From assembly GCA_963739795.1 (NCBI GenBank), contig CAVUBL010000010.1, forward strand, positions 178,799-242,798: a stretch of DNA of 64,000 nucleotides, in the 5' to 3' direction. Both the position numbers and the translations under genes were made by a program. The notes beneath the pieces were generated by a model. It searched no databases, had not been told where the DNA came from, and saw only the letters and a list, made by a program, of their open reading frames with translations. This document shows, piece by piece, positions 1-64,000 of the stretch (positions within the stretch are counted from its first letter, which is position 1; every line of letters starts with the position of its first letter). The DNA is from an uncultured Acidobacteriota bacterium. Lineage in GTDB: Bacteria > Acidobacteriota > Thermoanaerobaculia > Multivoradales > DATKCC01.

Positions 1-61
1 CATGGCGTAGAATCCTCATCGAACGTTTGCGGAGCCCTTTGCGTCGAGACCGAAACGGCCC

Positions 62-1588
62 ATGTCCGTCCACGAGCTCCAGCGGCTTCACGGCCGGTAC
101 GCCAACCTCTCGAATCAGTTCCGCTCGGCCTGGGCGTTCCACCAGTTCCTCGACAGCCTGCGCAAAGTCTTCGCGGTGGGGCCTGCGGCGGGCGAGGTGT
201 CGACGGAGTTTCAGGCGGTCTACGGTGAGCTGAAGTCGATCTCCGGACGTCTCAGCAACGCCGACGCCGGGGCGATCGACGATGAGCTCGACGCCGTCGA
301 GGAGCGGCTCCGGGCGCTGTCCGCGGCGCTGGTGCGGGAGGATAACAAAGTCTCGCCACCCCAGGTACGCCACTTCTTCCAGCGGGTCAAGAACCAGGAC
401 GAGAACATCCTCACCCAGCTCGTCAAGTTCTACGTCCACTCCCAGGACGACGCCGAATGGGGCGGGGACCGACTCGACAAGGTGGACTTCCTGCTCACCA
501 CCCTGGCCCAGGAGCGAGACGCCACGGGCCGCTACGGCCTGATCGAGCGCGGACGCCTGCGGGAGATCGTCACCGGCCTGTGGAACCTCCAGGGCGTCCC
601 CGAGGCGCCGGAGGAACTGGTCGAGGGCGCGAGCGCCGAGGTCAAAGACCTGCGCGAGGAGGTGGCCGCCTGCGCGAGCCTGGAGGAGCTCAACGAGCGG
701 CGCCTCGTGGCTCGGTTCCGCGACCTCAAGCACGGGCTGGGCCGCACTCTCTTCCACCCCAAGGTGCTCCTGGAGTCCCTCGAGACGAATCTGGTCTACA
801 AGAACCTGATCCGGCAGCTCTACGCCGTCGAAGAGCGCCGGATCACGGCCGAGTACCAGGGGATCTTCGACCTCGAGCGCGAGGCCCCCGTGGAGCCGGA
901 GCTGGCCGGGGAGCTGAAGCGTTTCCGCCACGACGTCGAGGTTTTCGAGCGCCGCCTCCAGGCCGACGAGCTCAAGCTCTCCGAGCTCGCCAGCATCCGC
1001 GCGCAGGTGCGCTCGCTCGCCATCCGCCTGGGCCGGTCGGTCTCCGAGCCCGAGCCTCCCCCGGAGGAGCGTGAGAGCGCCGAGGGCGCGGTAGGCGCCG
1101 CCCTTCTCGCCGAGGCCCTCGAGCGGCTGACGGCGGCTCTGGCCGAGACCGATCCCGACCTGCCCGCGGCCCGAGTGGCCATCACCTCGGAGGTGTACTC
1201 CCTCCGGCTCGAGCCCCGGGAGGTGGAGGCATACCGCTTCCTCGCGGGCGGGGCCGGGAGCTCCGGCAGCCGGGATCTGGAGGCGATCATCCTGGAGGCC
1301 GCGGCGCTACGGGTGACGCTCGATGATCGGGTGGAGGAGATCAAGGCCCTTCTCGACGACACGGCGACCACGGGAGAGGCGCCGGTGTTCTCCCGCACGC
1401 GGAGGACCCTGGCGCTCGCGTCCGGCCATCTCGCCCGGCTGGAGACGGCCGGGGAGCGCGCCACGGTGGAGGGCCGGATCGCCGACGCCCAGGAGCTGCT
1501 CCTGCTGCGCATGCGGCTGCTGCGCAATTACGCGGGGGCCTGGCTCCTGGCGGTGGCGCCGGTGGTCCGGGGCCGGCACAAAGTCTGA
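62..1588 (+). CDS. hypothetical protein (508 aa), no recognisable domain
   Basis: Long ORF with a clean ATG start, balanced amino-acid composition and high GC3 typical of real genes here. It lacks the Arg/Pro/Gly bias of spurious high-GC frames. No motif I recognise. Confidence 0.5.
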   Translation: MSVHELQRLHGRYANLSNQFRSAWAFHQFLDSLRKVFAVGPAAGEVSTEFQAVYGELKSISGRLSNADAGAIDDELDAVEERLRALSAALVREDNKVSPPQVRHFFQRVKNQDENILTQLVKFYVHSQDDAEWGGDRLDKVDFLLTTLAQERDATGRYGLIERGRLREIVTGLWNLQGVPEAPEELVEGASAEVKDLREEVAACASLEELNERRLVARFRDLKHGLGRTLFHPKVLLESLETNLVYKNLIRQLYAVEERRITAEYQGIFDLEREAPVEPELAGELKRFRHDVEVFERRLQADELKLSELASIRAQVRSLAIRLGRSVSEPEPPPEERESAEGAVGAALLAEALERLTAALAETDPDLPAARVAITSEVYSLRLEPREVEAYRFLAGGAGSSGSRDLEAIILEAAALRVTLDDRVEEIKALLDDTATTGEAPVFSRTRRTLALASGHLARLETAGERATVEGRIADAQELLLLRMRLLRNYAGAWLLAVAPVVRGRHKV

Positions 1589-1595
1589 CTGGCTC

Positions 1596-1660
1596 ACCCC
1601 CACATCCCCTCGATCCCCTTCCCACCCTCAAGGGGGGAAGGGGACGCCCCCTCCCGACTC
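1596..1660 (-). repeat. copy A of a ~60 bp GC-rich palindromic dispersed repeat (the ttcccccc arm pairs with gggaagggga)
   Basis: Its reverse complement aligns over about 55 nt with 43088..43150 and 63520..63585. The shared core is gggggcgtYYccttcccccc-N8-gggaaggggatYgaggggttg. It lies between the convergent stops of the 62..1588 and 1697..2578 genes. Coordinates approximate. Confidence 0.6.
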
Positions 1661-1696
1661 CGTTTCGGCCGGACGTGGCCTCACAGACCCTGCGCT

Positions 1697-2578
1697 CTAC
1701 TCCGGCCTGGTCGCCTCCGGGTGGGGCTTCTCGGGGGGCTGCGGGTCTTCCAGGAGCTGGGGGTCTTCGAGGATTGCGCGGAGGAGGCGGGTGAGGCGGG
1801 CGCGGGCGGCCGCGCCGGCGCGCAGGACGTCTTCGTGGTCCAGGGGGCCCTCGGAGGCGCCCGCCGCCGCGTTGCTCACCACCGAGAGAACCAGGCAGGC
1901 GAGGCCCATGTGGCGGGCGGCGACGACCTCGAGGACGGTGGACATGCCCACCAGGTCCGCCCCCAGGCCGGCGAGCATCCGGACCTCGGCGGGAGTCTCG
2001 TAGCTGGGACCGGCCACGCCCGCGTAGACCCCCTCGGAGAGCTCGATCCCGAGCTCGGCGGCCCGGGCCCGGGCGAGCCGGCGCAGGCGAGGGTCGTATG
2101 CCTCGCCCAGGTCCAGAAAGCGCGGACCCCAGTCGGGCGGCCAGAGGCCCCGGAGGGGGTTGAGCCCGGTGAGGTTCAGGTGGTCGCGGACCAGGGCCAG
2201 GCTCCCCGGGGAGATGGTGGGGGAGAGACCGCCGGCGGCATGGGTCATCACCAGCACCCGGGCGCCCAGGAGGGCGGCGAGGCGGACCGGAAAGACGACC
2301 TCGAAAGGATCGTAGCCCTGGTAGGCGTGGAGCCGGCCCCGGAAGTAGAGGACCCGCCGGCCCGGCAGCGTCTCGAACACCTCGACTCGGTGGGGATGGC
2401 CGGCGAGAGGGTGGACCGGGAAAGGGAGGATCTCGGCCAGGTCGACGGGTCCGTGGTCCGGAGCGCAGAGATCGACCGCCAGTCCCGAGCCCGAGACCAG
2501 GGCGACCTCGGGCCGCGGCCAGCCGCGCCGGTCCCAGGCCGCGACCGCCGCCTTCAGGCTCTCGATGCGACCGTCCAT
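1697..2578 (-). CDS. purine nucleoside phosphorylase, PNP/MTAP family 2
   Basis: The translation carries PNP-family II motifs (GSGLA..., [27 protein letters not shown]). I place the start at the internal Met of MDGRIESLK; the ORF-track start is TTG-shown-as-M further upstream. Confidence 0.8.
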
Positions 2579-2751
2579 GGACCTTGATTCTAGGTCGCTC
2601 CTCTTCGGCGTCCATGAAATGCATTCTGGGGAAGGCGCCAAGGTGGACCAAGGCGAGGACCCGGCGGACGCCTCTGCCCGGCGCTACGGCACGAATGCAT
2701 AATCGGGTACAGTCTCGGCCACGTGGCGCGCGGTGCGGCCGGGAGACTTTC

Positions 2752-4242
<1,491 letters not shown>

Positions 4243-4274
4243 GGCGGCGGAGCTCCGTCTCGGCCGGAAGGGGC

Positions 4275-5468
4275 TTGCGGTTGTTCCGCTCGCGCCTGCC
4301 GTTTCCCGTCCTCCTCGCTCTGCGCTACCTGCGGAGCACCCGCCGGGACGCCTTCACGACCTTTCTCTCGGTGGTGGCGGTGGGCGCCATCACGGTGGGG
4401 GTGGCGGCCTTGATCCTCTCGCTCTCGGCCCTCGCCGGGTTCCAGAGCCTGCTGCGCTCGGAGGTCCTGGCCCAGACCCCGGAGATTGAGGTCGCCCTGC
4501 CCGACGACCTGGCGCCGAAGGCCGAGGTCGCCGCGGAGCGGACCGCCCGCGGGGTGACGGGAGTGCGCTCGGTGGCGGCGGTGGTCCGGGGGCACGGTTG
4601 GCTGGTGCGGTCCGGGCGCGTGGTGCCCGCGGACCTCATGGGCTTCGAGGGCGCTACGCCCCCCGCCCTGCCCGGCATCGAGGGTTCGGGGCGGGGTCTC
4701 TACCTGTCCCGGACCCTGGCCTCGTCGTGGGCGCTGCGTCAGGGAGCCGTGGTCGAGGTCGTCTCGCCGCGACCCACCTTGACCCCCATGGGCCCCCAGC
4801 CGCGCCTGCGCAGCCTTCCTCTGGCCGGCACCTACTCGGGCGGACGGGTGATGGAGACGGAGCGCGCCGCCCTGCCCCTGGACGTGGCCGAGAGCCTTCT
4901 GGGAAGGGGCCGGAGGCACCTGCTGGTGGACGCAGGAGGGCTCGACGCGGCCCTGGCCCTCGCCCCGCGCCTCGCCGCCGTCCTGCCCGCGGGCTCTCGC
5001 GTCGACACCTGGAAGGACCTGAACCGGCCGCTCTTCTTCGCCCTCCGGCTCGAGCGGCTCTTCCTGTTCCTGGGCGTGTCGCTGATCGTGGTCGTGGCCT
5101 CCCTCGCTCTCCTGGCCGACCTGGCCCTGATCCTGGCCAACAAGCGCGAGGACATGGGGATGCTCCTGACCCTCGGGGCCACCCCCCGCACCCTGCGGCG
5201 GGCGTTCTTGCTCCTGGGCGGGCTCCTCGCCCTCCTCGGCTCCTTCGTCGGCTCGGTCCTGGGGGTGGGCGCCTCGCTCCTCTTCGACCGCTTTCGGCTG
5301 ATCCATCTGCCGGGCGACGTCTTCTTCGTCGACTACATCCCCTTCCAGGTGCGGCCGGCCAACCTGGTGATCATCCTGACGGTGACCCTGGGCCTGGCCT
5401 TCGCCGCCTCCTTCTACGGCGCCGGCAAGGCCGCCGCCCTGGAACCCATCGAGGCACTGCGGCGATGA
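4275..5468 (+). CDS. LolC/LolE-family lipoprotein-release ABC permease (FtsX-like)
   Basis: Four-TM FtsX/MacB-type permease with a periplasmic domain, followed directly by lolD. The TTG start at 4275 has a GGAAGG Shine-Dalgarno 4 nt upstream. The alternative start is the TTG at 4281. Confidence 0.75.
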   Translation: MRLFRSRLPFPVLLALRYLRSTRRDAFTTFLSVVAVGAITVGVAALILSLSALAGFQSLLRSEVLAQTPEIEVALPDDLAPKAEVAAERTARGVTGVRSVAAVVRGHGWLVRSGRVVPADLMGFEGATPPALPGIEGSGRGLYLSRTLASSWALRQGAVVEVVSPRPTLTPMGPQPRLRSLPLAGTYSGGRVMETERAALPLDVAESLLGRGRRHLLVDAGGLDAALALAPRLAAVLPAGSRVDTWKDLNRPLFFALRLERLFLFLGVSLIVVVASLALLADLALILANKREDMGMLLTLGATPRTLRRAFLLLGGLLALLGSFVGSVLGVGASLLFDRFRLIHLPGDVFFVDYIPFQVRPANLVIILTVTLGLAFAASFYGAGKAAALEPIEALRR

Positions 5469-5523
5469 AGATCCTCGGAGCCGGTCGGTCGCGAATGGGT
5501 GCGGGTCGGGGAGTCGGGGGGCG

Positions 5524-6222
<699 letters not shown>

Positions 6223-6303
6223 CAAGCGTCCGTCCGCCCGAGACCGCGGGAGGACGGAGAGTGGGAGCACCGCTCTTCGACCGAGCTGAGGCAGAGGCAG
6301 GCG

Positions 6304-8736
6304 ATGTTCGAGAAGTACAACGAGAAGGCGCGCCGGGCGCTGTTCTTCGCCCGGTATGAAGCGAGCAAGCTGGGCAGCCGGGTGATCGAGTCCGAGCACA
6401 TACTGCTCGGCATCCTGCGGGAGGGGGAGGAGACGGTCACCGAGATCTTCCGCAGGTTCCATCTCAAGCCGGAGGAGGTCCGCCGCGAGATCGAGGGCGA
6501 ACGAGTGTTCGTCGAACGCATCTCCTCGACCGCCGAGCTGCCGCTGTCGGAGGAGTCGAAGAAGATCCTCGCCTACGCCTCCCACGAGGCCGAGAGCATG
6601 CTCCACCAGACGGTCGGCTCGGAGCACCTGCTCATCGGCATCCTGCGGGTCGACGCCTGCCTGGCCATGCGCATCCTGGTGCAACACGGCCTGGACGTCT
6701 ACACCGTGCGCGAGGAGGTCCTCGCCATCGCCAAGGAGCGCGAGGCGTCGCAGCAGAAGAAGGAGCTGCCGTTCATCGCCGAGTACGGTCGCGATCTGAC
6801 GACCCTGGCCGGCGAGGGCGCCTTCGATCCCCTGATCGGCCGGGAGGAGGAGGTCGACCGGATCGTCCAGATCCTCTCTCGCCGCACCAAGAACAACCCG
6901 ATCCTCCTGGGCGAGCCGGGAGTGGGCAAGACCGCCATCGTCGAAGGCCTGGCCCAGCGCATCGTCGACGGCCGGGTGCCCATCTTCCTGGCCAACAAGC
7001 GGATCGTGGCGCTCGACCTGTCGCTCATCGTCGCCGGCACCAAGTACCGAGGCCAGTTCGAGGAGCGCCTCAAGGGCATCCTCAAGGAGCTCAAGGAGTG
7101 CCGGGAGCTGATCGTCTTCATCGACGAGATCCACTCCCTGATCGGCGCCGGCTCGGCGGAGGGGTCCCTCGACGCCGCCAACATCCTCAAGCCCGCCCTG
7201 TCCCGCGGGGAGATCTCCTGCGTCGGCGCCACGACCCTCAAGGAGTACCGCAAGTACATCGAGAAGGACCGCTCGCTGTTGCGCCGCTTCCAGGCGATCC
7301 AGATCGACCCGCCGAACGAGGAGGAGACCCTCTCCATCCTCCAGGGGGTCAAGGACCGCTACGAGGCCTTCCACAAGGTCCGCTACACAGGGGCGGCCCT
7401 GCGCACGGCGATCTACCAGTCGAGCCGCTACATCCCGGACCGCCACCTGCCGGACAAGGCCATCGACATCATGGACGAGGCCGGAGCCCGGGTGAAGCTG
7501 CGCCGGGTGCGCGACACCCAGAACGTGCGCCGCCTGGAGCAGGAGATCCGCGACGTGGTGCAGGAGATGAAGGCGGCGATCTCCGAGAAGGAGTTCGAGC
7601 GGGCGGTCTTCCTCCGGGAGCGGGAGATCGAGCTGCGCGAGGACCTCGAGCGCCTGAACAGCTCCGCCCAGGAGGAGGGGCCCCTGGAGGTCACGCGCCG
7701 CGATATCGAGGAGGTGATCTCCTCCTGGACCGGCATCCCGGTGGCCAGCCTCGAGACCGAGGAGGCCGAGCGCCTGCTACGCATGGAGGAGACCCTCAGG
7801 CGCCGCGTGGTCGGCCAGGACACGGCGATCAGCGCCATCAGCCGCGCCATCCGCCGTTCGCGGCTCGGGGTCTCGAACCCCCACCGTCCCATGGGCTCCT
7901 TCATTTTCCTGGGGCCGTCCGGGGTCGGCAAGACCGAGGTCGCCCGGCGCCTCTCGGAGTTCCTCTTCGGCAGCGTGCGTGCCCTGGTGCGCTTCGACAT
8001 GAGCGAGTACATGGAAAAGCACGCCGTCTCCAAGCTGATCGGCTCTCCACCGGGCTACGTGGGCCACGACGAGGGCGGGCAGCTCACCGAGCGCATCCGC
8101 CGCCAGCCCTACTCCGTGGTGCTCTTCGACGAGATCGAGAAGGCTCACCCCGAGGTCTCGAACCTGCTCCTCCAGATCCTCGAGGACGGCATCCTGACCG
8201 ACGCCTACGGCAACGAGGTGGACTTCAAGAACACCCTGGTCCTGATGACCTCGAACATCGGGAGCCGGCTGGTGGTGCGGGGCGGCAGGATGGGCTTCGG
8301 AGAGGCCGACGACGAGGCGGCCTTCCGCAAGCTCGAGGAGGAGATTCTCGCCGACCTGAAGCGCTCGTTCAGCCCCGAGTTCATCAACCGGCTGGACGAA
8401 GTGATCGTCTTCAACCCGCTCTCGCGGCTGCATCTGCGCGCCATCGTCGACATCTTGCTCGACGACGTCAACGCCACCCTGGCAGACCGGAACCTGACGG
8501 TGGTGATCTCCGACGCGGCGAAGGAGTGGCTCCTCGAGGAAGCGGGGATCGACCCGTCGACCGGAGCCCGCCCTCTGCGCAGGACGATCCAACGGCACAT
8601 TCAGGACGCCGTCTCCGAGATCCTGATCGAGCAGCACGGCGAGGAGATCACCGAAATCGACGTCGACGTCGACATCGCGGGCGACGGCCTGCGACTGGAG
8701 CCGCACGTCGCCGAGATGGCGGTGCCCGAGACCTGA
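6304..8736 (+). CDS. clpC: ATP-dependent Clp protease ATP-binding subunit ClpC-like (AAA+ double ring)
   Basis: Two Clp N-terminal repeats, a D1 domain ([15 protein letters not shown]), a linker and a D2 domain ([16 protein letters not shown]..., sensor motifs). At 810 aa it is too short for the ClpB middle domain. Confidence 0.8.
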
Positions 8737-8914
8737 GATACCCTGTCCATCGAAGGTTGACGGACTACCAGGAGATCTCCTCACGGCAGCGGGCCGCCGG
8801 GCGAGCATTTCACTTGCAGCGACCGATCTGTCAGAATCTGCCGCCGACCGGGCGGGAGGGACCCGTCCGGCTCCCGCCCACCGTCGAGAACAACCCAAGG
8901 GTGAATAGGACGCG

Positions 8915-11407
8915 ATGAGACGAACCAGTCCGAGCCCGGCCGAGGCGTGGCTCTCGCACTTGCTGATCGCCAGCCTGCTGGCGGTCTCCGTTGGCCCCGC
9001 CCTGCCGCCGCTCTCTGCTCAGGAGCCGGCGACCGAGCCTTCCACTCCGAGCAGCAAGCCCGCCGCACCGCGTCCTCCCGACGCAGGGGCGGAGGCCGCC
9101 TCGTTCGAAGGCAAGCCGGTAGTCGGCATCGAGTTCGTGGGCAACAAGACCCTCGCCCAGGACACGCTGGAGTACTACCTCGGCATCAAGCCGGGCCAGC
9201 CCTTCTCGCGCGCTCAGCTCGACAGCAACATCCAGCGCCTTTGGGACCGGGACCTGATCGACGACATCAGCGTCGAGGCCCTGCCCGCGACCGGCGCAAA
9301 CAACTCCCCCGGCGTCCGGCTGGTAGTGAGCCTCAAGGAGCGGCCGCGCATCTCGTCGGTGGAGTACAAGGGGCTCAAGCGGATCAGCGAGGCGGATCTG
9401 AAAGACAAGCTGTCGGGCGAACGGGTCGAGCTCACCGAGGGAGGCCCCCTCAACCTGGGCGAGCTCTACCGGGTCAAGGGCGTGATCGAAGAGATGTACG
9501 CCGAGAAGGGCTACCGGTTCGCCCAGGCCGAGTACCGCCTGGAGCCCTCGGGCGAGAACGAGCGCCGGGTCGTCTTCACCATCGACGAGGGCGACCGCGT
9601 GCGGATCGGCGACATCCAGTTCGAGGGCAACACGGTGTTCCGGGAGGCCCGGCTGCGCTGGGAGATGAAGAACACCAAGGAGTCGGGCCTGTTCACCCGC
9701 ATGTTCAAAAAGGACATCTACAACCCGGCCAAGCTCTCCGAGGACCTGGACAAGGTGCGCGACGTCTACCGCCAGGCGGGCTACAAGAACGTGGTCATCG
9801 GCGAGCCGCGCATTCAGGTCAAGGCCGAGAACCCCAACGCCGCGCCCGACAAGCAGAAGCGCCGCCTGGTGATCACCGTGCCCATCGAGGAGGGCAACCG
9901 GTGGAAGTTCGGCGACGTCAAGATCGAGGGCAACAAGATCTTCAAGGAGGCGCCGCTGCTGCGCGTCTTCAAGTTCCGCAAGGGCGACTGGCTGCGCTCG
10001 GACACGATCAAGGACGGCGTCGACGCGATCAAGGACATCTACCACAACACCGGCTACATCCAGGCCCAGGTCACGCCCGAGCTGGTGGAGAAGACCGACG
10101 AGGTGGCCGAGGTCGTCATCCACGTCAACGAGGGGGACCAGTACCGCGTCGGCCGCCTGGAGTTCGAGGGCAACCGGCGGACCAAGGACAAGGTGCTGCG
10201 GCGCGAGTTCCGGGCCCAGGAGGGCCGGGTCCTCTCCTTGGGTGCCCTCAAGAACAGCCTCTACAAGATCCGCCAGCTCGGCTACTTCGAGCTGGACAAG
10301 GAAGACCCGATCCAGTTCCAGTTCAACGATGACAACACCGTCGACCTGACCGTCAAAGGTCAGGAAGCCGACCGGACCGAGCTCCAGTTCGGCGCTGGCT
10401 ACAGCGAGGGCCTGGGCTTCTTCGGGCAGTTCTCGGTGCAGACCCACAACTTCCTCGGCCGGGGCGAGCAGCTCGGCGTCAGCGTGCAGAACGGCGCCCT
10501 GACCCAGTACTACGACGCCAACTACTTCGTCCCCTGGTTCCTGGACCGGCCCCAGTCGGTGGGGATTCAGGCCTTCGAGCGGCAGTACGACTTCAATCTG
10601 CTGGCGAACCAGCGGGAGATTCAGAAGTCCAAGGGCGGGTCGTTCAGCTACGGCCGATCCCTGGGGCTGTTCCAGTCCCTGACCATGTCCTACAGCTACT
10701 CGGACCAGTCCTACGAGCAACAGTTGACGGCCAACGGGGTCACGTCCACGTTCGTCAACAAGCTCAAGATCTCCTCGTTGCGGCCCGGGTACTCCTACAA
10801 CAGCATCGACAACCCCTTCGAGCCGCGGGTCGGCACCCGGCTCACCGCCTCCACCGAGTACGCGGGGACCTTCCTGGGAGGCTCGGAGGACTTCATCCGC
10901 CCGGTGGTCGGCTTCACGGCGTACCGTCCGGTCTCGGGGTATCCCCTCGAAACGGTGGTCGGGCTCAACCTCGAGGGCGGCCTGGTCAGGCCCTTCGGCG
11001 GCCAGCAGCTCCAGCGGTTCGTGCTGTTCCGCCTCGGCGGCGACACCTCGGTGCGCGGCTTCGAGCGCTACCGCCTCTACGCCCGCGACCCGAAGACGAA
11101 CAACTTCATCGTGGACCAGAACGGCTTCCCGATCGGCGGCGACCGCTACGTCCAGGGCAATCTCGAGTACCACCTGATCCTCAACGGTCCGTTCCGGCTC
11201 ATCGCATTCGTCGACGCGGGGCAGGTCTACGCTCCGGGGCAGGCCTTCGACCTCGGCCGTATGCGCTACACCGCGGGCGCCGAGCTGCGCATCACCCTGC
11301 CGGTCCTGGGCGGGGCACCACTCCGGTTCATCTGGGCCAAGAACCTGACGCCGCTGCCGGGCGACAGCTTCAACAGCTTCTCGTTCAGCATCGGAAGCAC
11401 CTTCTAG
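8915..11407 (+). CDS. bamA: outer membrane protein assembly factor BamA (Omp85/D15)
   Basis: Signal peptide, five POTRA-like repeats (GKPVVGIEFVGNKTLAQDTLEYYLGIKPGQPFS...), a C-terminal 16-strand barrel region and a terminal Phe beta-signal (SIGSTF). Confidence 0.9.
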   Translation: MRRTSPSPAEAWLSHLLIASLLAVSVGPALPPLSAQEPATEPSTPSSKPAAPRPPDAGAEAASFEGKPVVGIEFVGNKTLAQDTLEYYLGIKPGQPFSRAQLDSNIQRLWDRDLIDDISVEALPATGANNSPGVRLVVSLKERPRISSVEYKGLKRISEADLKDKLSGERVELTEGGPLNLGELYRVKGVIEEMYAEKGYRFAQAEYRLEPSGENERRVVFTIDEGDRVRIGDIQFEGNTVFREARLRWEMKNTKESGLFTRMFKKDIYNPAKLSEDLDKVRDVYRQAGYKNVVIGEPRIQVKAENPNAAPDKQKRRLVITVPIEEGNRWKFGDVKIEGNKIFKEAPLLRVFKFRKGDWLRSDTIKDGVDAIKDIYHNTGYIQAQVTPELVEKTDEVAEVVIHVNEGDQYRVGRLEFEGNRRTKDKVLRREFRAQEGRVLSLGALKNSLYKIRQLGYFELDKEDPIQFQFNDDNTVDLTVKGQEADRTELQFGAGYSEGLGFFGQFSVQTHNFLGRGEQLGVSVQNGALTQYYDANYFVPWFLDRPQSVGIQAFERQYDFNLLANQREIQKSKGGSFSYGRSLGLFQSLTMSYSYSDQSYEQQLTANGVTSTFVNKLKISSLRPGYSYNSIDNPFEPRVGTRLTASTEYAGTFLGGSEDFIRPVVGFTAYRPVSGYPLETVVGLNLEGGLVRPFGGQQLQRFVLFRLGGDTSVRGFERYRLYARDPKTNNFIVDQNGFPIGGDRYVQGNLEYHLILNGPFRLIAFVDAGQVYAPGQAFDLGRMRYTAGAELRITLPVLGGAPLRFIWAKNLTPLPGDSFNSFSFSIGSTF

Positions 11408-11431
11408 ACGAAGCAAAGGAGAGTCGAACCG

Positions 11432-12052
11432 ATGTCCCTCCACCCCCGGATTCGCAAAGCGTGCCGCCGCGCCCGCTGCGTGGCGGCCCTCCTGCTCCTG
11501 GGCGCCTTGACGCCCGCCGCGTCGCCGGCGCAGCAGGCCCCGGCGCCGGCCAAGCCGGCACCGGGCGCCAAGGCACAGAGCCCGGCGGCCTCGAGGCCCG
11601 CGAAGGTGGCCGTCATCGATGTGGAGCGCATCCTCCTCGAATCGAACCGGGGCAAGAAGGCCCTGGCCGAGATCGAAGCGCTGCGCAAGAAGAAGCAGCA
11701 GGAGGGGGATGCCAAGCAGAAGGAGATCACCGACCTGCAGCAGAAGATCAAGGACGGCCAGCTCTCGCTCTCGGAGGAGAAGCTCGCCGGTCTCAAGAAG
11801 CAGCTCGAGGACCAGCTCATCGCGCTGCAGAGGTTCCAGGACGACGCGAAGCGGGACCTCTCGAAGAAGCGCGACGAGGTCCTGGACCAGATCGAGAAGA
11901 GCGTGTTCCCGGTAATCAACAAGATCGGTGCGGAGGGTGGCTATACACTGATCTTCAACAAGTACCGGAGCGGCCTGGTGTACGCGGACGACGCCGTGGA
12001 CATCACCGAGCAGGTCATCGCACGGTACAACCAGACGACCTCCGGTCAGTAG
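11432..12052 (+). CDS. skp: periplasmic chaperone Skp/OmpH
   Basis: Signal peptide followed by a long coiled-coil OmpH-like region (VAVIDVERILLESNRGKKALAEIEALRKKKQQ...). AAGGAGAG Shine-Dalgarno 8 nt upstream. Canonical position between bamA and lpxD. Confidence 0.8.
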   Translation: MSLHPRIRKACRRARCVAALLLLGALTPAASPAQQAPAPAKPAPGAKAQSPAASRPAKVAVIDVERILLESNRGKKALAEIEALRKKKQQEGDAKQKEITDLQQKIKDGQLSLSEEKLAGLKKQLEDQLIALQRFQDDAKRDLSKKRDEVLDQIEKSVFPVINKIGAEGGYTLIFNKYRSGLVYADDAVDITEQVIARYNQTTSGQ

Positions 12053-12058
12053 CCGCCT

Positions 12059-13126
12059 GTGCCCGCACCGGGGTTCCGCCTCATCGATCTCGCCGAGCGC
12101 CTGGGGGGCCGGGTGGTGGGCGATCCAGAGCGCCGGGTGAGCGGCGTCGCCAGCCTCGATCAGGCGGAGCCCGAGGATCTGGCGTTCCTCACCGACTCCC
12201 GGCACCGGCGCGAGGCGCAGCGGAGTCGCGCCGGAGCCCTCCTCGTGGGCCCGGACAGCGAGGGGCTGAAGAGCCCGACGCGAAGCGTCCTGGTGGTGGA
12301 GGACCCGGAGCTCGCCCGCAACCGGGTGCTGGAGCTCTTCCACCCGGCGCCGAAGCTCGTTCCGGGGGTCCATGCGACGGCGGTGGTCGACCCGGAGGCA
12401 CTGGTCTCCGCCGAGGCGGAGGTGGGTCCCTTCGCGGTCATCGGCGCCGGCAGCGTCGTGGCCGCCGGCGCCCGGGTGGGCGCGCACGCGGTGGTGGGAC
12501 GGGAGTGCCAGGTGGGCGCCGGCTCGGTCCTCCACCCCCACGTCGTGCTCTACGATCGGACCCGGCTGGGACGGCGGGTGGTGGTCCATTCCGGCACGGT
12601 CCTCGGCGCCGACGGGTTCGGCTACACCAGCCGCTCCGACGGGCATCGGAAGGTGCCCCAGGTGGGGGCGCTGTGGGTGGAAGACGACGTGGAGATCGGA
12701 GCCGTGTCGGCCCTGGACCGGGCGACCCTGGGGGCCACCCGGGTCGGTGCCGGGACCAAGATCGACAACCTGGTCCAGGTGGGCCACAACGTGGAGATAG
12801 GGCGCGGCGCGATCCTGTGCGGCCAGTCCGGTGTCGCGGGCAGCGCCCGGCTGGGCGACGGGGTGGTGCTCGCCGGCCAGGCGGGCGTGGGCGGACACAT
12901 CGAGCTCGGTGATCGCGTGAAGGTCGGCGCCGCCTCCGCCGCGGTCAAGCCGGTGAGCGCCGGGACGGTGGTCAGCGCCACCGTACCCGCAATGGAGATC
13001 GGCCGGTGGCGGCGCCTGGTGGCGCTGATCGGCCGTCTGGACGAGATCTATCGCCGCCTCCGGGCCCTGGAGGACCGGGTCGAAGAGCGCGCGGGGGCGG
13101 CCAGGGAGGAGACGGGAATTGACTGA
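12059..13126 (+). CDS. lpxD: UDP-3-O-(3-hydroxyacyl)glucosamine N-acyltransferase
   Basis: LpxD N-terminal domain plus left-handed beta-helix hexapeptide repeats. GTG start. Synteny skp-lpxD-fabZ-lpxA. Confidence 0.9.
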   Translation: MPAPGFRLIDLAERLGGRVVGDPERRVSGVASLDQAEPEDLAFLTDSRHRREAQRSRAGALLVGPDSEGLKSPTRSVLVVEDPELARNRVLELFHPAPKLVPGVHATAVVDPEALVSAEAEVGPFAVIGAGSVVAAGARVGAHAVVGRECQVGAGSVLHPHVVLYDRTRLGRRVVVHSGTVLGADGFGYTSRSDGHRKVPQVGALWVEDDVEIGAVSALDRATLGATRVGAGTKIDNLVQVGHNVEIGRGAILCGQSGVAGSARLGDGVVLAGQAGVGGHIELGDRVKVGAASAAVKPVSAGTVVSATVPAMEIGRWRRLVALIGRLDEIYRRLRALEDRVEERAGAAREETGID

Positions 13127-13604
13127 GACCGAACGTCCACAGGCGGCGGGGGAGGACGGAGGGGACTCGCCCCGCTGGGACAGCCGCTGGATCATGGGGG
13201 TCCTGCCCCACCGTTACCCCTTTCTGCTGGTCGACCGGGTCCTCGAGATGGAGCCCGGCAAACGGATTGTCGCGATCAAGAACGTGACGATCAACGAGGA
13301 GTTCTTCGTCGGCCATTTCCCGGGGCATCCCGTGATGCCCGGTGTGCTCCTCGTCGAGGGGATGGCCCAGGCGGGAGGCATCCTGCTGCTCCACGATCGT
13401 CCGGACACCCGCGACAAGCTGGTCTACTTCGCCGGCATCGAGCGCGCCCGTTTCCGCCGCCCGGTGTTCCCGGGAGACCAGGTGCGCTACGAGGTGGAGG
13501 TCCTCGCCCTGCGCCAGACTTTCAGTAAGCTGGCATGCCGGGCGCTGGTCGACGGCAAGGTGGCGGCGGAGGCGGTGATCTCGTCGGCGACGGTGGACCG
13601 GTGA
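13119..13604 (+). CDS. fabZ: 3-hydroxyacyl-ACP dehydratase
   Basis: Hot-dog fold motifs ([31 protein letters not shown]). The TTG start overlaps the lpxD stop (TTGACTGA). The alternative start is the ATG at 13194. Confidence 0.85.
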
Positions 13605-13609
13605 GCACG

Positions 13610-14434
13610 ATGGCCGCCACCGTCCACCCGACCGCCGTCGTCGATCCCTCCGCCGAGCTGGGCGAGGGAGTCTCGGTCGGCCCCCACGCCGTCATCGGTG
13701 CCGGCGTCGTGGTCGGGGAGGGCACCGAGATCGGCTCCGGCGCCCAGGTCCTGGGTCCCGGCACCCGCCTCGGCCGGGAGAACCGGGTCTTCCCGTACGC
13801 CTGCGTGGGCTTCGAGCCGCAGGACCTGAAGTTCCGGGGAGAGGAGACCCGGCTCGAGATCGGGGACCGCAACCAGATCCGGGAGTTCACCACCCTCCAC
13901 CGGGGAACAGCGTTCGGCGGCGGCGTGACCTCGATCGGCTCCGACAACCTCTTCATGGCCTACTGCCACGTGGCCCACGACTGCCACGTGGGCGATCGCT
14001 GCGTGTTCACCAACTGCGCCACCCTCGGGGGGCACGCGACGGTCCACGACGACGCCACCATCGGCGCCTTCAGCGCCGTCCATCCCTTTACCCGGGTGGG
14101 GCGGCACGCCTACATCGGTGGCTACACGGTGCTCACCATGGACGCCCTGCCGTACGTCAAGACAGTCGGTCAGAAGCCGGCCTGCCTGGGGCTGAACGTC
14201 ATCGGCCTGCGGCGCAAGGGGATGCCGGAGAAGACCCGGCGCCGGATCGGCAGGGCGATGAAGATCCTCCTCTCGTCGGGGCTCAACACCAGCCAGGCGG
14301 TCGAGCGCATCCGCGAGGAGCTCGCCGGAGTCGAGGAGATCGACTACCTGCTCGGGTTCATCGAGAGCTCGGAGCGCGGCGTGGTCAAGGCGGCCCCCGG
14401 GCGGCGGGGCGAGCGGGGCGGAGCGGCCGAATGA
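13610..14434 (+). CDS. lpxA: UDP-N-acetylglucosamine acyltransferase
   Basis: Hexapeptide-repeat acyltransferase with an LpxA C-terminal helical domain. The ATG at 13610 lies 6 nt after the fabZ stop. Confidence 0.9.
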   Translation: MAATVHPTAVVDPSAELGEGVSVGPHAVIGAGVVVGEGTEIGSGAQVLGPGTRLGRENRVFPYACVGFEPQDLKFRGEETRLEIGDRNQIREFTTLHRGTAFGGGVTSIGSDNLFMAYCHVAHDCHVGDRCVFTNCATLGGHATVHDDATIGAFSAVHPFTRVGRHAYIGGYTVLTMDALPYVKTVGQKPACLGLNVIGLRRKGMPEKTRRRIGRAMKILLSSGLNTSQAVERIREELAGVEEIDYLLGFIESSERGVVKAAPGRRGERGGAAE

Positions 14435-15378
14435 GCGGCGCGCCCTCCATCCTCCGGGCCGGCGTCTTCGGCACCGGCGCCCTCGGGCGCCACCACACGC
14501 GGATCCTCGGGGAGCTCCCGGATGCCGAGCTGGTGGGGATCTACGACCCCCGGGAGGAGGCCGCGCGGGCGATGGCCGAGGCCCACGGAGCGCGAATCTT
14601 TCCCTCTGCGGAGGCCCTCGCGTCCGAGATCGAGGTCGCGGTGGCGGCGGTGCCCACCGTGCTCCACGCCGAGGTGGGCTGCGCCCTTCTCGAGCGGGGC
14701 ATCCACGTGCTGGTGGAAAAGCCCCTCGCCTCCTCACTGGCGGAGGCCGACCGTTTGATCGAAGCGGCTCGCGCGGCGGGCGTCGTTCTGGGCGTGGGGC
14801 ACGTGGAGTTCTTCAACCCGGCGGTCCGGGTTCTCCACGGCTTCGTGCGCGAGGAAGGGATCGTTCCGGGGTTCGTCGAGGTGCAACGCCTTGCGCAGTT
14901 CACCCCCCGGAGCCTGGACGTGGACGTGGTGCTCGACCTGATGATCCACGACCTCCAGATCCTCCACGCCCTCGACCCGAGCCCGCTGGCCGAGGTCCGG
15001 GCCACGGGCATCAACGTGCTCTCCCCGCGCATCGACATCGCCAACGTCCGTCTGGAGCTCGAGAGCGGCTGCGTCGCCAACCTCACCGCGTCGCGGGTCT
15101 CTTCCGATCGGGTGCGCAAGCTCCGCATGTTCGGGCGCTCCCGCTACTTCTCCCTGGACTACCAGGACCAGGAGGTGAAGGGCTATCGCCTCGAGACCTC
15201 CGGGGACGGGCGGCAGATCCAGCCCACCGACCTGCCGGTGGAGAAGGCAGAGCCCCTGCGCCGAGAGCTCGAGGCGTTCCTCGCCGCGTGCCGCGGTGAG
15301 GGCGGCGAGCACGTGAGCGGTGAGGAGGGGCGGCGGGCGCTGGCGACCGCCCTGGCGGTGGTCGAGGCGATTCAGTAG
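14431..15378 (+). CDS. Gfo/Idh/MocA-family NAD(P) oxidoreductase, GnnA-like candidate (UDP-GlcNAc 3-dehydrogenase)
   Basis: N-terminal Rossmann fold (LRAGVFGTGALGRHH) with a C-terminal GFO_IDH_MocA domain. Its ATG overlaps the lpxA stop (ATGA), indicating translational coupling. Confidence 0.8.
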   Translation: MSGAPSILRAGVFGTGALGRHHTRILGELPDAELVGIYDPREEAARAMAEAHGARIFPSAEALASEIEVAVAAVPTVLHAEVGCALLERGIHVLVEKPLASSLAEADRLIEAARAAGVVLGVGHVEFFNPAVRVLHGFVREEGIVPGFVEVQRLAQFTPRSLDVDVVLDLMIHDLQILHALDPSPLAEVRATGINVLSPRIDIANVRLELESGCVANLTASRVSSDRVRKLRMFGRSRYFSLDYQDQEVKGYRLETSGDGRQIQPTDLPVEKAEPLRRELEAFLAACRGEGGEHVSGEEGRRALATALAVVEAIQ

Positions 15379-15415
15379 GGCGCCCGCCGCACCCCAGTCC
15401 GGCCAGCCCGCCGGA

Positions 15416-17290
15416 TCACTTCGGGTCCTCGAGGTCCTCGAGATCGACGCTGGTCGAGCCCCAGGCGCCGGTGGCCAGGTCCTCCACCAGCACCACGCCC
15501 CACGCCGCGCCGGAGGGGATCTCGACGCGGCCGGCGATGGGCACGAGGGCCGGCGCCTCGGCCGCCGCCGTCTCCCGCCCCAGCTCCACGATCTCCGGCG
15601 GGCCGACCCCGTCCCCGGTGCCGGTTCCCGCCGGCGCCGCGATCCCCAGCGTCGCCCGAAAGACCGTGTCCCCGTCCGAGCTCCCGAGGCTCGAAAGGTC
15701 GGGCTCCGCCACGACTCGAGCCTCCCCGGCGCCGGTCCCGGGGTGTGCCCAGGCGGTGACCTTCAGCTTGCCGGCGGACGGCGCCGCCTCGGCGAGGAGC
15801 CGGCGCAGGCGGGCCGCGGCCACCGTCGGCGGCGCTCCGAAGCGGACCCGGGCCGGTGCCTGCACGTCCACCCGAGGCCGCGACGAGGCCACCTCCAGCT
15901 CGTGGAGCTCGCCGTCGGGCAACCCCGGAAGCTGCACGGTGGCGATCACCCGGCGATCGAGGGCCGCGAGAGCCGCGTCCATGTCCTCGGGCCGGCTGAC
16001 CACCACACCGGCGCTGCCCCGGGCGAGGAGGGTCGGGCCGGCCGCCGGGGCTCGGGGGAGCGCCGCCGCCGCGGGAACGTCCACGACCGCGTCCGGGTCC
16101 CGCCGGGCCGCCTTCGCGTAGTAGCGCCGCGCCTTGCCGGCGTCGCTCCGGCCTTCCCAGCTCCGGGCGATGAGCACCAGGGCCCGGGCCTGCTCGTTGG
16201 CGGTGCGGGGGTCCCTGGCGAAGTGCACCAGGGCCCTCTCGGCGGCTTCGGCAGCGCCCTCGAGCTCGCCCTGGCCCAAGCGGGCGGCAGCAAGGTCCAG
16301 GTAGGCGCGGGCGCGCTTCGGATCTCGGTCCTCCTCGTAGGTCGCGCCGCCCAGGAGCGCACCCAGGAAGATCGGCACCCGGCTGCGGGCGCCCAGACCG
16401 AACCGCCATTTGCCGATCCGCCATCCCGGCACGAGTCCGGAGCCCTCGAGCCGGACCAGGGGCTGGACGAGCCAGCCGTAGGCCGCCAGCGTGTCGGAGA
16501 GCTCGGAGGCCGGGGGAACCAGGGCGGCGGTCCCCGGGCCAGGGCTCTCCCCTTCGGAGGTGACCGGCGTCGGATCGAAGCCACCGGCGGTCAGGAAGAC
16601 GCAGCGCCGAGCGCTCGAGCCCGCCCCGCGCTCGACCAAGGCCAGCAGCAGGGTGTCGAGGCGCCGCTGGAAGAGGGTGACCTCACGCGCCGCGTCGAGC
16701 CGCCGGAGGGCCGCGCGCTCTTCGGTCCCCTGCGCAGAGCGGAGCTCCTGGAGGGCTTGGAGGCGCAGGGTGACCAGGGCGTCCTCTCCCCGGGGCTGAA
16801 GCGCGAGCCGGGCGAGGGCGGTCTCGAGAGCCGCGGCGTCCCGGGTCGGGTACACGAGCGTCCTCGGCCGGGGATCGGCCACCACCAGCTCGATCTCGCC
16901 TCGGGAGACCAGGTCGTCGAGGTGGTCGAGGAGCTGGGAGGCGGCCCATGCGACCTGGCCCTCGTCGGCCAGGACCAGGTCGAAGTAGAGGACGATGCGC
17001 GCCGGAGCGGCGGTCTCGCCGGGCAGGTCCAGGCTGACGACGGGGCGCGGCTCGCCGTCGATGCGCACCGCGAGGTCGGAGGGCACAAGGTCAGACGGCG
17101 ACCGGCTCCGATGGGCCAAGACCGGGAGGCCGCTTCCCGACACGTCGAGGGCGATGTCCACGGCGGTGACCCGCTCCTGACCGCGGAAGGCGCTCGGGGT
17201 GTGGGGCGGGTCGGACGGCCGGGCGCCGGCCGGCGGGGCCGCGGCGAAGAGGCAGGCGGCGAGGTACAGGACGGAGGGGAATCGTCTCAT
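15416..17290 (-). CDS. secreted vWA-domain protein with C-terminal TPR (Acidobacterial VWFA-related type)
   Basis: Signal peptide (MRRFPSVLYLAACLFAAAPPAGA), a MIDAS-like DVSGSG motif near the N-terminus, and TPR-like repeats at the C-terminus. The start is taken at the Met beginning the signal peptide. Confidence 0.7.
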   Translation of the reverse strand: MRRFPSVLYLAACLFAAAPPAGARPSDPPHTPSAFRGQERVTAVDIALDVSGSGLPVLAHRSRSPSDLVPSDLAVRIDGEPRPVVSLDLPGETAAPARIVLYFDLVLADEGQVAWAASQLLDHLDDLVSRGEIELVVADPRPRTLVYPTRDAAALETALARLALQPRGEDALVTLRLQALQELRSAQGTEERAALRRLDAAREVTLFQRRLDTLLLALVERGAGSSARRCVFLTAGGFDPTPVTSEGESPGPGTAALVPPASELSDTLAAYGWLVQPLVRLEGSGLVPGWRIGKWRFGLGARSRVPIFLGALLGGATYEEDRDPKRARAYLDLAAARLGQGELEGAAEAAERALVHFARDPRTANEQARALVLIARSWEGRSDAGKARRYYAKAARRDPDAVVDVPAAAALPRAPAAGPTLLARGSAGVVVSRPEDMDAALAALDRRVIATVQLPGLPDGELHELEVASSRPRVDVQAPARVRFGAPPTVAAARLRRLLAEAAPSAGKLKVTAWAHPGTGAGEARVVAEPDLSSLGSSDGDTVFRATLGIAAPAGTGTGDGVGPPEIVELGRETAAAEAPALVPIAGRVEIPSGAAWGVVLVEDLATGAWGSTSVDLEDLEDPK

Positions 17291-17517
17291 GGCGCGCTCT
17301 CCGGGGGCGAAGGGCCGAGCCCGCAAGGCCGATGCCAGCCCGAACGCCGCCGGTGACTCGAGCCTACCGCTCGCGAAGGGCGCCGGAGCGTATCGCGGCG
17401 AAACCTGGAGGCCAAGTCCGCGCCCCCATGGGCCTCCAAATGCGTTAGCCTAGGGGTCTGCGCGAGCCGGCCGAGTCCTCGGCCGGTGGGATCTAAATTC
17501 ACCGGGAGAAAGTTGGT

Positions 17518-20500
17518 ATGCCTTCGTCGAACGCGGAGATCGTCAAGACCGAGTTGGTGAGGGAGCTGGCCGCCACGGCGCGCGAGCGCGTGGCGGCGTC
17601 CGGAGAGGGGGAGGGCCAGGGCGGCCCCGACTCGGTCGAGCGCTTTGTCCGGAGCTGCTACGAGACCATCGCTCCGGACGACCTGATGGCCCGGGACAAG
17701 GACGACCTGGTGGAGCAGGCCCTGTCCCTCTGGCGCTGGGGGGCCGAGCGCGAGCCGGGCGTCGCCAAGATCCGGGTCTTCGACCCGACGCGCCAGGAGC
17801 ACGGCTGGGAATCCCCGTTCACCGTCGTCGAGGTGGTCAACGACGACATGCCCTTCCTGGTCGATTCCGTGACCGCGGCCCTCAACGCCCGGGAGCACCC
17901 GGTGCAGCTCGTCCTCCACCCGGTCGTGGCGGTGGCCCGGGACGAGCAGGGGGCACGCCGGCGCCTCGCCCTGCTGCCGGCGGGCGAGGGCTGGAGCCCC
18001 GAGTCCTACATGCAGGTGGAGCTCGACCGGATCTTCGACCCCGCCGAGCTCGAGGAGACCCGCAAGACCATCGAGATCGTGCTCGAGGACGTCCGTGCGG
18101 CGGTCGGCGACTGGCGGGCGATGCGGGACAAGATCGGCGAGATCGTCGACGGCTGGGAGGCCTCGCCGCCGCCGGTCGAAGAGGGAGAGCTCGAGGAGGC
18201 GAAGCAGCTCCTCCGCTGGCTCGACGACGACCACTTCACCTTCCTCGGCTACCGCGAGCTCGACCTGGTCGAAACGAAGGGCGAGACCTACCTGCGGCTG
18301 GTGCCGGGCTCGAGCCTCGGCGTCCTCCGCGCCCGCGAGACCGAGCACTCCCGGCGCCTCCGCCCCCTGACCGAAAAGATGGCGCAGTTCGCCCGCGAGC
18401 CCCGCCTGCTGTTCGTGACCAAGGCCAACCACCGGGCGACGGTGCACCGGCGCTCCCACATGGACTACGTCGGCCTCAAGCGCTTCGACGAGTCCGGCCG
18501 GGTGGTCGGCGAGCGGCGCTTCCTCGGCCTGTTCACCTCCATCGCCTACAACCGCCAGGCGAGGAAGATCCCCCTGCTGCGCGAGAAGGTGGAGCGGACG
18601 CTCCAGCGGGCCGGCTTCCCGTCCGAGGGGCACGACGGCAAGGCCCTCCTCCACATCCTCGAGACCTTCCCGCGCGACGAGCTCTTCCAGATCTCCGAGC
18701 AGCGGCTGCTGGAGATCAGCGTCGGCATCCTCCAGCTCCAGGAGCGCCAGCGCATCGCCCTCTTCGTCCGCCGGGACCCCTTCGAGCGCTTCGCCTCGTG
18801 CCTGGTCTACGCGCCCCGGGACCGCTACAACACCGAGCTGCGCCTGACCATGCAGAAGATCCTGGAGGAGGCCTTCGACGGCGCGGTCACCGCCTACTAC
18901 ACCCAGGTGACCGACTCGCCCCTCGCCCGGGTCCACTACATCGTCCAGACCACCCCGGGCCGGCTTCCGGACGTCGACGTCAAGGAGGTCGAGACCCGTC
19001 TCACCCAGGCCGCCAGAACCTGGAGCGACCAGCTCCGCGAGGTGCTCCTGGCAAGGGGCGACGAGGAACGCCAGGTGCGCCTGTTCAAGCGCTACCGGGA
19101 AGCGTTCCCCACCTCGTACCGCGAGCAGTTCACGGTCGAGGACACGCTCCTCGACATCGCCAAGATCGAGGAGGTGCTGGACAGCGGGCGCCTGGGCATG
19201 TACCTCTACCGCAAGCCCGAGGCGCCGGCCGACGAGGTGCGCTTCAAGCTCTACCATGCCGGGCGGCCCATCCCCCTGTCCGACGCCCTTCCGCGCCTGG
19301 AGAACATGGGGGTCCGCGTCGGCTCGGAGATCCCTCACGAGATCCGGCCCGAGGGCTCGGAGGAGTCGGTCTGGATGCACGACTTCGGCCTCGAGCTCAC
19401 GGGCGGTGGCCAGGCCGCGGGCTTCGCGCGTCTGGAGGAGATCTTCCCCGAGGCCTTCGAGCGCATCTGGCACGGCGAGGTGGAAAACGACGGCTTCAAC
19501 CGGCTGGTCGTGCGTGCCGGCCTGGCCTGGCACGAGGTGGTGGTGCTCCGGGCCTACGCGAAGTTCCTCCGCCAGGCGCGCTCAGCCTTCAGCCAGGCCT
19601 ATATGCAGGAGACCCTGGCCAGCAGCCCCGATCTCTCCCGGCTTCTGGTGGAGCTCTTCCAAGTGCGTTTCGACCCCGACCATCGGGAAGGGGTCGAGGA
19701 GCGGTTGTCGGAGGTCCAGAAGCGGCTCCAGGCGGCGCTCACCGAGGTCAAGAGCCTGGACGAGGACCGGATCTTCCGACGCTTCCTGAACCTGGTCCGC
19801 AACACCCTGCGCACGACCTACTTCCAGCGCACCCCCGAGGGGGAGCGCAAGGCGTACCTGTCCCTGAAGCTCAAGTCGGCGGACATCAAGGTCCTGCCGA
19901 TGCCCCGGCCTCTCTACGAGATCTTCGTCTACTCGCCGCGCACCGAGGCGGTCCACCTGCGAGGCGGCAAGGTGGCCCGCGGCGGCGTGCGCTGGTCCGA
20001 CCGCCGGGAGGACTTCCGCACCGAGATCCTCGGCCTGATGAAGGCCCAGATGGTGAAGAACGCCGTGATCGTGCCGGTGGGGGCCAAGGGCGGCTTTGTC
20101 CTCAAGCAGGCTCCGGCGGCCGGCGACCGGGAGGCGCTGCTCGCCGAGGGGATCGCCTGCTACCAGATCATGATCCGGGGCCTCCTCGACCTCACCGACA
20201 ACCTGGTCGAAGGCAAGGTGGTGGCGCCTTCCCGGGTCGTGCGCCTGGATGACGACGACCCCTACCTGGTGGTCGCCGCCGACAAGGGCACCGCCAAGTT
20301 CTCCGACATCGCCAACCGCCTGGCCGCCGAGTACGGCTTCTGGCTCGGCGACGCCTTCGCCTCCGGCGGCTCGGCGGGCTACGACCACAAGGCCATGGGG
20401 ATCACGGCCAAGGGCGCCTGGGTGGCGGTCGAGCGGCACTTCCGGGAGCTGGGGGTCGACATCCGCCACGAGCCGTTCACGGTGGTCGGCGTCGGCGACA

Positions 20501-22398
20501 TGTCGGGCGACGTCTTCGGCAACGGCTTACTGCTCTCGAAGCACATCCGGCTGTTGGGCGCGTTCAACCACCTCCACGTCTTCATCGATCCGGACCCGAA
20601 CCCCTCGACCTCGTTCGCCGAGCGCAAGCGCCTCTTCTCCCTCGCCCGCTCGAGCTGGGGGGACTACGACCGGAGCAAGATCTCCAAGGGCGGCGGCGTC
20701 TTCGACCGGGCGGCCAAGTCCGTCGACCTGTCGCCGGAGATCCGGGAGCTGCTCGGGATCAAGGAGGAGTCGGTGCCGCCGGCGCGGCTGATCCAGGCCC
20801 TCCTCACGCACCGGGTGGATCTCTTGTGGTTCGGCGGCATCGGCACCTTCGTCAAGGCCACCGACGAGACCCACGGCCGGGTGGGCGACCGGGCCAACGA
20901 CGACGTGCGGGTGGACGCCTCCCGGCTGCGCTGCCGCGTGGTCGGGGAGGGGGCCAACCTGGGGATCACCCAGCGCGGGCGCATCGAGTACGCCCGCGCC
21001 GGCGGCAAGATCAACACCGACGCCATCGACAACTCGGCGGGTGTCGACACTTCGGACCACGAGGTGAACATCAAGGTCCTCCTGGGCGACGTCGTGGCCC
21101 GCGGCGACCTGACCGTCGAGGACCGCAACGCTCTGCTCGAGACCATGAGCAACGAGGTGAGCAGCCTGGTCCTCCGGGACAACTACCTCCAGACCCAGGC
21201 GATCTCGGTGACCGAGACCCAGGGCGCCTCCCTCCTCGACGCCCAGCAGCGGATGATGCGGGTGCTCGAGCGGGCCGGGCGCCTGGACCGGTCCCTCGAG
21301 TGGCTTCCCGACGACGAGGCCCTCGCCGAGCGCCAGGCGGCGAGCGCCGGCCTCACGCGGCCCGAGATCGCTGTGCTCCTGGCCTACAGCAAGATCTCCC
21401 TCTACCGGGACCTGCTCCGGTCGACCCTGCTCGACGACGCCCTCTTGGCCGAAGACCTGGTCCTGTACTTCCCCCGACCACTCCGCCGCAAGTACCGGCG
21501 GGCGATCGAGCAGCACCGCCTGCGCCGCGAGATCATCGCCACCTACGTCACGAACAGCATGGTCAACCGCGTCGGTCCGACCTTCGTCACCGAGATCGTG
21601 AGCGAGACCGGCGCCGAGCCGGCGGACGTGGCCCGCGCCTACACCGTGGCCCGGGAGTCCTTCGACCTGCGCTCGGTGTGGCGCGCCATCGAAGCTCTCG
21701 ACAACCGCGTGCCGGCGGACGTCCAGCTCAGGATGACGGTGGCGGCGGGGAGGCTGGTCGAGAGGGTGACCCTCTGGTTCCTGCGCTACGCCGAGTCTCC
21801 GCTGGACATCAGCGCCTGCACCCGGGAGTTCTCGCCGGCGGTTGGAACACTCCTCGAGCACCTGGAGGAGCTGCTCTCCCGAACCGAGCTGTCAGAGCTG
21901 CGCAAGCGGGAGAAGAGCTACACGAGGGACGGCGTGCCGGCCGATCTGGCCCGGCGGGTCGCCGCCCTGTCCGACCTGGCCGCCGCCTGCGACATCTGGA
22001 CCCTTGCCCGGAGCGGCAGCCGCGGCGTGGAGGAGGTGGGGCGGATCTACTTCGCTCTTGGCGACCGGTTCCGCCTGGACTGGCTGCGGGACCTGGCAGG
22101 CCGTCTGAGCGCCGACGGGCGCTGGAAGAAGGCCGCGGTGACCGCCGTGGTCGACGACCTGTTCGTCCACCAGGGGGCGCTGACCCGCCAGGTGCTGGAA
22201 GGCGTGGGCAGCAACGGTGGCGCCCGGCGGATCATCGACGCCTGGGCGCGGCGCCGGCCCGAGGCCGTCTCGCGGACCGACGAGGTCCTGCGGGAGATCC
22301 GCGCCGCCAAGACGCCCGACCTGGCCATGCTCATGGTCGCCGACGACCAGCTCCGCCGCCTGGTGGCGGTGGGGGACGAAGGAGAAGGAAAGAGCTGA
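17518..22398 (+). CDS. gdhB: NAD-specific glutamate dehydrogenase, large (~180 kDa) Bac_GDH family
   Basis: A 1626 aa protein with the catalytic core (GANLGITQRGRIEYARAGGKINTDAIDNSAGVDTSDHEVNIKVLL) embedded in long N- and C-terminal extensions typical of the 1600-aa bacterial NAD-GDH. Confidence 0.9.
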   Translation: MPSSNAEIVKTELVRELAATARERVAASGEGEGQGGPDSVERFVRSCYETIAPDDLMARDKDDLVEQALSLWRWGAEREPGVAKIRVFDPTRQEHGWESPFTVVEVVNDDMPFLVDSVTAALNAREHPVQLVLHPVVAVARDEQGARRRLALLPAGEGWSPESYMQVELDRIFDPAELEETRKTIEIVLEDVRAAVGDWRAMRDKIGEIVDGWEASPPPVEEGELEEAKQLLRWLDDDHFTFLGYRELDLVETKGETYLRLVPGSSLGVLRARETEHSRRLRPLTEKMAQFAREPRLLFVTKANHRATVHRRSHMDYVGLKRFDESGRVVGERRFLGLFTSIAYNRQARKIPLLREKVERTLQRAGFPSEGHDGKALLHILETFPRDELFQISEQRLLEISVGILQLQERQRIALFVRRDPFERFASCLVYAPRDRYNTELRLTMQKILEEAFDGAVTAYYTQVTDSPLARVHYIVQTTPGRLPDVDVKEVETRLTQAARTWSDQLREVLLARGDEERQVRLFKRYREAFPTSYREQFTVEDTLLDIAKIEEVLDSGRLGMYLYRKPEAPADEVRFKLYHAGRPIPLSDALPRLENMGVRVGSEIPHEIRPEGSEESVWMHDFGLELTGGGQAAGFARLEEIFPEAFERIWHGEVENDGFNRLVVRAGLAWHEVVVLRAYAKFLRQARSAFSQAYMQETLASSPDLSRLLVELFQVRFDPDHREGVEERLSEVQKRLQAALTEVKSLDEDRIFRRFLNLVRNTLRTTYFQRTPEGERKAYLSLKLKSADIKVLPMPRPLYEIFVYSPRTEAVHLRGGKVARGGVRWSDRREDFRTEILGLMKAQMVKNAVIVPVGAKGGFVLKQAPAAGDREALLAEGIACYQIMIRGLLDLTDNLVEGKVVAPSRVVRLDDDDPYLVVAADKGTAKFSDIANRLAAEYGFWLGDAFASGGSAGYDHKAMGITAKGAWVAVERHFRELGVDIRHEPFTVVGVGDMSGDVFGNGLLLSKHIRLLGAFNHLHVFIDPDPNPSTSFAERKRLFSLARSSWGDYDRSKISKGGGVFDRAAKSVDLSPEIRELLGIKEESVPPARLIQALLTHRVDLLWFGGIGTFVKATDETHGRVGDRANDDVRVDASRLRCRVVGEGANLGITQRGRIEYARAGGKINTDAIDNSAGVDTSDHEVNIKVLLGDVVARGDLTVEDRNALLETMSNEVSSLVLRDNYLQTQAISVTETQGASLLDAQQRMMRVLERAGRLDRSLEWLPDDEALAERQAASAGLTRPEIAVLLAYSKISLYRDLLRSTLLDDALLAEDLVLYFPRPLRRKYRRAIEQHRLRREIIATYVTNSMVNRVGPTFVTEIVSETGAEPADVARAYTVARESFDLRSVWRAIEALDNRVPADVQLRMTVAAGRLVERVTLWFLRYAESPLDISACTREFSPAVGTLLEHLEELLSRTELSELRKREKSYTRDGVPADLARRVAALSDLAAACDIWTLARSGSRGVEEVGRIYFALGDRFRLDWLRDLAGRLSADGRWKKAAVTAVVDDLFVHQGALTRQVLEGVGSNGGARRIIDAWARRRPEAVSRTDEVLREIRAAKTPDLAMLMVADDQLRRLVAVGDEGEGKS

Positions 22399-22480
22399 GA
22401 GCCTGTGAAAGAACCTCCGGCCCTGCTGCGGGCGCCCCCGAATCACCCCTCGCGACGGGCGGAGATTTTTTCACAGGCTC
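22398..22480 (+). other. 13-bp perfect inverted repeat (agagcctgtgaaa / tttcacaggctct) enclosing ~57 nt; candidate gdh 3' structure or regulatory element
   Basis: Seen directly in the sequence between the gdh stop and the selenoprotein-candidate gene. A T6 run sits just 5' of the distal arm. Coordinates approximate. Confidence 0.3.
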
Positions 22481-22570
22481 TGAGAGCTCGTCTCTTCCTG
22501 AAGCTCCTGGCACTTCGCGGCGTGGGATGAGAGGATCTCTCCACTGAGAACAGACCGCGGGAGAGGATCG

Positions 22571-23149
22571 ATGAACGCAAGGACGAGGAGACGATGTGGC
22601 GTGGTGGCCGCGCTGGCTCTGACGGCGGCTCTGGCGTGGGCCGGACCGGCGAAAGCGGCGAGCGCGGAGGAGGACCGGGGGCCCGCCCTGGGCTCATTCC
22701 CTCCGGACTTCAGCCTCCAGGGGCCGGACGGCCGGACGATGAGCCTGACCGAGTTTCGGGGCCGTAAGCCGGTGGTCCTGATCTTCTTCCGCGGCACCTG
22801 GTGACCGTTCTGCCGCGCGCAGCTCGTGGAGCTGCAATCACACCTCGAGGAGATCGAAGGCCTGGGCGCCCAGGTCCTGGTGGTGGCGAACGACGACCCG
22901 GCGAAGATGGCCGCCTTCCGCGGGGCAAACGGCCTCCGGTTCCCCATGTTGGCGGATCCGGGGGGCAAGGTCATCGAGAGCTACGGCATCCGCAACCAGA
23001 AGGTCACCGACCGGGTCCTGCCGGACCCGACGGCCCTGGTGCTGGACCGTGAGGGGAAGGTCCGGTACAAGCGGATCGACGTGGACTACACAGTCCGGCC
23101 GCCGGCGGAGGAGCTGGTCAAGGCCCTTCGCGCACTGAAGGGGAGCTGA
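22571..23149 (+). CDS. secreted thioredoxin-fold (AhpC/TSA/redoxin-like) protein with in-frame TGA at 22802..22804, candidate selenoprotein (UxxC)
   Basis: ORFs 22571..22804 and 22826..23149 are in the same frame and separated only by a TGA. The joined product reads ...VVLIFFRGTW-U-PFCRAQLVELQ...VLVVANDDPAKMAAFRGANGLRFPMLADPGGKVIESYGI..., so the TGA replaces the first Cys of a W-C-x-x-C redox motif. N-terminal signal peptide. Hairpin 15 nt downstream. Confidence 0.55.
22819..22835 (+). other. candidate bacterial SECIS-like hairpin (GCAGCUC-GUG-GAGCUGC), 15 nt 3' of the in-frame UGA
   Basis: Perfect 7-bp GC-rich stem with G and U in the small apical loop. Its position relative to the UGA is within the range seen for bacterial SECIS elements. 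Confidence 0.35.
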
Positions 23150-23178
23150 GGACCCGGCCGGCCGCCGCCGCCCCGCGC

Positions 23179-23973
23179 TCAGGCGCCCCGGGGCAGGCGG
23201 TCGGGGAGGAACGGAAGGTCCTTGCGCACCTGGCGCACCCGGGCCGGATCGAGCTCGGCGAGGAGAAGGCTCTCGCCGGCCGCCGCAGAAGCGAGCACCT
23301 CGCCCGTCGGGTCGAGGATCCGACTGTCTCCGGTGTAGTCGAGGCCGCCGCCTTCGCCGACCCGGTTCACCCCCACCACGTACGCCTGGTTTTCGATCGC
23401 CCGGGCCTGGAGGAGGGTCGTCCAGTGGTGGCGCCGGGCCACCGGCCAGTTGGCGACCACCAGGTAGGCGTCGGTCTCCTCGGCGATGTCCCAGAACAGG
23501 TCGGCGAAGCGCAGGTCGTAGCAGACGAAGAGGGTCACGCGCAGGAGCTCGTCGCCGCCGGCGGGAATCTCCACGGTCACGGTCTCCGAGCCGGCCTCGA
23601 ATACTTTGTCCTCGCCGGCGCACGAGAAGGGCCGGATCTTCCGGTAGCGGTGGATCTCCCCGGCCGGCCCGGCGAGGACCAGCGTGTTGAACGGGCGGGC
23701 CTTCTTCGGGGCCTCCTCCGGCAGCTCGGGGACGGAGCCGGCGAGCCACAGGCCGTGCTCGGCGGCGCGCTCGCGAAGGAACCGCACCGAGGGACCGCCG
23801 AAGGGCTCCTGGGTCACCTTGGTGTTCATCGAGAAGCCGCAGGCGAACATCTCGGGGAGCACGGCGAGGTGGGCGTCGGCGGCGGCGGCCGTGCGGATCC
23901 AGGCGTCGAGCCGTTCGAAGTTGGCCTGGGGGTCCTCCCAGACGATGTCGGTCTGGAGACCAGCGACTCTCAT
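23179..23973 (-). CDS. carbon-nitrogen hydrolase (nitrilase superfamily), omega-amidase YafV/MtnU-like
   Basis: CN-hydrolase catalytic triad context (E in LAVLPEMF, K in YRKIRPF, C in LFVCYDLRF). At 264 aa it matches the size of 2-oxoglutaramate amidases. Confidence 0.85.
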   Translation of the reverse strand: MRVAGLQTDIVWEDPQANFERLDAWIRTAAAADAHLAVLPEMFACGFSMNTKVTQEPFGGPSVRFLRERAAEHGLWLAGSVPELPEEAPKKARPFNTLVLAGPAGEIHRYRKIRPFSCAGEDKVFEAGSETVTVEIPAGGDELLRVTLFVCYDLRFADLFWDIAEETDAYLVVANWPVARRHHWTTLLQARAIENQAYVVGVNRVGEGGGLDYTGDSRILDPTGEVLASAAAGESLLLAELDPARVRQVRKDLPFLPDRLPRGA

Positions 23974-24032
23974 TGGCTCGCCCTCCTCACCCTCGATCTC
24001 GTTTCGTCTCGCGGCGGTGTGACCCGAAGCCT

Positions 24033-25235
24033 TCAGTCATCTCGGAGCTTCCTCAGGCGACGTACGGCCTCGTCGAGGACCGCGTCGGTCTTGCAGAAGG
24101 CGAAGCGCACCAGGTGGCGCCCTTCCTCCCGGTGCAGGTAGAAAGAGGTCGGCGGGATCGCGGCCACGCCGACCGCTTCGGGCAGGCGGCGGCAGAACTC
24201 CAGGTCGTCGTCCCAGCCCAGGGGCCGGATGTCGGCCAGGACGAAGTAGGTGCCGGCCGGGCGGCGCACGCCGAACCCCACCTCTTCGAGCCCGGAGCAC
24301 AGCCGCTCCCGCCGGGCGCGGTAGGCGCGGGTGAAGTCCTCGAAGTAGGCGTCGTCGGAGGCCAGGGCTTCGGCGACGGCGTACTGAAGCGGCGTGCCGT
24401 TGCAGAAGGTGATGAACTGGTGGGCCGCCCGCAGGGCCCGGGTGATGGGCGCCGGAGCGCAGGTCCAACCGATCTTCCAGCCGGTGAGGCTGAAGGTCTT
24501 GCCCGCCGAGGAGATGACCACCGTCCGCTCGCGCATCCCCGGGAGCGCGGCGGGGGAGAGGTGCTCGCCTTCGTAGACCAGGTGTTCGTAGACCTCGTCG
24601 CTGATCAGGATCAGATCGTGGCGCCGACAGAGCTCGGCCAGGTGCTCGAGCTCGGCGCGGGAGTAGACCTTGCCGGTGGGGTTATGGGGTGTGTTGAGGA
24701 GAATCGCCCGGGTGCGCGGCGTGACGGCCGCTTCGAGCTCCTCCGGGGCGTAGGTGAAGCCGCCGTCGGAGCCTCCGGGCCGGTCGTGGAGGGTGACCAC
24801 CCGCTCGCGGGCTCCGGCCATGGTGATCGACGCGCGGTAGGAGTCGTAGAACGGCTCGAACAGCACGACCTCGTCGCCCGGGTCGCAGAGGGCCTGGAGA
24901 GAGGCGAAGATCGCCTCGGTGGCGCCGGCATACACCGTGATCTCGTCGGGCCCGTAGGCAAGCCTCCAGAACCGCTCCTGGTGGCGCCGGATCGCTTCGG
25001 AGAGCTCGGGGATGCCGCCCGTCGGGCAGTACTGGTTGCGCCCCTCCCGGATCGCCCGGACCGCGGCCTCCTTGACCGGCTCCGGGCCGTCGAAGTCGGG
25101 GAAGCCCTGGCCCAGGTTGACCGCGCCGTGCCGCTGGGCGAGGGCGGTGATCTCGGCGAAGACGGTGGTTCCGAACCCTTCGACCCGGCGGGACCCGGCG
25201 CGCGCCGGCGCACGGCTCTCTCCCACGGCGCTCAT
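24033..25235 (-). CDS. class I/II PLP aminotransferase, methionine/glutamine transaminase YbdL/MtnE-like
   Basis: Fold-type I aminotransferase motifs (NLGQGFPDF, NQYCPTGG, LLNTPHNPTGKV, SAGKTFSLTGWKIGW). The start is taken at MSAVGES because the upstream extension in the track ORF is Arg/Gly-rich. The start ATG overlaps the stop of the upstream kinase gene (ATGA). Confidence 0.85.
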   Translation of the reverse strand: MSAVGESRAPARAGSRRVEGFGTTVFAEITALAQRHGAVNLGQGFPDFDGPEPVKEAAVRAIREGRNQYCPTGGIPELSEAIRRHQERFWRLAYGPDEITVYAGATEAIFASLQALCDPGDEVVLFEPFYDSYRASITMAGARERVVTLHDRPGGSDGGFTYAPEELEAAVTPRTRAILLNTPHNPTGKVYSRAELEHLAELCRRHDLILISDEVYEHLVYEGEHLSPAALPGMRERTVVISSAGKTFSLTGWKIGWTCAPAPITRALRAAHQFITFCNGTPLQYAVAEALASDDAYFEDFTRAYRARRERLCSGLEEVGFGVRRPAGTYFVLADIRPLGWDDDLEFCRRLPEAVGVAAIPPTSFYLHREEGRHLVRFAFCKTDAVLDEAVRRLRKLRDD

Positions 25236-26296
25236 CCCTCCCAGTCCCAGAAGTAGTCGGCGTTGGTCAGCTCCTCGCCCTCGGGTTCCGTGGCCTCCAT
25301 CTCGCCGGCCGCCACCAGCTCGCCCCGGGCCGCGGCCAGGGTCTCCTCGAGCTCGCGGATCTCTCCGAGCCAGTAGGTCTCGGTGCCGAACTCCGGAAAC
25401 GCCCGGGGGAAGAAGGGGTCGTGCCACCTGCGGGCGATCCAGGTGCTGTAGTGGACGATCCGCAGGCCGCGCAGGGGCTCGATCAGTCGGAGGGTGGCCC
25501 GGTCGAAGGCCCGGAACCGTTCGTACCCCTCCACGAAGAGCTCCCGCAGACGGCGGGTCTCGTCGTCGCGGCCGGGCAGGCAGAGCCAGAGGTCCTGGAC
25601 CGGCGGCCCGATCACCATGTCGTCGAAGTCCAGCACCGTGAGCACGTCGTCGCGGACCAGGAGGTTCGAGCGATGGAGGTCGCCGTGAATGCGAATCGTT
25701 TCGACGTTCCGGGCGAGCTCATCGTAGAGATCGGCGATCTGCCGGGCGGCGGCGGCGTAGCGCTCGGCGAGGTGAGCGGGCACGGTGTCGCGCTCGGCGA
25801 GCCAGTCGAGCTCGGCCCGCACGAACGCGTCGCCGTCGAGGCGAGGTCGCTCCGGGGCCGGCTCACGGGCTCCGACGGCGTGGATCCGCCCGGCGAGCAT
25901 GCCCGCTCGGGGCGCCAGCCCCTCGTCGATCTCGTCCGGGGCTCGGCCCCCTCGCCGGTCCGACAGGGCGTAGAAGATCCCCTCGATCGAGCGCAGGGTA
26001 CCGCCGCCGGGGAACTCCCGGAAGGTGCAGACGGGGATCTCCTCGGCGGCGAGCTGGGCGAGAAACCGGTGCTCGGCCAGAATCTGCTCGGCGCTCCAGC
26101 GCCGGGGCCGGTAGAACTTGGCGATCACCCGGGTCCGGTCCGCCAGCTCGACCTCGTAGACCCTGTTTTCGTAGGCGTTGAGCGGATAGCAGACCGCGTT
26201 GGTGGCAAGCCCGGCCGCTTCCACGGCCTCGAGCACGCGGTCCGGAGTGATCTCGAGGAATAGGTCCGTCGCGGTGGGTTCGGTGGGCTCGGGCAT
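25232..26296 (-). CDS. SrkA/YihE(RdoA)-like Ser/Thr protein kinase (APH/choline-kinase fold)
   Basis: YihE-like N-terminus (NAVCYPLNAYENRVYEV) and the catalytic loop IHGDLHRSNLLV...VLDFDD. The ATG at 26296 was located in the sequence. Confidence 0.8.
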   Translation of the reverse strand: MPEPTEPTATDLFLEITPDRVLEAVEAAGLATNAVCYPLNAYENRVYEVELADRTRVIAKFYRPRRWSAEQILAEHRFLAQLAAEEIPVCTFREFPGGGTLRSIEGIFYALSDRRGGRAPDEIDEGLAPRAGMLAGRIHAVGAREPAPERPRLDGDAFVRAELDWLAERDTVPAHLAERYAAAARQIADLYDELARNVETIRIHGDLHRSNLLVRDDVLTVLDFDDMVIGPPVQDLWLCLPGRDDETRRLRELFVEGYERFRAFDRATLRLIEPLRGLRIVHYSTWIARRWHDPFFPRAFPEFGTETYWLGEIRELEETLAAARGELVAAGEMEATEPEGEELTNADYFWDWEG

Positions 26297-26334
26297 CGCG
26301 GGAAATGTAGCATCCCGCGCCGCCCTTCCGGCGA

Positions 26335-27975
26335 TCAAGGCTTCCGGCGGTCGCTTTCGGACCACGGACGCGAGATCACGCAGGCGTTGATGCCCCCGAC
26401 CCCCATGGAGAGCTTGCCGGCCGGAGCCGCCGGCGCCTCGATGGCTTCGTCGAAGACGAAGCGGTCGTGGAGGCGGGAGATCTCGGGGTTGAGCTCCTCC
26501 TCGGCCAGGGGAGTGGGGAAGAGGTGGCCGCGCTCGTAGCCGAGATACTGGGCGGTGAGCTCCCAGCCTCCGGCGGCCGACATGCCGTGACCGTGGATTC
26601 CCTTGCGGGCGGTGATCTGGACCGGCGCCGACACCACCCGCTTCAGGGTCTCGACCTCCGTGTAGTCGCCCGGCGTGGCCGTGGCGTGGAGGTCCCAGGT
26701 CCCCAGGCTCGCCGGATCGACGCCGGCGGTGTCGAGAGCCGCCCGCAGCGCGGCCGAGGGGCCCTCGACCGAGGGCGTGATGATGTGGTCGGCGTCGGAG
26801 CTCACGCCCACAGCCAGGGGCTCGAGGCCCAGGGGTCGGAACCCCCGCGCGGTCATGTGCTCGTAGTCGGCCACCAGCCAGACCACCGAGCCGCCCGCGA
26901 CGTGGGTGCCCCGGAGCTCGGAGAGGGGCTTGGAGACGGCGGCGTCGGCCGAGATCACCCGGGCGTTGTAGAAGCCTCCGACGATCAGTGGATGGGGCGG
27001 CGGGTCGGTGGCGCCGACGACCACCGCCTTGGCCTGTCCCGAGCGGATCGCGTCGATGGCGAGCTTGAGGGAGACGCCGAAGGTGGAGCAGGCCGCCACC
27101 GGCGCAAAGGTCAGGCCGGTGACCTGGCCCAGCATGGAGACCTGGGCCGCCGGGATGTTGGCGATGTTCCACACCATGTTGGCCGAAACCGCCCGCCACG
27201 GCGGCTCGGGAGCCTTCCACCTCTGCTGCAGGCGCGCGTGGCGCCGCCGCTTCTCCTTCATGACCGCCATCTTGGCGGACTGGACCGCTCCTTCGAGCTT
27301 GAGCCCCTCGATCTCGCGGAGCTCGTCCAGGTAGCGGGCGAGCTGGTCGGAAATCCCGGCCCAGAAATGCCACCACTCCTCCTCCGCGGCCTCCCGGTCG
27401 TCGGCCGAGACGTCCTCGGGGTCGGGCGGGGCACCGAGCTGGGCCGCGCGCTCGGCCCGACCTGCCTCGGGGAGTGCCAGGTACTGCGCCATGGCGGCAT
27501 TGCGCTCGGGGGCCGCCCAGAAGCGGTCCCACCGGTGCTGGGCGCGGTGGAGGGCCAGGCTCTCCCGGTGAAGCGTCGGGAGGCAGCCCAGGCCCGTTCC
27601 GACGTACACGTGGGCCGCGGTCCCCAGGGCCTGGAGCTCCTGCTCGATGCCCGGGTTCTGGCCCAGCGACTGGATGAAGGCGCCGATGGCGAACTGGACC
27701 GTAGGGTCCATCTTCTCCGCAAGCTGGGGGAAACGGTTGGGGGGGAACCGGGCGTCGATCCAGGGCTTGTAGCGCTCGAAGTCGAAGGAAGGCCAGCCGA
27801 CCAGGAAGGTGTCGGGTCCGAAACCGTTGAAAGGCTCGAGCCAGGTGCCCGCCGTCTCCAGGTTCGCGGCGAAGGAGTCGACGTCGGGGCTCCGGGGGGC
27901 GACCACCCCCCAGCCGAATATGCCGATGCGTGTCACGCGATGATCTCCAGGCAGGACGTACGAGGTCCGGCACAT
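26335..27975 (-). CDS. atypical KAS I/II-family beta-ketoacyl-ACP synthase with ~120-aa insertion
   Basis: Active-site Cys context (FAPVAACSTFGVS), two His motifs (DLHATATPGDYTE, KGIHGHGMSAAGG) and a KAS N-terminus (RIGIFGWGVVAP). A charged insertion between the N-terminal TGLG region and the NMVWNIANIP region makes it 546 aa. Confidence 0.7.
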   Translation of the reverse strand: MCRTSYVLPGDHRVTRIGIFGWGVVAPRSPDVDSFAANLETAGTWLEPFNGFGPDTFLVGWPSFDFERYKPWIDARFPPNRFPQLAEKMDPTVQFAIGAFIQSLGQNPGIEQELQALGTAAHVYVGTGLGCLPTLHRESLALHRAQHRWDRFWAAPERNAAMAQYLALPEAGRAERAAQLGAPPDPEDVSADDREAAEEEWWHFWAGISDQLARYLDELREIEGLKLEGAVQSAKMAVMKEKRRRHARLQQRWKAPEPPWRAVSANMVWNIANIPAAQVSMLGQVTGLTFAPVAACSTFGVSLKLAIDAIRSGQAKAVVVGATDPPPHPLIVGGFYNARVISADAAVSKPLSELRGTHVAGGSVVWLVADYEHMTARGFRPLGLEPLAVGVSSDADHIITPSVEGPSAALRAALDTAGVDPASLGTWDLHATATPGDYTEVETLKRVVSAPVQITARKGIHGHGMSAAGGWELTAQYLGYERGHLFPTPLAEEELNPEISRLHDRFVFDEAIEAPAAPAGKLSMGVGGINACVISRPWSESDRRKP

Positions 27976-28000
27976 TGTGGCACAGGCCGCGCGGGCCGCG

Positions 28001-28726
28001 TCAGGGCTCCGGCAGCTCGACGCCCTGGTCCCGGAGCTGGCGCTCCGCCTGCTCGGCCCATCCCCGGTTGGCGGCGGGGCTGGCCGGGCTGGGGTGGAGG
28101 ATCTGGCCGATCTCGACTCCGGCTCCGCCGAGGGCGCGCGCCGCGCGCTCCCGGGCGAAACGTCCGACCCCGATCACCCGCCGGGGGCGCAGGTGCTCCA
28201 CCGCTTCGCAGAGCGCGCGGTCGCAGGCTTCGAAGACCGGCGCCGCCTCGTTCCGGGGCAGCTTGTCGGGCGTGCGGTTGCGGCCACTCTCCTCGAGGAA
28301 GAGGAGGGGGCAGTAGTTCCATACGAAGAAGCGCGCGAAGAACCGCTCGGGGCGGTCGAACCGATCCCGTGCCCAGCCCCAGAGGCGCCGTCCGCTGACC
28401 TCGCTGCGCGCGCAGGCGAAGCCCTCCACCGGCCGCTTCGGGTGCTCGCCCTCCGGCTTGCCCACGGCAGCCTCGATCCCTATCCAGTCGCGGACCAGCT
28501 CGACCTCGCCGAAGGGCACTCCGGTCTGCGCCATGCCCCAGGGGCCCGGGTTCATGCCCAGGAGGATCGCTTCCTTGGGCGCGCCGCCGAAGCGTTCGAG
28601 ATACAGGTGGTGAGTCGCACGCGCGTAGCGGAGCGGGTCGTAGACGTGGGTTACAGGCGGCGCGAAGCGGAGAGGCCGGAGCGCCGCGGAGAGTCGATCA
28701 GCGACGGCGGAAAGCGGGGAGGGCAC
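28001..28726 (-). CDS. SMUG1-like uracil-DNA glycosylase (UDG family 3)
   Basis: Family-3 motifs GMNPGPWGMAQTGVPFG and HPSPAS. The start is uncertain: a GTG at 28726 is proposed, 8 nt after the upstream stop. The long upstream extension in the track ORF is Arg/Pro-rich and unlikely to be coding. Confidence 0.65.
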   Translation of the reverse strand: MPSPLSAVADRLSAALRPLRFAPPVTHVYDPLRYARATHHLYLERFGGAPKEAILLGMNPGPWGMAQTGVPFGEVELVRDWIGIEAAVGKPEGEHPKRPVEGFACARSEVSGRRLWGWARDRFDRPERFFARFFVWNYCPLLFLEESGRNRTPDKLPRNEAAPVFEACDRALCEAVEHLRPRRVIGVGRFARERAARALGGAGVEIGQILHPSPASPAANRGWAEQAERQLRDQGVELPEP

Positions 28727-28734
28727 CGGCTCGG

Positions 28735-29529
28735 CTACTCTCCGGCCTCGAGCAGGCGGCGCAAGGCCCGCCGGACCTGCTCCTCGTCCGTCGGTCCGGA
28801 GCCCCGGAATGCCACTCCGCAGGCGTCCCCCTGGCGCCAGGCGACCATGCCGTCGAGATCGAGGAGCTGCTCTCCCTCGGGCAGGCTGAGCCGGAAGCGC
28901 ACGGCCAGGCCCGGGCTCCAGGACGCGGGCAGGCCGCGGAAGCAGGCGCCGCCGGGCGAGAGGTTCTCGAGGCGGGCCGACAGGGTGCGGTCGCCGGCCA
29001 CCTCGAGGCGCACCGCGGTGTCGACCCGGGTCCGGATCTCTCTGCGGCCGGAGAGCTGCACGGCGGACGCCACGTTGTGCCCGTGTCGCCGGATGATCGC
29101 GATCCGGAGCTTGACCGCCAGCAGCGGCCGTTCCTTGAGCAGGGCGAGGAGGTGCTCCTTGCGGACATGGAGCAGGCGGGCGGCCTCGGAAACCACGGCC
29201 GTGGACGAGCGCATGCCGTCGTCGAGCAGGCCCATCTCGCCGAAGAACCCTCCGGGGCCGAGGCGGGCGATGCGCTGCACCGGCTGTCCCACCGCCTCGC
29301 GCACAATGCTCACGGCGCCCGACTCGACGACGTACAGCCCGTCGGCGGCGTCCCCCTCGCGGAAGACGCGTGCTCCCGCCTCCAGGCGAACCTGGCTGCA
29401 GCGCATGGCGAGGAGAGAGAGCTCGTCGGCCGCGAGCCCCTCGAACAGCGGCACGGCGCGCAGCGCGGCCACGCCCGAGGGCTCGAGGCCCAGGATCGGC
29501 GATTCGGGCGTGTCGATGGAGGAGGTCAC
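28735..29529 (-). CDS. cyclic-nucleotide-binding (CAP-effector-like) domain protein with C-terminal PilZ domain
   Basis: cNMP-binding signature (GGFFGEMGLLDDGMRSSTAVV) followed by a PilZ-like RxxxR...DxSxGG region (IIRRHGHN...LENLSPGGACF). Confidence 0.65.
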   Translation of the reverse strand: MTSSIDTPESPILGLEPSGVAALRAVPLFEGLAADELSLLAMRCSQVRLEAGARVFREGDAADGLYVVESGAVSIVREAVGQPVQRIARLGPGGFFGEMGLLDDGMRSSTAVVSEAARLLHVRKEHLLALLKERPLLAVKLRIAIIRRHGHNVASAVQLSGRREIRTRVDTAVRLEVAGDRTLSARLENLSPGGACFRGLPASWSPGLAVRFRLSLPEGEQLLDLDGMVAWRQGDACGVAFRGSGPTDEEQVRRALRRLLEAGE

Positions 29530-29538
29530 GACGGCGGC

Positions 29539-29883
29539 CTATCGCTCGTCGAACAGGGCGTCGGTGCGGGCGGCCATGATGAAGTCGTTCTCGTGCAGGC
29601 CGCCGATGGCGTGGGTCCACCAGGCGACGGTGACCTTCCCCCAGGTGGTGAGGAGCAGTGGGTGATGCCCCTGCGCCTCGGCCTCGGCGCCCACGGCGTC
29701 GGTAAAGGCGAGGGCGGACGCGAAGTCCGGGAAGTCGAAGGTGCGGCGGAGCTTCGGAACACCGTCCTCTTCCGCGACCTCCCAGTCGGGCACCTGCCTC
29801 CGGTATTGAGCGACCTCCTCGGGAGTGGCCTGGGGAGCACCGCCGTGGCAGGGGATGCAGGTCTTGACGACGAGCTCGCTCAT
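29539..29883 (-). CDS. pterin-4a-carbinolamine dehydratase (PCD/DCoH)
   Basis: 114 aa carrying the PCD motif EAEAQGHHPLLLTTWGKVTVAWWTHAIGGL. Confidence 0.85.
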   Translation of the reverse strand: MSELVVKTCIPCHGGAPQATPEEVAQYRRQVPDWEVAEEDGVPKLRRTFDFPDFASALAFTDAVGAEAEAQGHHPLLLTTWGKVTVAWWTHAIGGLHENDFIMAARTDALFDER

Positions 29884-29941
29884 GGTGTCGGTCCTCCTTG
29901 CCGGGAGATCTTATCGGTCTGCGCGCTCCGGCGCGCCCCGG

Positions 29942-31081
29942 CTACCCGCCGTTGCGGCGCCGGAAGCCCTCCATCAGCTCGGCCAGAGCCTCGACCGAGG
30001 CGATCTCGATGGCGTTGTAGAGGGAGGCGCGGATGCCACCCACCGAGCGATGGCCCTTGAGGCCGGACATGTCGGCCCGGGCCGCCTCCTCGAGGAAGCG
30101 CCGTTCGAGCTCCTCGGACGGCAGCCGGAAGGTCACGTTCATCCGCGACCGGCCGTCGGGCCGGGCGTGGCCGCGATAGAAGCCGTCGGACTCGTCGATC
30201 ACCCGGTAGAGGAGCCCCGCCTTGGCCTCGTTGCGCTCGGCCGCGGCGGCCGTCCCGCCGCGGGAGATCAGGTGGCGGGCCACCAGGCCGACCAAGTAGA
30301 TGGCGAAGACCGGCGGTGTGTTGAGGAGCGAGTCCTTCTCGGCCATCTTGCGGTAGCTCAGCGTGTCCGGAAGGTCCGCGGGGCTGCGCTCCAGGAGGTC
30401 GCGCCGCACCGCCACGACGGTCACGCCGGCCGGTCCCAGGTTCTTCTGGGCGCCGGCGTAGATCAGGCCGAAGCGCGAGAGGTCCAGGGGCCGGCTCAGG
30501 ATGTCCGACGACAGGTCGCACACCAGCGGGACCGATCCGGAGTCGGGAGGTGCCGGGAACTGGGTGCCGAAGATCGTGTTGTTGCTCGTGTAGTGGAGGT
30601 AGGAGGCCCCGGGGTCGACCCGGAAGTCACCGGCGGCCGGAACCCGGTCGTGACCCGTCTCCTCGCTGGACCAGGCCACCCGCCCGCCGCCGCGCTTGGC
30701 CGCTTCGGCGAGGGCCATCTCGGCCCAGCGCCCGGTCACCAGGTAGTCGGCCGACCCGCCGTCCGGCAGGAGGTTCCAGGGGACGGCGGCGAACTGGGTC
30801 CGCGCGCCGCCGCCCATGAACAGAATCTCGTGCTCCGGGGCGCCGCCGAGAAGCTCGCGCAGCGCCGCCACGGTCTCCCGGTGGACTTCGGCGTACGCGG
30901 CGCCCCGGTGGCTGCTCTCGAGGATCGACATGCCGGTGCCGCGAAAATCCAGCAGCTCCCGCTGGACCTCCTCGAGGACGGGCAGGGGCAGGGCCGCGGG
31001 GCCCGCCCCGAAGTTATGGACCCGTCGCGGGGCCGCGCCGGAGGAGCGGCCGGAAGGCCGGTCAGAAGGGGATGTCGTCAT
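29942..31081 (-). CDS. serC: phosphoserine aminotransferase
   Basis: SerC motifs ([43 protein letters not shown]). The start is taken at MTTSPS (ATG at 31081), which overlaps the ssb 3' end by 20 nt. The upstream part of the track ORF is low complexity. Confidence 0.8.
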
Positions 31082-31535
31082 CGTCGTCGCCCCCGCCGCC
31101 GCTCTCGCTGCCGCCGCCGCTTCCAGAACCGCCGCCGCTCGATCCGCCGCCGTACGAGGACTCGTCGTAGTCCGGGTAGCCACCACCGCCGCCACCGCCA
31201 CCGCTACCCCGGCTGCCGAGCATCTGGAAGTTCTCGGCCACCACTTCGGTGCGGTAGCGCTTCTCGCCGGTGTTGCGGTCGTCCCACGAGCGGGTCTGGA
31301 TGCGACCCTCCACGAACACCTGCTTGCCCTTGGTCAGGTACTGGCCGGCGATCTCGGCCTGGCGCCCGAAGCAGACGATGTTGTGCCACTCCGTCTGCTC
31401 TTGGAGCTGGCCCTCGCGGTCCCTCCATTTGCGGGAGGTGGCGACGGGAAAGTTGGCGACGGGCTGACCGGACGAGGTCGAGCGGACTTCGGGGTCTCGG
31501 CCCAGGTTGCCGAGGAGAAAGACCTTGTTCACCAT
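31062..31535 (-). CDS. ssb: single-stranded DNA-binding protein
   Basis: OB-fold core ([18 protein letters not shown]...), a Gly-rich linker and the acidic tail DDDIPF. Confidence 0.9.
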
Positions 31536-31652
31536 GGGGTTGGGTCTCCTGCAGATTGGTTCTCGAAGATCGAAGACGGTATCACAGGGGCGGTGGGCGC
31601 CTGGTAGTCTCCGGACGGTTTCTATCGCGTCTACAGAACCAGGACGGAAACG

Positions 31653-32090
31653 GTGCGTCTGATCTTGCAGAGGGTGTCGCGGGCGGCGGTGCGGGTGGCC
31701 GGCGAAGAGGTGGGGAGGATCGGCGCCGGGATGCTCATCCTGGCGGGCGTCGAGGCGGCCGACGGCCCCGCCCAGGTCGCGGCGGCGGTGCGCAAGATCG
31801 CGACCCTGCGGATCTTCGAGGACGCCGACGGGCGCATGAACCTGGATGGGGCGGCGGTGGGCGCCGAGCTGCTGGTGGTCTCCCAGTTCACCGTCGCCGG
31901 CTCCCTGGCCAAGGGCCGGCGCCCGTCGTTCGACTCGGCGGCGCCTCCGGAGCTCGCCGAGCCGCTGGTCGACAAACTGGTCGAGGGTCTGCGCGCCGCC
32001 GGCTACAGGGTCGCAACGGGGCGCTTCCGGGCGCACATGGAGGTCGAGCTGGTCAACGACGGGCCGGTGACCTTCGTCCTCGACACCTGA
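31653..32090 (+). CDS. dtd: D-aminoacyl-tRNA deacylase
   Basis: 145 aa with the SQFTV and GPVTF motifs characteristic of Dtd. Confidence 0.85.
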
Positions 32091-33172
32091 GCCGGAAGAG
32101 GGGCCGGAGGGGGCTGCGAGACCTCGATCGTCGGTCCCGAGGACCCCGGCGCCAGGTCGACCTGATCGATGGGGACCGGCATGAAGGAGAGCAGGAAGAT
32201 GGCGCCGGCGATCCAGGCCAGGCGCCGGCGCCCAGGGGAGAGCGGCCGGGCTTCGTCGTCGACGGGCGGGTGGTGGAGGCCGAGGACCAGGGTCACCACG
32301 CACCAGAGCATCCAGCCGGGCCAGACGAACAGCGCGGCCCCGAGCAGGAGCATCCAGATCCCCAGGGCCAGGCGCCGCTGTACCCGGCCGAGGGCGGCGT
32401 AGAGGATGTGGCCACCGTCGAGCTGAGCCAGGGGAATCAGGTTCAGGGCGGTGGCGAGCAGCCCGAACCAGGCCGCCAGGGCGAAGGGGTGGAGCTGGAG
32501 GACCTGGCCGCTGCCGACGGGGCCGTGGAAGAGGCGCTCGAGCCCGAGCACGGCCAGGCTTCGGCCGGGCACCAGGAGGGTCACCCCCGCTCCCGTCGGG
32601 TCCGCGACCTGGGACAGGGGGATCGGCCGGGACCAGGCGATGCCCGCCACCAGAAAGGGGATCAGGGCTACGAATCCCGCCACCGGCCCGGCGACGCCCA
32701 CGTCGAAGAGCTCCCGCTTGGTCCGGATCGCCACCTTGATCTTGATGAACGCGCCCAGGGTTCCCACACCGAGGGGAAGGGGCAGGAAGTACGGCAGGGT
32801 TGCGGGGAGGCGGTAGCGGCGACAGGCCAGGTAGTGGCCGAGCTCGTGGCAGAGCAGGATGAACAGCGCCGGGATCGAGAACGACAGCCCCAGCCGCAAC
32901 AGGGCCGGGTCGCTCCACACCCGAGCCACGGTCTGGGGCAGCAGGAGCAGGGGCAGATCGGTCGTCTCCTGCGTGCTCGTGTAGAGCACCCAGACGGCGC
33001 CCATCGTCGTGGTGGTGAGGAACGTGAGGGCGAACAGGACCCCGGCCAGCAGCCAGCGCGGCCGTTGAGCCGGGGCGTGCCGCGGCGCAGAGGTGGGCGC
33101 CGGCAGCGCCGGATAGGGCTCGGACCCCGGCGGAGGCGGTCCGGCCTCCCAGGGCGGTCCGAAGTCGGTCAT
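32003..33172 (-). CDS. site-2-protease-family (M50) membrane zinc metalloprotease
   Basis: HELGHY zinc motif in a TM helix, an [13 protein letters not shown] second motif and multiple TM segments. Its 3' end overlaps dtd convergently by about 88 nt. Confidence 0.7.
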
Positions 33173-33209
33173 CTGGTGGAGATCGGCAGAGAGCGGTAGG
33201 CGGGGCCCG

Positions 33210-33476
33210 CTATAGGTTTTTCAGCTCTTTGCCCGGTTTGAACCGCACGGTCTTTCCCGGAGCGATGGCGACCTCGACCCCCGTCTTCGGGTTGCGCCCC
33301 ACTCCTTTCTTGCGGTCCCGTACCTGGAACACGCCGAAGCCGCGAAGCTCGATGCGCTTGCCTGCCGAAAGGGCGTTCTTCATCGCATCGAGGATGGTGT
33401 CGACGGCCACCGCCGCCTTCACGCGGGGAACCTCGGAGACGTCCGCGACTCGGGTCACGATATCCGCTTTGATCAT
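33210..33476 (-). CDS. HU/IHF-family nucleoid DNA-binding protein
   Basis: 88 aa with GFGVFQVRDRKKGVGRNPKTGVEVAIAPGKTVRFKPGKELK, the classic HU beta-arm. Confidence 0.85.
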   Translation of the reverse strand: MIKADIVTRVADVSEVPRVKAAVAVDTILDAMKNALSAGKRIELRGFGVFQVRDRKKGVGRNPKTGVEVAIAPGKTVRFKPGKELKNL

Positions 33477-33534
33477 TTGCGCTCCAAAAAACGGCGGCAG
33501 TCTAGCAACCGGTTTCGACCGGTGTCAACGCGGC

Positions 33535-34842
33535 TTAAGCCTTTTTCTTCCGAAAGATACAACGCTCGTACGCGTCGGCCGCGACCTGGGACAGGCGCAG
33601 GAGGGACTCGAGGTCCACCTTCCCGAGCCCCTGCGGGCCGCGGTCGAGGAAGACGACCGTGACCAGACGGCCGCGGATCCGGACAGGGAGCAGGACGCAC
33701 TCGGTAGGAAGCGCACCGCCCCAGCACCGGGAGAGGGTCTTGTGCACCGCCATCGGGGGCAGCGGGCCGAGGTAGAAGCTGCCCGACTGGCGCAGGTTGA
33801 GGAAGCTCGAAGGCTGGCTGAAGTCCGCGGAGAAGCGGGTCAGGCACTCGTTGTCGACAGCCGCCCCCGCCCCCATCCAGCCCACGACGCGGTCGCGGAG
33901 CACCTTGAACAGGGCGACCCGCTCGAAGCTCTGGCCCAGGAAGCCGACCAGGATCCGGGCCACCTCCTCGGGTTCGGTCGCGGCCTCGAGGCGGGCCTCG
34001 ACCGCCGCCGAGGTCAGGGGCAGGGGCGGCGCCCCCGCCGGCACCGGCCGGGTGTCGTCGTTGCTGTCCTGGGACGCCGCGGCGTGCCGAGCCGCCAGCT
34101 CCCGGCGCTCCTGCTCGGTGAGAGCGATGCTCAGGGCGCGGCGCTTCTGCGGTCTCGGGCGCGGCGGAGCGACGGGCGGCTCGAGCACGCCGGTGCCCGC
34201 CGCGGCCCGGGCCCCGGAGCCTCCGGCCGGAGGAGGGAGCGGCTGCCGGGTTGCGGCCAGGTCCTCGGAGAAGAGCGCGGCCTCGGGCTGTTCCCAGAGC
34301 CTGCGGCTCCCGACGGCCGGCGCGCCCCCCGAGGCGGCGGTCTGGACCTCCTCCTCGTGCCACAGGTAGCGGGCGCGGTCGAGGCGCTCGGCGAGGGTGG
34401 CGAAGCGCGATGGGCACTCCTCTCCGTAGTAGCGGTCGAGGGCCTGGGCGAGGCGGACCTCGGTGGCGACGAAGGGCTCAACCCGCTTGCCGAGGGCGAA
34501 GGCGATCTCGTCCTGGCAGTTGAGGTCGCGGGGATCGAGCATCGCCACGTACACATGGGTGCTGAAGACGCGGAAGGGCACGGCCTTGCAGCGCAGAGCG
34601 AGCTTGGCGGGAAGGGCGTGGATCGAGTCCTCGGGGATGTCCCGCAGGTCCTCCACACCGACCGCCGGAAGCCGGTGCTGCTCGGAGAGGGCCTTGAGCA
34701 GGAGATCCTCGCTGATGGAGTTGTTTTCGAGAAGAGACGTGCCCAGTCGGCCCCCCGCTGCGGCCTGGGTCTGGAGGCCTCGGTCCACGTCTCGTGGCGA
34801 GGCCCAGCCGTGCTGTACCAGAAGCTGTCCGAGCTTGGGCAT
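33535..34842 (-). CDS. hypothetical regulatory protein with N-terminal GspE/MshE N-terminal-like (T2SSE_N) domain
   Basis: The N-terminus (LGQLLVQHGWASPRDVDRGLQ...GRLGTSLLENNSISEDLLLKALSEQ) resembles the T2SSE_N/MshEN fold. The middle is Pro/Ala-rich and low complexity. The C-terminal 150 aa is globular and of unknown function. Confidence 0.5.
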   Translation of the reverse strand: MPKLGQLLVQHGWASPRDVDRGLQTQAAAGGRLGTSLLENNSISEDLLLKALSEQHRLPAVGVEDLRDIPEDSIHALPAKLALRCKAVPFRVFSTHVYVAMLDPRDLNCQDEIAFALGKRVEPFVATEVRLAQALDRYYGEECPSRFATLAERLDRARYLWHEEEVQTAASGGAPAVGSRRLWEQPEAALFSEDLAATRQPLPPPAGGSGARAAAGTGVLEPPVAPPRPRPQKRRALSIALTEQERRELAARHAAASQDSNDDTRPVPAGAPPLPLTSAAVEARLEAATEPEEVARILVGFLGQSFERVALFKVLRDRVVGWMGAGAAVDNECLTRFSADFSQPSSFLNLRQSGSFYLGPLPPMAVHKTLSRCWGGALPTECVLLPVRIRGRLVTVVFLDRGPQGLGKVDLESLLRLSQVAADAYERCIFRKKKA

Positions 34843-34973
34843 GGTCGGGTTCGATCGGGTTCGGGGGGGCGGTCTCGTAACTTCCTGCTGCGCCGAGGGT
34901 TACCGGACGTCAGCTCATTATAGGGAGGCACTCTGAGCTTGTAAAGCACGACCGGACGGAGTATCGTGAGCCG

Positions 34974-37079
34974 ATGAGGGTGTTCGCCTCGTCCTTGCGA
35001 TTTTCCATGTTGGCCCCGTTGACGGTGTTGGCCCTGTCGGCCCTTCCTGTCATGGTGAGCGCGCCGGCCTTCGCCTCGCCGCCGTCCGAGGCGCCACCCG
35101 ACCCGGCCTCGCCGGCCCAAACTCAGCCCCAGTCGCCGGCCTCGGGCGCCGTCCACTCGGTCTCCGCCGAGGCCGCGTACCGCTTCGCCGTCGCCAAGAT
35201 GTTGGTCGACGAGGGGGACTACCGGGGCGCCGAAACCGCCTTCCAGCGCGCTCTCGAGCTCGATCCGAACGCCCCGTACGTGCGCATCGAGTACGCGAAG
35301 TTTCTGGCCCGACTCGGCCGCTTCGGCCGCACCCACGAGGCCCGGCTGGAGCGCCTGAAAGAGGCCGTCGATCAGGCCGAGAAGGCCCAGCAGGCCCTCC
35401 CGGGCAACGTCGACGCCTTGCGCGCAGTGGCGACGACGAACCTGTCCCTGGGTGGAGAGGAGCCGAGCGATCCGGCGCCCATGGCGGCGGCGGTGGCGGC
35501 CTTCGAGAAGCTGCGCACCGTCGATCCCCGGGACGTGCGCTCTCTGCTCTCCCTCGGCCAGATCTACCTGCGCCGCGGAGAGCCGGCGGCGGCGGCGGAA
35601 GTCTTCCAGGAGATCGTGGCCGAGACTCCCGGGTATCGGCCGGTCTACCGCCTGCTCGCCGAGGCCCTGATGCAGTCGAAGCAGATGGACAAGGCGGCTG
35701 ACGCTCTGAAGGAGGTCCTCGCCACGGAGCCCGACTCCGAGCCGGCGCGTCTTGCGCTGGCCGAGATCCTCGCTGACCGGGGCGACCACAAGGAGGCCGC
35801 CAAAGTCCTGCGCGAGGCGCCCGTGCCCCTGGAGAGCGTCGACGCCCGCACCCGCCTGGCCACCGAGCTCTACCTCTCCGGCGACCTGGACGGCGCGCTC
35901 AAGGAGCTCGAAGCCCTGGCCAAGCAGGTGCCCGACAGCCGCTACGTGAGCCTACTCCGCGGCCTCGTCCTGAGCGCCCAGGCGCGCAACGAGGAAGCCC
36001 TCCAGACCCTCCAGCCCCTCCTCGGCGCCGGCCCCGGCGACGCCGACCTGGCGATCACGGTGAGCCAGCTCCTGGTGCGCCAGGAGCGTGAGCCCGAGGC
36101 GGTCAAGATCCTGACCTCGACCCTCGCGCGTCTGGACAAGGAGGGGCCGGCGAGCGAGGCGGAGCAGGTGCGCCTGGCCCTCGCCCGGCTCTACGCCAGC
36201 CTCGACCGCTGGAAGGACGTGGAGACCGCCCTGGCACCGCTTCTCGGCAAGCCCTCCTCCGGTGACCAGGACCTCGAGACCGGGCGCGAGGCGGTGCTTC
36301 TCGACGCCGACGCCCTGGTCGAGCAGAAGCGGGGGGAGGAGGCTCTGGACCGCCTGAACGCGTGGCAGGCCGAGGACGACGACCCGGCGGTGATCGGAAA
36401 GCGCGCCGAGGTCCTCGCCCGCAGCGGCCACGTGCCGGAGGCGGTGGCGATCGCCGACGGGATCGACCCGGCCGATCAGCCCGACGCCTTTCTGGAGATC
36501 GTCCAGGGCGTCCAACGGGCCGAGCGCTACGCCGAGAGCATTCCACTGCTGCAGCGGTTTCTGGCGGCGAAGCCCGACGCCACCGACGCCCGGTTCCTCC
36601 TCGGCACGGCCCAGGAGAGGTCCGGCGACCACGACGCCGCGGTGAAGACCTTCTCGTCCTTGCTCGCCGACCAGCCGGACTACCACCCGGCTCTCAACTA
36701 CCTCGGGTACATGTGGATCGAGAAGGGCCAGAACCTGGACAAGGCCGTGGACATGGTGCGCCGGGCGGTGGCCCTCGCTCCGGACAACGGCGCCTACATC
36801 GACTCGCTGGGCTGGGGCTACTTCCAGCTCGGCCGCCTGGACGAGGCCCGGCAGTCCCTGGAAAGGGCCTCGCGCCTGATCCGAGACCCGACGGTCTACG
36901 AGCACCTGGGAGATGTCTACGCCGCCCTCGGTAGGGCCGACGACGCGCGCCGCGCCTACCACCGGGCGATCCAGCTCGAGGCCGACGATCCCGCGACGGT
37001 CGAGCACAAGCTGAGCGAGCTCGACCACGCGACGCAGGCCAAGCCCGACGTCCAGCAGCCGCAGCGGCGACCGCAGTAA
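34974..37079 (+). CDS. secreted tetratricopeptide-repeat protein
   Basis: Signal peptide plus about 12 TPR-like repeats (AEAAYRFAVAKMLVDEGDYRGAETAFQRALELDPNAPY etc.). Confidence 0.75.
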   Translation: MRVFASSLRFSMLAPLTVLALSALPVMVSAPAFASPPSEAPPDPASPAQTQPQSPASGAVHSVSAEAAYRFAVAKMLVDEGDYRGAETAFQRALELDPNAPYVRIEYAKFLARLGRFGRTHEARLERLKEAVDQAEKAQQALPGNVDALRAVATTNLSLGGEEPSDPAPMAAAVAAFEKLRTVDPRDVRSLLSLGQIYLRRGEPAAAAEVFQEIVAETPGYRPVYRLLAEALMQSKQMDKAADALKEVLATEPDSEPARLALAEILADRGDHKEAAKVLREAPVPLESVDARTRLATELYLSGDLDGALKELEALAKQVPDSRYVSLLRGLVLSAQARNEEALQTLQPLLGAGPGDADLAITVSQLLVRQEREPEAVKILTSTLARLDKEGPASEAEQVRLALARLYASLDRWKDVETALAPLLGKPSSGDQDLETGREAVLLDADALVEQKRGEEALDRLNAWQAEDDDPAVIGKRAEVLARSGHVPEAVAIADGIDPADQPDAFLEIVQGVQRAERYAESIPLLQRFLAAKPDATDARFLLGTAQERSGDHDAAVKTFSSLLADQPDYHPALNYLGYMWIEKGQNLDKAVDMVRRAVALAPDNGAYIDSLGWGYFQLGRLDEARQSLERASRLIRDPTVYEHLGDVYAALGRADDARRAYHRAIQLEADDPATVEHKLSELDHATQAKPDVQQPQRRPQ

Positions 37080-37085
37080 TCGGCG

Positions 37086-37832
37086 GTGTCGAGATCGCGA
37101 ACGCTGTGGGCTGCCTCGGCGCTGGTTGCCGGGGCGCTTCTCCAAGCCTGCTCAGCGGCTCGGCCGCCGGCCGCCCGCCCGGCGCCGAGGCGGGAGCCCT
37201 GGGTGGTGCCCTCCAGCGACTACGGCACCCAGCGCCTCTTCCGTCTCCACTACGACGGACCGGAAGGGGAGGGCACCCTACGCCTTGTCCTGCGCCTGGA
37301 AAGCCCGAGCCGGTATCGCCTGGTGATCTCCGATCGCCTGGGCCGCTCCCTGTTCACCCTGGACGCGGCGCCCTCCGGCGGTCTCCTCCTGGATCATCGC
37401 CAGGCTCTCGCCTGCCCCCTGGCCGCCGGGGTCCGGCTGGAGGGGCTCCCGATCGAGCCGCTCTCGGTCCAGGCCCTGCCCGCCGTGCTCCTGGGGCGCC
37501 TTCCGTCGCTTCCGGCCCACGGCCGGTCGCGGGAGTCCTCGACCGGCGCACTGGAGTTCCGGGACGGGGCGGGGCGTCGCTGGAGCGCCCGGTTGGGCGA
37601 CGGCGGCCAGGTGCGGAGCTGGACCCTCTGGCAGGCGGGAGAGCCGGCTCTATGGTGGCGCTCGAACGACGGCCAGGCGTTCCTCTCGGACCGCCGGCGG
37701 GGCGCCCAGGCGAGCTGGCGCGAGGTGGGGCGGGAGCCCCTGGCGGAGCCGCTGCCGCCGCCGGCCGTGCCGGAGGGATTCGCGGCCGGCGAGTGCTCCG
37801 GCGCGATTGACACTATCGATCCCGGTCTCTAG
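37086..37832 (+). CDS. putative lipoprotein, LolB-like by position
   Basis: Signal peptide ending in LLQAC (a lipobox-like Cys). It follows a TPR protein and precedes the prs-rplY-pth block, as lolB does in Pseudomonas-type synteny. No strong sequence motif. Confidence 0.45.
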   Translation: MSRSRTLWAASALVAGALLQACSAARPPAARPAPRREPWVVPSSDYGTQRLFRLHYDGPEGEGTLRLVLRLESPSRYRLVISDRLGRSLFTLDAAPSGGLLLDHRQALACPLAAGVRLEGLPIEPLSVQALPAVLLGRLPSLPAHGRSRESSTGALEFRDGAGRRWSARLGDGGQVRSWTLWQAGEPALWWRSNDGQAFLSDRRRGAQASWREVGREPLAEPLPPPAVPEGFAAGECSGAIDTIDPGL

Positions 37833-37848
37833 CATCGGGAGGAGTGCG

Positions 37849-37879
37849 TTGAACGGCGGACCGGCGGGAACTGTATAAT
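37849..37879 (+). promoter_or_regulatory. putative sigma70-type promoter for spoVG: TTGAAC ... extended -10 TGTATAAT
   Basis: A perfect TATAAT with an upstream TG at ~37872..37879, and TTGAAC about 19 nt upstream, in the 112-nt gap before spoVG. GAGGAGAG Shine-Dalgarno before the ATG at 37945. Confidence 0.4.
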
Positions 37880-37944
37880 GCGCTGACCGTCAGGCTCTGG
37901 AGCCTCGCGGCGCGGCCGCCGGTCGGATCGAGGAGAGTCGGACG

Positions 37945-38415
37945 ATGAAGATCACCGAGGTCAAGGTCTTCCCGGTCAGCGAAGAGAAGCTGAAGGCGTT
38001 CGTCTCGGTGGTCCTCGACGGCTGCTTCATGGTCAATGACATCAAGGTGATCCGCGGCAAGGACGGCCTGTTCATCAGTATGCCGAGCCGCAAGAAGAAG
38101 AACGGCGAGTTCAAGGACGTAGCCCACCCGCTCAACAACGAGACCCGCCTGATGATCGAGGGCCGGGTCCTCGACGAGTATGAGCTGGTCTTGCGCGAGC
38201 GGGGAGAGGAACCGGAGGTCGAGAGGCGGCAGCTCCGGGTGGAGGAGGAAACGGAAGCCTCGGCGACGCCCGCCGCGGCCGGCGAGCCGGAGGCGGCCGC
38301 GAGTGGGGAAGGAGAAGCGCGACCGGAATCGGAGGCCGAGGAGCCGGAGGGCGAGAAGAGCCTCGAAGAGGTTCAGGAGCTCCACCTGCGCGACTCCTTC
38401 TGGTCGGTCGGCTAA
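37945..38415 (+). CDS. spoVG: SpoVG-family regulatory RNA/DNA-binding protein with acidic C-terminal extension
   Basis: MKITEVKVFPVSEEKLKAFVSVVLDGCFMVNDIKVIRGKDGLFISMPSRK, a near-canonical SpoVG core, followed by a Glu-rich tail. Confidence 0.9.
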   Translation: MKITEVKVFPVSEEKLKAFVSVVLDGCFMVNDIKVIRGKDGLFISMPSRKKKNGEFKDVAHPLNNETRLMIEGRVLDEYELVLRERGEEPEVERRQLRVEEETEASATPAAAGEPEAAASGEGEARPESEAEEPEGEKSLEEVQELHLRDSFWSVG

Positions 38416-38460
38416 GATCCCGTCCTGGCGGGCGCTGGATCTCGCCGCGGCTCGAGACGC

Positions 38461-38535
38461 TGGGGCGTCGCCAAGTGGCAAGGCACGGGACTTTGGATCC
38501 CGCATTCGTAGGTTCGAATCCTACCGCCCCAACCA
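38461..38535 (+). tRNA. tRNA-Gln (anticodon UUG)
   Basis: Cloverleaf folded by hand. The 7-bp acceptor is UGGGGCG/CGCCCCA and the D-stem is the 3-bp type typical of tRNA-Gln. The anticodon stem is CGGGA/UCCCG with loop CUUUGGA, and the T-arm is GUAGG-UUCGAAU-CCUAC. Discriminator A and an encoded CCA. Confidence 0.9.
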
Positions 38536-38673
38536 GCTCGTTCGTCGGTAGGTCGAGAAGCTGACAGGCGGTCCGCCGCCCGGGCCGAGGCCCGTCGGGT
38601 GGGAACCGCGAAACGACTGTGGAGACGACGCCGGGACCGCTGGTTCCCGCGGCGTCTCTTTGTGTGAGGGCAC

Positions 38674-39615
38674 GTGTACGGAGAGCTGAAAGTCTTTGGC
38701 GGTCGGGCGCATCCGGCCCTGACCGACGAGATCTGCACCTACCTGAACGTAGCGTGCGGCAAGGTGACCACGTACAACTTCTCCGACGGCGAGATCTTCT
38801 GCCAGATCGAGGAGAACGTCCGGGGATCGGACGTGTTCGTGGTCCAGCCCACCTGCCCGCCGACCAACGAGAACCTGATCGAGCTGCTGGTGATGCTCGA
38901 CGCGTTCAAGCGGTCGTCGGCGGCGCGGGTGACGGCGGTGCTGCCGTACTTCGGCTACGCACGCCAGGACAAGAAGGATCGCCCCCGGGTACCGATCACG
39001 TCCAAGCTCGTCGCCGACCTCATTTCGAAGGCCGGCGCCGACCGCGTGCTCACCATGGACCTCCACGCGGCGCAGATCCAGGGCTTTTTCGACATCCCGG
39101 TGGATCACCTCTTCGCCGCGCCGGTGCTCCTCGACGCGGTGCGCGCGCTGGAGATCCCGAACCTCACCATCGTCTCCCCCGACGCCGGCGGCGTGGAGCG
39201 GGCCCGGGCCATCGCCAAGCGCCTCGACTCGAGCCTGGCCATCGTCGACAAGCGGCGAACCGGGCCGAACGAGGCCGAGGTCATGAACGTGATCGGGGAC
39301 GTCCGGGGCCAGAACGCCCTGATCATCGACGACATCATCGACACCGCCGGGACGCTGACCAAGACGGTCGAAGCGCTGGTTGGTCAAGGAGCCATCGGGG
39401 TAATGGCGGTGGGCGTCCACGGCATCCTGTCGGGGCCGGCCATCGACCGCCTCCGGGAATCCCCCGTCACCCGGGTCCTGATCACCAACACCACGCCGAT
39501 CCATGAGAAGCTCCAGCGGCTGGAGAAGCTGCAATCCCTGTCGGTCGCCTCGCTCCTGGGCGAGGCGGTGCGACGCATCCACGAGGACAGCTCGGTGAGC
39601 TCGCTGTTCGTGTAG
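38674..39615 (+). CDS. prs: ribose-phosphate pyrophosphokinase
   Basis: PRPP synthetase motifs (DLHAAQIQGFFDIPVDHL; PRPP-binding loop IIDDIIDTAGT). GTG start. Confidence 0.9.
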   Translation: MYGELKVFGGRAHPALTDEICTYLNVACGKVTTYNFSDGEIFCQIEENVRGSDVFVVQPTCPPTNENLIELLVMLDAFKRSSAARVTAVLPYFGYARQDKKDRPRVPITSKLVADLISKAGADRVLTMDLHAAQIQGFFDIPVDHLFAAPVLLDAVRALEIPNLTIVSPDAGGVERARAIAKRLDSSLAIVDKRRTGPNEAEVMNVIGDVRGQNALIIDDIIDTAGTLTKTVEALVGQGAIGVMAVGVHGILSGPAIDRLRESPVTRVLITNTTPIHEKLQRLEKLQSLSVASLLGEAVRRIHEDSSVSSLFV

Positions 39616-39636
39616 CCACCGCCAGAGAGACCAACC

Positions 39637-40308
39637 ATGACCGAACAGTTCCACATCGAAGTCCATACCCGCGAATCGACAGGCAAGAACTCCAACCGCC
39701 GGCTGCGCGCCGCGGGCCAGATCCCGGCGGTGCTCTACGGGGCCGGCCGCGACACCGTTCCGATCACCATCGGGCGGAAGACGATCCAGGAGGTCTTCCG
39801 CCACGGGGCCGGAGAAAACACCATCTTCCTGCTAAAGCGGGTGGAGAGCGATCAGCAGCGCCACGCCCGGATCCGCGAGATGCAGGTGGACCCGGTGAGC
39901 CGCGAGGTCCTCCACATCGACTTCCAGCGCGTCCTGATGGACGAGGCGATCCGCATCAACGTCCAGATTCGGGCGGTGGGCGAGCCCACGGGAGTCAAGA
40001 ACGAGGGCGGCGTGCTGGACCTGGTGACCCGCGAGGTCGAGGTCGAGTGCCTGCCCGGTGACATCCCCGAGGCGATCGAGCTCGACGTCGAGGCCCTCGC
40101 CATCGGCGACCACCTGGACGCCCGCGATCTGACCCTCCCGAAAGGGGTCACGCTGCTCGAGGAGCCCGACCGCGTGATCGTCTCCGTGTCCTACGCGGCG
40201 CGGATCGAGGAGGCGGAGGAAGAGGGCGAGGAGCTCCTGGAGGCGGCGCTCGAGGAGCCCGAGCTCATCGGCCGGAGCCGCGAGGAAGAGGGCGAAGAGG
40301 AAGGCTAG
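39637..40308 (+). CDS. rplY: 50S ribosomal protein L25 / general stress protein Ctc
   Basis: L25 N-terminal beta-barrel (RESTGKNSNRRLRAAGQIPAVLYG) plus the Ctc-type C-terminal domain and an acidic tail. Confidence 0.85.
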   Translation: MTEQFHIEVHTRESTGKNSNRRLRAAGQIPAVLYGAGRDTVPITIGRKTIQEVFRHGAGENTIFLLKRVESDQQRHARIREMQVDPVSREVLHIDFQRVLMDEAIRINVQIRAVGEPTGVKNEGGVLDLVTREVEVECLPGDIPEAIELDVEALAIGDHLDARDLTLPKGVTLLEEPDRVIVSVSYAARIEEAEEEGEELLEAALEEPELIGRSREEEGEEEG

Positions 40309-40358
40309 CGCCCGCGCGCTCGCCGCCCCGCCGGCGCCTGCGAGAGGCGTTCTCATCC

Positions 40359-40984
40359 ATGCCTGGACACCGACAGGACCGGGAGACGACCGGTCGCGGC
40401 CGGCGTGTGGTCGCGGGCCTGGGCAATCCCGGCGAGCGCTACCGGGAGAGCCGCCACAACCTGGGCTTCCGGGTGGTAGAGCTGCTTGCCCGGAGGCGCA
40501 GCATCCGGATCCGGCGGCTCGAGTGCAACGCCCTGCTCGGGGAGGGCGACGGCCTGACCCTGGTCCTTCCCCAGACCTACATGAACCGGAGCGGCCACGC
40601 CCTGCGCTGCCTGGTGGAGAAGGGGCGGCTCGATCCTGCGGAGCTGCTGGTCGTCTACGACGAGGTGCACCTGCCCCTGGGACGGCTGCGCTTGCGTCCC
40701 GGTGGCAGCCCCGGAGGTCACCGGGGCATGGAGTCCGTGGTCGAGAGCCTGCGCACCGACCGGGTGGCCCGCCTGCGACTGGGTTGCGCCGGCGACGGAG
40801 GCAGCCCCGAGGGAGACGCCCTGGTGGACTACGTGCTCGGACCCTTCCGACGCCACGAGGTGGCGGCGGTGGAGGAGATGGTCGAGCGCGCCGCCGACGC
40901 CTGTGAAGCCTGGCTCGCCGAGGGGATCGAAGCGGCCATGAACCGAACCAACACCAAACTCTCAACCGATGGGGAGCAAGAACC

Positions 40985-40988
<4 letters not shown>
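40359..40988 (+). CDS. pth: peptidyl-tRNA hydrolase
   Basis: Pth motifs ([40 protein letters not shown]). The true start may be a downstream GTG. Confidence 0.85.
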
Positions 40989-43066
<2,078 letters not shown>

Positions 43067-43087
43067 CTCGCGAGACCCCCGCCCGGC

Positions 43088-43150
43088 GACGCACGGGCGG
43101 GGGCGTTTCCTTCCCCCCGGAGGTTGGGAAGGGGATCGAGGGGTTGCGGG
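43088..43150 (+). repeat. copy B of the ~60 bp GC-rich palindromic dispersed repeat
   Basis: Aligns with copies A (reverse complement) and C over the core gggggcgtttccttcccccc...gggaaggggatcgaggggttgcggg. Lies 20 nt after the hppA stop. Coordinates approximate. Confidence 0.6.
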
Positions 43151-43171
43151 AGCGATCCGATCAGTTACAAT
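43144..43171 (+). promoter_or_regulatory. putative promoter of the rpsF-rpsR-rplI operon (TTGCGG-N16-TACAAT)
   Basis: Hexamers found by eye. The -35 element lies inside the 3' end of repeat copy B. A strong 11-bp GC hairpin (43187..43215) follows immediately, consistent with a structured leader. Confidence 0.3.
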
Positions 43172-43311
43172 AGGCCGCTCGAATCGCCGGGCCGGCGCTC
43201 ACCGCGCCGGCCCGGTCACTCTAACCTCTCTGTTCCGCCGGGCCCGCACCGGGCCCCCTTGCCGAGGTGATGGCGGGACCGAATGGCCAAAGGGAGGCAT
43301 CAGCCAAACCC

Positions 43312-43695
43312 ATGCGCACCTATGAGCTGACGTACGTCGTCGACCCGCGCGCCTCCGACGAGGAGGCCGAGGCGTTGCACGAGACGGTCAAGAAGCTGGT
43401 GACCGACGGCGGCGCCCAGATCACCCGCGAGGAGAACTGGGGACGCCGCAAGCTGGCATATCCCATCGAGAAGCAGACCGAGGGCCGCTACATGCTCTTG
43501 TACCTCCACGCCGAAACGGTGTTCCGGGGCATCCAGGAGCTGGAGCACCGCCTCGAGCAGAGCGACAAGGTTCTGCGCTATCTCACCGTCCGGACCGACG
43601 AGGACCTCAAGCGGGCCCACGGCACGGTCACCCCCGAGCTCGCCGCCGGCATGACCGGGGACGACGAGGCGGACGAGACCGCAGAGGAGGCCTGA
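43312..43695 (+). CDS. rpsF: 30S ribosomal protein S6
   Basis: [12 protein letters not shown]...[13 protein letters not shown]6 signature with an acidic tail. AGGGAGG Shine-Dalgarno upstream. The track ORF begins 45 nt earlier, but that extension does not resemble S6. Confidence 0.9.
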
Positions 43696-43697
43696 GC

Positions 43698-43934
43698 GTG
43701 GCACGTACCGGAAAGAAGACGTTCTACCGCCGCCGGAAGGTCTGCAAGTTCTGCGCGGACCACATCGAGTACATCGACTACAAGGACATCCGGCTCCTGC
43801 AGCAGTTCACTCCGGAGCGGGCGAAGATCCTTCCGCGCCGGATCTCCGGCACCTGTGCCAAGCACCAGCGGGTGCTTCAGCAGGCGATCAAACGGGCCCG
43901 CCACCTGGCGTTCTTGCCCTTCGCCACGGACTAG
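43698..43934 (+). CDS. rpsR: 30S ribosomal protein S18
   Basis: [42 protein letters not shown], the canonical S18 sequence. GTG start. Confidence 0.9.
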
Positions 43935-43949
43935 AGGGGGAGATCGACC

Positions 43950-44396
43950 ATGGAGGTCATACTGCTGAAGGACCAGCGGAGCCTGGGCAAGCGCGGCGAG
44001 ATCGTCGAGGTCAGGCCGGGCTACGCCCGCAACTTCCTCCTGCCCCAGGGGTTGGCCCTCGAGGCGAACCAGGGCAGCCTCAAGGTGTTCGAGCAGCACC
44101 GGGCACGGATCGAGGCCGAGCACGCCAGGGAGCGGGAGGCGGCGGAAGCGGTGGCCGAGACCATCCGCGGAACCCGCGTCATCCTGCACAAGCGGGCGAG
44201 CGACGCCCAGACCCTCTACGGCTCGGTGACCGCTACCGAGATCGCCGAGGCCCTCTCGGCCCAGGGGGTCGACGTCGACCGCCGCCGCATCGATCTCGAG
44301 GGCGGGATCAAGACCGTCGGCGACCACCACATCGAGATCCACCTCCACGCCGACGTCAACGCCGAGCTGGTGGTGACCGTTCTGCCCGAAGAGTAG
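43950..44396 (+). CDS. rplI: 50S ribosomal protein L9
   Basis: MEVILLKDQRSLGKRGEIVEVRPGYARNFLLPQGLA, the canonical L9 N-domain. Confidence 0.9.
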   Translation: MEVILLKDQRSLGKRGEIVEVRPGYARNFLLPQGLALEANQGSLKVFEQHRARIEAEHAREREAAEAVAETIRGTRVILHKRASDAQTLYGSVTATEIAEALSAQGVDVDRRRIDLEGGIKTVGDHHIEIHLHADVNAELVVTVLPEE

Positions 44397-44404
44397 TCTC
44401 CTTC

Positions 44405-44442
44405 GGCGACGCCCTCTCGGCCTGTCCCGGGAGGGCGTCGCC
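44405..44442 (+). terminator. 12-bp GC hairpin (ggcgacgccctc / gagggcgtcgcc) after rplI, no U-tract
   Basis: Perfect inverted repeat 9 nt after the rplI stop. It may be an intrinsic-terminator-like structure for the r-protein operon. The absence of a T-run makes this weak. Confidence 0.25.
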
Positions 44443-44448
44443 CACTCC

Positions 44449-45723
44449 ATGTCGGACGACGCCGGCAACGACCGCCCCGACGCCCCCGTGGCTACCTCGC
44501 GGGCCCGGGACCGGCCTGAGGTGCGGCGCGAGCCGTCCATCGACGACTTCCTGGGCCGGCCCACCCGCGATCTCGAGGACTGGACCTGGCTCTGGGCGGG
44601 CGACCACCCGTTCCCCATCGAGAGCCACCGGGGCTTCGTCGGCCGCCTCCTGGTCGGCGTCAAGAAGCTGCTCCGGCCGCTGGTGAAGGCGCCCCAGGCC
44701 GACCTCTGGGACCGCCAGCGGGTGTTCAACCAGGTGCTCCTCGGCTACCTGAGAGACCTCGAGGCGCGCCGCCACGACGAGCGCATCGGCCACCTGGAGA
44801 ACTTCGTCCCCCGCGCCCTGCGCGACCTCCTCCGCCACAACGACGCCCTCTTCGCCCGGGTCGACCAGCGCCTGGACCGCCACCGCCGGGAGGCCCAGGA
44901 CCTGCTGCGCGCCCTGGGCGGCGCCCTGGCCAAGGTGGAGGCCGAGACGAAGGCGCAGGTGCCGGGAGAGGCGTCCGCCGCGCCCGGCCCGGAGACCCGG
45001 AAGCTCGCCAGGATCTGGGACGAGCAGGCCTACCTCGCCTTCGAGCGGCGCTTCCGGGGGAGCGAGGAGGAGATCCACGAGCGCCTGCGGGTGCACGCCG
45101 AGAGCCTGCGCTCCGTGGCGGGTTTGGGGCCGGTCCTCGACCTGGGATGCGGACGGGGAGAGGCCCTGGCCGTGCTCTCCGCGGCGGGCCTCGCGGCCCG
45201 CGGGATCGACTCCAGCGCCGAAATGGTAGCCCGGTGCCGGGAGCGGGGGCTCGACGCCGAGGTCGGGGACCTCGTGGCCGCCCTGGCGGAGGTGGAGGAG
45301 GGGACCCTCGGGGGAGTGGTCTCCTTCCACGTCGTCGAGCACCTGCCGGCCGCCGACCTCGACCGCATGGTGCGCCTCGCCTTCCGCGCCCTGGCCCCCG
45401 GGGGGATGCTGATCCTCGAGACCCCCAACCCCCTGTCGGTCCTGGTGGCCGCCCGCGGCTTCTGGCGCGACCCGACCCACCAGCGCCCCATCCACCCCGA
45501 GACCCTCGAGCTCATGGCGCGGCAGGCGGGCTTCGAGCCGGTGGAGCGGGTCGGCCTCCAGCCCTTCCCCGAAGCGGAACGCCTGCCGGAGATCGACCTC
45601 TCGCAGGTCCCCGAAGAGCAGCGCCAGCTCGCCGACCGGGTCAATCGCCTCCGCGATCGCCTCGACGAGATCCTCTACGGCGACCAAGACTACGCGATCG
45701 TCGCCACGCGGCCGTCGGAGTAA
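44449..45723 (+). CDS. class I SAM-dependent methyltransferase with ~200-aa uncharacterised N-terminal domain
   Basis: The C-terminal half carries the SAM-binding motif I (VLDLGCGRGE) and downstream MTase motifs (VVSFHVVEHLP, GGMLILETPN). The N-terminal half has no recognisable motif. Confidence 0.7.
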   Translation: MSDDAGNDRPDAPVATSRARDRPEVRREPSIDDFLGRPTRDLEDWTWLWAGDHPFPIESHRGFVGRLLVGVKKLLRPLVKAPQADLWDRQRVFNQVLLGYLRDLEARRHDERIGHLENFVPRALRDLLRHNDALFARVDQRLDRHRREAQDLLRALGGALAKVEAETKAQVPGEASAAPGPETRKLARIWDEQAYLAFERRFRGSEEEIHERLRVHAESLRSVAGLGPVLDLGCGRGEALAVLSAAGLAARGIDSSAEMVARCRERGLDAEVGDLVAALAEVEEGTLGGVVSFHVVEHLPAADLDRMVRLAFRALAPGGMLILETPNPLSVLVAARGFWRDPTHQRPIHPETLELMARQAGFEPVERVGLQPFPEAERLPEIDLSQVPEEQRQLADRVNRLRDRLDEILYGDQDYAIVATRPSE

Positions 45724-45738
45724 GCTCCCGCCGCCCCT

Positions 45739-48246
45739 TCACTCCGCGCCCGGCGCGCCCTCCCCGGACACCTCGTCGGTGTCGGCGGCGATGGACTGGG
45801 GAGTGGGCATGCGCTCGCCGCGTTTGGGGAGGTAGAAGGCCTCCTGCTGGTACCAGGGAAGGCTCAGGATGAGACCCCACTTGGGGCTGTAGGTCTGGGC
45901 CGGCTCGGTGCCCGCCACGAACGCCTCCCGGAAGCCGTCGTCGTCGGTGAGCAGGCCGCTCCGGTAGTCGATGTCCGTGAAGGTCACCCCCGCCGGCGGC
46001 TGAAACTCGCCCCCCTTCTCGATCCAGCCCTGGTCGAGACCGGCCTCGGCGATCTGTTTCCAGATCGGGGCCGCGGCTACCGAGCCTTCCATTCCCTTGC
46101 CCAGCGTGCGCTTCACGTCGTAGCCCACCCAGGTGAGGATCGTGTAGCGGGGCGTGAAGCCGATGAACCAGGCGTCGGTGTAGTCGTCCGTGGTGCCGGT
46201 CTTGCCTGCGATCGCCACGGGGAGGTCGTTGAGGCGCCGGGCGGTGCCTCGGTCGACCACGCCCTCCAGCATATGGGTGAGCACGTAGGCCACTTGCGGC
46301 GAGGTCGCCGTGTGGGTCTTGGGGAAGTGCTCCTCGAGAGTCCGATCGTCGGGCGTCCGGATCCGCTCGATCATGTAGGGCTCGACCCACGTGCCCTGGT
46401 TGGCGATGGCGGCGTAGGCCGCCGCGAGCTCGATGGGGTGCAGCTCGGCGCTGCCCAGGGCGAGGCTGGGGTAGGGAGGTAGGGTCGACGTGATGCCGCA
46501 GCGCCGGGCGAAGTCGATGACCCGCTCGACGCCCACCATGTCGAGGAGCTTGACGGCGGGCACGTTGATGGACGACTCGAGAGCCCGCCGCAGGGTCAGG
46601 ATGCCGTAGTGGCGACGGCCGTGGTTCTTGGGCTCGTAGCTGTCCGGGCCGTCCGCTCCGGGGAAGGTCGTGGGGCCATCGAAGATCGTGTCGGCCGGGG
46701 TATAGCCGGCTTCCAGGGCGGCCCCGTAAACGAACAGCTTGAAAGCGGATCCCACCTGCCGCTTGGCCTGGACGGCGCGATTGAATTTGCTCCGGTCGAA
46801 GTCCCAGCCGCCCACCATGCCACGGATCGCCCCCGAGGCCGACTCGATGACCAGGACCGCCCCCTCCACCTTTGGCTCCTGCTCGAGCTGGAGGACCGGC
46901 TCGCCCCCCGCGTCGCTTTCCGGGGCCGCGAGCCGGAACCAGGCCACGTCACCAGGGTGGAGGAGGTCGCTCGGCCGTCTCCGGCCGGTCCATTCCATCC
47001 CCGGGGCCGAGAGGGTGTAGACCTGATCGTGGATCTTCACCCGCGCCTTGCGAGTGCTCGAGTCGAGGACGATCCCCTGGTACCAGGGGCCGGGCTGGGG
47101 CTCGGCGCTGTTCCAGGACGGGAGGGTCTTCGACTCCAGGTCGTCGCCCTCGAGCTTCAGGACCGGGCCCCGGAAGCCGCGGCGGTGATCGAGGCGCTCG
47201 AGGCCGGCGCGGAGGGCCGCCTCCGCCGCCGCCTGGATCCGTGAGTCGAGGGTGGTCTCCACCTGCAGACCGCCCTCGAGCAACCGGGTGGCTCCGTACT
47301 GCGCCTCCAGGTGCTGGCGCACCTCCTCGGCGAAGTAGGGCGCCACCTGGTCGTGGGGACCCTGCTGGACGACTAGGAGGGGCTCCTGTTGAGCCTCCTC
47401 GGAGTGCTGGCGGGTGATGTAGCCCTCGGAGGCCATCCGGCGGATCACGTAGTTGCGGCGGCGGATGACCAGGTCGGGCCGCCGGTAGGGGCTGTACTCG
47501 CTCGGCCGCTGGATGATCCCCGCCAGCGTGGCCGCCTCCACCAGTGACAGCTTCGAGGCCGGCTTGTTGAAGTAGAAGCGCGAGGCGGCCTCGACGCCGT
47601 AGCGCCCGTGCCCCAGGTTCACCAGGTTGCAGTAGAGGGTGAGGATCTGCTGCTTGGTGAGGTTCTTCTCCAGCTCGACCGCCAGGAAGGCCTCCTCGAT
47701 CTTGCGCCGCCAGGTCTTCTCCCGCGACAAATAGAGCATGCGGGCGAGCTGCATGGTGATCGTGGAGGCGCCGGAGAACTTGCGCCCGCGCTCGAGATTC
47801 GCCACCGCCGAGCGGAGAACGCCCAGGGCGTCGACCCCGCCGTGGTGGAAGAAGTTGCCGTCCTCGGCGGAGGTCACGGCCTGCTGGACGATCTCCGGGA
47901 GCTGGCCCTCTTCGAGCATCACCCGGCGCTGGCGCGCGTAGGTGGCGAAGACCTTCCCCGCGCTGTCGTGGATCTCGGTGATCAGGGTCGGCGTGTAGTC
48001 GGTGATCGACTCGACCCGCGGCATGTTGATCGCCGCGGCGACGCCGACGCCACCGATGATGCCGATGCCCACGGCTCCGACCAGGGGCAAGATCCAGATC
48101 AGCAGGTGCCGGCGGCCCGAGAGCCGGCGGAGCCAGCCTCTCTTGCGGCGGACCCCGGCGGCGGGCTGGTCCGGGCGGTCGCCGGCGGTCGCCGCGCCGT
48201 GGGGTTCCGAGGGGGCGCCGGGGGTGTCGAGGGGGTCGTACTCCAT
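45739..48246 (-). CDS. mrcA: class A penicillin-binding protein 1A (glycosyltransferase + transpeptidase)
   Basis: GT51 motifs (EDGNFFHHGGVD, GASTITMQLARML, RKIEEAFLAVELEKNLTKQQILTLYCN) and the TPase SxxK (SAFK), SxN (SIN) and KTG (KTGTT) motifs. The start is the ATG at 48246 (MEYDPL), followed by a TM helix. The track ORF extends a further 1 kb 5', but that extension is Arg/Pro-rich and rejected. Confidence 0.9.
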   Translation of the reverse strand: MEYDPLDTPGAPSEPHGAATAGDRPDQPAAGVRRKRGWLRRLSGRRHLLIWILPLVGAVGIGIIGGVGVAAAINMPRVESITDYTPTLITEIHDSAGKVFATYARQRRVMLEEGQLPEIVQQAVTSAEDGNFFHHGGVDALGVLRSAVANLERGRKFSGASTITMQLARMLYLSREKTWRRKIEEAFLAVELEKNLTKQQILTLYCNLVNLGHGRYGVEAASRFYFNKPASKLSLVEAATLAGIIQRPSEYSPYRRPDLVIRRRNYVIRRMASEGYITRQHSEEAQQEPLLVVQQGPHDQVAPYFAEEVRQHLEAQYGATRLLEGGLQVETTLDSRIQAAAEAALRAGLERLDHRRGFRGPVLKLEGDDLESKTLPSWNSAEPQPGPWYQGIVLDSSTRKARVKIHDQVYTLSAPGMEWTGRRRPSDLLHPGDVAWFRLAAPESDAGGEPVLQLEQEPKVEGAVLVIESASGAIRGMVGGWDFDRSKFNRAVQAKRQVGSAFKLFVYGAALEAGYTPADTIFDGPTTFPGADGPDSYEPKNHGRRHYGILTLRRALESSINVPAVKLLDMVGVERVIDFARRCGITSTLPPYPSLALGSAELHPIELAAAYAAIANQGTWVEPYMIERIRTPDDRTLEEHFPKTHTATSPQVAYVLTHMLEGVVDRGTARRLNDLPVAIAGKTGTTDDYTDAWFIGFTPRYTILTWVGYDVKRTLGKGMEGSVAAAPIWKQIAEAGLDQGWIEKGGEFQPPAGVTFTDIDYRSGLLTDDDGFREAFVAGTEPAQTYSPKWGLILSLPWYQQEAFYLPKRGERMPTPQSIAADTDEVSGEGAPGAE

Positions 48247-48339
48247 GGAGGGGATTCTAGCCCGGCGGCTTGCCGCCTCCGGCGCGCGATGATAGAACCG
48301 GAGCCGCGCCGGCCCCATTCCGCCCGGCCGACCCACCTC

Positions 48340-48924
48340 ATGAGCGAGCTCGACCGACCGGACGCCCCGACTCCGCAGCCCGAGCCCCCGGCCGCACCGT
48401 CCCCCTTCGACCCGCCGCCGGGTGCGGGCGGAGAAGGGCGCGGGACCGGCCCCGGAGTGGGCAAGCCCCTGCTCATCGGCTGCGGCGCTCTCTTCGTTCT
48501 CCTGATCGCCGCCGTGGTGCTGTTCGTGGTCAAGGAGAGCTCCATCTTCGGATGGTTCCTGGAGACGGTCCAGACCGAGATCCAGTCCTTGGTGCCGACC
48601 GATCTCCCCAAGGCCGAGCGCGACCGCCTCGACCGGGCCTTCGCGGTGGCCATCGAGGCGACGCGCGCCGGCCAGGCCGATCCCATCGCCCTCCAGCAGG
48701 CGCTGCAGCAGATCCAGCGCGGGGTCTCGGCCGCCGCGGAGCAAGGGCAGAAGGCGAAGCTCTCGCCGGCCGCCGTCGAGGAGATCACCAAGGCCCTGGA
48801 GGCGATTCCACGCTCCGGGTCGGGCCAAGAGCCGCGCCCGGAGGAGGCGCCGGCACCGGCCCAGCCCGCCCCCCAGCCCGGAGACGGGCAGGCCACGGGG
48901 CCGCCTCCGGTCTCTTCGGTCTGA
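48340..48924 (+). CDS. hypothetical single-pass membrane protein
   Basis: ATG at 48340, a Pro-rich N-terminus, one TM helix ([21 protein letters not shown]) and a helical Gln/Ala-rich C-terminus. Divergent from mrcA. Confidence 0.45.
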
Positions 48925-48994
48925 CCCTGCCGGAACAAACCCGCGGCCGGAGGCGGTTGTAGCTCCGCCGGCGCGCGGCGCCGGACCCACCGCC

Positions 48995-50986
48995 ATGGAC
49001 CGCTTCCGCCTCGTCTCGCCCTTCGAGCCCCAGGGAGACCAGCCCGAGGCCATCCGCCAGCTCGTGGAGGGCGTCCGGCGCGGCGACCGCGAGCAGGTTC
49101 TCCTCGGGGTCACCGGCTCGGGCAAGACCTTTTCGATCGCCAAGATGGTGGAGGCCGTCAACCGGCCGACCCTCGTCTTGTCCCACAACAAGACCCTGGG
49201 GGCCCAGCTCTTCCAGGAGTTCCGGAGCTTCTTCCCCGACAACGCGGTGGAGTACTTCGTCTCCTACTACGACTACTACCAGCCCGAGGCGTACGTACCC
49301 CAGAGCGACACGTACATCGAAAAGGAGACCTCGATCAACGAGGAGATCGACCGCCTCCGGCTGCGCGCCACCAAAGCTCTGTTCGAGCGCCGGGACGTGC
49401 TGGTCGTGGCCTCGGTCTCGTGCATCTACGGCCTGGGCTCACCGGAGGCGTTCTTCGGCATGCTCCGGTTCTTCGAGGTGGGAGCCGACGCCGGCCTCGA
49501 CGCGGCCCTGGCGAGCCTGGTCGCCATGCAGTACGACCGCACCAATCTCGACCTCTTCCACGGCTCGTTCCGGGTGCGCGGCGACATTCTGGAGATCCTC
49601 CCCGCCTACGAGGACAAGGGGATCCGGATCGAGTACTTCGGCGACGAGATCGAGCGGATCAGCCGCTTCGACCCCCTGCGCGGCGACGTGCTTTCGACCC
49701 CGGACAAGGTCGCGGTCTTCCCTCGGACCCACTACGTGACCCCGCCCGAGCGCCTCCTCGCGGCGATCGAGGGCATCCGCCTCGAGCTCGCCGAGCGCCT
49801 CGCCGAGCTCGAAGGCGAGGGCAAGCTCCTGGAGTCGCAGCGCCTCGAGCAGCGGACCCGCTTCGACCTGGAGATGCTCAAGGAGATCGGCTACTGCCAC
49901 GGCATCGAGAACTACTCCCGGCATCTCTCGGGGCGGGAGGCTGGAGAGCCGCCGCCGACTCTCCTCGACTACCTGCCGGAAGACTTCCTCCTGATCGTGG
50001 ACGAAAGCCACCAGACCATGCCCCAGGTGCGGGCCATGTACCACGGCGACCGCTCCCGCAAGCAGACGCTCGTGGACTACGGCTTCCGCCTGCCCAGCGC
50101 CCTCGACAACCGGCCCCTGACCTTCGAGGAGTTCGACGCCCTGGTGGGCCAGCGGATCTACGTCTCGGCGACGCCGGCTCCCTTCGAGCTCGAGCGCACC
50201 GGCGGCGTGGTGGTGGAGCAGCTCATCCGCCCCACCGGCCTCCTGGACCCGGTGATCGAGATCCGCCCGGCCCGAGGCCAGGTCGACGACCTGATCGCCG
50301 AGATTCGCAAGGTGGTGGAGACGCGCGAGCGGGCCCTGGTGACCACCCTGACCAAGCGCATGGCCGAGGAGCTCACCCAGTACCTGACCGAGCTCGGCCT
50401 GCGGGTGCGCTACATGCACTCGGACATCGAGACCCTGGAGCGGGTGGAGATCGTCACCGCCCTGCGTCGCGGGGAGTTCGACGTGCTGGTGGGCATCAAT
50501 CTCCTGCGCGAGGGCCTGGACCTGCCGGAGGTCAGCCTGGTGGCGATCCTCGACGCCGACAAGGAGGGTTTCCTGCGCAGCCAGACCTCCCTCGTTCAGA
50601 CGGCGGGACGGGCGGCGCGCAACATCCACGGCCGGGTGATCTTCTACGCCGACCGGGAAACCGGCAGCATCGCGCGCGCCCTGGAAGAGACCACCCGGCG
50701 TCGCGAGGTGCAGCGGGCCTACAACGAGGAGCACGGCATCGAGCCGGCGACGATCCTCAAGGACATCCACAGCCCCCTGGTGGCCCTGGCGAACCTGGAC
50801 TACTACGAGACCGGGCAGCCCCAGATCCTGGAGGTGGCCGAGCGCTCCGAGATCCCCCTCGCCGAGCGCATCCAGCGCCTGGAGAAGGAGATGAAGGCCG
50901 CCGCCAAGCGCCTGGAGTTCGAGGAGGCCGCGGCCCTCCGGGACAAGCTCAAGGAGCTACGGGAGCTCCAGATCTTCTCGGCGTGA
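48995..50986 (+). CDS. uvrB: excinuclease ABC subunit B
   Basis: Walker A (GVTGSGKTF), the beta-hairpin region ([12 protein letters not shown]), helicase motifs and the UVR domain at the C-terminus ([11 protein letters not shown]). Confidence 0.95.
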
Positions 50987-52146
50987 CCTACCTCGACGGA
51001 TTCCGCGTCCTCGACCTCTCGCGGGTGCTCGCCGGGCCCCTCGCCACCCAGATCCTGGCCGACCTCGGGGCGGAGGTGTTGAAAGTCGAGCCGCCGGAGG
51101 GGGACGTGACCCGGCAGTGGGGGCCGCCCTTCCTGGGCACCGACGCGTCGTACTACCACGCGATCAACCGGGACAAGGCGTCCCTGGTCCTCGATCTACG
51201 GCGCGAGGCCGACCGGCGGCGCCTGGACGAGCTCGCCGGTCGGGCGGACGCCGTGGTCCACAACTACACGCCGTCGGCGGCCGACCGCCTCGGGCTGTCG
51301 GAGGTCCTGGAGCGCGCGGCCGAGCGGGCGGTGGTCCTGGGAGTCACCGGCTACCGGGGGGCGCGACGGGAAGACGTCGGTTTCGACCTGGTGCTCCAGG
51401 CGGAGGCCGGCTGGATGGCCATCACCGGGCCGGAGGAAGGCGAGCCCCACCGGGTCGGCGTGGCCGTGGTCGACGTGCTGACCGGAATGATGGCCGCGAG
51501 CGGCGTGCTGGCCGCCTTGCTCCGTCGCGAGCGGCACGGAGGGGGCGCGGTGCTCGGCGTCTCGCTCTTCCAGACCGCTCTCTGGAGCCTGGTCAACGTC
51601 GTCCAGGGGCACCTGGCGACCGGCGAGCCGACCCGCAGGCACGGCAACCGGCACCCGAGCCTGGCGCCCTACGAGCTCTTCCGGGCCGCCGACGGAGCCC
51701 TGGTGATCGGCGTCGGGACCGATGCCCAGTACGACCGGCTGTGCGACCTGTTGGGCATCACCGATCCCACGCTCCGCGGCCTGGACAACGCCGCGCGCGT
51801 GGCTCGCCGGCTGGCGATCGGTGAGGCGATCGGCGAGCGGGTCGTGGCCCGGCAGCGGGCCGATCTGCTGGCGTCGCTGCACGCGGCGCGCATCCCCGCC
51901 GGGCCGGTGCTCCGCCCGGACGAGGCCGTCGCCGCCTGCCGCTCCTGGGATCCGGGAGCGATGCTCGCCCTCGACCACGAATCCCTGGGGCGCCTCGAGT
52001 ACCTCGCCCCGCCCCTCGAAGGAGCTGGCCTGAGGGTGGCCCACAGCCCGCCACCGCTCCTGGGCGAGGGCGGCGAGGAGATGGCCCGGCGGTGGCTCGG
52101 CGCCGGCGGGCGGGGCGCTCTTGACGGTTCGAGGGGCGGGCCGTAG
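50983..52146 (+). CDS. CoA-transferase family III (CaiB/BaiF/Frc-like) protein
   Basis: [34 protein letters not shown]-terminus and the GxxAD..ALWSL regions typical of family III CoA-transferases. The GTG start overlaps the uvrB stop (GTGA). Confidence 0.8.
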
Positions 52147-52206
52147 CCTCGGTTCCCGTTGCCCGGTCGCCGGTTCCAACCGAGTCGGCGCCGTGGAGGT
52201 CTCCCG

Positions 52207-52632
52207 ATGCCGAGTCGCCAGACGAAGCCTAGCCTCACCCGAAAGTGCCTCAAGAACAAGTTCCAGAAGAAGTACTCGAGTCTCCACGGCCAGTACACCG
52301 GCTACACCTCGAAGACGGTCATTCGGCGGCCGCCGCGCAAGATCACCTTCGGCGAGCGGCGCTCCCAGTTCCTCAAGAACCCGGGGCACTTCTGGAACAC
52401 CACCAACCAGTGTCACACCGCGATCTTCAAGCTCCTCGTCGAGCAGGGGAAGATCTCGTCCGACGACCTGGACCAGGACTTCGACGAGAGGACCCTCCTC
52501 GACCCCTTCGAGACCACGACCTATCGGCCCGACCTCCGAAGCGTCGGTGACGACCTCCTGGAGGAGCTCCACTACGCCTCCGACTCCGACTCCGAGGACG
52601 AGTCCGACGTGGAGACGTTCGATGTCGACTAG
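52207..52632 (+). CDS. small hypothetical protein, basic N-terminal half and strongly acidic C-terminal tail
   Basis: 141 aa from the ATG at 52207 (the track ORF starts at 52159). GC3-rich codon usage like neighbouring genes. The N-terminus is rich in Lys and Arg with Cys and His (RKCLKNKFQKKYSSLH...NQCHTAIF), and the C-terminus reads DSDSEDESDVETFDVD. The stop lies 3 nt before the uvrC GTG. Confidence 0.5.
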   Translation: MPSRQTKPSLTRKCLKNKFQKKYSSLHGQYTGYTSKTVIRRPPRKITFGERRSQFLKNPGHFWNTTNQCHTAIFKLLVEQGKISSDDLDQDFDERTLLDPFETTTYRPDLRSVGDDLLEELHYASDSDSEDESDVETFDVD

Positions 52633-52635
52633 CCC

Positions 52636-54471
52636 GTGAGCGTTCCTGCCGTCCATTCCATCGTCGAGGAGAAGATCCGGTCCCTGCCGGACCGCCCCGG
52701 GATCTACGTCTTCAAGGACGCCCGGGGCAGGGCGCTGTACGTGGGCAAGGCCAAGAGCCTCAGGAAGCGGGGAGCCTCCTACCTGACCCGCGGCCACGAC
52801 CCGCGGATCGAGGCGATGCTCGCCGAAGCCCGGGACCTGGACTTCGTCCTCACGGACTCGGGGGCCGAGGCCCTCTTGCTGGAGAACAACTGGATCAAGA
52901 CCAAGCGCCCGCGCTACAACATCCTGCTGCGCGACGACAAGACCTACCCCTACCTCAAGCTCACCGCCGATCCCTTCCCGCGCCTCGCCTTCACCCGCCG
53001 CATTCGCGACGACGGCGCCGAGTACTTCGGGCCCTTCATCCCCGGCGGGCGCGCGCGCAAAGCGATCAAGCTCACCCAGAAGCTGTTCGGCATCCGGGTG
53101 TGCCGGATCGAGATCGACGGCACCTTGCCTCGGCCCTGTCTGTACTACGACATGCACCGCTGCCTGGGGCCCTGCGTCGCCGGACTCACGACTCCGGCTG
53201 CCTACGCGGAGGGGATCGCCGAGGCGCGCCTGTTCCTGTCGGGCCGGACCGACCGGCTGGTCAAGCGCATGAAGCGACGCATGGGCACCGCAGCCGAACG
53301 CCTCGATTTCGAGGAGGCGGCGCGCCTGCGCGACCTGATCGCCGAGGTCGAAGGCCTCACCGAGCGCCGCAAGCTCTCCTCGGTGGCGGGGGAGGACGTG
53401 GACGTGTTCGGAGTGCACGCGGCGGGGGACCATGCGGCCCTCACGGTGCTGGTCATGCGCGGCGGCCAGATCCTCGACCGGCGCGAGCTGTTCTGGGAAG
53501 GGATCGGCGAGGTGACCGCCGAAGGGCTCCTGTCGGAGGTGGTCCCCCAGATCTACGACCGCACGACCTTCATCCCCAAGGAGGTCCACCTGCCGGCGCC
53601 GGTGGAGGAGCCCGAGGCCCTCGCCGAATGGCTCTCGGAAAAGAAGGGTGAGCGGGTCTACGTGCGGATGCCGTCGCGGGGGCCGAAGGCGGACCGCGTG
53701 GCGCTGGCGGGACGGAACGCCGAGATGGCCTGGAAGCGCCGTTTCCGCCAGGCCCGGGAGCCCGCGGCCGGCGCCGAGGCTCTGGCCCACCACCTCCACC
53801 TCCTCGAGCCCCCACGCCGCATCGAAGGCTTCGACATCTCCACCTTCCACGGCGGAGAGACCGTGGCCTCGGTGGTGGTCTGGGAGGAGGGACGGATGCG
53901 CAAGCGCGAGTACCGAAGCCTGAACATCCGCGGCCTCGAGGGAGAGGCCGACGACTTCTTCTCCATGGGCCAGGCGGTGGAGCGGCGGTACCGCCGGCGC
54001 CTGGACGAGGTGGGCGAGATGCCGGAGCTGATCCTCATCGACGGCGGCCGTGGGCAGCTCAACGCCGCCCTGGAGGCCCTGGTCGCCCTGAGAGTGGAGG
54101 AGACGCCCATCGTCGGCCTGGCCAAGCGCGAGGAGGAGCTCTACTTGCCCGAGCGGCCCGAGCCCCTCCGGCTGCCCCGCGGCGACGCCGGCCTCCAGCT
54201 CTTGCAGGAGATCCGCGACGAGGCACACCGCTTCGCCGTCGCCCGCCACCGCAAGCGGCGCTCGAAGCGGACCCTGCGCAGCCGCCTGGACGACCTGCCG
54301 GGAGTGGGTCCGCGCCGGCGCCGGCTTCTGCTGCGGCGGTTCGGAAGCGTCGACGGCGTGCGCAGCGCCGAGGTGGCGGCGCTCCAGGAAGTCCTGGGTC
54401 CGGTGGTCGGTCGCAGGGTCTGGGAGGGGCTGCGTCCGGAGGCCGAGCGGCCGGACGCTCCTTCGGCTTGA
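52636..54471 (+). CDS. uvrC: excinuclease ABC subunit C
   Basis: GIY-YIG domain (PGIYVFKDARGRALYVGKAKSLRKR), UVR domain, RNase H-like endonuclease domain and C-terminal HhH. Confidence 0.9.
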   Translation: MSVPAVHSIVEEKIRSLPDRPGIYVFKDARGRALYVGKAKSLRKRGASYLTRGHDPRIEAMLAEARDLDFVLTDSGAEALLLENNWIKTKRPRYNILLRDDKTYPYLKLTADPFPRLAFTRRIRDDGAEYFGPFIPGGRARKAIKLTQKLFGIRVCRIEIDGTLPRPCLYYDMHRCLGPCVAGLTTPAAYAEGIAEARLFLSGRTDRLVKRMKRRMGTAAERLDFEEAARLRDLIAEVEGLTERRKLSSVAGEDVDVFGVHAAGDHAALTVLVMRGGQILDRRELFWEGIGEVTAEGLLSEVVPQIYDRTTFIPKEVHLPAPVEEPEALAEWLSEKKGERVYVRMPSRGPKADRVALAGRNAEMAWKRRFRQAREPAAGAEALAHHLHLLEPPRRIEGFDISTFHGGETVASVVVWEEGRMRKREYRSLNIRGLEGEADDFFSMGQAVERRYRRRLDEVGEMPELILIDGGRGQLNAALEALVALRVEETPIVGLAKREEELYLPERPEPLRLPRGDAGLQLLQEIRDEAHRFAVARHRKRRSKRTLRSRLDDLPGVGPRRRRLLLRRFGSVDGVRSAEVAALQEVLGPVVGRRVWEGLRPEAERPDAPSA

Positions 54472-54495
54472 TCTCGGGATAGACTGTCCCTTCGT

Positions 54496-55314
54496 ATGAT
54501 GGGAAAACTCGCCACGATCCAGGTCCTGTCCCGCTTCCAAGAACGGGTGCGCCGGGACCTGGACCGCTCGCCTCTGGATCTGGACTCCGATACGCACCGG
54601 CGCCGGCTCGCGGAGATCCTCGTACGCTGTGGCCGCGACACCCACTACGAGTTGCTGGGCGTGTCCCCCGGGGCCGGCGAGAGCGAGGTGCATTCGGCCT
54701 ACCTCCGCCTCGCCCGCGAGGTCCACCCGGACCACGCCGACCACCTCGGCCTCGGCGGGCGCCAGGGGGTCATCGAGGTCCTCTTCGAGCGGGCGACGGA
54801 AGCCTACCTGGTGCTCTGCGACCCCCATCGGCGCAGCGAGTACGACCGCTGGGCCGCCGTCGAGTCCCGGCGGACGGAGGAGGAGCGGCGCGAGGAGGCC
54901 CGCGACCTGACCCGCGATCTGGTGGCTCGGGCCGCCATCCTGGTCGACCGGGAGGACTACCACTTCGCCTTGGAGATCCTGCGCCAGGCGGTGCGCACCG
55001 ATCCGGAGTCCCACGAGGCCTGGGCGCTCCTCGGCAGGGTCCAGGCGCGCAACCCGAAGTGGCTGCACATGGCTAACGACAACCTGCGGCGCGCGATCGA
55101 GCTCGCGCCGGACCAGATCGAGTACCGCTACGCCCTGGCCGAGGTGGAAGAGAAGCGGGGGCGCCGCGAGCCGGCCCTGCGGCTCTACGAGCAGATCCTG
55201 GAGAGCCTTCCCGGCCACCCCCTGGCCACCGAGGCCCGCGACCGCTTGGCCAGCAAGCTCAAGGCGGAGACCAAGGAGGGCCGGCGGGGTGCCGGGCTCT
55301 TCCGCAAGCGCTGA
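54496..55314 (+). CDS. DnaJ-domain (J-domain) protein with TPR repeats
   Basis: J-domain (HYELLGVSPGAGESEVHSAYLRLAREVHPDHAD, HPD present) followed by TPR-like repeats. Confidence 0.75.
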   Translation: MMGKLATIQVLSRFQERVRRDLDRSPLDLDSDTHRRRLAEILVRCGRDTHYELLGVSPGAGESEVHSAYLRLAREVHPDHADHLGLGGRQGVIEVLFERATEAYLVLCDPHRRSEYDRWAAVESRRTEEERREEARDLTRDLVARAAILVDREDYHFALEILRQAVRTDPESHEAWALLGRVQARNPKWLHMANDNLRRAIELAPDQIEYRYALAEVEEKRGRREPALRLYEQILESLPGHPLATEARDRLASKLKAETKEGRRGAGLFRKR

Positions 55315-55433
55315 CCTGCGTCCGCCTTCCCGGCCGGGAAGAAGGATGGGGCGTCCAGTCCCCCTTCAGAGGTGGACACGGAATCGAACGCTCGCCGGGA
55401 AGGGTAGGCCGCCTCGATTCCGTTAGACTAGTG

Positions 55434-55855
<422 letters not shown>

Positions 55856-55873
<18 letters not shown>

Positions 55874-56776
55874 TCGTTTCCACCCCCGGTCCGCCCCGGC
55901 GACCGGGTGGGCGTGGCGGCCCTCTCGGGGCCGGTGGACGCGGAGCGCCTGGCCCGAGGCCTGGCGGCCCTCGAAGAGCTCGGCTTCGAGCCGGTGCCGG
56001 CGGCGAACCTGGGCTCTCGATCCGGCCTGTTCGCCGGCTCGGACGCCGAGCGGCTCGACGCCTTCCATCGCCTGGCTGCCGATCCGTCGATCCGGGCCGT
56101 GATCTTCGCCCGGGGCGGGTACGGCGTCACCCGCCTCCTGCCCGGGATCGACTGGGAGCTCCTCGCCCGCCACCCGCGGGCCTACGTCGGCTACTCCGAC
56201 CTGACACCGTTTCTCCTCGCCGTGGTCTTCCGCCTCGGCTGGGTGGCGTTCCACGGGCCCATGGTGGCGGCAGACCTGGCGCGCGGCCTCTCCGAGCGGG
56301 AGGAGCGGAGCCTGCTCGGGGCCCTGGCCGGCGAGGTGGCGCCGGAGCTTCTGCCCGCGGCCACCTGGCTCCGCCGGGGCGAGGCGCAGGGGCCGCTCCT
56401 CGGTGGCTGCCTCAGCCTCCTCGTCTCGTTGCTCGGCACGCCCTGGGCACCGCGGCTCGAGGGTTCGATTCTCTTCTGGGAGGAGGTCGGTGAGCCCATC
56501 TACCGCCTCGACCGAATGTTGACCCACCTCAGGCTGTCGGGTAGTCTCGCCGCCATCGGAGGCATGGCGGTCGGCCACTGCCGGCCCGTGGGCGAAGGCG
56601 CCGAAGGGGCTCCTCTCCGGCCCGATCAGCTCGCGGAGGTGGTGGCCGGTTTCGCTTGGCCGGTGGCGGTGGGGCTGGAGGCGGGCCACGAGGCGCCGAA
56701 CCTGACGTTGCCCCTCGGTGCCACGGCCCGGCTCGACTCCGAGGCCGGCGGCTTGGAGGTGAGGTTTCCTCGATGA
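55856..56776 (+). CDS. ldcA: LD-carboxypeptidase (peptidase S66, muramoyltetrapeptide carboxypeptidase)
   Basis: S66 motifs (PGDRVGVAALSGP, IFARGGYGVTRLL, YVGYSDLTPFL, ILFWEEVGEPIYRLDRMLTHL). The annotated ATG overlaps the rnpB 3' end by about 18 nt. An in-frame GTG near 55904 is an alternative start. Confidence 0.75.
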
Positions 56777-57564
56777 ACAACACCGTGTTCAAGACCACCG
56801 GGCGCCCACCGGCGCCCGCCTATAAGAGTGTCGACCGGGCGGAGGGAGAGTGGGTCTTCGAGGAGGCGACCCTCGGCACCGAGATGTACATCGTGCAGGA
56901 GGGACAGGTCGAGGTCCTCAAGAGGGTCGGGGAGGAGGATCGCCAGCTCACGGTGCTCGAGAAGGGGGATTTCTTCGGCGAGATGGCCCTCCTCGAGGGG
57001 CTTCCCCGGGCTGCCGGCGTCCGCGCCCTGACCGCGGTCAAGCTTCTCGAGATCAACGGTGCCACGTTCAACAAGATGCTCCGGGACAACCCGGAGATCG
57101 CGGTGCGGATGATGCGCAAGCTCTCCCGCCGCATGCGCGAGACCGACGCCCTGCTGCGCGAGCTGGGCGCCGAGCAGATCCCCCAGGGCCCGCCGGCACC
57201 TCCGGAGCCGGCCCGCCAGGAAGAGGTGGAGACGGAGGCGGTTTCGGAGCACCTGGTGCACAAGAAGTCGGGCATGGACTTCTTCTTCGCCCGGGGAACC
57301 GAGACCAGCGTCGGCCGGCGCGATCCGGTGACCGGCATCTACCCCGACGTCGACCTCTCCCCGGTGGACAGTCAGCGCTCCATCAGCCGCCGCCACGCCA
57401 AGATCTTCCGTCGCGGGGCGAAGTACTTCCTCTCCGAGGAGATCGGCACGATGAACGGCACCTTCGTCAACGGCGAGCGCCTGGAGACCGGCGTGCCGGC
57501 CGAGGTCAAGCCGGGGGACGAGCTGCGCATCGGCGTCGTCGAGCTCGAGTTCCGCCTGTCCTGA
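56773..57564 (+). CDS. cyclic-nucleotide-binding domain protein with C-terminal FHA domain
   Basis: cNMP-binding signature (KGDFFGEMALLEGLPRAAGVRAL), a Pro-rich linker, then an FHA-like fold (SVGRR...SISRRHAKIFRRGAKYFLSEEIGTMNGTFVNGERL). ATGA overlap with ldcA. Confidence 0.7.
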   Translation: MNNTVFKTTGRPPAPAYKSVDRAEGEWVFEEATLGTEMYIVQEGQVEVLKRVGEEDRQLTVLEKGDFFGEMALLEGLPRAAGVRALTAVKLLEINGATFNKMLRDNPEIAVRMMRKLSRRMRETDALLRELGAEQIPQGPPAPPEPARQEEVETEAVSEHLVHKKSGMDFFFARGTETSVGRRDPVTGIYPDVDLSPVDSQRSISRRHAKIFRRGAKYFLSEEIGTMNGTFVNGERLETGVPAEVKPGDELRIGVVELEFRLS

Positions 57565-57575
57565 GGGCCTTTTCG

Positions 57576-58046
57576 ATGTTCGGGCGGATCATGGTGGTGA
57601 CCGGGATGCTCGCGACCGCGGGCCTGGGGCTGGTGGCGGCCCAGGGCTATCGCGGTGCCGCCGGCGGCGAGGCTCTCCGCCTCCACGTTCTGACCGCCCT
57701 GACCGCCGTCCTGGTCTTCATCCTCGCCCACGCCTGGGTCCTCTTCTACCTGGTGGGGGCCGTCCGAGTGATCGGGGAGACCGCCCGCGAGGCGGGCCGC
57801 GAGGAGCTGCTGCAGCCTGCCCTGACCCGCTTCGGCCGCCGCACCCTTCCGCCGCTCCTGGGCGCCCTGGCGGCGGGCCTGGCCCTGTTCCTGGCCGGGG
57901 TCGCGGTCTACGCTCACCAGGTTCCGGCGGCGGTTCACGGCGGCCTCTTCTGGCTGCTGGTCGCCCTCGAGCTGTGGGCCGCCTGGGGGGAGTGGCGGGC
58001 GCTCCTGGCGAGCGAGCGGATCGTGGCCGGGCTACAGGCCGCCTGA
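57576..58046 (+). CDS. hypothetical integral membrane protein (4 predicted TM)
   Basis: The ATG lies 12 nt after the upstream stop. It has four hydrophobic segments and sits between the cNMP-FHA gene and scpA. Confidence 0.45.
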   Translation: MFGRIMVVTGMLATAGLGLVAAQGYRGAAGGEALRLHVLTALTAVLVFILAHAWVLFYLVGAVRVIGETAREAGREELLQPALTRFGRRTLPPLLGALAAGLALFLAGVAVYAHQVPAAVHGGLFWLLVALELWAAWGEWRALLASERIVAGLQAA

Positions 58047-58111
58047 CCCCGTCGCGGAACCTCCCGGCGAAGCGTCTCGCCGGCCGGGGTGCGCGGTATC
58101 ATCGACTGCCC

Positions 58112-58906
58112 ATGAGCCGCCTGACTCCCCCTGTGCGCAGCCTGTTGCCCGAGTCCTGGCGGGTCGATCTTCCCCGGTTCGACGGTCCCCTGGACCTGCT
58201 CCTGCACCTGGTGAAGATCAACGAGGTGGAGATCGTCGACATCCCGGTCGCCCGCGTGTGCGATCAGTTTCACGAGTATCTATCGCTGATGGAAGAGCTC
58301 AACCTGGACGTGGCCGGCGAGTTCATCTATGAGGCCGCGCTCCTGATCCACCTCAAGTCGCGGATGCTCCTGCCCCGTCCCCGGGTCGAAGAAGGGGAGC
58401 CGGAAGAGGATCCGCGCGAGGAGCTGGTCCAGCGCCTCCTCGAGTACCGGCGCCTCAAGGAGGCGGCCCAGTCCCTGGGCGAGCTGGACAGCGTGCGCCG
58501 CGGGATCTGGGCACGGGACGTGCCGCGTCCCGACCTGCCGGCGGACGACCGGGAGCTCGACCTGGGCGACGTCTCCCTCTTCGACCTCCTGTCGGCCTTG
58601 AAGGAGGCCCTCGCCCGCTTCGAGAAGGAGCATCCGCCGCCATTCCACCTGTCCCGCGAGACGTACTCGGTGCGCGACCAGGTGCACCGGCTCCTGGGCG
58701 TCCTCGACGCCGGCCGCCCCTTCGACTTCGTGGCGGACCTGGTGGGGCTCTCGTGCCGTTCCGAGGCCATCGCAGCCTTCCTGGCCCTCCTGGAGCTCGC
58801 CCGCCTCCACCTGGTGCGCGTCCATCAGACCGGGGCCGGCGACCTGCTGCTCTACCGCACCACCCGCGAGGCCCGGAACGAAGAGCTGGAGGCGCTCAAG
58901 CCGTGA
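58112..58906 (+). CDS. scpA: segregation and condensation protein A
   Basis: ScpA motifs (FDGPLDLLLHLVKINEVEIVDIPVARVCDQFHEYL, EFIYEAALLIHLKSRMLLP). The start is taken at the Met of MSRLTPP; the track ORF begins at an upstream alternative start. Confidence 0.85.
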   Translation: MSRLTPPVRSLLPESWRVDLPRFDGPLDLLLHLVKINEVEIVDIPVARVCDQFHEYLSLMEELNLDVAGEFIYEAALLIHLKSRMLLPRPRVEEGEPEEDPREELVQRLLEYRRLKEAAQSLGELDSVRRGIWARDVPRPDLPADDRELDLGDVSLFDLLSALKEALARFEKEHPPPFHLSRETYSVRDQVHRLLGVLDAGRPFDFVADLVGLSCRSEAIAAFLALLELARLHLVRVHQTGAGDLLLYRTTREARNEELEALKP

Positions 58907-59595
58907 CCGAACGGGCGGAGATGGAAGCCGCGATCGAGGCGGTCCTGTTCGTCGCGGGCGAGCCCGTGCCCCGGCAGCGGCTGGTGGAGCTCTTCGAGGA
59001 GGCCGAGCGTGCCGAGGCCGAGGAGGCCCTCGGGGCCGTCCTCGGGCGCTACGACGGTGCCGGCCGGGGCGTCATGGTCGACGAGGCGGCCGGCGGCGTG
59101 CGGCTGGTCACCCGGCCCGAGCTCCACGAGTGGCTGCGGCGCTTCTTCGAGGCGTCGGGGACCACCAAGCTCTCCATGGCGGCTCTCGAGACCCTGGCCA
59201 TCGTCGCGTACCGGCAGCCGGTGACCGCGCCCGAGATCCAGGAGCTGAGGAGCGTCAACCCGTCCGGCGTGCTCAAGACCCTGCTCGAGCGCCGCATGGT
59301 GCGGATCGCCGGCCGCAAAGACGTGGTCGGAAAGCCCTTCCTCTATACGACGACGCGGGAGTTCCTGCTCCACTTCGGCCTCGGGAGCCTTAAAGACCTG
59401 CCGCCCCTCGAAGAGTTCGACGAGGCGTTCGGTGAGGGTGGGGGCGGGGAGGTCGGAGCGGCCGGAGCGCAGGACCGGGAGGAGAGCTTCTACCGGGAGG
59501 TGGCGGCGCTGGAGGAGATGGAATCTCTGGCCGAGGAGCCGGACGGCGAGGAGCGCGGCGAGCCGCTGGTGGGGGCAGGAGAGGAGGCGACGTGA
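58903..59595 (+). CDS. scpB: segregation and condensation protein B
   Basis: Winged-helix ScpB motifs (IEAVLFVAGEPV, LETLAIVAYRQPVTAPEIQELRSVNPSGVLKTLLERRMV). The GTG start overlaps the scpA stop (GTGA). An ATG 18 nt downstream is the alternative start. Confidence 0.85.
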   Translation: MTERAEMEAAIEAVLFVAGEPVPRQRLVELFEEAERAEAEEALGAVLGRYDGAGRGVMVDEAAGGVRLVTRPELHEWLRRFFEASGTTKLSMAALETLAIVAYRQPVTAPEIQELRSVNPSGVLKTLLERRMVRIAGRKDVVGKPFLYTTTREFLLHFGLGSLKDLPPLEEFDEAFGEGGGGEVGAAGAQDREESFYREVAALEEMESLAEEPDGEERGEPLVGAGEEAT

Positions 59596-60431
59596 GCGAG
59601 GAGAGGCTCCAGAAGATCCTGGCCCGGGCCGGGGTGACTTCCCGGCGCAAGGCCGAGACCCTGATCGAAGAGGGGCGGGTGACGGTCAACGGCAAGGTGG
59701 CGACTCTGGGGGACAAGGCCGACCCCGAGTCGGCCGCCATCAAGGTCGACGGGAAGCGAATCGAGCCCCGGACCGCCCATCGCTACCTGGTGATGAACAA
59801 GCCCATCGGAGTGATGAGCACCGGCTCCGACCCCGAGGGGCGGCCGACGGTCCTCGACCTGGTCCCGGCCCGCTTCCGGAAGGCCCTGGTGCCCGTGGGC
59901 CGCCTGGACTTCCAGACCGAGGGCCTGCTGCTGCTCACCGACGACGGCGACTTCGCCCACCGCGTGGCCCACCCCCGCTACGGCTGCCACAAGGTCTACG
60001 AGGTCAAGGTCAAGGGCCAGCCCCCGGCCGCCGAGATGGAGAAGCTGCGCCATCGGGGCGTGGTCATCGATGGCCGGCACACGGTTCCGGTGCGGCTCGA
60101 TCCCCTACGCGTGACCGGGTCCCGGGAGGGCAAGAACACCTGGTGGACGGTGGAGCTCGCCGAGGGGCGGACCCGCCAGATCCGCGAGATGTTCTTCCGG
60201 ATCGGCCATCCGGTGCAGCGCCTGCGGCGGGTTGCCATCGGCCCTCTGCGCGACGCCTCCCTGCCCCCGGGGGCGCTCCGGGAGCTCACCGAGGAGGAGG
60301 TGGAGGCCCTGCGCGGCTCGACGCGGAGCTCCCGCGGCGGGAAGGGGCGCCGGCGGCGCCCGGGCTGGGCGAGCGCATCGCCTCGGAGCTCGAAGCGCAG
60401 ACCGAGGCGAGGAACCGGAGAGAACCGTTGA
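59592..60431 (+). CDS. rluB: 23S rRNA pseudouridine synthase, RsuA/RluB family, with S4 domain
   Basis: S4 domain (ERLQKILARAGVTSRRKAETLIEEGRVTVNG), the catalytic GRLDFQTEGLLLLTDDG motif and a basic C-terminal tail. GTGA overlap with scpB. Confidence 0.85.
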   Translation: MSEERLQKILARAGVTSRRKAETLIEEGRVTVNGKVATLGDKADPESAAIKVDGKRIEPRTAHRYLVMNKPIGVMSTGSDPEGRPTVLDLVPARFRKALVPVGRLDFQTEGLLLLTDDGDFAHRVAHPRYGCHKVYEVKVKGQPPAAEMEKLRHRGVVIDGRHTVPVRLDPLRVTGSREGKNTWWTVELAEGRTRQIREMFFRIGHPVQRLRRVAIGPLRDASLPPGALRELTEEEVEALRGSTRSSRGGKGRRRRPGWASASPRSSKRRPRRGTGENR

Positions 60432-61597
60432 GGGCGGCCCGAGGCGGTCAGTCGCGGCCCGCGGGAGCCGAGGCGACACCGCCGTACCGGGCCCCGGAGT
60501 GGGTGCGCTCGCTGCCGCTCTACGCTCCGGCCGCCGCGGTCGGCTCCTCGGGGGACGTGGTCCACCTCGCGTCGAACGAGAACCCGCTCGGGCCGTCCCC
60601 GCGGGCCCTCGAGGCGCTCGCGGGGGTCACCGGCGAGCTGCATCGCTACCCGGACGCCGGTGCCTACGCCCTGCGCCGAGACCTGGCGGCGGCGGCGGAC
60701 CTCGAAGGCTCGGGCCGCGGCGGCGCGGCCCAGGTCGTGGTGGGCAACGGCTCGGGCGAGCTGATCGAGCTCCTGTGCCGGACGTTTGTGAGCGACGGCG
60801 AGCGGGTGGTCCTGTCGGCGGGCTCCTTCCTCCTCTACCGGATCGCCGCCCGGGCGGTGAACGCCGAGGTCGTCGAAGTCCCTCTGACGGCGGGCTCGAG
60901 GTGCGACCTGGAGGCCCTGGCGGAGGCCGCGGTCGGAGGCCGGGGCGGTGAGGGGCGGCCGGCGCGACTCGTCTTCCTCGCCAACCCCAACAACCCCACC
61001 GGCACCTTCGCGTCGAAGCGGGAGCTCGACCGCTACTTCGACCGGGTGGACGACCGGGTCTTGACGGTGGTGGACCAGGCGTATCAGGAGTACGTCGACC
61101 ACCCGGAGTACCCCGATGCCCTCGAGCACCTGCGCCGGGGCCGCAACGTCGTGGTCCTGGGCACGTTCTCCAAGATTCACGGCCTGGCTGGGCTGCGCCT
61201 GGGCTTCGCCTTCGGACCGGCGCCAGTCCTCGAGCCGGTCGAACGGGTGCGCAACCCGTTCAACACCTCGGCCCTCGCCCAGGCGGCGGCCCGGGCGGCG
61301 CTCGCCGACCGTGAGCATCTGGAGCGCTCCCGGCGCCACAACGCCGCCGAGAAGGCCTGGCTGGCCGCGGAGCTGACCCGGCGGGGCCTGCCACCGGTCA
61401 GCTCGGTGACCAACTTCGTCATGGTGGAGCTCCCCGGCGCCGCGGACGAGGTGGCACGGCGGCTCCTCGAGCGGGGCGTCGCCGTGCGCCCCCTGGGCGC
61501 TTTCGGCCTGCCCGAGGCTCTCCGCGTCACGGTCGGCACCCGCGCGGAGAACCTCCGCTTCCTCGAGTCCCTCGACACCCTGGAGGTACCGGCATGA
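60428..61597 (+). CDS. hisC: histidinol-phosphate / aromatic aminotransferase (class II PLP)
   Basis: Motifs NENPLGPSP, RYPD, VVGNGSGELIEL, ANPNNPTG, VVDQAYQEY and GTFSKIHGLAGLRLGFA. The proposed TTG start overlaps the rluB stop (TTGA). A GTG at 60503 is the alternative start. Confidence 0.8.
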   Translation: MRAARGGQSRPAGAEATPPYRAPEWVRSLPLYAPAAAVGSSGDVVHLASNENPLGPSPRALEALAGVTGELHRYPDAGAYALRRDLAAAADLEGSGRGGAAQVVVGNGSGELIELLCRTFVSDGERVVLSAGSFLLYRIAARAVNAEVVEVPLTAGSRCDLEALAEAAVGGRGGEGRPARLVFLANPNNPTGTFASKRELDRYFDRVDDRVLTVVDQAYQEYVDHPEYPDALEHLRRGRNVVVLGTFSKIHGLAGLRLGFAFGPAPVLEPVERVRNPFNTSALAQAAARAALADREHLERSRRHNAAEKAWLAAELTRRGLPPVSSVTNFVMVELPGAADEVARRLLERGVAVRPLGAFGLPEALRVTVGTRAENLRFLESLDTLEVPA

Positions 61598-62307
61598 ACG
61601 AGCCCCTGGAGAGCCCCTCCGTCCCTCGAACCGACGCACCCCTCGTGATCGCCATCGACGGGCCGTCCGGAGTGGGCAAGAGCACCGCCGCCCGGCGCCT
61701 CGCCCGGCGCCTGGAGGTGCCGTACCTCAACACCGGCGCCATGTACCGGGCCGTGGCCCTCGAGGCCCTCGAGTCCGGCGTGAATCCGGACGACGAGAAA
61801 GCGGTGGCGGACCTGGCGGAGCGCATCGATCTGGCTCTCGACCTCGATCCCGGCGACGGCGGGGCCCGAGTGCTGCTGGACGGCGACGCGGTGGGGGAGC
61901 GGATTCGTTCTCCCGAGGTCGGCGAGACCTCGTCGCGGCTGTCGACACACCCGGAGATCCGGCGGCGGCTGGTGGCCCTTCAGCAGGAGTTCGCCCGCCG
62001 ACACGGCGGAGTCCTCGAAGGCCGGGACATCGGTACCCGGGTGTTCCCGGAGACCCCCCACAAGTTCTTCCTCGACGCCCGGCAGGAGGTGCGCTACCGC
62101 CGCCGCTACGACGAGCTGGCTGCGGCCGGCAGCGACGTGAGCTACGGCGAGGTGACGGTGGAGATCGACCGCCGGGACCAGCGGGATGCCCACCGCGAGG
62201 AGTCGCCGCTGACCTACGACGAGAGCTACACCCTCATCGACACCTCCGACCTGGCCCCGGACGAGGTGGTCGACCGGATGGTCGAGGCGATCGGCGGGTC
62301 GGGGTAG
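61594..62307 (+). CDS. cmk: cytidylate kinase
   Basis: P-loop (IAIDGPSGVGKST), the NTGAMYRAVAL motif and the GRDIGTRVFP motif. ATGA overlap with hisC. Confidence 0.9.
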   Translation: MNEPLESPSVPRTDAPLVIAIDGPSGVGKSTAARRLARRLEVPYLNTGAMYRAVALEALESGVNPDDEKAVADLAERIDLALDLDPGDGGARVLLDGDAVGERIRSPEVGETSSRLSTHPEIRRRLVALQQEFARRHGGVLEGRDIGTRVFPETPHKFFLDARQEVRYRRRYDELAAAGSDVSYGEVTVEIDRRDQRDAHREESPLTYDESYTLIDTSDLAPDEVVDRMVEAIGGSG

Positions 62308-62316
62308 GAGACGGCC

Positions 62317-63582
62317 TCAGGGGGTGGCGGCCGGCGCCTTCGCAGGCGGGGAGAGAGGGACCAGACGCGGGGCGTCCAGATCACCGCCCGAGGACTCGGC
62401 CAGCACCAGCGACGGCCGGCCGCCGCTCGTCACACAGCCGAACAACACCGTCCAGCGCCCCTTGCCGTCGCGCAGGACCGCCGCGACGTCCAGATCCTCG
62501 TCCGCCGAGGTCGGGAGGCGCGCCGGGCCCGATGCCACCTGACGCCAGCGGCCGGCCGCGCTCATCTCGGTGAGCAAGAGGCGCTCCTGGCCGGAAAGCC
62601 GGCGATCGAACCAGACGAGGGGCAGGAGGTCCGAAGCGCCGGCGAGAGGCCGGTCCACGTCGAAGTCCCGACCCCGGGTCCAGGGCTCGGCCGTGCCCGT
62701 CGACCAGGGCCGCCACGAGGCCTGCGACCAGGAGGCTCCGCCGTCGGTGCTGCGAAAGGCCACGCCCTTCGCGGACAGGAAGGCGGCCACGCGTTCGGCG
62801 AGGGGGACGACCTGACTGCCCGCGCCGTGGCGGCCGGCGGGGAGCCCGCTCACCCAGGTCGCGGGCGCGTCCCCGGCGCTGAAGAGCCCGGTGCCGGAGA
62901 CGACCGCGTCCTCGCGCCATGGGGCGGGAAGGGCGGGCGGCGTGCCTGCGGCGGTCACCTCCAGGTGCCCGCGCGAACGCCACTCGCTTCCTTCCAGGCG
63001 GAACGCCCACGCGGTCACGAAGTGGCCGCGCCTCTCGGCATCGGCGGCTGGCCCGTGCACCACCACCCAGGGGGTTCCGGAGCGGTCGTACGTACCCGCG
63101 ACGGTGGCGGCCGAGGGCATGGCGAGGGGCTCGCCCAAAGGCTTCCATGCGCCATCCCGGAAGGTGATCGGCTGCAGGCAGCCGGCGCCGCAGGCCTCGA
63201 AGACGAAGGGCGCCCCGGGCCCCGTCGACCCGCCGAACCACGGGCCGTCGCCGGGCGTTCGCTCGATCCGGGCCGACGGCTCGGTCGGCCGCCAGTCGAC
63301 GAGGTAGGCGCCGGCGCCCGTCCCCGGCAGGCCCACCAGGACCTCCCCGGTGGCGGTGTCGAAGCTCGCCACGTTGAGGGCGGTGTCCACGTCGCAGCGC
63401 AACTTGCCGGGCGCGGCGTAGGCCGGCAGCGCGACGGCGGCCAAGGTGACCGCCGCCAGTACGACGGCGGGCCATAGACCGCCCGACGAACGGATCGACT
63501 TCGGCCTCAGGACTGTCTCGCGCGGGGGTGTCCCCTTCCCCCCCGTGGGGAGGGAAGGGGATTGAGGGGTTGTGGGGGGCAT
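62317..63582 (-). CDS. hypothetical secreted or membrane-anchored protein (Gly/Trp-rich, possibly beta-propeller)
   Basis: Convergent with cmk, 9 nt apart. It has a hydrophobic signal/anchor (LWPAVVLAAVTLAAVALPAYAAP). The only in-frame ATG upstream of it (63582) lies inside repeat copy C, so the true start is uncertain. The ORF extension beyond 63582 is rejected. Confidence 0.45.
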   Translation of the reverse strand: MPPTTPQSPSLPTGGKGTPPRETVLRPKSIRSSGGLWPAVVLAAVTLAAVALPAYAAPGKLRCDVDTALNVASFDTATGEVLVGLPGTGAGAYLVDWRPTEPSARIERTPGDGPWFGGSTGPGAPFVFEACGAGCLQPITFRDGAWKPLGEPLAMPSAATVAGTYDRSGTPWVVVHGPAADAERRGHFVTAWAFRLEGSEWRSRGHLEVTAAGTPPALPAPWREDAVVSGTGLFSAGDAPATWVSGLPAGRHGAGSQVVPLAERVAAFLSAKGVAFRSTDGGASWSQASWRPWSTGTAEPWTRGRDFDVDRPLAGASDLLPLVWFDRRLSGQERLLLTEMSAAGRWRQVASGPARLPTSADEDLDVAAVLRDGKGRWTVLFGCVTSGGRPSLVLAESSGGDLDAPRLVPLSPPAKAPAATP

Positions 63583-63585
63583 CCA
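63520..63585 (+). repeat. copy C of the ~60 bp GC-rich palindromic dispersed repeat
   Basis: gggggtgtccccttccccccc-gtggggag-ggaaggggattgaggggttgtgggggg, with a 10-bp perfect stem (tccccttccc / gggaagggga). Aligns with copies A and B. Coordinates approximate. Confidence 0.6.
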
Positions 63586-63727
63586 GCGAATTCTACGGTC
63601 TGGAGAAGCCGAGCGGTCTGGTGTGGCCCCTGCCGGTGGGCGTGGACGGGGGCACCTCGCCGCGGTGCCGCGAGGCGCCCCGCGAAGCCCATCGTCCTCA
63701 GGCGAAGCGAGCCTCCACAAGGTCCGT

Positions 63728-64000
63728 CTACGTATGGATGTGGACGCCGCGCCCGCCGGTGAATCGGCTCCACTGCCTCGAGCCCAGGCCCTTCATCCTC
63801 TCGATCCGGTCCTCCGCCAGTTGGTTGGCCGCCCGGTGGGTGGGGATCGCCTGCTCTTGGGCCAGCTCGAAGATGCGCAGGACGTTGTCGTAGATGTGGC
63901 GGGTCATCAGGAGGGCGCGGTCCCGGTTGTATCCGTTGAGCTCGTTGTAGACGTTGATCAACCCGCCCGCGTTGATCACGTAGTCCGGGACGTAGAGGAT
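63728..64000 (-). CDS. Glu/Leu/Phe/Val-dehydrogenase-family amino-acid dehydrogenase, C-terminal fragment (gene continues beyond window)
   Basis: The C-terminal NAD-binding-domain motif (INAGGLINVYNELNGYNRDRAL) is typical of Leu/Val/Glu dehydrogenases. The 5' part of the gene lies outside the window. Confidence 0.55.
   Translation of the reverse strand: MLYVPDYVINAGGLINVYNELNGYNRDRALLMTRHIYDNVLRIFELAQEQAIPTHRAANQLAEDRIERMKGLGSRQWSRFTGGRGVHIHT

Follow-up and report, generated by a model that had tools for sequence, protein, structure and literature searches.

A probable REP/BOX-like family of interspersed repeats with a CGTC-tagged hairpin in Thermoanaerobaculia

Three intergenic segments of the window (the whole 64-kb stretch of DNA analysed here) share a G+C-rich core, and they probably represent an undescribed non-coding, REP/BOX-like interspersed repeat family that is specific to Thermoanaerobaculia and that is, or once was, mobile. 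Each core consists of a CGTC/TGTC tag, a 13–14-bp C-arm/G-arm hairpin and a G-tract tail (GATCGAGGGGTTGCGGGGGG), and many further copies are found in related genomes.

Results

Copies in the Window

An earlier note on this DNA had proposed that the three segments have a common core; all three are present at the positions given there, and they align with the invariant core gGGGGcGTcCCCTTCCCCCC-loop-GGGAAGGGGATyGAGGGGwTGyGGG. The window contains exactly three copies of the ~63-bp core, compared with about 0.01 by chance, and the 21-mer GGGAAGGGGATYGAGGGGWTG has three exact matches, compared with 0.01 expected from shuffles; the expectation for the hairpin pattern, also obtained by shuffling, is 0.02. 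A profile built from 105 related copies matches the window at E<1e-3 at these three segments only.

Copy A (1590–1660, minus strand) is the core unit only, its G-rich strand being the minus strand, with the hairpin at 1614–1644 and the CGTC tag at 1643–1646 (GACG on the plus strand); it lies between convergent stop codons at 1586–1588 (plus strand) and 1697–1699 (minus strand). Copy B (43094–43162, plus strand) is a slightly degenerate core unit with the tag CGTT and the C-arm TTCCTTCCCCCC, located 15–40 nt past the stop of hppA (43066), on the upstream side of rpsF; its hairpin spans approximately 43105–43136 of the plus strand, and the G-tract tail extends to GATCCGATC. Copy C (63445–63727, plus strand) is a full composite of the form L'-core-R', which occupies the entire intergenic space between the stop codon of a Leu/Glu-type dehydrogenase gene (63728–63730, minus strand) and the next minus-strand gene. 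Its core unit (63524–63585, plus strand) has the tag TGTC at 63529–63532 and hairpin arms at 63531–63544 and 63548–63561, followed by the G-tract tail. The L' module (63478–63523, plus strand; ..GACGAACGGATCGACTTCGGCCTCAGGACTGTCTCGCGC) is related to the L' modules of relatives (GTGACGAACGAGCCGAGTT..), and the R' module (63586–63727, plus strand; ~140 nt), with conserved islands including GGTCTGGAGAAGCC and GGCGTGGACGGGGG, has homology (nhmmer E=6e-22) with the R' of relatives, of which there are at least 22 copies. These gene contexts agree with the earlier description of all three copies, while the length of about 60 bp given there holds for the core but not for copy C, where the core is the middle part of a 283-bp composite (63445–63727).

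Copy B and the hppA–rpsF Spacer

Just past the hppA stop, a perfect 10-bp hairpin CCCCCGCCCG/CGGGCGGGGG (43076–43103, plus strand), which uses the left G-run of copy B as its 3' arm, is followed by CGTTTCCTTC, that is, by the element tag and C-arm with C>T changes. None of the other copies has a canonical terminator-like site, and only here, via the extra upstream arm and the C>T changes, does a U-tract directly follow a G+C-rich hairpin. The candidate promoter of rpsF (43144–43171, plus strand) comprises a –35-like box TTGCGG (43144–43149), located inside the tail of copy B, a 16-nt spacer, and a –10 box TACAAT (43166–43171), which is conserved in four species, one of them without the element. 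The suggestion that copy B partly contains this promoter is supported by the conserved TACAAT and by the position of TTGCGG, with a promoter scan score below the threshold. Copy B appears to have been co-opted locally, supplying an arm of the hppA terminator and a –35-like box for rpsF.

Copy C and the Start of the Adjacent Gene

The gene downstream of copy C (62317–63495, minus strand) encodes a conserved hypothetical secreted protein and is context rather than part of the element. On the minus strand, the L' module overlaps the probable 5' end of this gene, including codon ATC 63495–63493. There are three candidate starts: ATG 63582 within the element, ATC 63495, aligned with the Met of the homologues, and TTG 63444, the start annotated by NCBI (375 aa). 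It had been claimed that copy C holds the only in-frame ATG of the gene (63582–63580, CAT on the plus strand) before the upstream stop, which is literally true, but this ATG, while a real in-frame codon, is probably not the native start. In all 16 aligned homologues, the annotated Met is at or downstream of the window codon ATC 63495–63493, with about a dozen starting exactly there, and the ATG of the element would prepend a 29-residue proline-rich extension ahead of the signal peptide.

Structure of the Repeat Unit

The basic unit is ~63 bp long (range 63–68 bp), with no conservation of reading frames. The tag is unpaired, and the hairpin has the form CCCCTTCCC(C)CCC / GGG(N)GGGAAGGGG; the stem starts with C/G and contains an internal TT/AA, the loop is formed by 3–5 nt or accommodates nested extra hairpins, and the tail is 25 nt long. 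The core is near-invariant across 105 distinct copies: the tag positions C22, G23, T24, and C25 are at least 90% conserved, and the G-tract tail is conserved to the same degree as the hairpin. Folding into a hairpin, as proposed earlier, is borne out by the consensus folds, which retain this element only, and by compensatory changes, which are confined to it. Namely, in the subfamily CCCTCTCCC/GGGAGAGGG, two adjacent pairs are altered on both sides with pairing kept (C–G to U–A and U–A to C–G, four sequences each). The hairpin, with its 13–14 bp, is very stable and is present in all copies. The MFE values of the copies do not stand out from those of dinucleotide-shuffled sequence with this high G+C content (z = –0.7 to –2.2).

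The units occur singly, in head-to-tail arrays of 2–8, or in modular composites L'-(core)n-R' (~150–700 bp), conserved L' and R' modules often flanking the core in relatives. The number of units n is 1, 2, 3, and 8 in L088, L013, L067, and L104, respectively, and 1 in copy C.

Distribution in Relatives

The family was studied in 8-kb pieces from 12 species-level MAGs of Thermoanaerobaculia/Acidobacteriota and, for the source genome, in the 64-kb window. The samples of the 12 MAGs contain at least 150 core units, with at least 50, 26, 24, 20, and 16 in five of them. The earlier note had made its proposal depend on the existence of further copies, and, as these are numerous in the relatives, the proposal withstands its own check. 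Intergenic enrichment is also observed: 67 of the 69 classifiable sites are intergenic, though 85% of the sampled DNA is coding. The core tag is mostly situated 19–52 nt past a stop codon; the upstream neighbour gene is co-oriented with the G strand in 50 out of 76 cases, about one third of copies have the opposite orientation to the neighbouring gene, and convergent contexts outnumber divergent ones (18 vs. 5).

The core is near-identical between species whose genes share only 70–80% identity. Look-alike units CCCCTTCCC-loop-GGGAAGGGG-N3-5-GGGGTTAGG are seen in Bipolaricaulota, Dehalococcoidia, Ignavibacteria, and Clostridia, and the Thermoanaerobaculia repeat may represent a single branch of some broader family. 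The repeat has no counterpart in Rfam or in the searchable literature, consistent with the earlier failure to recognise it as a named family. Copies in phages were looked for, and none were found.

Gain, Loss, and Inheritance

Two of the three window sites, the dehydrogenase locus and the hppA–rpsF spacer, are orthologous in sister species, some of which have kept the copies intact while in others they have decayed; such orthology argues for long residence, not for current mobility. Other sites differ in occupancy. For example, a filled site of ~195 bp between two operon genes in L024 corresponds to a spacer of 7 nt in L040, and two species have a copy downstream of ssb that the window lacks. 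We see that the family has spread through intergenic DNA and has later been inherited largely vertically, with some copies near unchanged and others decaying, and that the length of arrays has been altered via gain and loss of whole units.

Discussion

Comparison With Known Repeats

The CGTC tag preceding a palindrome is a hallmark of one REP super-family, which includes dRS3 of Neisseria and RPE-4/6 of Rickettsia (Di Nocera, De Gregorio and Rocco, 2013; PMC3733652). In these repeats, CGTC (or TGTC/CCTC) is unpaired at one end of the palindrome, the stem comprises 8–9 bp beginning with A/T pairs, the loop has 4–5 nt, the tail is a CCA-like trinucleotide, and head-to-head dimers predominate; Acidobacteria are mentioned in that study only in connection with tyrosine transposases and are not listed among the carriers of CGTC repeats (PMC3733652). 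The Thermoanaerobaculia repeat likewise is a short intergenic palindrome with an unpaired tag, sometimes TGTC (copy C), has no associated transposase gene, is often found between genes near their 3' ends, and is old and common to related species. It differs by its 13–14-bp G/C stem with an internal TT/AA, by the conserved 25-nt G-tract tail instead of the 3-nt CCA, and by being solitary or arranged in head-to-tail arrays, not in head-to-head dimers.

In architecture, the composites resemble BOX of Streptococcus pneumoniae, which has the structure boxA-(boxB)n-boxC (Croucher et al., 2011; PMC3049150). In both families, ~45–65-bp hairpin units in tandem stand between a conserved left and a conserved right module, the number of units (1–8 in the present repeat) varying between copies, and the elements are intergenic, probably co-transcribed with their neighbours, and carry accidental ORFs. 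The likeness is limited to architecture: the sequence is unrelated to boxA, boxB, and boxC, the host phylum and base composition are different, and the terminal inverted repeats and target-site duplications of BOX are both absent from the Thermoanaerobaculia repeat. In the latter, conservation is highest in the middle unit, which can also stand by itself with neither L' nor R', as in copies A and B.

Similarly to the REP/BIME and REPIN-RAYT systems of gamma-Proteobacteria, the repeat is a high-copy extragenic palindrome that prefers 3' ends and convergent genes, persists vertically for a long time with some copies decaying, and forms mosaics with other short motifs. Unlike REPIN-RAYT, it has no GTAG tag and no inverted REP pairs (REPINs), its arrays are direct, not alternating, and no gene for a RAYT (REP-associated tyrosine transposase, a Y1 HUH enzyme), which in REPIN-RAYT is single-copy and flanked by the repeats, was found beside the copies in the sampled DNA. 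Where copies here are inverted, the genes that they enclose are ssb, dtd, lon, and a gene for an outer-membrane protein. In the NIMEs of Neisseria, which are also intergenic arrays, repeat units of 50–150 bp take turns with a CGTC-tagged palindrome; however, this palindrome (dRS3) lies in inverted orientation on the flanks of variable RS units, whereas here the hairpin with its tail is one invariant direct unit.

Possible Mechanism and Function

The copies were probably spread by a putative trans-acting enzyme recognising the tagged hairpin on single-stranded DNA, as RAYTs recognise REPs, and arrays would grow and shrink locally via slippage or unequal recombination. In the surroundings of the copies, 624 encoded proteins include no recurrent transposase-like family. 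REP hairpins are barriers to 3'–5' mRNA decay, as in malE–malF of E. coli, and they serve as the model for the function proposed here. Based on the statistics of position and orientation, an action of the hairpin on mRNA 3' ends is probable, and the host would be affected mainly in a physical way: a co-transcribed copy at the 3' end of a gene would form a hairpin that blocks 3'–5' exonucleases and/or stalls or terminates RNA polymerase.

The near-identity of cores across species could mean direct selection for a host function rather than parasitism. A further, unlikely reading is that L'-(core)n-R' is not a decaying parasite but a vertically kept cis-module, read by a dedicated trans-factor that binds the tagged hairpin with its tail. 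Such a putative factor could be either a new non-RAYT enzyme of mobilisation or recombination, or an RNA- or DNA-binding regulator of 3'-end formation.

Alternative Explanations

There is a modest chance that the repeat is instead a host-selected cis-element, namely, a U-tract-independent terminator or 3'-end stabiliser maintained by site-by-site selection with no selfish spread. The tight spacing of 19–52 nt after stops, the orientation bias (50:26), the excess of convergent over divergent contexts (18 vs. 5), orthologous retention at two window sites, the extreme interspecies conservation of the core, and the canonical terminator-like site at copy B all agree with such selection. However, ordinary terminators do not share 60 nt of identity, conserved flanking modules, or tandem arrays of 2–8 units, a third of the copies run antisense to the gene beside them, some copies lie between tightly linked operon genes, where termination would be harmful, and decay at orthologous sites is evidently tolerated. 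Copies A and C lack a U-tract; as none follows the family hairpin, the latter does not look like a canonical intrinsic terminator. Far less likely are small structured ncRNA genes or a riboswitch-like leader with the 63-bp core as one domain. The composite L'-core-R' (~265 nt), whose sequence is conserved between genera with only a few indels, the z-score of –2.5 for the minus-strand fold of the complete region of copy C, and variable-length insertions in the loop, similar to variable stems in RNAs, could be read as signs of an RNA, but Rfam gives no match at a cut-off as loose as E<=10: RNase P and one tRNA alone score above the gathering threshold in the window, and the best score at the element, 26.8 bits vs. 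the threshold of 71, is a hairpin artefact. Further, consensus folding retains the hairpin only, R' has no covariation support and unremarkable fold z-scores (on average, –0.4 for the G strand and –0.8 for the C strand in 16 copies), both orientations relative to genes are used, and there are arrays of the core alone.

The earlier label "REP/MITE-like" is fair in its first half, while the second half is not supported, as neither the window composite nor the family ends have terminal inverted repeats or target-site duplications. DDE transposons such as IS630 and IS5 target CTAG or TA, and the composites, whose size of 150–270 bp would suit a MITE left by such a transposon, often have CTAG, CTAA, or CTNAG at both ends; a pair of filled and empty sites exists as well. 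Still, we regard a MITE as highly improbable: terminal inverted repeats are missing both from the window copy and from the family consensus, the flanking bases are not consistently duplicated, copies A and B (core alone) have no such boundaries, and the boundary motifs CTAG/TAA/TGA coincide with stop codons of neighbouring genes, DNA with 70% G+C having such motifs almost nowhere else. The chances are similarly small that the repeat is a G-quadruplex/hairpin switch, in which 5–6 G-tracts of the G strand would fold into a quadruplex once the C-arm is unpaired and would form a strand-specific regulatory or replication signal; such folding would compete with the hairpin. All three copies coincide with canonical predicted motifs on the G strand (at least four G3+ tracts, loops of 1–7 nt), of which there are only 15 in the 64-kb window, and the tail is as conserved as the hairpin; on the other hand, such motifs are common in G+C-rich DNA, and three G-tracts are sequestered in the hairpin with its compensatory change, which argues for retention of pairing, not of a quadruplex. 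Next to no weight can be given to chance low-complexity resemblance, a CRISPR array, or a small protein-coding gene. The G+C-rich runs could suggest low complexity, but three copies instead of the expected 0.01–0.02, with boundaries conserved in more than 100 copies, exclude it. The ~63–66-bp periodicity of arrays in relatives superficially resembles CRISPR, but the whole 63–66-bp unit is repeated and there are no variable or unique spacers, so we rejected this candidate. An ORF of ~43 codons from ATG to TAG is intact in 14 of 20 R' copies, but five of the 20 lack the start codon, six have no intact Met-to-stop ORF, GC3 is ~72% compared with ~90% in real genes, and there is no third-position bias (variability 0.20/0.22/0.24); it was therefore also rejected as a gene.

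Implications

Thermoanaerobaculia are abundant, almost uncultured Acidobacteria of soils and sediments, in which, to our knowledge, no repeat families have been described. The repeat considered here is a new example of the familiar bacterial "junk or regulatory" type, not a new kind of system. It explains several oddities of annotation, namely, a secreted-protein gene without a canonical start, a probably spurious ATG inside the repeat, and a truncated gene call in the database, and it shows where contigs of MAG assemblies are likely to break and where array lengths are likely to be wrong. It can also serve as a lineage marker and a target for PCR typing in the manner of REP-PCR and BOX-PCR. 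To the question of how REP-like elements spread and persist, the family adds a transposase-less, CGTC-tagged case without terminal inverted repeats, and, should its hairpin prove to shape mRNA 3' ends, it would be relevant to the way in which transcripts end in very G+C-rich bacteria without U-tract terminators.

Three Copies in the Window and Their Relatives

The earlier note claimed that three intergenic segments share one core, and this observation of a three-copy repeat is confirmed: the segments lie where it had placed them and form an alignment of ~65 nt with 50 invariant columns. The G+C content of the window is ~70% throughout; the tail motif GGGAAGGGGATYGAGGGGWTG has three exact matches where dinucleotide shuffles predict 0.01, the expectation for the hairpin pattern is 0.02, and a profile built from 105 related copies retrieves only these three copies (A, B, and C) at E<1e-3. 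According to a self-trained codon-usage gene caller, which reproduced the obvious genes, copy A (1590..1660, minus strand) is situated between convergent stops at 1588 (plus) and 1697 (minus), and copy B (43094..43162, plus strand) directly follows the stop of the H+-pyrophosphatase gene hppA (43066), upstream of rpsF; both are essentially bare cores. Copy C (plus strand) is a complete composite of core and flanking modules, occupying the entire 283-nt intergenic space 63445-63727 between two minus-strand genes, one for a Glu/Leu-type dehydrogenase, of which the C-terminus adjoins the space (stop 63728-63730), and one for a conserved hypothetical protein (62317-634xx). Located within both of these genes is a perfect 12-nt inverted repeat (CGGGCGCGGCGT/ACGCCGCGCCCG, 63408-63419 and 63744-63755, 324 nt apart), probably a G+C-rich coincidence. 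At Rfam gathering thresholds, the only RNA genes of the whole window are the bacterial class A RNase P RNA (260.9 bits, 55440-55871, plus strand) and one tRNA (38461-38532, plus strand).

A scan for GGGAAGGGGATYGAGGGG with one genome per species, the source organism's own genome being absent from the sampled loci, yielded at least 105 loci, ~85 of which belong to 12 Thermoanaerobaculia/Acidobacteriota MAGs. The earlier note had also proposed counting copies in relatives, and nhmmer seeded with the three window copies does find further ones there, at least 156 units in these loci, with at least 50, 26, 24, 20, and 16 units per genome in the five best-sampled MAGs. The core is nearly invariant across the alignment of 105 distinct copies, with the consensus gGGnGGGGG-CGTC-CCCTTCCCCCC-(3-5 nt loop)-GGGGwGGGAAGGGG-ATCGAGGGGwTGCGGGGGG-C(G)ATCCGAT, and the coding regions of the relatives are only ~70-80% identical to the window. 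By homology, S6 and flanking genes are most similar to those of Thermoanaerobaculia MAGs, which assigns the source organism to this class.

Among the matches listed, about two thirds of those outside the phylum were rejected as chance occurrences, encoding GKGIEG inside genes and lacking the C-arm. Look-alike units following the pattern CTTCCCCTTCCC-loop-GGGAAGGGG-N3-5-GGGG(G)TTAGGT are seen in MAGs of Bipolaricaulota, Dehalococcoidales, Ignavibacteriaceae, Bacillota, and Clostridiales (in the sampled 8-kb loci L085, 750-815, 4240-4295, and 6680-6760 (minus); L098, 3580-3650; L049, 3350-3400; L034, ~870-910; L033, 640-710; and L066, 2000-2030 and 2250-2295). In Bipolaricaulota, the look-alike occurs three times in 8 kb, with another hairpin, CCCCTCCCC/GGGGAGGGG, ahead of it.

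Hairpin, Tag, and Tail

In copies A and C, the hairpin arms are 13-14 nt long and 92-93% complementary, and on both strands the core hairpin is the dominant structure of each predicted fold. In a second subfamily, found in relatives, CCCTCTCCC/GGGAGAGGG replaces CCCCTTCCC/GGGAAGGGG, a compensatory change of two adjacent pairs (C–G to U–A and U–A to C–G, four sequences each) and the sole covariation found. Because both sides of two pairs change and pairing is retained, it is the pairing, in DNA or RNA, that is conserved. Before the hairpin stands a conserved unpaired CGTC tag, which has the variants TGTC in copy C (CGTC in a near-identical strain) and CGTT in copy B. The G-tract tail is extremely conserved, of which a pure hairpin model gives no account; the tail might bind a protein or form a G-quadruplex, and copies A, B, and C each coincide with one of the only 15 quadruplex motifs of the window.

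In several copies, the loop of the core is enlarged by a nested extra hairpin of ~40 nt (L103, 7690-7793; L084, 2228 and 5083; L081, 3488; L055, 422; L110, ~2880-2930). It is inserted exactly in the loop, in one copy instead between two tail G-tracts, and since these points are defined, the element either tolerates such insertions or is their target.

Arrays and Flanking Modules

The cores also form head-to-tail arrays of 2, 3, 4, 5, or 8 units with a period of 63-68 bp. The 63-66-bp spacing in relatives prompted a CRISPR reading, which we reject because the entire unit repeats, with no unique spacers. The similar flanks of the cores could likewise have been the ends of multi-copy paralogous genes; in an all-against-all BLAST comparison, however, the similarity extends no further than ~60 nt on the left side and 80-150 nt on the right, and hence the flanks are modules of the element. 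In the DASZZ type (two MAGs), the left module ..GAACGAAAyTGGTCCGTGCGCCAGGGGA leads into the core, which is followed by GATGCTTCGAGTAGGCC..GCGCCGTTTCAT, a small G+C hairpin with compensatory variants, and CTAG. In three other MAGs and in copy C, the core is flanked by a left module L' (~45-65 nt, ..GACGAACGrgCCGAG..) and a right module R' (~135-140 nt); at least 22 copies of R' occur in relatives, and the R' profile matches the window at 63571-63712 with E=6e-22. As the same modules enclose single cores and arrays of 2, 3, and 8 units, the layout is L'-(core)n-R'.

Some DASZZP-type elements have a second short repeat, CGACCTGCCGGAAGTGCCGCAACAGGCGAAAGCTGCGGCAT (hairpin GCCGCA..TGCGGC), sometimes duplicated, in their right module, ~90-150 nt from the core (L029, L071, L065, L005, L017, and L043); its insertion there indicates that these genomes hold several nested small-repeat families. 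Two loci of one genome (L018, 5130, and L093, 3517) share an identical internal deletion of the C-arm that joins L' directly to GGGAGGGAAGGGG, and therefore the hairpin-less variant has itself been copied or homogenized.

Alternative Readings of the Element

Two readings of the composite, as a structured RNA and as coding sequence, were rejected. RNAalifold on both strands of R' retains nothing but the core hairpin, the fold z-scores of 16 R' copies are near zero (means of -0.4 for one strand and -0.8 for the other), and an Rfam search of copy C and a relative at E<=10 returns only hairpin artefacts far below threshold. As for coding capacity, a C-strand ORF through the DASZZ-type element was dismissed, its frames differing between subtypes, as do those of ORFs that run across the core. 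The G strand (the G-rich strand of the element) has an ATG-to-TAG ORF of ~43 codons (MNPAVWSRRSEERS..FEAELR*) that extends from the core end exactly to the terminal CTAG of R'; of the 20 copies aligned (that of the window, 63586-63727, plus 19 from relatives), 14 keep it intact. Six of the 20 lack an intact Met-to-stop ORF, five lack the start codon, and the window copy has neither ATG nor stop; variability is even over the codon positions (0.20, 0.22, 0.24), and GC3 is ~72% versus ~90% in real genes. We therefore reject this ORF as coding.

Transposition-based readings concern the earlier note's description of the family as REP/MITE-like, of which the REP-like part stands and the MITE part does not. 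Neither terminal inverted repeats nor a consistent target-site duplication was found for the window composite or the family ends; a 6-nt flank duplication, ACTGAG, in L043 is not reproduced at other copies, and the boundary motifs CTAG, CTAA, and TGA coincide with stop codons of the neighbouring genes. A RAYT or other transposase encoded between inverted copies was considered as well; the genes there (ssb, dtd, lon, and a porin-like gene) are housekeeping genes, and clustering of 624 flanking proteins gave no transposase-like family, the clusters being sensor kinases, ADOP permeases, ABC ATPases, and similar proteins.

Genomic Context and History of Copies

Among the matches listed, 67 of the 69 clusters with genes called on both sides are intergenic, in sampled DNA that is 85% coding; these matches fall between co-directional genes (27 with the G strand in sense orientation, 17 in antisense), convergent genes (18), and divergent genes (5). 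When the matches listed are read along the G strand, 50 of 76 have a co-oriented gene as upstream neighbour, and the spacing between the stop codon of that gene and the CGTC tag clusters at 19-52 nt (median 45); where the neighbour is a gene start, the median distance is 146 nt. REP elements are known for preferring 3' ends and convergent gene pairs, and the Thermoanaerobaculia element shares this preference.

Orthologous sites differ in their content. Two operon genes are separated by an element of ~195 nt in L024 and by 7 nt in the orthologous region of L040; two species have a copy downstream of ssb, where the window has none. At the dehydrogenase locus of copy C, the near-identical strain also has the full composite, with two SNPs in the core, MAG CAZIIB has a full composite with the nested loop hairpin, and in three other relatives nothing remains but the R' end, the L' end, or a single hairpin arm. 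At the hppA–rpsF locus of copy B, the core is intact in CAWIQD, degenerate in CAVUJU, and missing from CAZIIB. Copies are gained and lost, some being nearly perfect and others decaying, and as orthologous sites hold intact, decayed, or missing copies, the family is old and largely vertically inherited.

Copy B Between hppA and rpsF

The left G-run of copy B contributes the 3' arm to a perfect 10-bp hairpin, CCCCCGCCCG/CGGGCGGGGG, and C>T changes in its tag and C-arm yield the tail CGTTTCCTTC, making it the sole canonical terminator-like site among the three copies, 10 nt past the hppA stop. The earlier note had remarked that this copy partly contains the predicted rpsF promoter. This is supported by the motif TACAAT (43166-43171) downstream of copy B, conserved in four of the four species compared, and by the -35-like TTGCGG located 16 nt upstream of it, inside the tail of the element; a simple promoter scan scores below its threshold here.

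The rpsF leader past TACAAT (43176-43260 and its equivalents in L113, L114, and L115) is strongly conserved in four species and contains a perfect 12-bp hairpin, CCGGGCCGGCGC/GCGCCGGCCCGG (43187-43215). It matches no Rfam family at threshold and is probably an autoregulatory leader of the S6/S18 type.

Copy C and the Start of the Adjacent Gene

Copy C does hold, as had been noted, the only in-frame ATG (63582-63580) of the minus-strand ORF, which is open from there; if used, this ATG would add MPPTTPQSPSLPTGGKGTPPRETVLRPKS to the protein. The coding GC3 signal of the gene begins only at ~63450-63500. The 16 aligned homologues all have their annotated Met level with ATC 63495-63493 of the window or downstream of it, and about a dozen begin at this very codon, immediately ahead of the signal peptide. 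The gene at 62317-63495, encoding a conserved secreted hypothetical protein, thus has ATC and no canonical start at the position of the homologues' Met; the NCBI start, TTG 63444 (375 aa), truncates the signal peptide. A GAGG motif 9-10 nt ahead of this ATC makes a non-canonical start there plausible. Wherever the unit is of the "CATCC" variant, its C strand (opposite to the G strand) carries this ATG. That the ATG is in frame in copy C is most simply an accident.

Discussion

The unit is a tagged, pairing-constrained hairpin, intergenic and biased to gene 3' ends; it is modular and amplifiable in tandem, with copies gained, lost, and inherited. By analogy with the REP/RAYT and IS200/IS605 systems, a trans-acting enzyme may recognize the tagged hairpin in single-stranded DNA and thereby disperse it, and slippage or unequal recombination would then expand the arrays. 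In Escherichia coli, REP hairpins at transcript 3' ends impede 3'-5' exonucleases or pause RNA polymerase, and the hairpin described here, at roughly -25 to -30 kcal/mol, might act likewise at the 3' end of a transcript.

The element belongs among the REP/BOX-like interspersed intergenic repeats, a known kind. Classical REP, BIME, and REPIN-RAYT systems and the Neisseria NIMEs are its functional and organizational analogues. It resembles the CGTC-tagged REP super-family in its tag, intergenic habit, and absence of a transposase, but differs in stem length and composition, tail, and dimer organization, and is outside the four described CGTC-tagged families (PMC3733652). Its L'-(core)n-R' layout mirrors the boxA-(boxB)n-boxC layout of the pneumococcal BOX, from which it is distinguished by the lack of terminal inverted repeats, target-site duplications, and sequence similarity (PMC3049150).

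The element has no match in the IMG/VR viral collection, and a literature search found the core sequence in no paper and no description of Thermoanaerobaculia repeats. Ordinary in kind, this is a clean, undescribed repeat family within a poorly known bacterial class; its unusual traits are the 63-bp core invariant between species, the modular direct arrays, the G-tract tail, and the look-alikes in other phyla.

Follow-up and report, generated by a model that had tools for sequence, protein, structure and literature searches.

A predicted GnnA orthologue coupled to lpxA in a Thermoanaerobaculia lipid A operon, and a possible route to diamino-sugar lipid A

Comparisons of sequence, predicted structure, phylogeny and synteny give good support to the prediction that the last gene of an lpxD-fabZ-lpxA operon from a member of the Thermoanaerobaculia (Acidobacteriota) is the orthologue, in that lineage, of GnnA, the UDP-GlcNAc 3-dehydrogenase of Acidithiobacillus ferrooxidans. 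An earlier, sequence-only reading of the same DNA had proposed a GnnA-like enzyme in preference to one of the myo-inositol or glucose-fructose type, and this claim was upheld by all four approaches. A lipid A that contains 2,3-diamino-2,3-dideoxyglucose (GlcN3N) is likely in this organism.

The window, by which we mean the whole 64-kb stretch of DNA that was analysed, contains ~55 gene-like ORFs, all of which were scanned with Pfam. Open reading frames and family matches resolve positions 12059-15378 into a tight operon of lpxD, fabZ, lpxA and a gene for a 315-aa Gfo/Idh/MocA protein (Table 1). The longest open reading frame of lpxA begins at 13535; the likely start is the ATG six bases past the fabZ stop, in agreement with the gene call on an identical contig (L001), in which the length of fabZ is also identical. 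The best PDB matches of the window LpxA are LpxA structures (E 5e-66). The GC3 of the gnnA-like gene, 0.92, is similar to that of its neighbours. A promoter and terminator scan of 8600-15700 detected none, a result that is uninformative at 70% GC.

Table 1. Features of the lipid A operon and its surroundings in the window
Feature	Position	Strand	Basis and remarks
lysS-like class II tRNA synthetase	2695-4242	+	Pfam; upstream part of conserved super-cluster
lolC/E-like FtsX permease	4239-5468	+	Pfam; upstream part of conserved super-cluster
lolD-like ABC ATPase	5524-6222	+	Pfam; upstream part of conserved super-cluster
bamA	8915-11407	+	TIGR03303, 501 bits; five POTRA domains and Omp85
skp/ompH	11432-12052	+	PF03938, 109 bits
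lpxD	12059-13126	+	GTG start; NF002060, 364 bits; TIGR01853, 339 bits
fabZ	13119-13604	+	TTG start, 8-nt overlap with the end of lpxD; TIGR01750, 191 bits
lpxA	13610-14434	+	274 aa; TIGR01852, 303 bits; NF003657, 320 bits
ATGA start/stop overlap	14431-14434	+	ATG 14431-14433 overlapping lpxA stop TGA 14432-14434
gnnA-like gene	14431-15378	+	315-aa Gfo/Idh/MocA NAD-dependent oxidoreductase; predicted UDP-GlcNAc 3-dehydrogenase
624-aa convergent gene	15416-17290	-	Without Pfam family; weak TIGR03436 (acidobact_VWFA) match, 26 bits

Read directly, the junction between lpxA and the gnnA-like gene is gccgaATGAgcggc, with a GGAG located 7 nt upstream of the gnnA-like ATG. The ATGA overlap on the lpxA stop that the sequence-only reading had described is present, and it couples the two genes translationally. 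Acidithiobacillus shares this 4-nt overlap, as does an 85%-identical relative (L002); among 66 directly adjacent pairs of lpxA and the orthologue, the overlap is 4 nt in 19 and 8 nt in 6. The statement that lpxB does not follow was likewise correct, as the next gene is the convergent one on the opposite strand, which lies 37 bp beyond the gnnA-like stop and at which the operon terminates. That gene lies outside the lipid A cluster, and two relatives (L002 and L003) do not have it at the equivalent position. The Pfam scan of all ORFs in the window finds no lpxB, lpxC, lpxH, lpxI or lpxK. The missing lpxB after the gnnA-like gene is characteristic of the lineage, a trait of Thermoanaerobaculia-type clusters and nothing unusual.

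Pfam assigns to the 315-aa protein the generic GFO_IDH_MocA domains PF01408 (98 bits), PF02894 and PF22725, and the public labels of its homologues are 'Gfo/Idh/MocA family oxidoreductase' or 'predicted dehydrogenase'. A phmmer search of the PDB is far more specific: the best matches are 7bvj and 7bvk (E 4e-51, 177 bits, residues 8-314), of which 7bvj is A. ferrooxidans GnnA, and the runner-up is a myo-inositol dehydrogenase at 3.8e-17. The A. ferrooxidans protein is the biochemically characterised archetype, a UDP-N-acetylglucosamine 3-dehydrogenase (reported by Sweet et al. 2004 and Manissorn et al. 2020). Neither bacterial GnnA nor bacterial GnnB has a model in NCBIfam; the best match there to the window protein is NF040723, the archaeal UDP-GlcNAc 3-dehydrogenase, at 201 bits, under its cut-off of 450. 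True bacterial GnnA-type proteins, run as a control, also fall short of that cut-off, with 163-219 bits. The IolG model TIGR04380 gives 86 bits and does not reach its cut-off of 355. We count against the assignment the score on NF040723 and the level of identity to the characterised enzyme, 35-37% (37% over the full length).

The predicted structure leads to the same enzyme. The AF2 model of the protein has a pLDDT of 95.4, and in a Foldseek search of the PDB the five best matches are all GnnA chains (7bvj/7bvk) at E 2e-33 and TM 0.90-0.94, with rmsd values of 1.4-2.8 Å (1.4-1.7 Å in four of the five); the best match other than GnnA is at E 2.7e-24. The conserved catalytic motifs of GnnA are present in the window protein, namely the GxGxxG Rossmann loop, E96-K97-P98 and D169-x3-H173. 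An alignment of 41 family members, gnnB-linked GnnA included, contains 32 invariant columns, among them G14, G16, G19, E96-K97-P98, R153, R160, H173, D174, R222 and R229; D169 is nearly invariant. Measured against L002, dN/dS is 0.19 for the gnnA-like gene, 0.13 for lpxA and 0.18 for lpxD, and the gnnA-like gene is under purifying selection, as are lpxA and lpxD. The sequence-only reading had suggested a phylogeny with characterised GnnA, and in our neighbour-joining tree, where branching within the family tracks phyla, A. ferrooxidans GnnA and the window protein fall within one family. One member that has no adjacent gnnB (P0181) nests among gnnB-linked GnnAs, which argues for a single orthologous group.

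The gene order extends the similarity beyond the protein. In Acidithiobacillus the order is bamA-skp-lpxD-fabZ-lpxA-gnnA-gnnB-lpxB, and in Desulfuromonas versatilis it is lysS-lolCD-bamA-skp-lpxD-fabZ-lpxA-gnnA-gnnB-lpxB-msbA-kdtA-lpxK; the window shares the order of both up to gnnA. The long arrangement lysS-lolC-lolD-bamA-skp-lpxD-fabZ-lpxA-gnnA is found in D. versatilis L088, L089, L170 and L171. The sequence-only reading had given as background that gnnA and gnnB flank lpxA, and for Acidithiobacillus this is not so, since both lie between lpxA and lpxB. Across 124 informative related loci, lpxA lies directly 5' of the orthologue in 51, with a further 28 having only lpxI between them, a recurrence which argues that the adjacency is not due to chance. 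At least six phyla have orthologues within their lipid A clusters, and the linkage to lpxA, lpxI, lpxB, lpxK and kdtA is seen in Acidobacteriota, Nitrospirota, Gemmatimonadota, Verrucomicrobiota, Eisenbacteria and others.

GnnA and GnnB together produce GlcN3N (PMC8036547; PMC3342949). The Pfam scan reveals no DegT/DnrJ/EryC1 aminotransferase in the 64-kb window, and tblastn of A. ferrooxidans GnnB on it returns only a 39-bit match to a class I aminotransferase. The observation in the sequence-only reading that no GnnB-like aminotransferase is adjacent holds for the entire window. The class I aminotransferase, at 24033-25235, was ruled out as a stand-in for GnnB; it is of the PRK07777 type (548 bits) and lies in a conserved nitrilase-aminotransferase-kinase group. 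We also searched with tblastn, using E. coli ArnB, A. ferrooxidans GnnB and D. versatilis GnnB as queries, the window and 162 orthologue loci from phyla without an adjacent gnnB. A GnnB-like gene occurs in none of the 162 within 10-kb flanks (1.89 Mb in total), and the only matches are two weak generic DegT fragments (L111 and L132, 26-31% identity). An unlinked gnnB would be expected to fall within these flanks by chance ~0.5 times, so that zero in 162 is no evidence of absence. In a GnnB profile search, the best 120 matches, all with at least 57% identity, belong to the Desulfuromonadota or Acidithiobacillus types. Representatives at 50% identity form a continuum, with thousands of DegT paralogues 45-55% identical to GnnB, which makes homology a weak test for this enzyme.

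In the LpxA of the window the PQDLK motif is intact, as are the counterparts of E. coli histidines H122, H125, H144 and H160; the alignment shows retention of the general catalytic residues, and no more. Selectivity for UDP-GlcNAc3N cannot be read from the sequence, since in Leptospira interrogans LpxA it is reportedly ascribed to the orientation of a backbone carbonyl. A search of the available literature turned up no acidobacterial lipid A structure, nor any paper on acidobacterial lipid A with GlcN3N.

These observations suggest a pathway that we consider probable as a whole, although with appreciable room for doubt, in which a GnnA orthologue, a GnnB encoded elsewhere and a GlcN3N lipid A belong together. 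By homology, the GnnA orthologue would oxidise UDP-GlcNAc at the 3''-OH in an NAD+-dependent reaction that gives the 3-keto sugar, and a DegT-type GnnB encoded elsewhere in the genome would convert the 3-keto sugar to UDP-GlcNAc3N. LpxA would then N-acylate this substrate, and the remaining Raetz pathway would lead to a GlcN3N-containing lipid A in which as many as four primary acyl chains are amide-linked. With gnnA coupled to lpxA, the modified substrate would be supplied in step with the acyltransferase that consumes it. The ancestral lpxA-gnnA-gnnB-lpxB block would have been cut after gnnA in this lineage.

Alternatively, the protein may be a true GnnA-family dehydrogenase in an organism that has no GnnB, so that another 3-keto or 3-modified intermediate is made, or the enzyme has a regulatory or redox role or is silent, and the GlcN backbone is kept. 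We judge this unlikely, while giving it some weight. It would account for the lack of a GnnB-like gene within 10 kb at the 162 non-proteobacterial loci, as against the adjacent gnnB of Acidithiobacillus and Desulfuromonadota, and for the many phyla in which the orthologue lies between lpxI and lpxB in a cluster that has no aminotransferase. It would also agree with Akkermansia muciniphila, the lipid A of which has an ordinary GlcN backbone; MAGs labelled Akkermansiaceae bear a family member, and we treat this combination as a caution against the GlcN3N reading rather than as evidence. However, members without an adjacent gnnB form no separate clade in the tree, the catalytic and putative substrate-binding residues are invariant in both groups, and purifying selection on the gnnA-like gene equals that on lpxD. 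Moreover, flanks of 10 kb are expected to miss an unlinked gnnB, and proven GlcN3N producers such as C. jejuni are said to have gnnA and gnnB away from lpxA. A related proposal concerns Acidobacteriota, Nitrospirota, Gemmatimonadota, Verrucomicrobiota and allied phyla, where the GnnA orthologue belongs to the core of the lipid A operon, lpxA-[lpxI]-gnnA-[lpxB], and never has an adjacent aminotransferase. In these lineages it could act without GnnB, making a UDP-GlcNAc or lipid A intermediate that is 3-keto or modified in some other way, or could pair with a transaminase outside the DegT family. This we regard as improbable; if true, such a route would depart from the E. coli and Acidithiobacillus models alike in its lipid A backbone chemistry.

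The remaining readings place the enzyme outside lipid A synthesis. A 3-dehydrogenase of the WbpB/WlbA or archaeal type would carry out identical chemistry, the C3 oxidation of a UDP-HexNAc, on the way to 2,3-diacetamido sugars for O-antigen, capsule or an S-layer glycan, and the best NCBIfam match is indeed an archaeal enzyme of a diacetamido-sugar pathway. On that model, however, A. ferrooxidans GnnA itself scores below the window protein, and the WlbA structures match at only E 9e-11 (3q2k) and 1.3e-6 (3q2i), compared with 4e-51 for GnnA. The window contains no wbpA-, wbpD-, wbpE- or wbpI-like neighbours, and across many phyla the gene forms part of a lipid A operon to which it is translationally coupled; a glycan role is accordingly very improbable. 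An unrelated sugar oxidoreductase, of the myo-inositol, glucose-fructose or 1,5-anhydrofructose type, might have come to the end of the operon by chance, and the generic Pfam domains and public labels would fit such an enzyme. It is scarcely credible, since PDB entries for IolG and GFOR match only at E 1e-17 to 1e-8, leaving a gap of ~34 orders of magnitude between GnnA and the other solved members, the best structural match is GnnA as well, and adjacency to lpxA is conserved across phyla. An unrelated oxidoreductase of any of these types is effectively refuted by the PDB sequence search, Foldseek and this adjacency.

If the GlcN3N pathway set out above is correct, Thermoanaerobaculia lipid A is built on 2,3-diamino-2,3-dideoxyglucose, and the distribution of the orthologue implies the same for many other Acidobacteriota, Nitrospirota, Gemmatimonadota and Verrucomicrobiota. 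Amide-linked acyl chains render lipid A chemically and enzymatically more stable, and the prediction is relevant to very abundant bacteria of soil and sediment, to the properties of their envelope and to their immunological 'silence'. In Campylobacter, the change to amide linkage reduces TLR4 activation and increases resistance to cationic peptides (PMC8036547). There is a gain for annotation as well: with no NCBIfam model for either bacterial enzyme, thousands of genes carry only the label 'Gfo/Idh/MocA family oxidoreductase'. Because this enzyme family has been known since 2004, together with its reaction and its location beside lpxA, the present result is an extension rather than a discovery.

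Among known systems, A. ferrooxidans GnnA (7BVJ/7BVK) is similar to the window protein in length (313-321 aa versus 315 aa) and has the same two-domain Gfo/Idh/MocA fold as its model (TM 0.90-0.93), and the two share the motifs PRSLDxDVxxDLMIHDL, VANLxASRV, EKP and GH. Their genes occupy the same slot immediately behind lpxA in bamA-skp-lpxD-fabZ-lpxA, and each overlaps lpxA by 4 nt; gnnB and then lpxB follow directly in Acidithiobacillus, whereas the window operon stops at gnnA and neither gene occurs within the 64 kb. The gnnA-gnnB pair of Desulfuromonadota (D. versatilis AP024355), annotated by the submitters as UDP-GlcNAc 3-dehydrogenase and 3-aminotransferase, has a GnnA 42% identical to the window protein and shares the lysS-to-gnnA arrangement. 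Its cluster continues with gnnB-lpxB-msbA-kdtA-lpxK where the window stops, and, unlike D. versatilis, the window has a ClpC-type ATPase inserted ahead of bamA. The lpxA-lpxI-gfo-lpxB clusters of Nitrospirota, Gemmatimonadota, Verrucomicrobiota and many Acidobacteriota encode an orthologous oxidoreductase (41-53% identity) with no adjacent aminotransferase; they usually have lpxI before the gene, lpxB after it, or both, whereas the Thermoanaerobaculia type has neither. Finally, the archaeal NF040723 enzyme and WbpB/WlbA share the superfamily fold and likewise perform an NAD-dependent C3 oxidation of a UDP-2-acetamido sugar that is followed by DegT-type transamination, but they serve glycan pathways and are unlinked to lpx genes.

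The gene for a Gfo/Idh/MocA family oxidoreductase stands last in the lipid A operon of the window (G+C ~70%), whose features are collected in the table. Direct reading of the sequence bears out the overlap of its start with the lpxA stop: at the junction, gccgaATGAgcggc, the oxidoreductase ATG overlaps the lpxA TGA, with GGAG 7 nt 5′ of the ATG. The GC3 of the gene is 0.92. Because the following gene is convergent, the operon ends after the oxidoreductase and no lpxB comes next, as the sequence-only reading had it. That reading proposed a GnnA-type (UDP-GlcNAc 3-dehydrogenase) route to lipid A built on 2,3-diamino-2,3-dideoxyglucose (GlcN3N), and noted that the partner aminotransferase, GnnB, is not adjacent. 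In agreement, when all gene-like ORFs of the 64-kb window were scanned against Pfam, no DegT/DnrJ/EryC1 aminotransferase turned up, and likewise no lpxB, lpxC, lpxH, lpxI or lpxK. The ClpC-type ATPase between lolD and bamA is kept at the same spot in L002, the locus of an 85%-identical relative, and in locus L003, and is missing from the clusters of Desulfuromonas and Acidithiobacillus, which are collinear in other respects. The region 3′ of the operon is variable, since L002 has just an 86-aa ORF at the position of the convergent gene; the glutamate dehydrogenase gene also adjoins the operon in L002.

Features of the window, with positions in window coordinates
Feature	Positions	Strand	Remarks
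ORF	62-1588	+	508 aa; gene-like, coding GC3 pattern; no Pfam family at E ≤ 1e-3
lysS-like	2695-4242	+	
lolC/E-like	4239-5468	+	
lolD-like	5524-6222	+	
ClpC-type AAA+ ATPase	6304-8736	+	ClpC/ClpB-type double AAA+ ATPase, 810 aa, with Clp_N domain
bamA	8915-11407	+	
skp	11432-12052	+	
lpxD	12059-13126	+	
fabZ	13119-13604	+	
lpxA	13610-14434	+	
Gfo/Idh/MocA gene	14431-15378	+	315 aa
Convergent gene	15416-17290	-	624 aa; no Pfam family, weak TIGR03436 (acidobacterial VWFA) match only
Bacterial NAD-specific glutamate dehydrogenase	17518-22398	+	1626 aa; all ACT and helical-motif domains; Bac_GDH_CD 865 bits
CN_hydrolase, class I aminotransferase, APH-family kinase, ketoacyl-synthase-like protein	23179-27975	-	back-to-back; aminotransferase PRK07777-like, 548 bits; last protein 546 aa, long N-terminal extension
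Cyclic-nucleotide-binding domain protein	28735-29529	-	
ORF	37203-37832	+	209 aa; gene-like, coding GC3 pattern; no Pfam family at E ≤ 1e-3
spoVG homologue, tRNA-Gln, prs, ribosomal protein L25/Ctc, pth	37945-40988	+	in a row; tRNA-Gln at 38461-38535
Bacterial RNase P RNA class A	55440-55871	+	261 bits, full-length model match
Cyclic-nucleotide-binding domain protein	56773-57564	+	
ORF	62317-63792	-	491 aa; gene-like, coding GC3 pattern; no Pfam family at E ≤ 1e-3

Pfam assigns the oxidoreductase generic family domains only. Against all PDB sequences, its best match (E 4e-51, residues 8-314) is 7bvj/7bvk, the 7bvj record reading 'UDP-N-acetylglucosamine 3-dehydrogenase GnnA from Acidithiobacillus ferrooxidans'. 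A myo-inositol dehydrogenase comes second (E 3.8e-17), with WlbA, a UDP-GlcNAcA 3-dehydrogenase, at 9e-11 and glucose-fructose oxidoreductases near 1e-8. An AlphaFold2 model (pLDDT 95.4, pTM 0.91), for which 41 members of the family were aligned, was compared with the PDB by Foldseek; GnnA chains fill the top five places (E 2e-33 to 1e-31, TM 0.90-0.94, 35% identity, rmsd 1.4-2.8 Å and 1.4-1.7 Å for four of the five), and the next is a 1,5-anhydrofructose reductase (E 2.7e-24). Both rankings thus place the protein with GnnA rather than with the myo-inositol or glucose-fructose type, in line with the sequence-only reading. Identity to A. ferrooxidans GnnA is about 35-37% (37% full length), and the two share the long motifs EKP, GH, PRSLDxDVxxDLMIHDL and VANLxASRV; the alignment of the 41 members holds 32 invariant columns, the Rossmann glycines, E96-K97-P98, H173-D174 and four arginines among them. 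The architecture and gene context are those of the family, and GnnA is the closest characterised relative. As an assignment of the enzyme alone, the gene very probably encodes a GnnA-type UDP-GlcNAc 3-dehydrogenase.

An identical protein occurs on GCA_964443905.1, and the names of NCBI homologues include 'Thermoanaerobaculia bacterium', which places the window in a MAG of the Thermoanaerobaculia (Acidobacteriota). When GTDB was scanned with a family alignment, each species being represented by a single genome, at least 591 confirmed relatives emerged, the best 80 of which belong to Acidobacteriota (Thermoanaerobaculia, Terriglobia, Bryobacteraceae, Vicinamibacterales, Blastocatellia, Aminicenantes), Verrucomicrobiota, Nitrospirota, Gemmatimonadota, Eisenbacteria and Lentisphaerae; metagenomes added 80 further loci, of which ~40 are of the Thermoanaerobaculia type, with identities of 60-72%. 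When neighbourhoods were counted by tblastn and clustering of adjoining ORFs, lpxA was found immediately 5′ of the oxidoreductase gene (gfo) in 51 of 124 informative loci, the order lpxA-lpxI-gfo in 28 of 124, and lpxB immediately 3′ in 23 of 125, with lpxK and kdtA farther 3′ in several phyla. Of 66 directly adjacent pairs, 19 show a 4-nt overlap between the lpxA stop and the start codon nearest to it, and 6 an 8-nt overlap. Close relatives (85% and 70% identity; contigs of 3.07 Mb, ERZ25039483 contig_7017, and 7.05 Mb) share lolD-clpC-bamA-skp-lpxD-fabZ-lpxA-gfo and diverge after it. The neighbor-joining tree of family representatives tracks phyla and supplies the phylogeny with GnnA for which the sequence-only reading had asked: gnnB-linked GnnA proteins fall in one family with P0181, a member without adjacent gnnB (lpxA-lpxI-gfo-lpxB cluster), which branches within the gnnB-linked proteins of Acidithiobacillus and Desulfuromonadota. 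The family is one vertically inherited orthologous group, not a set of paralogues. Compared with the 85% relative, the oxidoreductase gene of the window has a dN/dS of 0.19, against 0.13 for lpxA and 0.18 for lpxD, and is maintained like its essential neighbours. In 25 loci of Terriglobia/Bryobacteraceae (L006, L018, L021, L032 and ~20 more), a proline-rich ~350-aa protein, TonB-like by eye at its C-terminus, lies directly 3′ of the gnnA orthologue in the place of lpxB.

With GnnB of A. ferrooxidans and of Desulfuromonas versatilis (56% identical to each other) and E. coli ArnB as queries, no GnnB-like gene was found in the window or in 162 loci (1.89 Mb of flank), the loci yielding no more than two weak DegT fragments of generic type (26-31% identity). 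The sole window match of the GnnB queries (39 bits) is the class I aminotransferase, which was rejected as a substitute transaminase, being of the PRK07777 type and part of a conserved group with a nitrilase and a kinase. This survey shows that gnnB is not clustered with the gnnA orthologue in these phyla; its absence from the genomes does not follow, because an unlinked gnnB in genomes of a few megabases would give ~0.5 chance co-locations in the 162-locus sample. Among the matches listed in a GnnB protein search, only Desulfuromonadota and Acidithiobacillus-type GnnB appear. In a search of representatives, DegT paralogues with 45-55% identity to GnnB number in the thousands, and the existence of a gnnB homologue is therefore a weak test unless joined to a tree.

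In the window LpxA the PQDLK motif is intact, as are the counterparts of the E. coli histidines H122, H125, H144 and H160. Robins et al. in 2009 reportedly attributed the selectivity of Leptospira LpxA to backbone carbonyl orientation, and for this reason substrate selectivity cannot be read from sequence. At residue ~159, LpxA has Pro (AVHPF) in the window and L002, and Gln (AVHQF/Y) in E. coli (Q161), Acidithiobacillus, Desulfuromonas and L089, a D. versatilis-type cluster.

Family membership, fold, conserved catalytic motifs, operon position, lpxA coupling and purifying selection are established for the oxidoreductase, and the GnnA/GnnB pathway to GlcN3N (PMC8036547, PMC3342949, PMC11446377) offers a basis for proposing what it does. 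The window enzyme would oxidise UDP-GlcNAc at C3″ with NAD+, an unlinked GnnB would transaminate the 3-keto sugar to UDP-GlcNAc3N, LpxA would N-acylate this product, and the later Raetz enzymes would complete a lipid A that contains GlcN3N and bears its 3/3′ acyl chains in amide linkage. Being translationally coupled, the two genes may keep the making of the modified substrate in step with the acyltransferase LpxA. By analogy, we regard this whole chain, the unlinked GnnB included, as reasonably probable.

The flanks free of gnnB would also fit a GnnA-family enzyme in an organism that lacks GnnB, where it would do something else or nothing; given how little the flanks say of the rest of the genome, and with a member lacking an adjacent gnnB nesting among gnnB-linked ones, we think this unlikely, and a GnnB-independent function of an operon-core gene in phyla without adjacent gnnB decidedly improbable. 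The top NCBIfam model, archaeal UDP-GlcNAc 3-dehydrogenase NF040723, could suggest a WbpB/archaeal-type enzyme serving glycans. The window protein reaches 201 bits there (model cut-off 450; IolG model, 86 bits), exactly as true bacterial GnnA proteins score (Acidithiobacillus 163, D. versatilis 219, P0181 164), NCBIfam holding no bacterial GnnA or GnnB model, and we give a glycan enzyme very little weight. An unrelated sugar oxidoreductase, which generic Pfam domains would allow, is effectively refuted by the PDB sequence ranking, the Foldseek ranking and the lpx-gene linkage across loci, and is hardly credible. Caution on the GlcN3N prediction is nevertheless in order: the lipid A of Akkermansia muciniphila is built on ordinary GlcN, whereas MAGs labelled Akkermansiaceae have a family member, away from the lpx genes. 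The searchable literature yielded no paper describing GlcN3N in the lipid A of acidobacteria; the prediction would be useful, if unsurprising to a lipid A specialist.

Elsewhere in the window, L002 shares the CN_hydrolase, aminotransferase and APH kinase, a trio similar to the omega-amidase, transaminase and kinase of methionine salvage. The order spoVG-prs-ctc-pth is more familiar from Firmicutes. The 3′ end of the RNase P RNA abuts or overlaps the start, at 55856, of a predicted LD-carboxypeptidase ORF, and one of the two cyclic-nucleotide-binding proteins is fused to PilZ, the other to FHA.

The Acidithiobacillus locus, recovered via the 98%-identical protein P0123, has the order bamA-skp-lpxD-fabZ-lpxA-gnnA-gnnB(DegT)-lpxB-rnhB-dnaE, and its gnnA begins 4 nt ahead of the lpxA stop (GCCATGATAA). 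In D. versatilis the order is lysS-lolC-lolD-bamA-skp-lpxD-fabZ-lpxA-gnnA-gnnB-lpxB-msbA-DUF374-kdtA-lpxK, seen on two more contigs, and the submitters named gnnA and gnnB UDP-GlcNAc 3-dehydrogenase and 3-aminotransferase. Contig JBFWJC010000001.1 (L170) reads lysS-lolCD-bamA-skp-lpxD-fabZ-lpxA-gnnA-gnnB-lpxB-msbA-kdtA-lpxK, collinear with D. versatilis, with which it shares 69% identity in GnnB; the label of this MAG, 'Pedobacter sp.', looks doubtful. Both Acidithiobacillus and D. versatilis have gnnA and gnnB between lpxA and lpxB, and the earlier statement that the two flank lpxA was slightly off. The window therefore holds this ancient super-cluster as far as gnnA, beginning at lysS; a ClpC gene has been inserted, and the part from gnnB-lpxB onward is missing. 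The closest known system is the lpxA-gnnA-gnnB-lpxB module of A. ferrooxidans: the window differs from it in having no adjacent gnnB or lpxB and in an oxidoreductase identity of only about 36%, but is like it in enzyme family, fold, position after lpxA and coupling to lpxA.

Follow-up and report, generated by a model that had tools for sequence, protein, structure and literature searches.

The gene analyzed in this report lies on the forward strand of a stretch of 64,000 nucleotides of DNA from an uncultured Acidobacteriota bacterium, and this whole stretch is referred to as the window. Positions 22571 to 23149 (+) constitute a single reading frame that encodes 192 residues, including the candidate selenocysteine (Sec) at residue 78, and that contains one internal stop codon. 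In public gene calls, the frame is cut into two ORFs: one of 77 aa that begins with ATG (22571..22804) and one of 107 aa that begins with GTG (22826..23149). The initial annotation held that these ORFs share one frame, are separated by a TGA alone and would yield a product of about 192 aa if read through. Translation bore this out, since the TGA at 22802-22804 (+) is the sole in-frame stop between the two ORFs. Its context in the translation is VVLIFFRGTW, then the stop, then PFCRAQLVELQ. The complete coding sequence (22571..23149, +) ends with another TGA (23147-23149), and orthologues exhibit the same architecture.

A Shine-Dalgarno-like sequence, GGAGAGG (22560..22566, +), is located 4 nt before the ATG codon. 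This sequence was read directly, and it presumably serves in translation initiation. The scan for promoters and terminators around the gene yielded nothing informative.

The translation begins with a predicted N-terminal export signal (22571..22666, +; the cleavage site is approximate), which has an Arg-rich n-region, a hydrophobic core and the sequence AKA/ASA. Equivalent signals are found in orthologues, including one (L006) that has a lipobox, VAG-C, and most members of the family have signal peptides. Based on these sequence features, the gene product appears to be exported or periplasmic. The remainder of the protein resembles thioredoxin-fold enzymes. In a search of Pfam, for which the query was the translation with Cys put in for the TGA, AhpC-TSA (PF00578) matched residues 45-166 (22703..23068, +) with 113.9 bits, as compared with a gathering cutoff of 26 (E = 5.8e-33). 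This domain extends across the UGA codon. Redoxin also matched (1e-24), and the proposal of an AhpC/TSA- or redoxin-like body that accompanied the initial annotation was therefore correct.

Conservation of the TGA codon

The best matches in protein searches are only proteins of 106-110 aa, and these cover the C-terminal 55% of the query. Because the best matches are both short and C-terminal, we conclude that other assemblies make the same split call. When the contigs that carry these short matches were translated upstream, an in-frame TGA was found at W-stop-P-[FY]-C in every one. Thus, in the MAGs of Thermoanaerobaculia and other Acidobacteriota that contain close orthologues, seven of seven distinct orthologues have TGA at the same codon. 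The carriers among close orthologues are L001, L002, L005, L006 and L007, and also L011-L014 and L016. They include syntenic loci, with a glutamate dehydrogenase gene upstream and a convergent CN-hydrolase gene downstream. L006, which has roughly 59% identity and a different neighborhood, has the same in-frame TGA.

We also scanned for relatives by using one genome per GTDB species, and analyzed the best 80 loci of 437 relatives. One search pattern was [FY]CR[AT]QLV[EQ]L, and the second one required TGY. At these 80 loci, TGA occupies the Sec codon in approximately 85 of 88 gene copies, and TGC or TGT in 3 copies (L048, L052 and L074), a ratio of Sec to Cys that is biased because the patterns enriched for the motif. 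The copies with TGA come from at least eight phyla, and the taxa are Acidobacteriota, Planctomycetota, Chloroflexota/Dehalococcoidia, Acidimicrobiia, Binataceae, Armatimonadetes, Verrucomicrobia and Thermodesulfobacteriota. Among the carriers is a cultured planctomycete, Tundrisphaera lichenicola P12. The nearest scanned relatives are MAGs labeled Acidobacteriota or Thermoanaerobaculia, and the DNA of the window therefore most probably belongs to that class.

When representative sequences were searched exhaustively with the C-terminal part of the protein, many truncated entries (about 100 aa) that represent other Sec forms were recovered, as well as many full-length Cys homologues that read RSADWCPYCRQQL or FRGAWCLFCRAQL. 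Because the Cys homologues read W-C-P-[FY]-C at the TGA column, this column corresponds to the first Cys of CxxC. The initial annotation had placed the TGA at precisely this nucleophilic Cys.

The ratio dN/dS, calculated for close orthologues, is 0.17-0.47 over the 108 codons after the TGA, which indicates that the "downstream ORF" is translated and under purifying selection. Over the 41 codons before the TGA, the values are mostly 0.25-0.58, and two of the four comparisons that involve L006 gave 0.85-1.1.

TGA is also the commonest stop codon in the window, where it terminates 22 of the 37 ORFs with a coding signature, as well as the gene under study. Given that TGA is the ordinary main stop and also ends this gene, the genetic code is not reassigned. 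A search of the window for further in-frame TGAs flanked on either side by coding signal revealed only gene junctions and off-frame artifacts. An example of such a junction, at 54469, is that of UvrC and then DnaJ-TPR.

Fold and active site

Among solved structures, those closest in sequence are 2ywn, 2cx3 and M. tuberculosis AhpE (4xih/1xvw), with E-values of 4e-17 to 2e-14. Alignments with 2ywn, 2cx3 and 4xih place the redox motif U-P-F-C (UxxC, that is, U78 and C81; 22802..22813, +) on the T-x-x-C (PxxxTxxC) motif of peroxiredoxins. U78 aligns with the Thr of this motif, so the conserved Thr is missing, and C81 aligns with the peroxidatic Cys, so a Cys is present at the peroxidatic position. 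In the alignment with 2ywn, Pro153 (23027..23029, +) is opposite the catalytic Arg of peroxiredoxins (within AKRAVFVID of 2ywn), and thus the conserved Arg is missing also. Pro153 belongs to an invariant D-P-T and is probably the cis-Pro typical of thioredoxin folds; the residues P151, D152, P153 and T154 are all invariant in the family alignment (A2). With Sec for Thr and Pro for Arg, two of the three residues of the peroxiredoxin catalytic triad are missing. The site has the appearance of a thioredoxin-type W-C-x-x-C center accompanied by a Pro-Thr loop, an arrangement that ResA and TlpA share.

Four family members (L023, L027, L051 and L074) have a C-terminal DsbD_N domain (PF11412, 44 bits). 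DsbD_N is a periplasmic thiol-disulfide relay module. The neighbors of the gene in the window are housekeeping genes: NAD-glutamate dehydrogenase, CN-hydrolase, aminotransferase and ketoacyl synthase. We sought a conserved neighbor gene across 82 loci, and found no partner that is kept across phyla. The large clusters of neighbors at these 82 loci proved to be the selenoprotein gene itself, translated off-frame or antisense.

These alignments and fusions lead us to favor, with some confidence, a role as an exported selenol/thiol:disulfide oxidoreductase rather than a classical peroxidase. A true peroxiredoxin is unlikely. It would explain why AhpC-TSA is the top Pfam match, why the nearest structures are those of BCP/PrxQ-type proteins and AhpE, and why C81 occupies the position of the peroxidatic Cys. 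However, the triad Thr is changed to Sec and the triad Arg to Pro, the WUxxC motif matches that of TlpA/ResA-type proteins, DsbD_N fusions occur in some family members, and no peroxiredoxin model of NCBIfam reaches its cutoff. If the protein is a thiol:disulfide oxidoreductase, Sec78 would attack an oxidized substrate, either a disulfide or, conceivably, a sulfenate or peroxide. Cys81 would then resolve the intermediate, forming an intramolecular Sec78-Cys81 selenenylsulfide that may be re-reduced through a DsbD/CcdA-type membrane pathway for thiol reductants. Both the substrate and the redox partner in this scheme are putative.

The hairpin and the decoding of UGA

A hairpin, GCAGCUC-GUG-GAGCUGC, follows the UGA at 22819..22835 (+). 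Its 7-bp stem is formed by 22819-22825 and 22829-22835, and its apical loop, GUG, consists of 22826-22828. The gap from the UGA to the stem is 14 nt, such that the stem begins at the 15th nucleotide. The perfect stem, loop and location are exactly as the initial annotation described them. A published model of bacterial SECIS elements specifies a loop of 3-9 nt, a stem of 4-16 bp, a G in the first two loop positions, a distance of 16-37 nt between the UGA and the loop, and a minimum free energy of at most -7.5 kcal/mol (PMC13188914, Fig. 2A). For the hairpin in the window, the corresponding features are a loop of 3 nt, a stem of 7 bp, a loop that starts with GU, a distance of 21 nt and, when the hairpin is folded alone, a dG of -10.1 kcal/mol; all are within the model.

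As for the chance level, only 15 (1.5%) of the 994 TGA trinucleotides that the window contains have after them a hairpin with a perfect stem of 7 bp or more and SECIS-like geometry. However, the 59-nt region that includes the hairpin folds no better than shuffled sequence (z = 0.32), and the hairpin alone is therefore moderate evidence only. Rfam searches, with gathering and E-value thresholds, found nothing relevant at the locus and left the hairpin unmatched. The decisive evidence for a SECIS, and for the reading of UGA as Sec, is comparative.

We assessed covariation in an ungapped alignment of 81 sequences that consist of TGG TGA and the 42 nt that follow. In this alignment, the stem corresponds to columns 21-27 and 31-37, the loop is G-U-N, and the length of the spacer is fixed. 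The U in the loop is invariant and the G is nearly invariant. Paired cells amount to 93.1%, as compared with 86.6% in column shuffles, and none of 500 shuffles reached as high a value. When the partner was slid as a control, only 8-44% pairing was found.

Double changes occur in four of the seven stem pairs. Pair 24:34 is GC in 64 sequences and AU in 11, and pair 25:33 is CG in 71 and UA in 4; neither is broken in any sequence. At pair 21:37, the counts are 63 for GC, 6 for UA, 1 for CG and 5 for other combinations. The apical pair, 27:31, is CG in 33 of 75 sequences, GC in 12 and unpaired in 30. In terms of the protein, pair 24:34 joins the third position of a Gln codon (CAG/CAA) to the first position of a Leu codon (CTG/TTG), and pair 25:33 joins the first position of a Leu codon to the third position of a Glu or Gln codon. 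Coupled synonymous changes recur in unrelated lineages, namely Isosphaeraceae, Dehalococcoidia, Armatimonadetes and Phycisphaeraceae. Because the coupled changes are synonymous on both sides and recurrent in unrelated lineages, they are attributable to selection that acts on the RNA rather than the protein. RNAalifold predicted the same 6-bp core, and its only addition was an invariant 4-pair helix that lacks covariation. The initial suggestion that the stem is compatible with a minimal bacterial SECIS thus gains from the conservation of the hairpin and its synonymous covariation, in addition to its agreement with the model.

The possibility must be weighed that the hairpin is a by-product of the peptide QLVELQ and GC-rich codons, and that the true recoding signal is located elsewhere or is of a different kind. 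Codons for Q-L-x-E-L-Q are inherently self-complementary (CAG-CTN-NNN-GAG-CTG is intrinsically palindromic), and the protein sequence itself therefore accounts for part of the pairing. Similar peptides of the form QL.ELQ are common to Cys homologues, and the family was probably predisposed to the evolution of a SECIS. The low z score of the 59-nt region is also as expected for a by-product, and a Cys form (L074) retains the hairpin. We nonetheless consider this explanation quite improbable. At pairs 24:34 and 25:33, synonymous compensatory double changes account for 15 of 15 cells, with no single-sided breaks, and double changes arise in several unrelated lineages. At pair 21:37, GCU-Ala co-occurs with ACN-Thr. 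The rare codon CAA is kept in GC-rich genomes, and RNAalifold found no alternative conserved structure that covaries.

Genes for Sec incorporation were sought by tblastn with E. coli SelA, SelB and SelD. No selA, selB or selD was found in the 64-kb window, and in all fetched loci the sole match was a selD gene in L067 (Vicinamibacterales). In L067, a family member is located 1 kb upstream of selD, and this selD has its own in-frame Sec-UGA (SAG-U-ASK). No tRNA-Sec was detected in the 64-kb window or in 60 fetched loci, and these 60 loci are devoid of any tRNA. We infer that the machinery is present in this genome, because selection has been sustained on the UGA, the SECIS and the downstream ORF.

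It is very improbable that the UGA is recoded as something other than Sec, which could occur in several ways: Cys might be inserted by a tRNASec-like tRNACys (selC*), an acidobacterial allo-tRNA might act as an opal suppressor, or Sec and Cys might be exchanged according to the selenium supply. Such tRNASec-like tRNACys species and allo-tRNAs have been described in Deltaproteobacteria and Acidobacteria (PMC5389517), and a window without Sec machinery would be consistent with their use. However, the hairpin fits a SelB-type SECIS model and the GU of its loop is conserved. Also, the family occurs in many phyla, not all of which are reported to have such tRNAs, the family member in L067 adjoins a selD gene with a Sec-UGA, and the position of a redox Cys is a typical site for Sec.

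The explanation that survives worst, with a negligible chance of being correct, is the alternative given in the initial annotation, according to which a recent nonsense mutation, a pseudogene or a sequencing error causes the TGA to end translation and leaves the downstream half decaying or unexpressed: the separate calls of 77 aa and 107 aa and the lack of Sec machinery in the window would accord with it, but the same TGA is present in independent assemblies, in about 85 of 88 copies, in many phyla and in species with as little as 32% identity, which rules out a sequencing error or recent nonsense mutation, and with a Pfam domain that spans the TGA and an intact frame whose dN/dS after the TGA is as given above, the comparative sequence data appear to have effectively refuted it.

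We conclude that the locus is very probably a genuine selenoprotein gene that is decoded with Sec, and that the hairpin at 22819-35 is its SECIS. This explanation accommodates what was observed: a single ORF, a UGA that is conserved and selected, a hairpin that is conserved and covaries, and a protein of the AhpC/TSA fold family. We infer that the residue inserted at the UGA is Sec, not another amino acid, and that its insertion depends on SelB. According to this model of Sec decoding, the UGA at 22802-22804 would be read as Sec, and the 17-nt hairpin with its GUN loop, located 14 nt after the UGA, would function as a minimal bacterial SECIS. As the UGA moves into the A site, SelB loaded with GTP and Sec-tRNASec would be recruited to the ribosome by the hairpin. 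Termination would take place at the ordinary TGA at the end of the gene, which has no such hairpin.

Relationship to known families

"Prx-like thiol:disulfide oxidoreductase" selenoproteins are defined by PF00578 together with UxxC or UxxU (PMC13188914 Table 1, PMC9312934). The family was first reported by Kryukov and Gladyshev in 2004, and its reference member is WP_010940744.1 from Geobacter (PMC13188914, PMC9312934). Among the selenoprotein families of the GOS survey, "Prx-like 1 (pfam00578, UxxC)" ranked with the most abundant (PMC2398784). Judged from its sequence by PF00578 and the predicted UxxC, the gene in the window is a Prx-like thiol:disulfide oxidoreductase selenoprotein. We have therefore detected a member, so far unannotated, of a kind of selenoprotein that is already known; no new mechanism or principle is involved.

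No NCBIfam model reaches its cutoff for the protein in the window or for four other family members, and the split public annotation may be a consequence of this. The best model is NF040769 (SelL-related redox protein), which scores 67.5 bits with the window protein and 41-62 bits with the four other members, as compared with a cutoff of 120. The scores of other models for the window protein are also below their cutoffs: 54.6 versus 170 for ResA, 28.4 versus 230 for TlpA and 17.6 versus 123 for DsbE.

With respect to novelty, we see very little prospect that the UGA and hairpin direct something besides or instead of canonical Sec, such as SelB- and SECIS-dependent Cys carried by a tRNASec-like tRNACys, or suppression by an allo-tRNA. 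It is likelier that the clade with the signature W-U-P-[FY]-C-R-[AT]-Q-L-V-E-L-Q may represent a distinct subfamily. This clade is distributed in at least eight phyla, has a near-identical minimal SECIS of 17 nt and occasional DsbD_N fusions, is not captured by NCBIfam models, and is systematically called as two ORFs.

Hundreds of relatives in MAGs, and at least one in a cultured planctomycete, are likewise split in public gene calls. Because of these split calls, the selenoprotein is hidden, and so is the dependence on selenium of lineages that are abundant in soil: Thermoanaerobaculia, Vicinamibacterales, Isosphaeraceae and Dehalococcoidia. The SECIS of the family, which is 17 nt long, is unusually clean and compact; its spacing does not vary, and it covaries at synonymous sites. 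It could be useful as a model or tool for recoding in groups other than Proteobacteria and Firmicutes.

The minimal SECIS of E. coli fdhF is a 17-nt upper hairpin that is bound by SelB, and the G and U of its loop are essential. The hairpin in the window resembles fdhF-type elements in that it is short, is located within the coding sequence just after the UGA and has G-U in the apical loop. It differs in lacking a bulged U and in having a longer spacer, of 14 nt instead of 11. Also, its loop is 3 nt (GUN), or 5 nt if the apical pair is open.

At the level of the protein, the gene product shares with the Prx-like selenoprotein family the AhpC/TSA domain, Sec as the first residue of UxxC and the existence of many CxxC homologues. 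What marks its own clade within this family is the signature given above, which is very conserved, and the signal peptide, as well as a distribution in soil Acidobacteriota, Planctomycetota and Chloroflexota. The SelL-related proteins of NF040769 also have a Prx-like fold with the redox motif in the same place; however, eukaryotic SelL is a Prx-like selenoprotein with UxxU, whereas the motif in the window is UxxC.

Peroxiredoxins of the BCP/PrxQ type and AhpE (2ywn, 2cx3, 4xih/1xvw) are similar in fold, and C81 is at the position of their peroxidatic Cys. In contrast to them, the protein in the window has Sec for Thr, Pro for Arg, a CxxC-type motif and predicted export. ResA, TlpA and CcmG (DsbE) are alike in being exported thioredoxin-fold proteins with W-C-x-x-C and a Pro-Thr loop before the next strand, and their matches are significant although below threshold. 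In the window protein, however, Sec takes the place of the first Cys, and no cytochrome-c maturation genes were found near its gene.

Predicted selenocysteine codons and their neighbours in related genomes

Two Dehalococcoidia genomes (loci L040 and L078) each carry two paralogues of the family gene in tandem, and every one of these paralogues has its own in-frame TGA (at 2500 and 3187 in L040, and at 2409 and 3112 in L078) and its own hairpin. In locus L043, a second, distinct AhpC/TSA-like gene lies ~1.5 kb away from the family member and contains an in-frame TGA at ~4748 (FVRHFG*MFCREQVAQL). This gene probably encodes a further selenoprotein of the UxxC type, one that differs in its downstream sequence.

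A copy in Candidatus Sulfopaludibacter sp. SbA3 (locus L074) has TGC, encoding Cys, in place of TGA at the Sec position (L074:3226). A perfect hairpin and the peptide CRTQLVELQ are both still present, and the copy looks like a recent Sec-to-Cys conversion.

In a Vicinamibacterales metagenome-assembled genome, a family member (L067:4-453) is followed after ~1 kb by a selD gene (L067:1459-2313, + strand). This SelD is itself the Sec-containing form, because an in-frame TGA occupies the active-site position (LSTSAG*ASKL).

Fusions to DsbD_N

Some family proteins (loci L023, L027, L051 and L074) carry a DsbD_N domain (PF11412) joined to their C-terminus. The domain makes up the last ~170 residues of the gene product, and a YQACDDKVC motif closes the extension. 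This arrangement suggests a built-in partner for periplasmic thiol-disulfide relay.

Other features of the window

Structured RNAs found in the window, besides a class A bacterial RNase P RNA (55440-55871, + strand, 260.9 bits) and a tRNA-Gln(TTG) (38461-38535, + strand), numbered none. An ORF of 677 amino acids (15419-17449, - strand) has a strong coding signature and is without a Pfam match at E <= 1e-5. The TGA at 54469-54471, which separates two same-frame coding stretches, is not a second recoding site; a complete uvrC (52633-54471) simply ends there and a DnaJ-TPR gene (54472-55314) follows.

Two 43-nt arms (22380-22422 and 22457-22499), 74% complementary to each other, form a long and imperfect inverted repeat. 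The intergenic region of locus L002 is only ~30 nt, and therefore the repeat is not conserved universally. In the window, it covers the glutamate dehydrogenase stop codon and the intergenic region 5' of the selenoprotein gene, and could be a terminator or regulatory structure.

Follow-up and report, generated by a model that had tools for sequence, protein, structure and literature searches.

Organization of the locus

The window, the whole 64,000-nucleotide stretch analysed here, carries uvrB (positions 48995–50986), a CoA_transf_3 gene (50983–52146), an open reading frame of 141 codons (52207–52632) and uvrC (52636–54471), all on the forward strand. Pfam matches on L002, a locus identical to this one, identify uvrC and support the assignment of the uvrB reading frame; the CoA_transf_3 gene was assigned from a gene call, from Pfam matches on L002 and by blastn against the related contig L015. 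The 141-codon frame, hereafter the relic, starts with ATG and ends with TAG at 52630–52632, and its translation equals the one quoted in the earlier note; uvrC begins with GTG 3 nt after this stop. Farther downstream, a full-length class A RNase P RNA (55440–55871, forward strand, 260.9 bits) lies between a DnaJ/TPR gene and a Peptidase_S66 gene, and the long open reading frames called mechanically across it are not genes. The window also holds a single tRNA gene (38461–38532, forward strand; Rfam tRNA, 65 bits).

The relic is a real coding sequence, as the earlier note had argued from its base composition. GC contents at codon positions 1, 2 and 3 are 0.54, 0.39 and 0.93 in the relic frame, and the other two frames are free of such a bias. 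The third-position bias matches that of uvrC (0.74/0.47/0.92), uvrB (0.70/0.39/0.95) and other neighbouring genes. Four records from different runs, each assembled separately, yield the same 141-residue protein (GCA_964443905.1, two Logan runs and a 514-kb contig), and homologues were found, so the frame is not there by chance. Local GC at the relic is 0.61–0.64, below the ~0.71 of the window; this is a property of the Lys/Asn/Ser/Asp-rich sequence of the parent family overall. The net charge is +15 over residues 1–57 (16 Lys/Arg, one Asp/Glu) and −18 over residues 58–141, which bears out the division into a basic N-terminal half and an acidic tail described before. That no known family could be recognized was likewise confirmed: Pfam and NCBIfam scans of the 141-residue protein and of a related 204-residue form gave no match, even at E values up to 10.

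A Shine-Dalgarno sequence, GGAGG (52195–52199, forward strand; −12 to −8), ends 7 nt before the ATG and is invariant in the window and in the related loci L015, L001 and L005. Upstream of it, TTGACG (52121–52126) and TAGCCT (52144–52149), separated by 17 nt, make up a promoter-like block (52121–52149, forward strand) that is conserved in the four loci. The −10-like element reads TACGCT in L005 and TAGCCT in the window, giving the shared pattern TTGACG-N17-TA(G/C)(C/G)CT at the four uvr-linked loci. A scan of 50800–55500 for strict sigma-70 promoters and terminators returned zero sites, and it is the conservation of the block that points to a putative promoter role. Because the parental promoter-like block, Shine-Dalgarno sequence, start and stop are all kept, the relic is probably still transcribed and translated. 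At its 3' end (52100–52146), the CoA_transf_3 gene takes its final ~15 codons from DNA that is intergenic and promoter-like in L015 and L001, and the TAG stop of this gene (52144–52146) forms the start of the conserved TAGCCT.

The relic joins both ends of a ~350-residue gene

A word-indexed search of 5.8 billion proteins returned only the relic itself and one relative, P0002 (204 residues, on contig L001), which also lies directly upstream of uvrC and carries a 63-residue middle segment absent from the relic. The profile search that the earlier note had proposed was more productive: an exhaustive HMMER search with the aligned 141/204-residue pair yielded 23 proteins. The good matches are 330–360 residues long and align over two separate stretches, one N-terminal and one C-terminal, with the motifs HAEQKI(L/M) and GTFRPC(R/A)GC standing between the two stretches in every case. 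Since these proteins match at both ends and have an extra core in between, the 141- and 204-residue forms are internal deletions. A scan of genome contigs with the short forms alone found zero relatives. A scan of metagenomes contributed just a copy identical to L001 and full-length members of the Rubrivivax type, and further deletion variants were not found in it.

Synteny gives the same picture. L015, a 14.5-kb metagenomic contig with 88–91% DNA identity to window positions 48920–57500, has the gene order of the window: uvrB, CoA_transf_3, family gene, uvrC, DnaJ/TPR and Peptidase_S66. Its family gene is full-length (351 residues, P0024) and stands directly before uvrC. By blastn, the core of this gene (L015 4961–5584) is absent from the window, as is L015 4164–4704 (541 nt), which contains a 128-residue gene. 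The first 56 residues of the relic are 82% identical to P0024, and its C-terminal part is 86% identical to P0024 from about residue 259. At L005, a more distant locus, uvrB is followed directly by a full-length 350-residue gene, and this in turn directly by uvrC.

A codon-level comparison with L005 and L001 places the deletion junction at codon 57 of the relic, AAG (Lys; 52375–52377, forward strand). The junction reads CTC A/AG AAC CCG, where A stems from position 1 of the parental Thr57 codon and AG from positions 2 and 3 of the codon that immediately precedes NPGHFW in the parent. Accordingly, the blastn alignment with L015 breaks between window positions 52375 and 52376, corresponding to L015 4960 and 5585. 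The deletion measures 621 nt (207 codons) in L005 numbering and 624 nt by L015 coordinates, and parental residues 57–263 are gone. Judged from the junction sequence, a single event with both breakpoints inside codons accounts for everything seen here, including the novel Lys57. Microhomology at the junction amounts to only 1–2 nt, and long repeats are absent.

The 204-residue form carries a single in-frame deletion of 441 nt with the junction TAC G/GG CAT. The Asn-Pro preceding GHFW is kept in the window relic and missing from the 204-residue form. Since the left and right breakpoints both differ between the two forms, the deletions are independent. The contigs L001 and L024, which carry the 204-residue form, are 100% identical over 1582 nt and come from ENA (ERZ27257094) and JGI (Ga0102952), respectively; they may represent one sample assembled twice and thus give no independent confirmation of this form.

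Aligned with P0024, codons 1–56 of the relic (52207–52374) encode the basic leader (residues 1–46), with the LHGQYTG and RRxQFL motifs of the ~350-residue family, and 10 residues from the start of the first core helix. Codons 58–120 (52378–52566) encode the NPGHFWNTT loop that follows strand 4 (PGHxWxTT in the family), helix 4 (NQCHTAIFKLLVEQG), a short helix and the TTYRPxLR segment. Codons 121–141 (52567–52629; all three segments on the forward strand) specify the family-conserved acidic tail LHYASDSDSEDESDVETFDVD, which has the family pattern LHYxSDSDSD with the invariant S334; compared with its relatives, the tail of the relic is two codons shorter and has three changes in its last five residues. 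In terms of the predicted fold, the deletion connects residue 56, near the beginning of helix 1, with the loop that follows strand 4. The core domain (~residues 47–300) is thus incomplete, and the relic is a truncated derivative rather than an intact member of the family. The H/C-x-E motif at the start of helix 2 and the P-C-x-x-C motif at the start of helix 3 both lay within the deleted 207 codons, and the relic has no three-layer alpha/beta/alpha fold with a central sheet. With all beta strands and the three zinc ligands gone, the relic cannot act as a deaminase, and most of the chain is predicted to lack structure. The structure prediction that had been suggested produced no usable fold: the AlphaFold2 model of the 204-residue form, computed from the 204/141-residue pair and holding almost all of the relic sequence, has a uniformly low pLDDT of 38 and could not be used for a fold search.

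The relic contains two cysteines, Cys14 and Cys69. Cys14 is replaced by arginine in all three close relatives (P0002, P0024 and P0003); Cys69, within NQCH, is common to the close relatives, yet variable across the wider family. The relic lacks the conserved set of three to four Cys/His ligands found in zinc-ribbon-like small proteins, and Cys69/His70 belong to helix 4 of the deaminase-like parent. The Cys/His metal site once considered for the N-terminal half is therefore not supported, as Cys14 is not conserved and the zinc ligands of the family lie in the deleted part.

Collectively, these data make us highly confident that the 141-residue frame represents both ends of a ~350-residue deaminase-like gene after an in-frame deletion of 207 codons. 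What had looked like a self-contained small module is the N- and C-terminal ends of a larger protein fused to each other. The bipartite charge consists of the basic head and the acidic SDSD tail of the family, brought side by side by the deletion; the acidic stretch singled out in the earlier note is thus a conserved family feature, but its attachment to this head is secondary. The same note had allowed that the frame might be the disordered tail of a mis-split gene. Loss of the parental core comes close to this in spirit, but the idea that uvrC or the CoA-transferase gene had been mis-split to give the relic was rejected on account of different frames, intervening stops and the conserved Shine-Dalgarno sequence and start that the relic has for itself.

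The parent family has hallmarks of deaminases

The parent family comprises 29 clusters at 90% identity among the 5.8 billion proteins, all unnamed or annotated as 'hypothetical', and 5 loci among 185,579 species representatives, which lie in metagenome-assembled genomes of Burkholderiales, Rubrivivax, two Pseudomonadota and one Acidobacteriota. None of the Pfam, NCBIfam and PADLOC models reaches threshold against full-length members; with the PADLOC defence HMMs, P0001, P0024 and P0009 gave no match and P0006 gave one weak, irrelevant match. Sub-threshold Pfam matches were obtained to dCMP_cyt_deam_1 (4 of 10 members), XOO_2897-deam (two), Pput2613-deam (one) and SNAD4 (one), and all of them fall on the HAE/PCxGC region. 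In 14 diverse members, H213, A214, E215, C242, G244 and C245 are invariant (P0003 numbering), with His213, Cys242 and Cys245 as the predicted zinc ligands, all located in the part deleted from the relic. Across the full-length relatives, GTFRPC(R/A)GC shows little or no variation, and G267, W270, T272, T273 and the tail residue S334 are also family-invariant.

An AlphaFold2 model of P0003, computed with the family alignment as input, has a pLDDT of 77 and a pTM of 0.79. HAE and PCxGC are located at the N-termini of helices 214–224 and 243–255, respectively, with a strand (233–237) between them; such a helix-strand-helix placing of the HAE and PCxxC motifs is the arrangement of the deaminase superfamily (PMC3239186). 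In the N-terminal part, a helix at 11–21 is followed by a low-confidence segment (25–41) and by a helix starting at 47; in the C-terminal part, helices 271–286 and 292–298 precede the acidic tail, which is disordered (pLDDT below 50). According to the model, the parent would begin with a Lys/Arg-rich leader, after which helix 1, a beta-hairpin and a helical insert lead up to helix 2, which bears HAEQKI, and helix 3, which bears GTFRPCxGC; the PGHxWxTT loop, helix 4 and the disordered acidic SDSDSD tail follow. The basic leader occurs throughout the family, as does the acidic LHYxSDSDSD tail. The model further suggests a long insert of ~120 residues between the conserved N-terminal hairpin (residues 77–91) and helix 2, from which the low scores in deaminase searches may stem.

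Searches against known structures and sequences were less informative. Foldseek with the parent model found no match in the PDB with an E value below 0.5, and the family profile run against PDB sequences retrieved only coiled-coil noise (MafG, moesin). With hhalign, the family profile paired HAE and PCxxC with those of a single TadA sequence at a non-significant E value of 0.04; with a single AID sequence, the result was not significant and the alignment spurious. A literature search for a uvr-linked deaminase, or for an account of the present HGQYTG...HAEQKI...GTFRPCxGC...SDSD family, brought up nothing relevant, and uvrB and uvrC are not mentioned by Iyer et al. 2011 (PMC3239186).

Between L015 and L005, the full-length gene has an omega of 0.17 over its core and of 0.12 over its C-terminal part, values that indicate purifying selection. 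The parent represents a rare, undescribed and unannotated family with deaminase hallmarks, and the evidence that it belongs to the zinc-deaminase superfamily is consistent but not strong.

The uvrB–uvrC junction is a variable cargo site

Among matches with a named source, the best ones to the window's UvrC place the window in Thermoanaerobaculia (phylum Acidobacteriota), and within this group the content of the uvrB–uvrC interval differs between related loci. The window has the CoA-transferase gene and the relic; L015 and L016 have the CoA-transferase gene, the 128-residue gene and the full-length family gene; in L005 the deaminase-like gene is the sole occupant; L023 carries a pair of unannotated genes on the minus strand, with products of 388 and 497 residues. 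In L020 and L022, whose UvrC proteins are 87–88% identical to that of the window, uvrB and uvrC are 3–4 nt apart with nothing between them. Over the 3' segment of uvrB, the window is 89–91% identical to L020/L022 and 83% identical to L005. By uvrB, L020 and L022 are thus nearer to the window than L005 is, so the gene was either cleanly lost there or moved between lineages. In the L020 record, uvrB (3005–4996) is called as two genes of 280 and 370 residues, reflecting a frameshift or an assembly error.

Family members beyond the uvr-linked Thermoanaerobaculia clade have unrelated neighbourhoods. At the Rubrivivax-type loci (L011 2920–11159, from a Rubrivivax metagenome-assembled genome, and L025–L027), the member lies downstream of reading frames that, from their N-termini, we take to be hrcA, recN and rapZ. 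About 3 kb from the full-length member of this type, on the other strand, is a frame that is presumably fpg/mutM-like, to judge by its N-terminal sequence. This may be a second, independent case of proximity to DNA-repair genes, or chance. On contig L006, a 223-residue reading frame truncated by the contig end (1219–1887) lies downstream of the family member P0004.

The earlier note had described the small gene as coupled to uvrC and had proposed looking for its conservation upstream of uvrC. The 3-nt gap speaks for the former, and a family gene does stand directly upstream of uvrC in four related loci; but the association is confined to one Thermoanaerobaculia clade, L020 and L022 have uvrB and uvrC adjacent without the gene, and in other lineages the family is not linked to uvrC. 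Given the unrelated contexts elsewhere and the gene-less sister lineages, the linkage to uvrC is positional and clade-specific and does not reflect a conserved functional pairing. The uvrB–uvrC junction is a variable cargo site in one Thermoanaerobaculia group.

The parent gene would be accessory cargo at this junction that has repeatedly been disabled or discarded, possibly owing to the cost of having a nucleic-acid deaminase inside the cell. No Shine-Dalgarno sequence stands at a working distance from uvrC in the window, L015 or L001, and together with the 3-nt gap this suggests that uvrC could be translated by termination-reinitiation coupling. An out-of-frame deletion would end translation early and could cut UvrC, and this would account for the fact that the two deletions that survive preserve the frame; the open frame may owe its persistence to selection against lesions, polar or out of frame, by which UvrC translation is lowered, and to the recent date of the deletion. 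The argument for coupling is weakened by L005 and L023, where uvrC also lacks a Shine-Dalgarno sequence and no upstream stop adjoins it.

Selection and possible functions of the relic

Between the window and L015, omega is 0.30 for the N-terminal and 0.27 for the C-terminal part of the relic; between the two deleted forms, it is 0.81 and 0.24, respectively, with 0.27 for the uvrC genes of that pair. In comparisons involving the window, the C-terminal value of 0.24–0.27 is similar to the omega of uvrC (0.27). Changes found only in the window comprise 6.5 non-synonymous and 3.5 synonymous events against a neutral expectation of ~3.5:1, too few to separate neutral from constrained evolution. As dS between the window and its full-length neighbour is about 0.2, the deletion is recent, and the omega values cannot decide on selection. 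We are highly confident of a single 621–624-nt in-frame deletion in a resident ~350-residue gene; that the relic most likely has no function of its own we hold with moderate confidence, and the account as a whole we consider likely.

The main alternative is that the conserved termini could have retained a role. The relic would then be neo- or sub-functionalized, its C-terminal module (PGHFWNTT, helix 4, TTYRPxLR and LHYASDSDSD), perhaps together with the basic head, still working without catalysis, for instance by binding a partner of the parent enzyme, as a DNA-mimicking or auto-inhibitory acidic element, or by modulating UvrC or UvrB. Two independent deletions confined to the core, each leaving the reading frame and the two ends in place, could reflect such a role, as could the uvrC-like omega of the C-terminal part (0.24–0.27), the intact reading frame with its conserved start, Shine-Dalgarno sequence and promoter-like block, and the conservation of the basic head and SDSD tail throughout the family. 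With a dS of only ~0.2, however, the low omega largely records history before the deletion; the changes specific to the window are indistinguishable from neutral ones and include the loss of two codons and the replacement of three of the last five residues, and the N-terminal part reaches an omega of 0.81 between the two deleted forms. Sister lineages manage without the gene, no partner is known and the predicted structure is disordered, so we regard a retained role as unlikely. Much further down the scale stands the original proposal of a dedicated small nucleic-acid- or metal-binding partner of UvrC with a Cys/His site and a DNA-mimic tail. In its favour, the division of charge and the 3-nt gap before uvrC are real, and the position directly before uvrC recurs in the four related loci. 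Its architecture, however, was born of the deletion, and the full-length syntenic homologue largely refutes it; Cys14 is Arg in the relatives, Cys69/His70 lie in helix 4 and the zinc ligands are deleted. Moreover, close relatives with 87–88% identical UvrC do without such a gene and members beyond the clade are not found beside uvr genes, which leaves this proposal very improbable.

It is harder still to credit that the relic is an artefact, either no gene at all or the product of a mis-assembly that collapsed a full-length gene. The source is metagenome-assembled and the GC content dips locally to 0.61–0.64, lower than in the flanks; but lower GC is typical of the sequence of the whole family, third-position GC in frame is 0.93, the identical reading frame recurs in four separately assembled records from different runs, and with 1–2 nt of microhomology the junction offers no long repeat able to cause a collapse. 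A more far-reaching extension concerns the parent. It might form an undescribed clade of stand-alone, cytoplasmic, probably nucleic-acid-directed deaminases with a basic leader and an auto-inhibitory acidic tail, candidate damage-linked mutators or DNA/RNA editors; the repeated removal of nothing but the core (in the window and in L001) would then reflect selection that disarms the enzyme and preserves either a non-catalytic function of the termini or the expression of UvrC. We offer this as a speculative and rather doubtful possibility.

Returning to the reading we prefer, loss of the core from a resident gene, ordinary gene decay accounts for an orphan small protein of strikingly asymmetric charge, and the pursuit of this protein as a new UvrC cofactor is therefore unwarranted without further evidence. 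More interest attaches to the parent family, to its location at the uvrB–uvrC junction and to its repeated disarming than to the relic. New deaminase clades have repeatedly been a source of base-editing tools, toxins, mutators and editors. As the family goes undetected by Pfam, NCBIfam and PADLOC, any survey built on annotated deaminase families would be expected to overlook it. A deaminase clade between uvrB and uvrC that is repeatedly disarmed would offer a concrete, testable case of the carrying cost of an enzyme; if the assignment is true, the placement could mean that the parent deaminase is co-expressed with excision repair.

Comparison with known systems

In the way it was formed, the relic resembles in-frame-deleted genes that are kept before a close downstream gene: it arose by a single in-frame deletion, its expression signals are intact and its stop lies 3 nt before a uvrC without a Shine-Dalgarno sequence. 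It differs from them in that coupling is here deduced from spacing only.

The parent family was also compared with bacterial toxin DNA deaminases, namely DddB/BadTF3 (9k3e), SsdA (9c63), DddA-type enzymes and the Pfam families XOO_2897-deam and Pput2613-deam. In contrast to these, its members are stand-alone proteins of about 350 residues with no trafficking or secretion domain detectable by Pfam, no signal peptide evident by eye and no conserved neighbour as a possible immunity gene, the context differing in each lineage. The secretion or trafficking domain and adjacent immunity gene of the DddA/SsdA/BaDTF kind are thus not found; apart from weak deaminase matches, Pfam detects no domain. The 128-residue gene of L015 and L001 was considered as an immunity protein and rejected; it is Cys-rich, has a signal-peptide-like N-terminus and is absent from L005 and from every other context of the family.

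A further kind for comparison are the AID/APOBEC enzymes (for example, APOBEC3H, PDB 5w3v), polynucleotide deaminases that contain helix 4 and have the zinc-dependent CDA fold. Compared with these, the parent family is distinguished by its basic leader, its SDSD tail and the suggested insert of ~120 residues, whereas the relic has kept the outer parts of such a protein and not its catalytic core.
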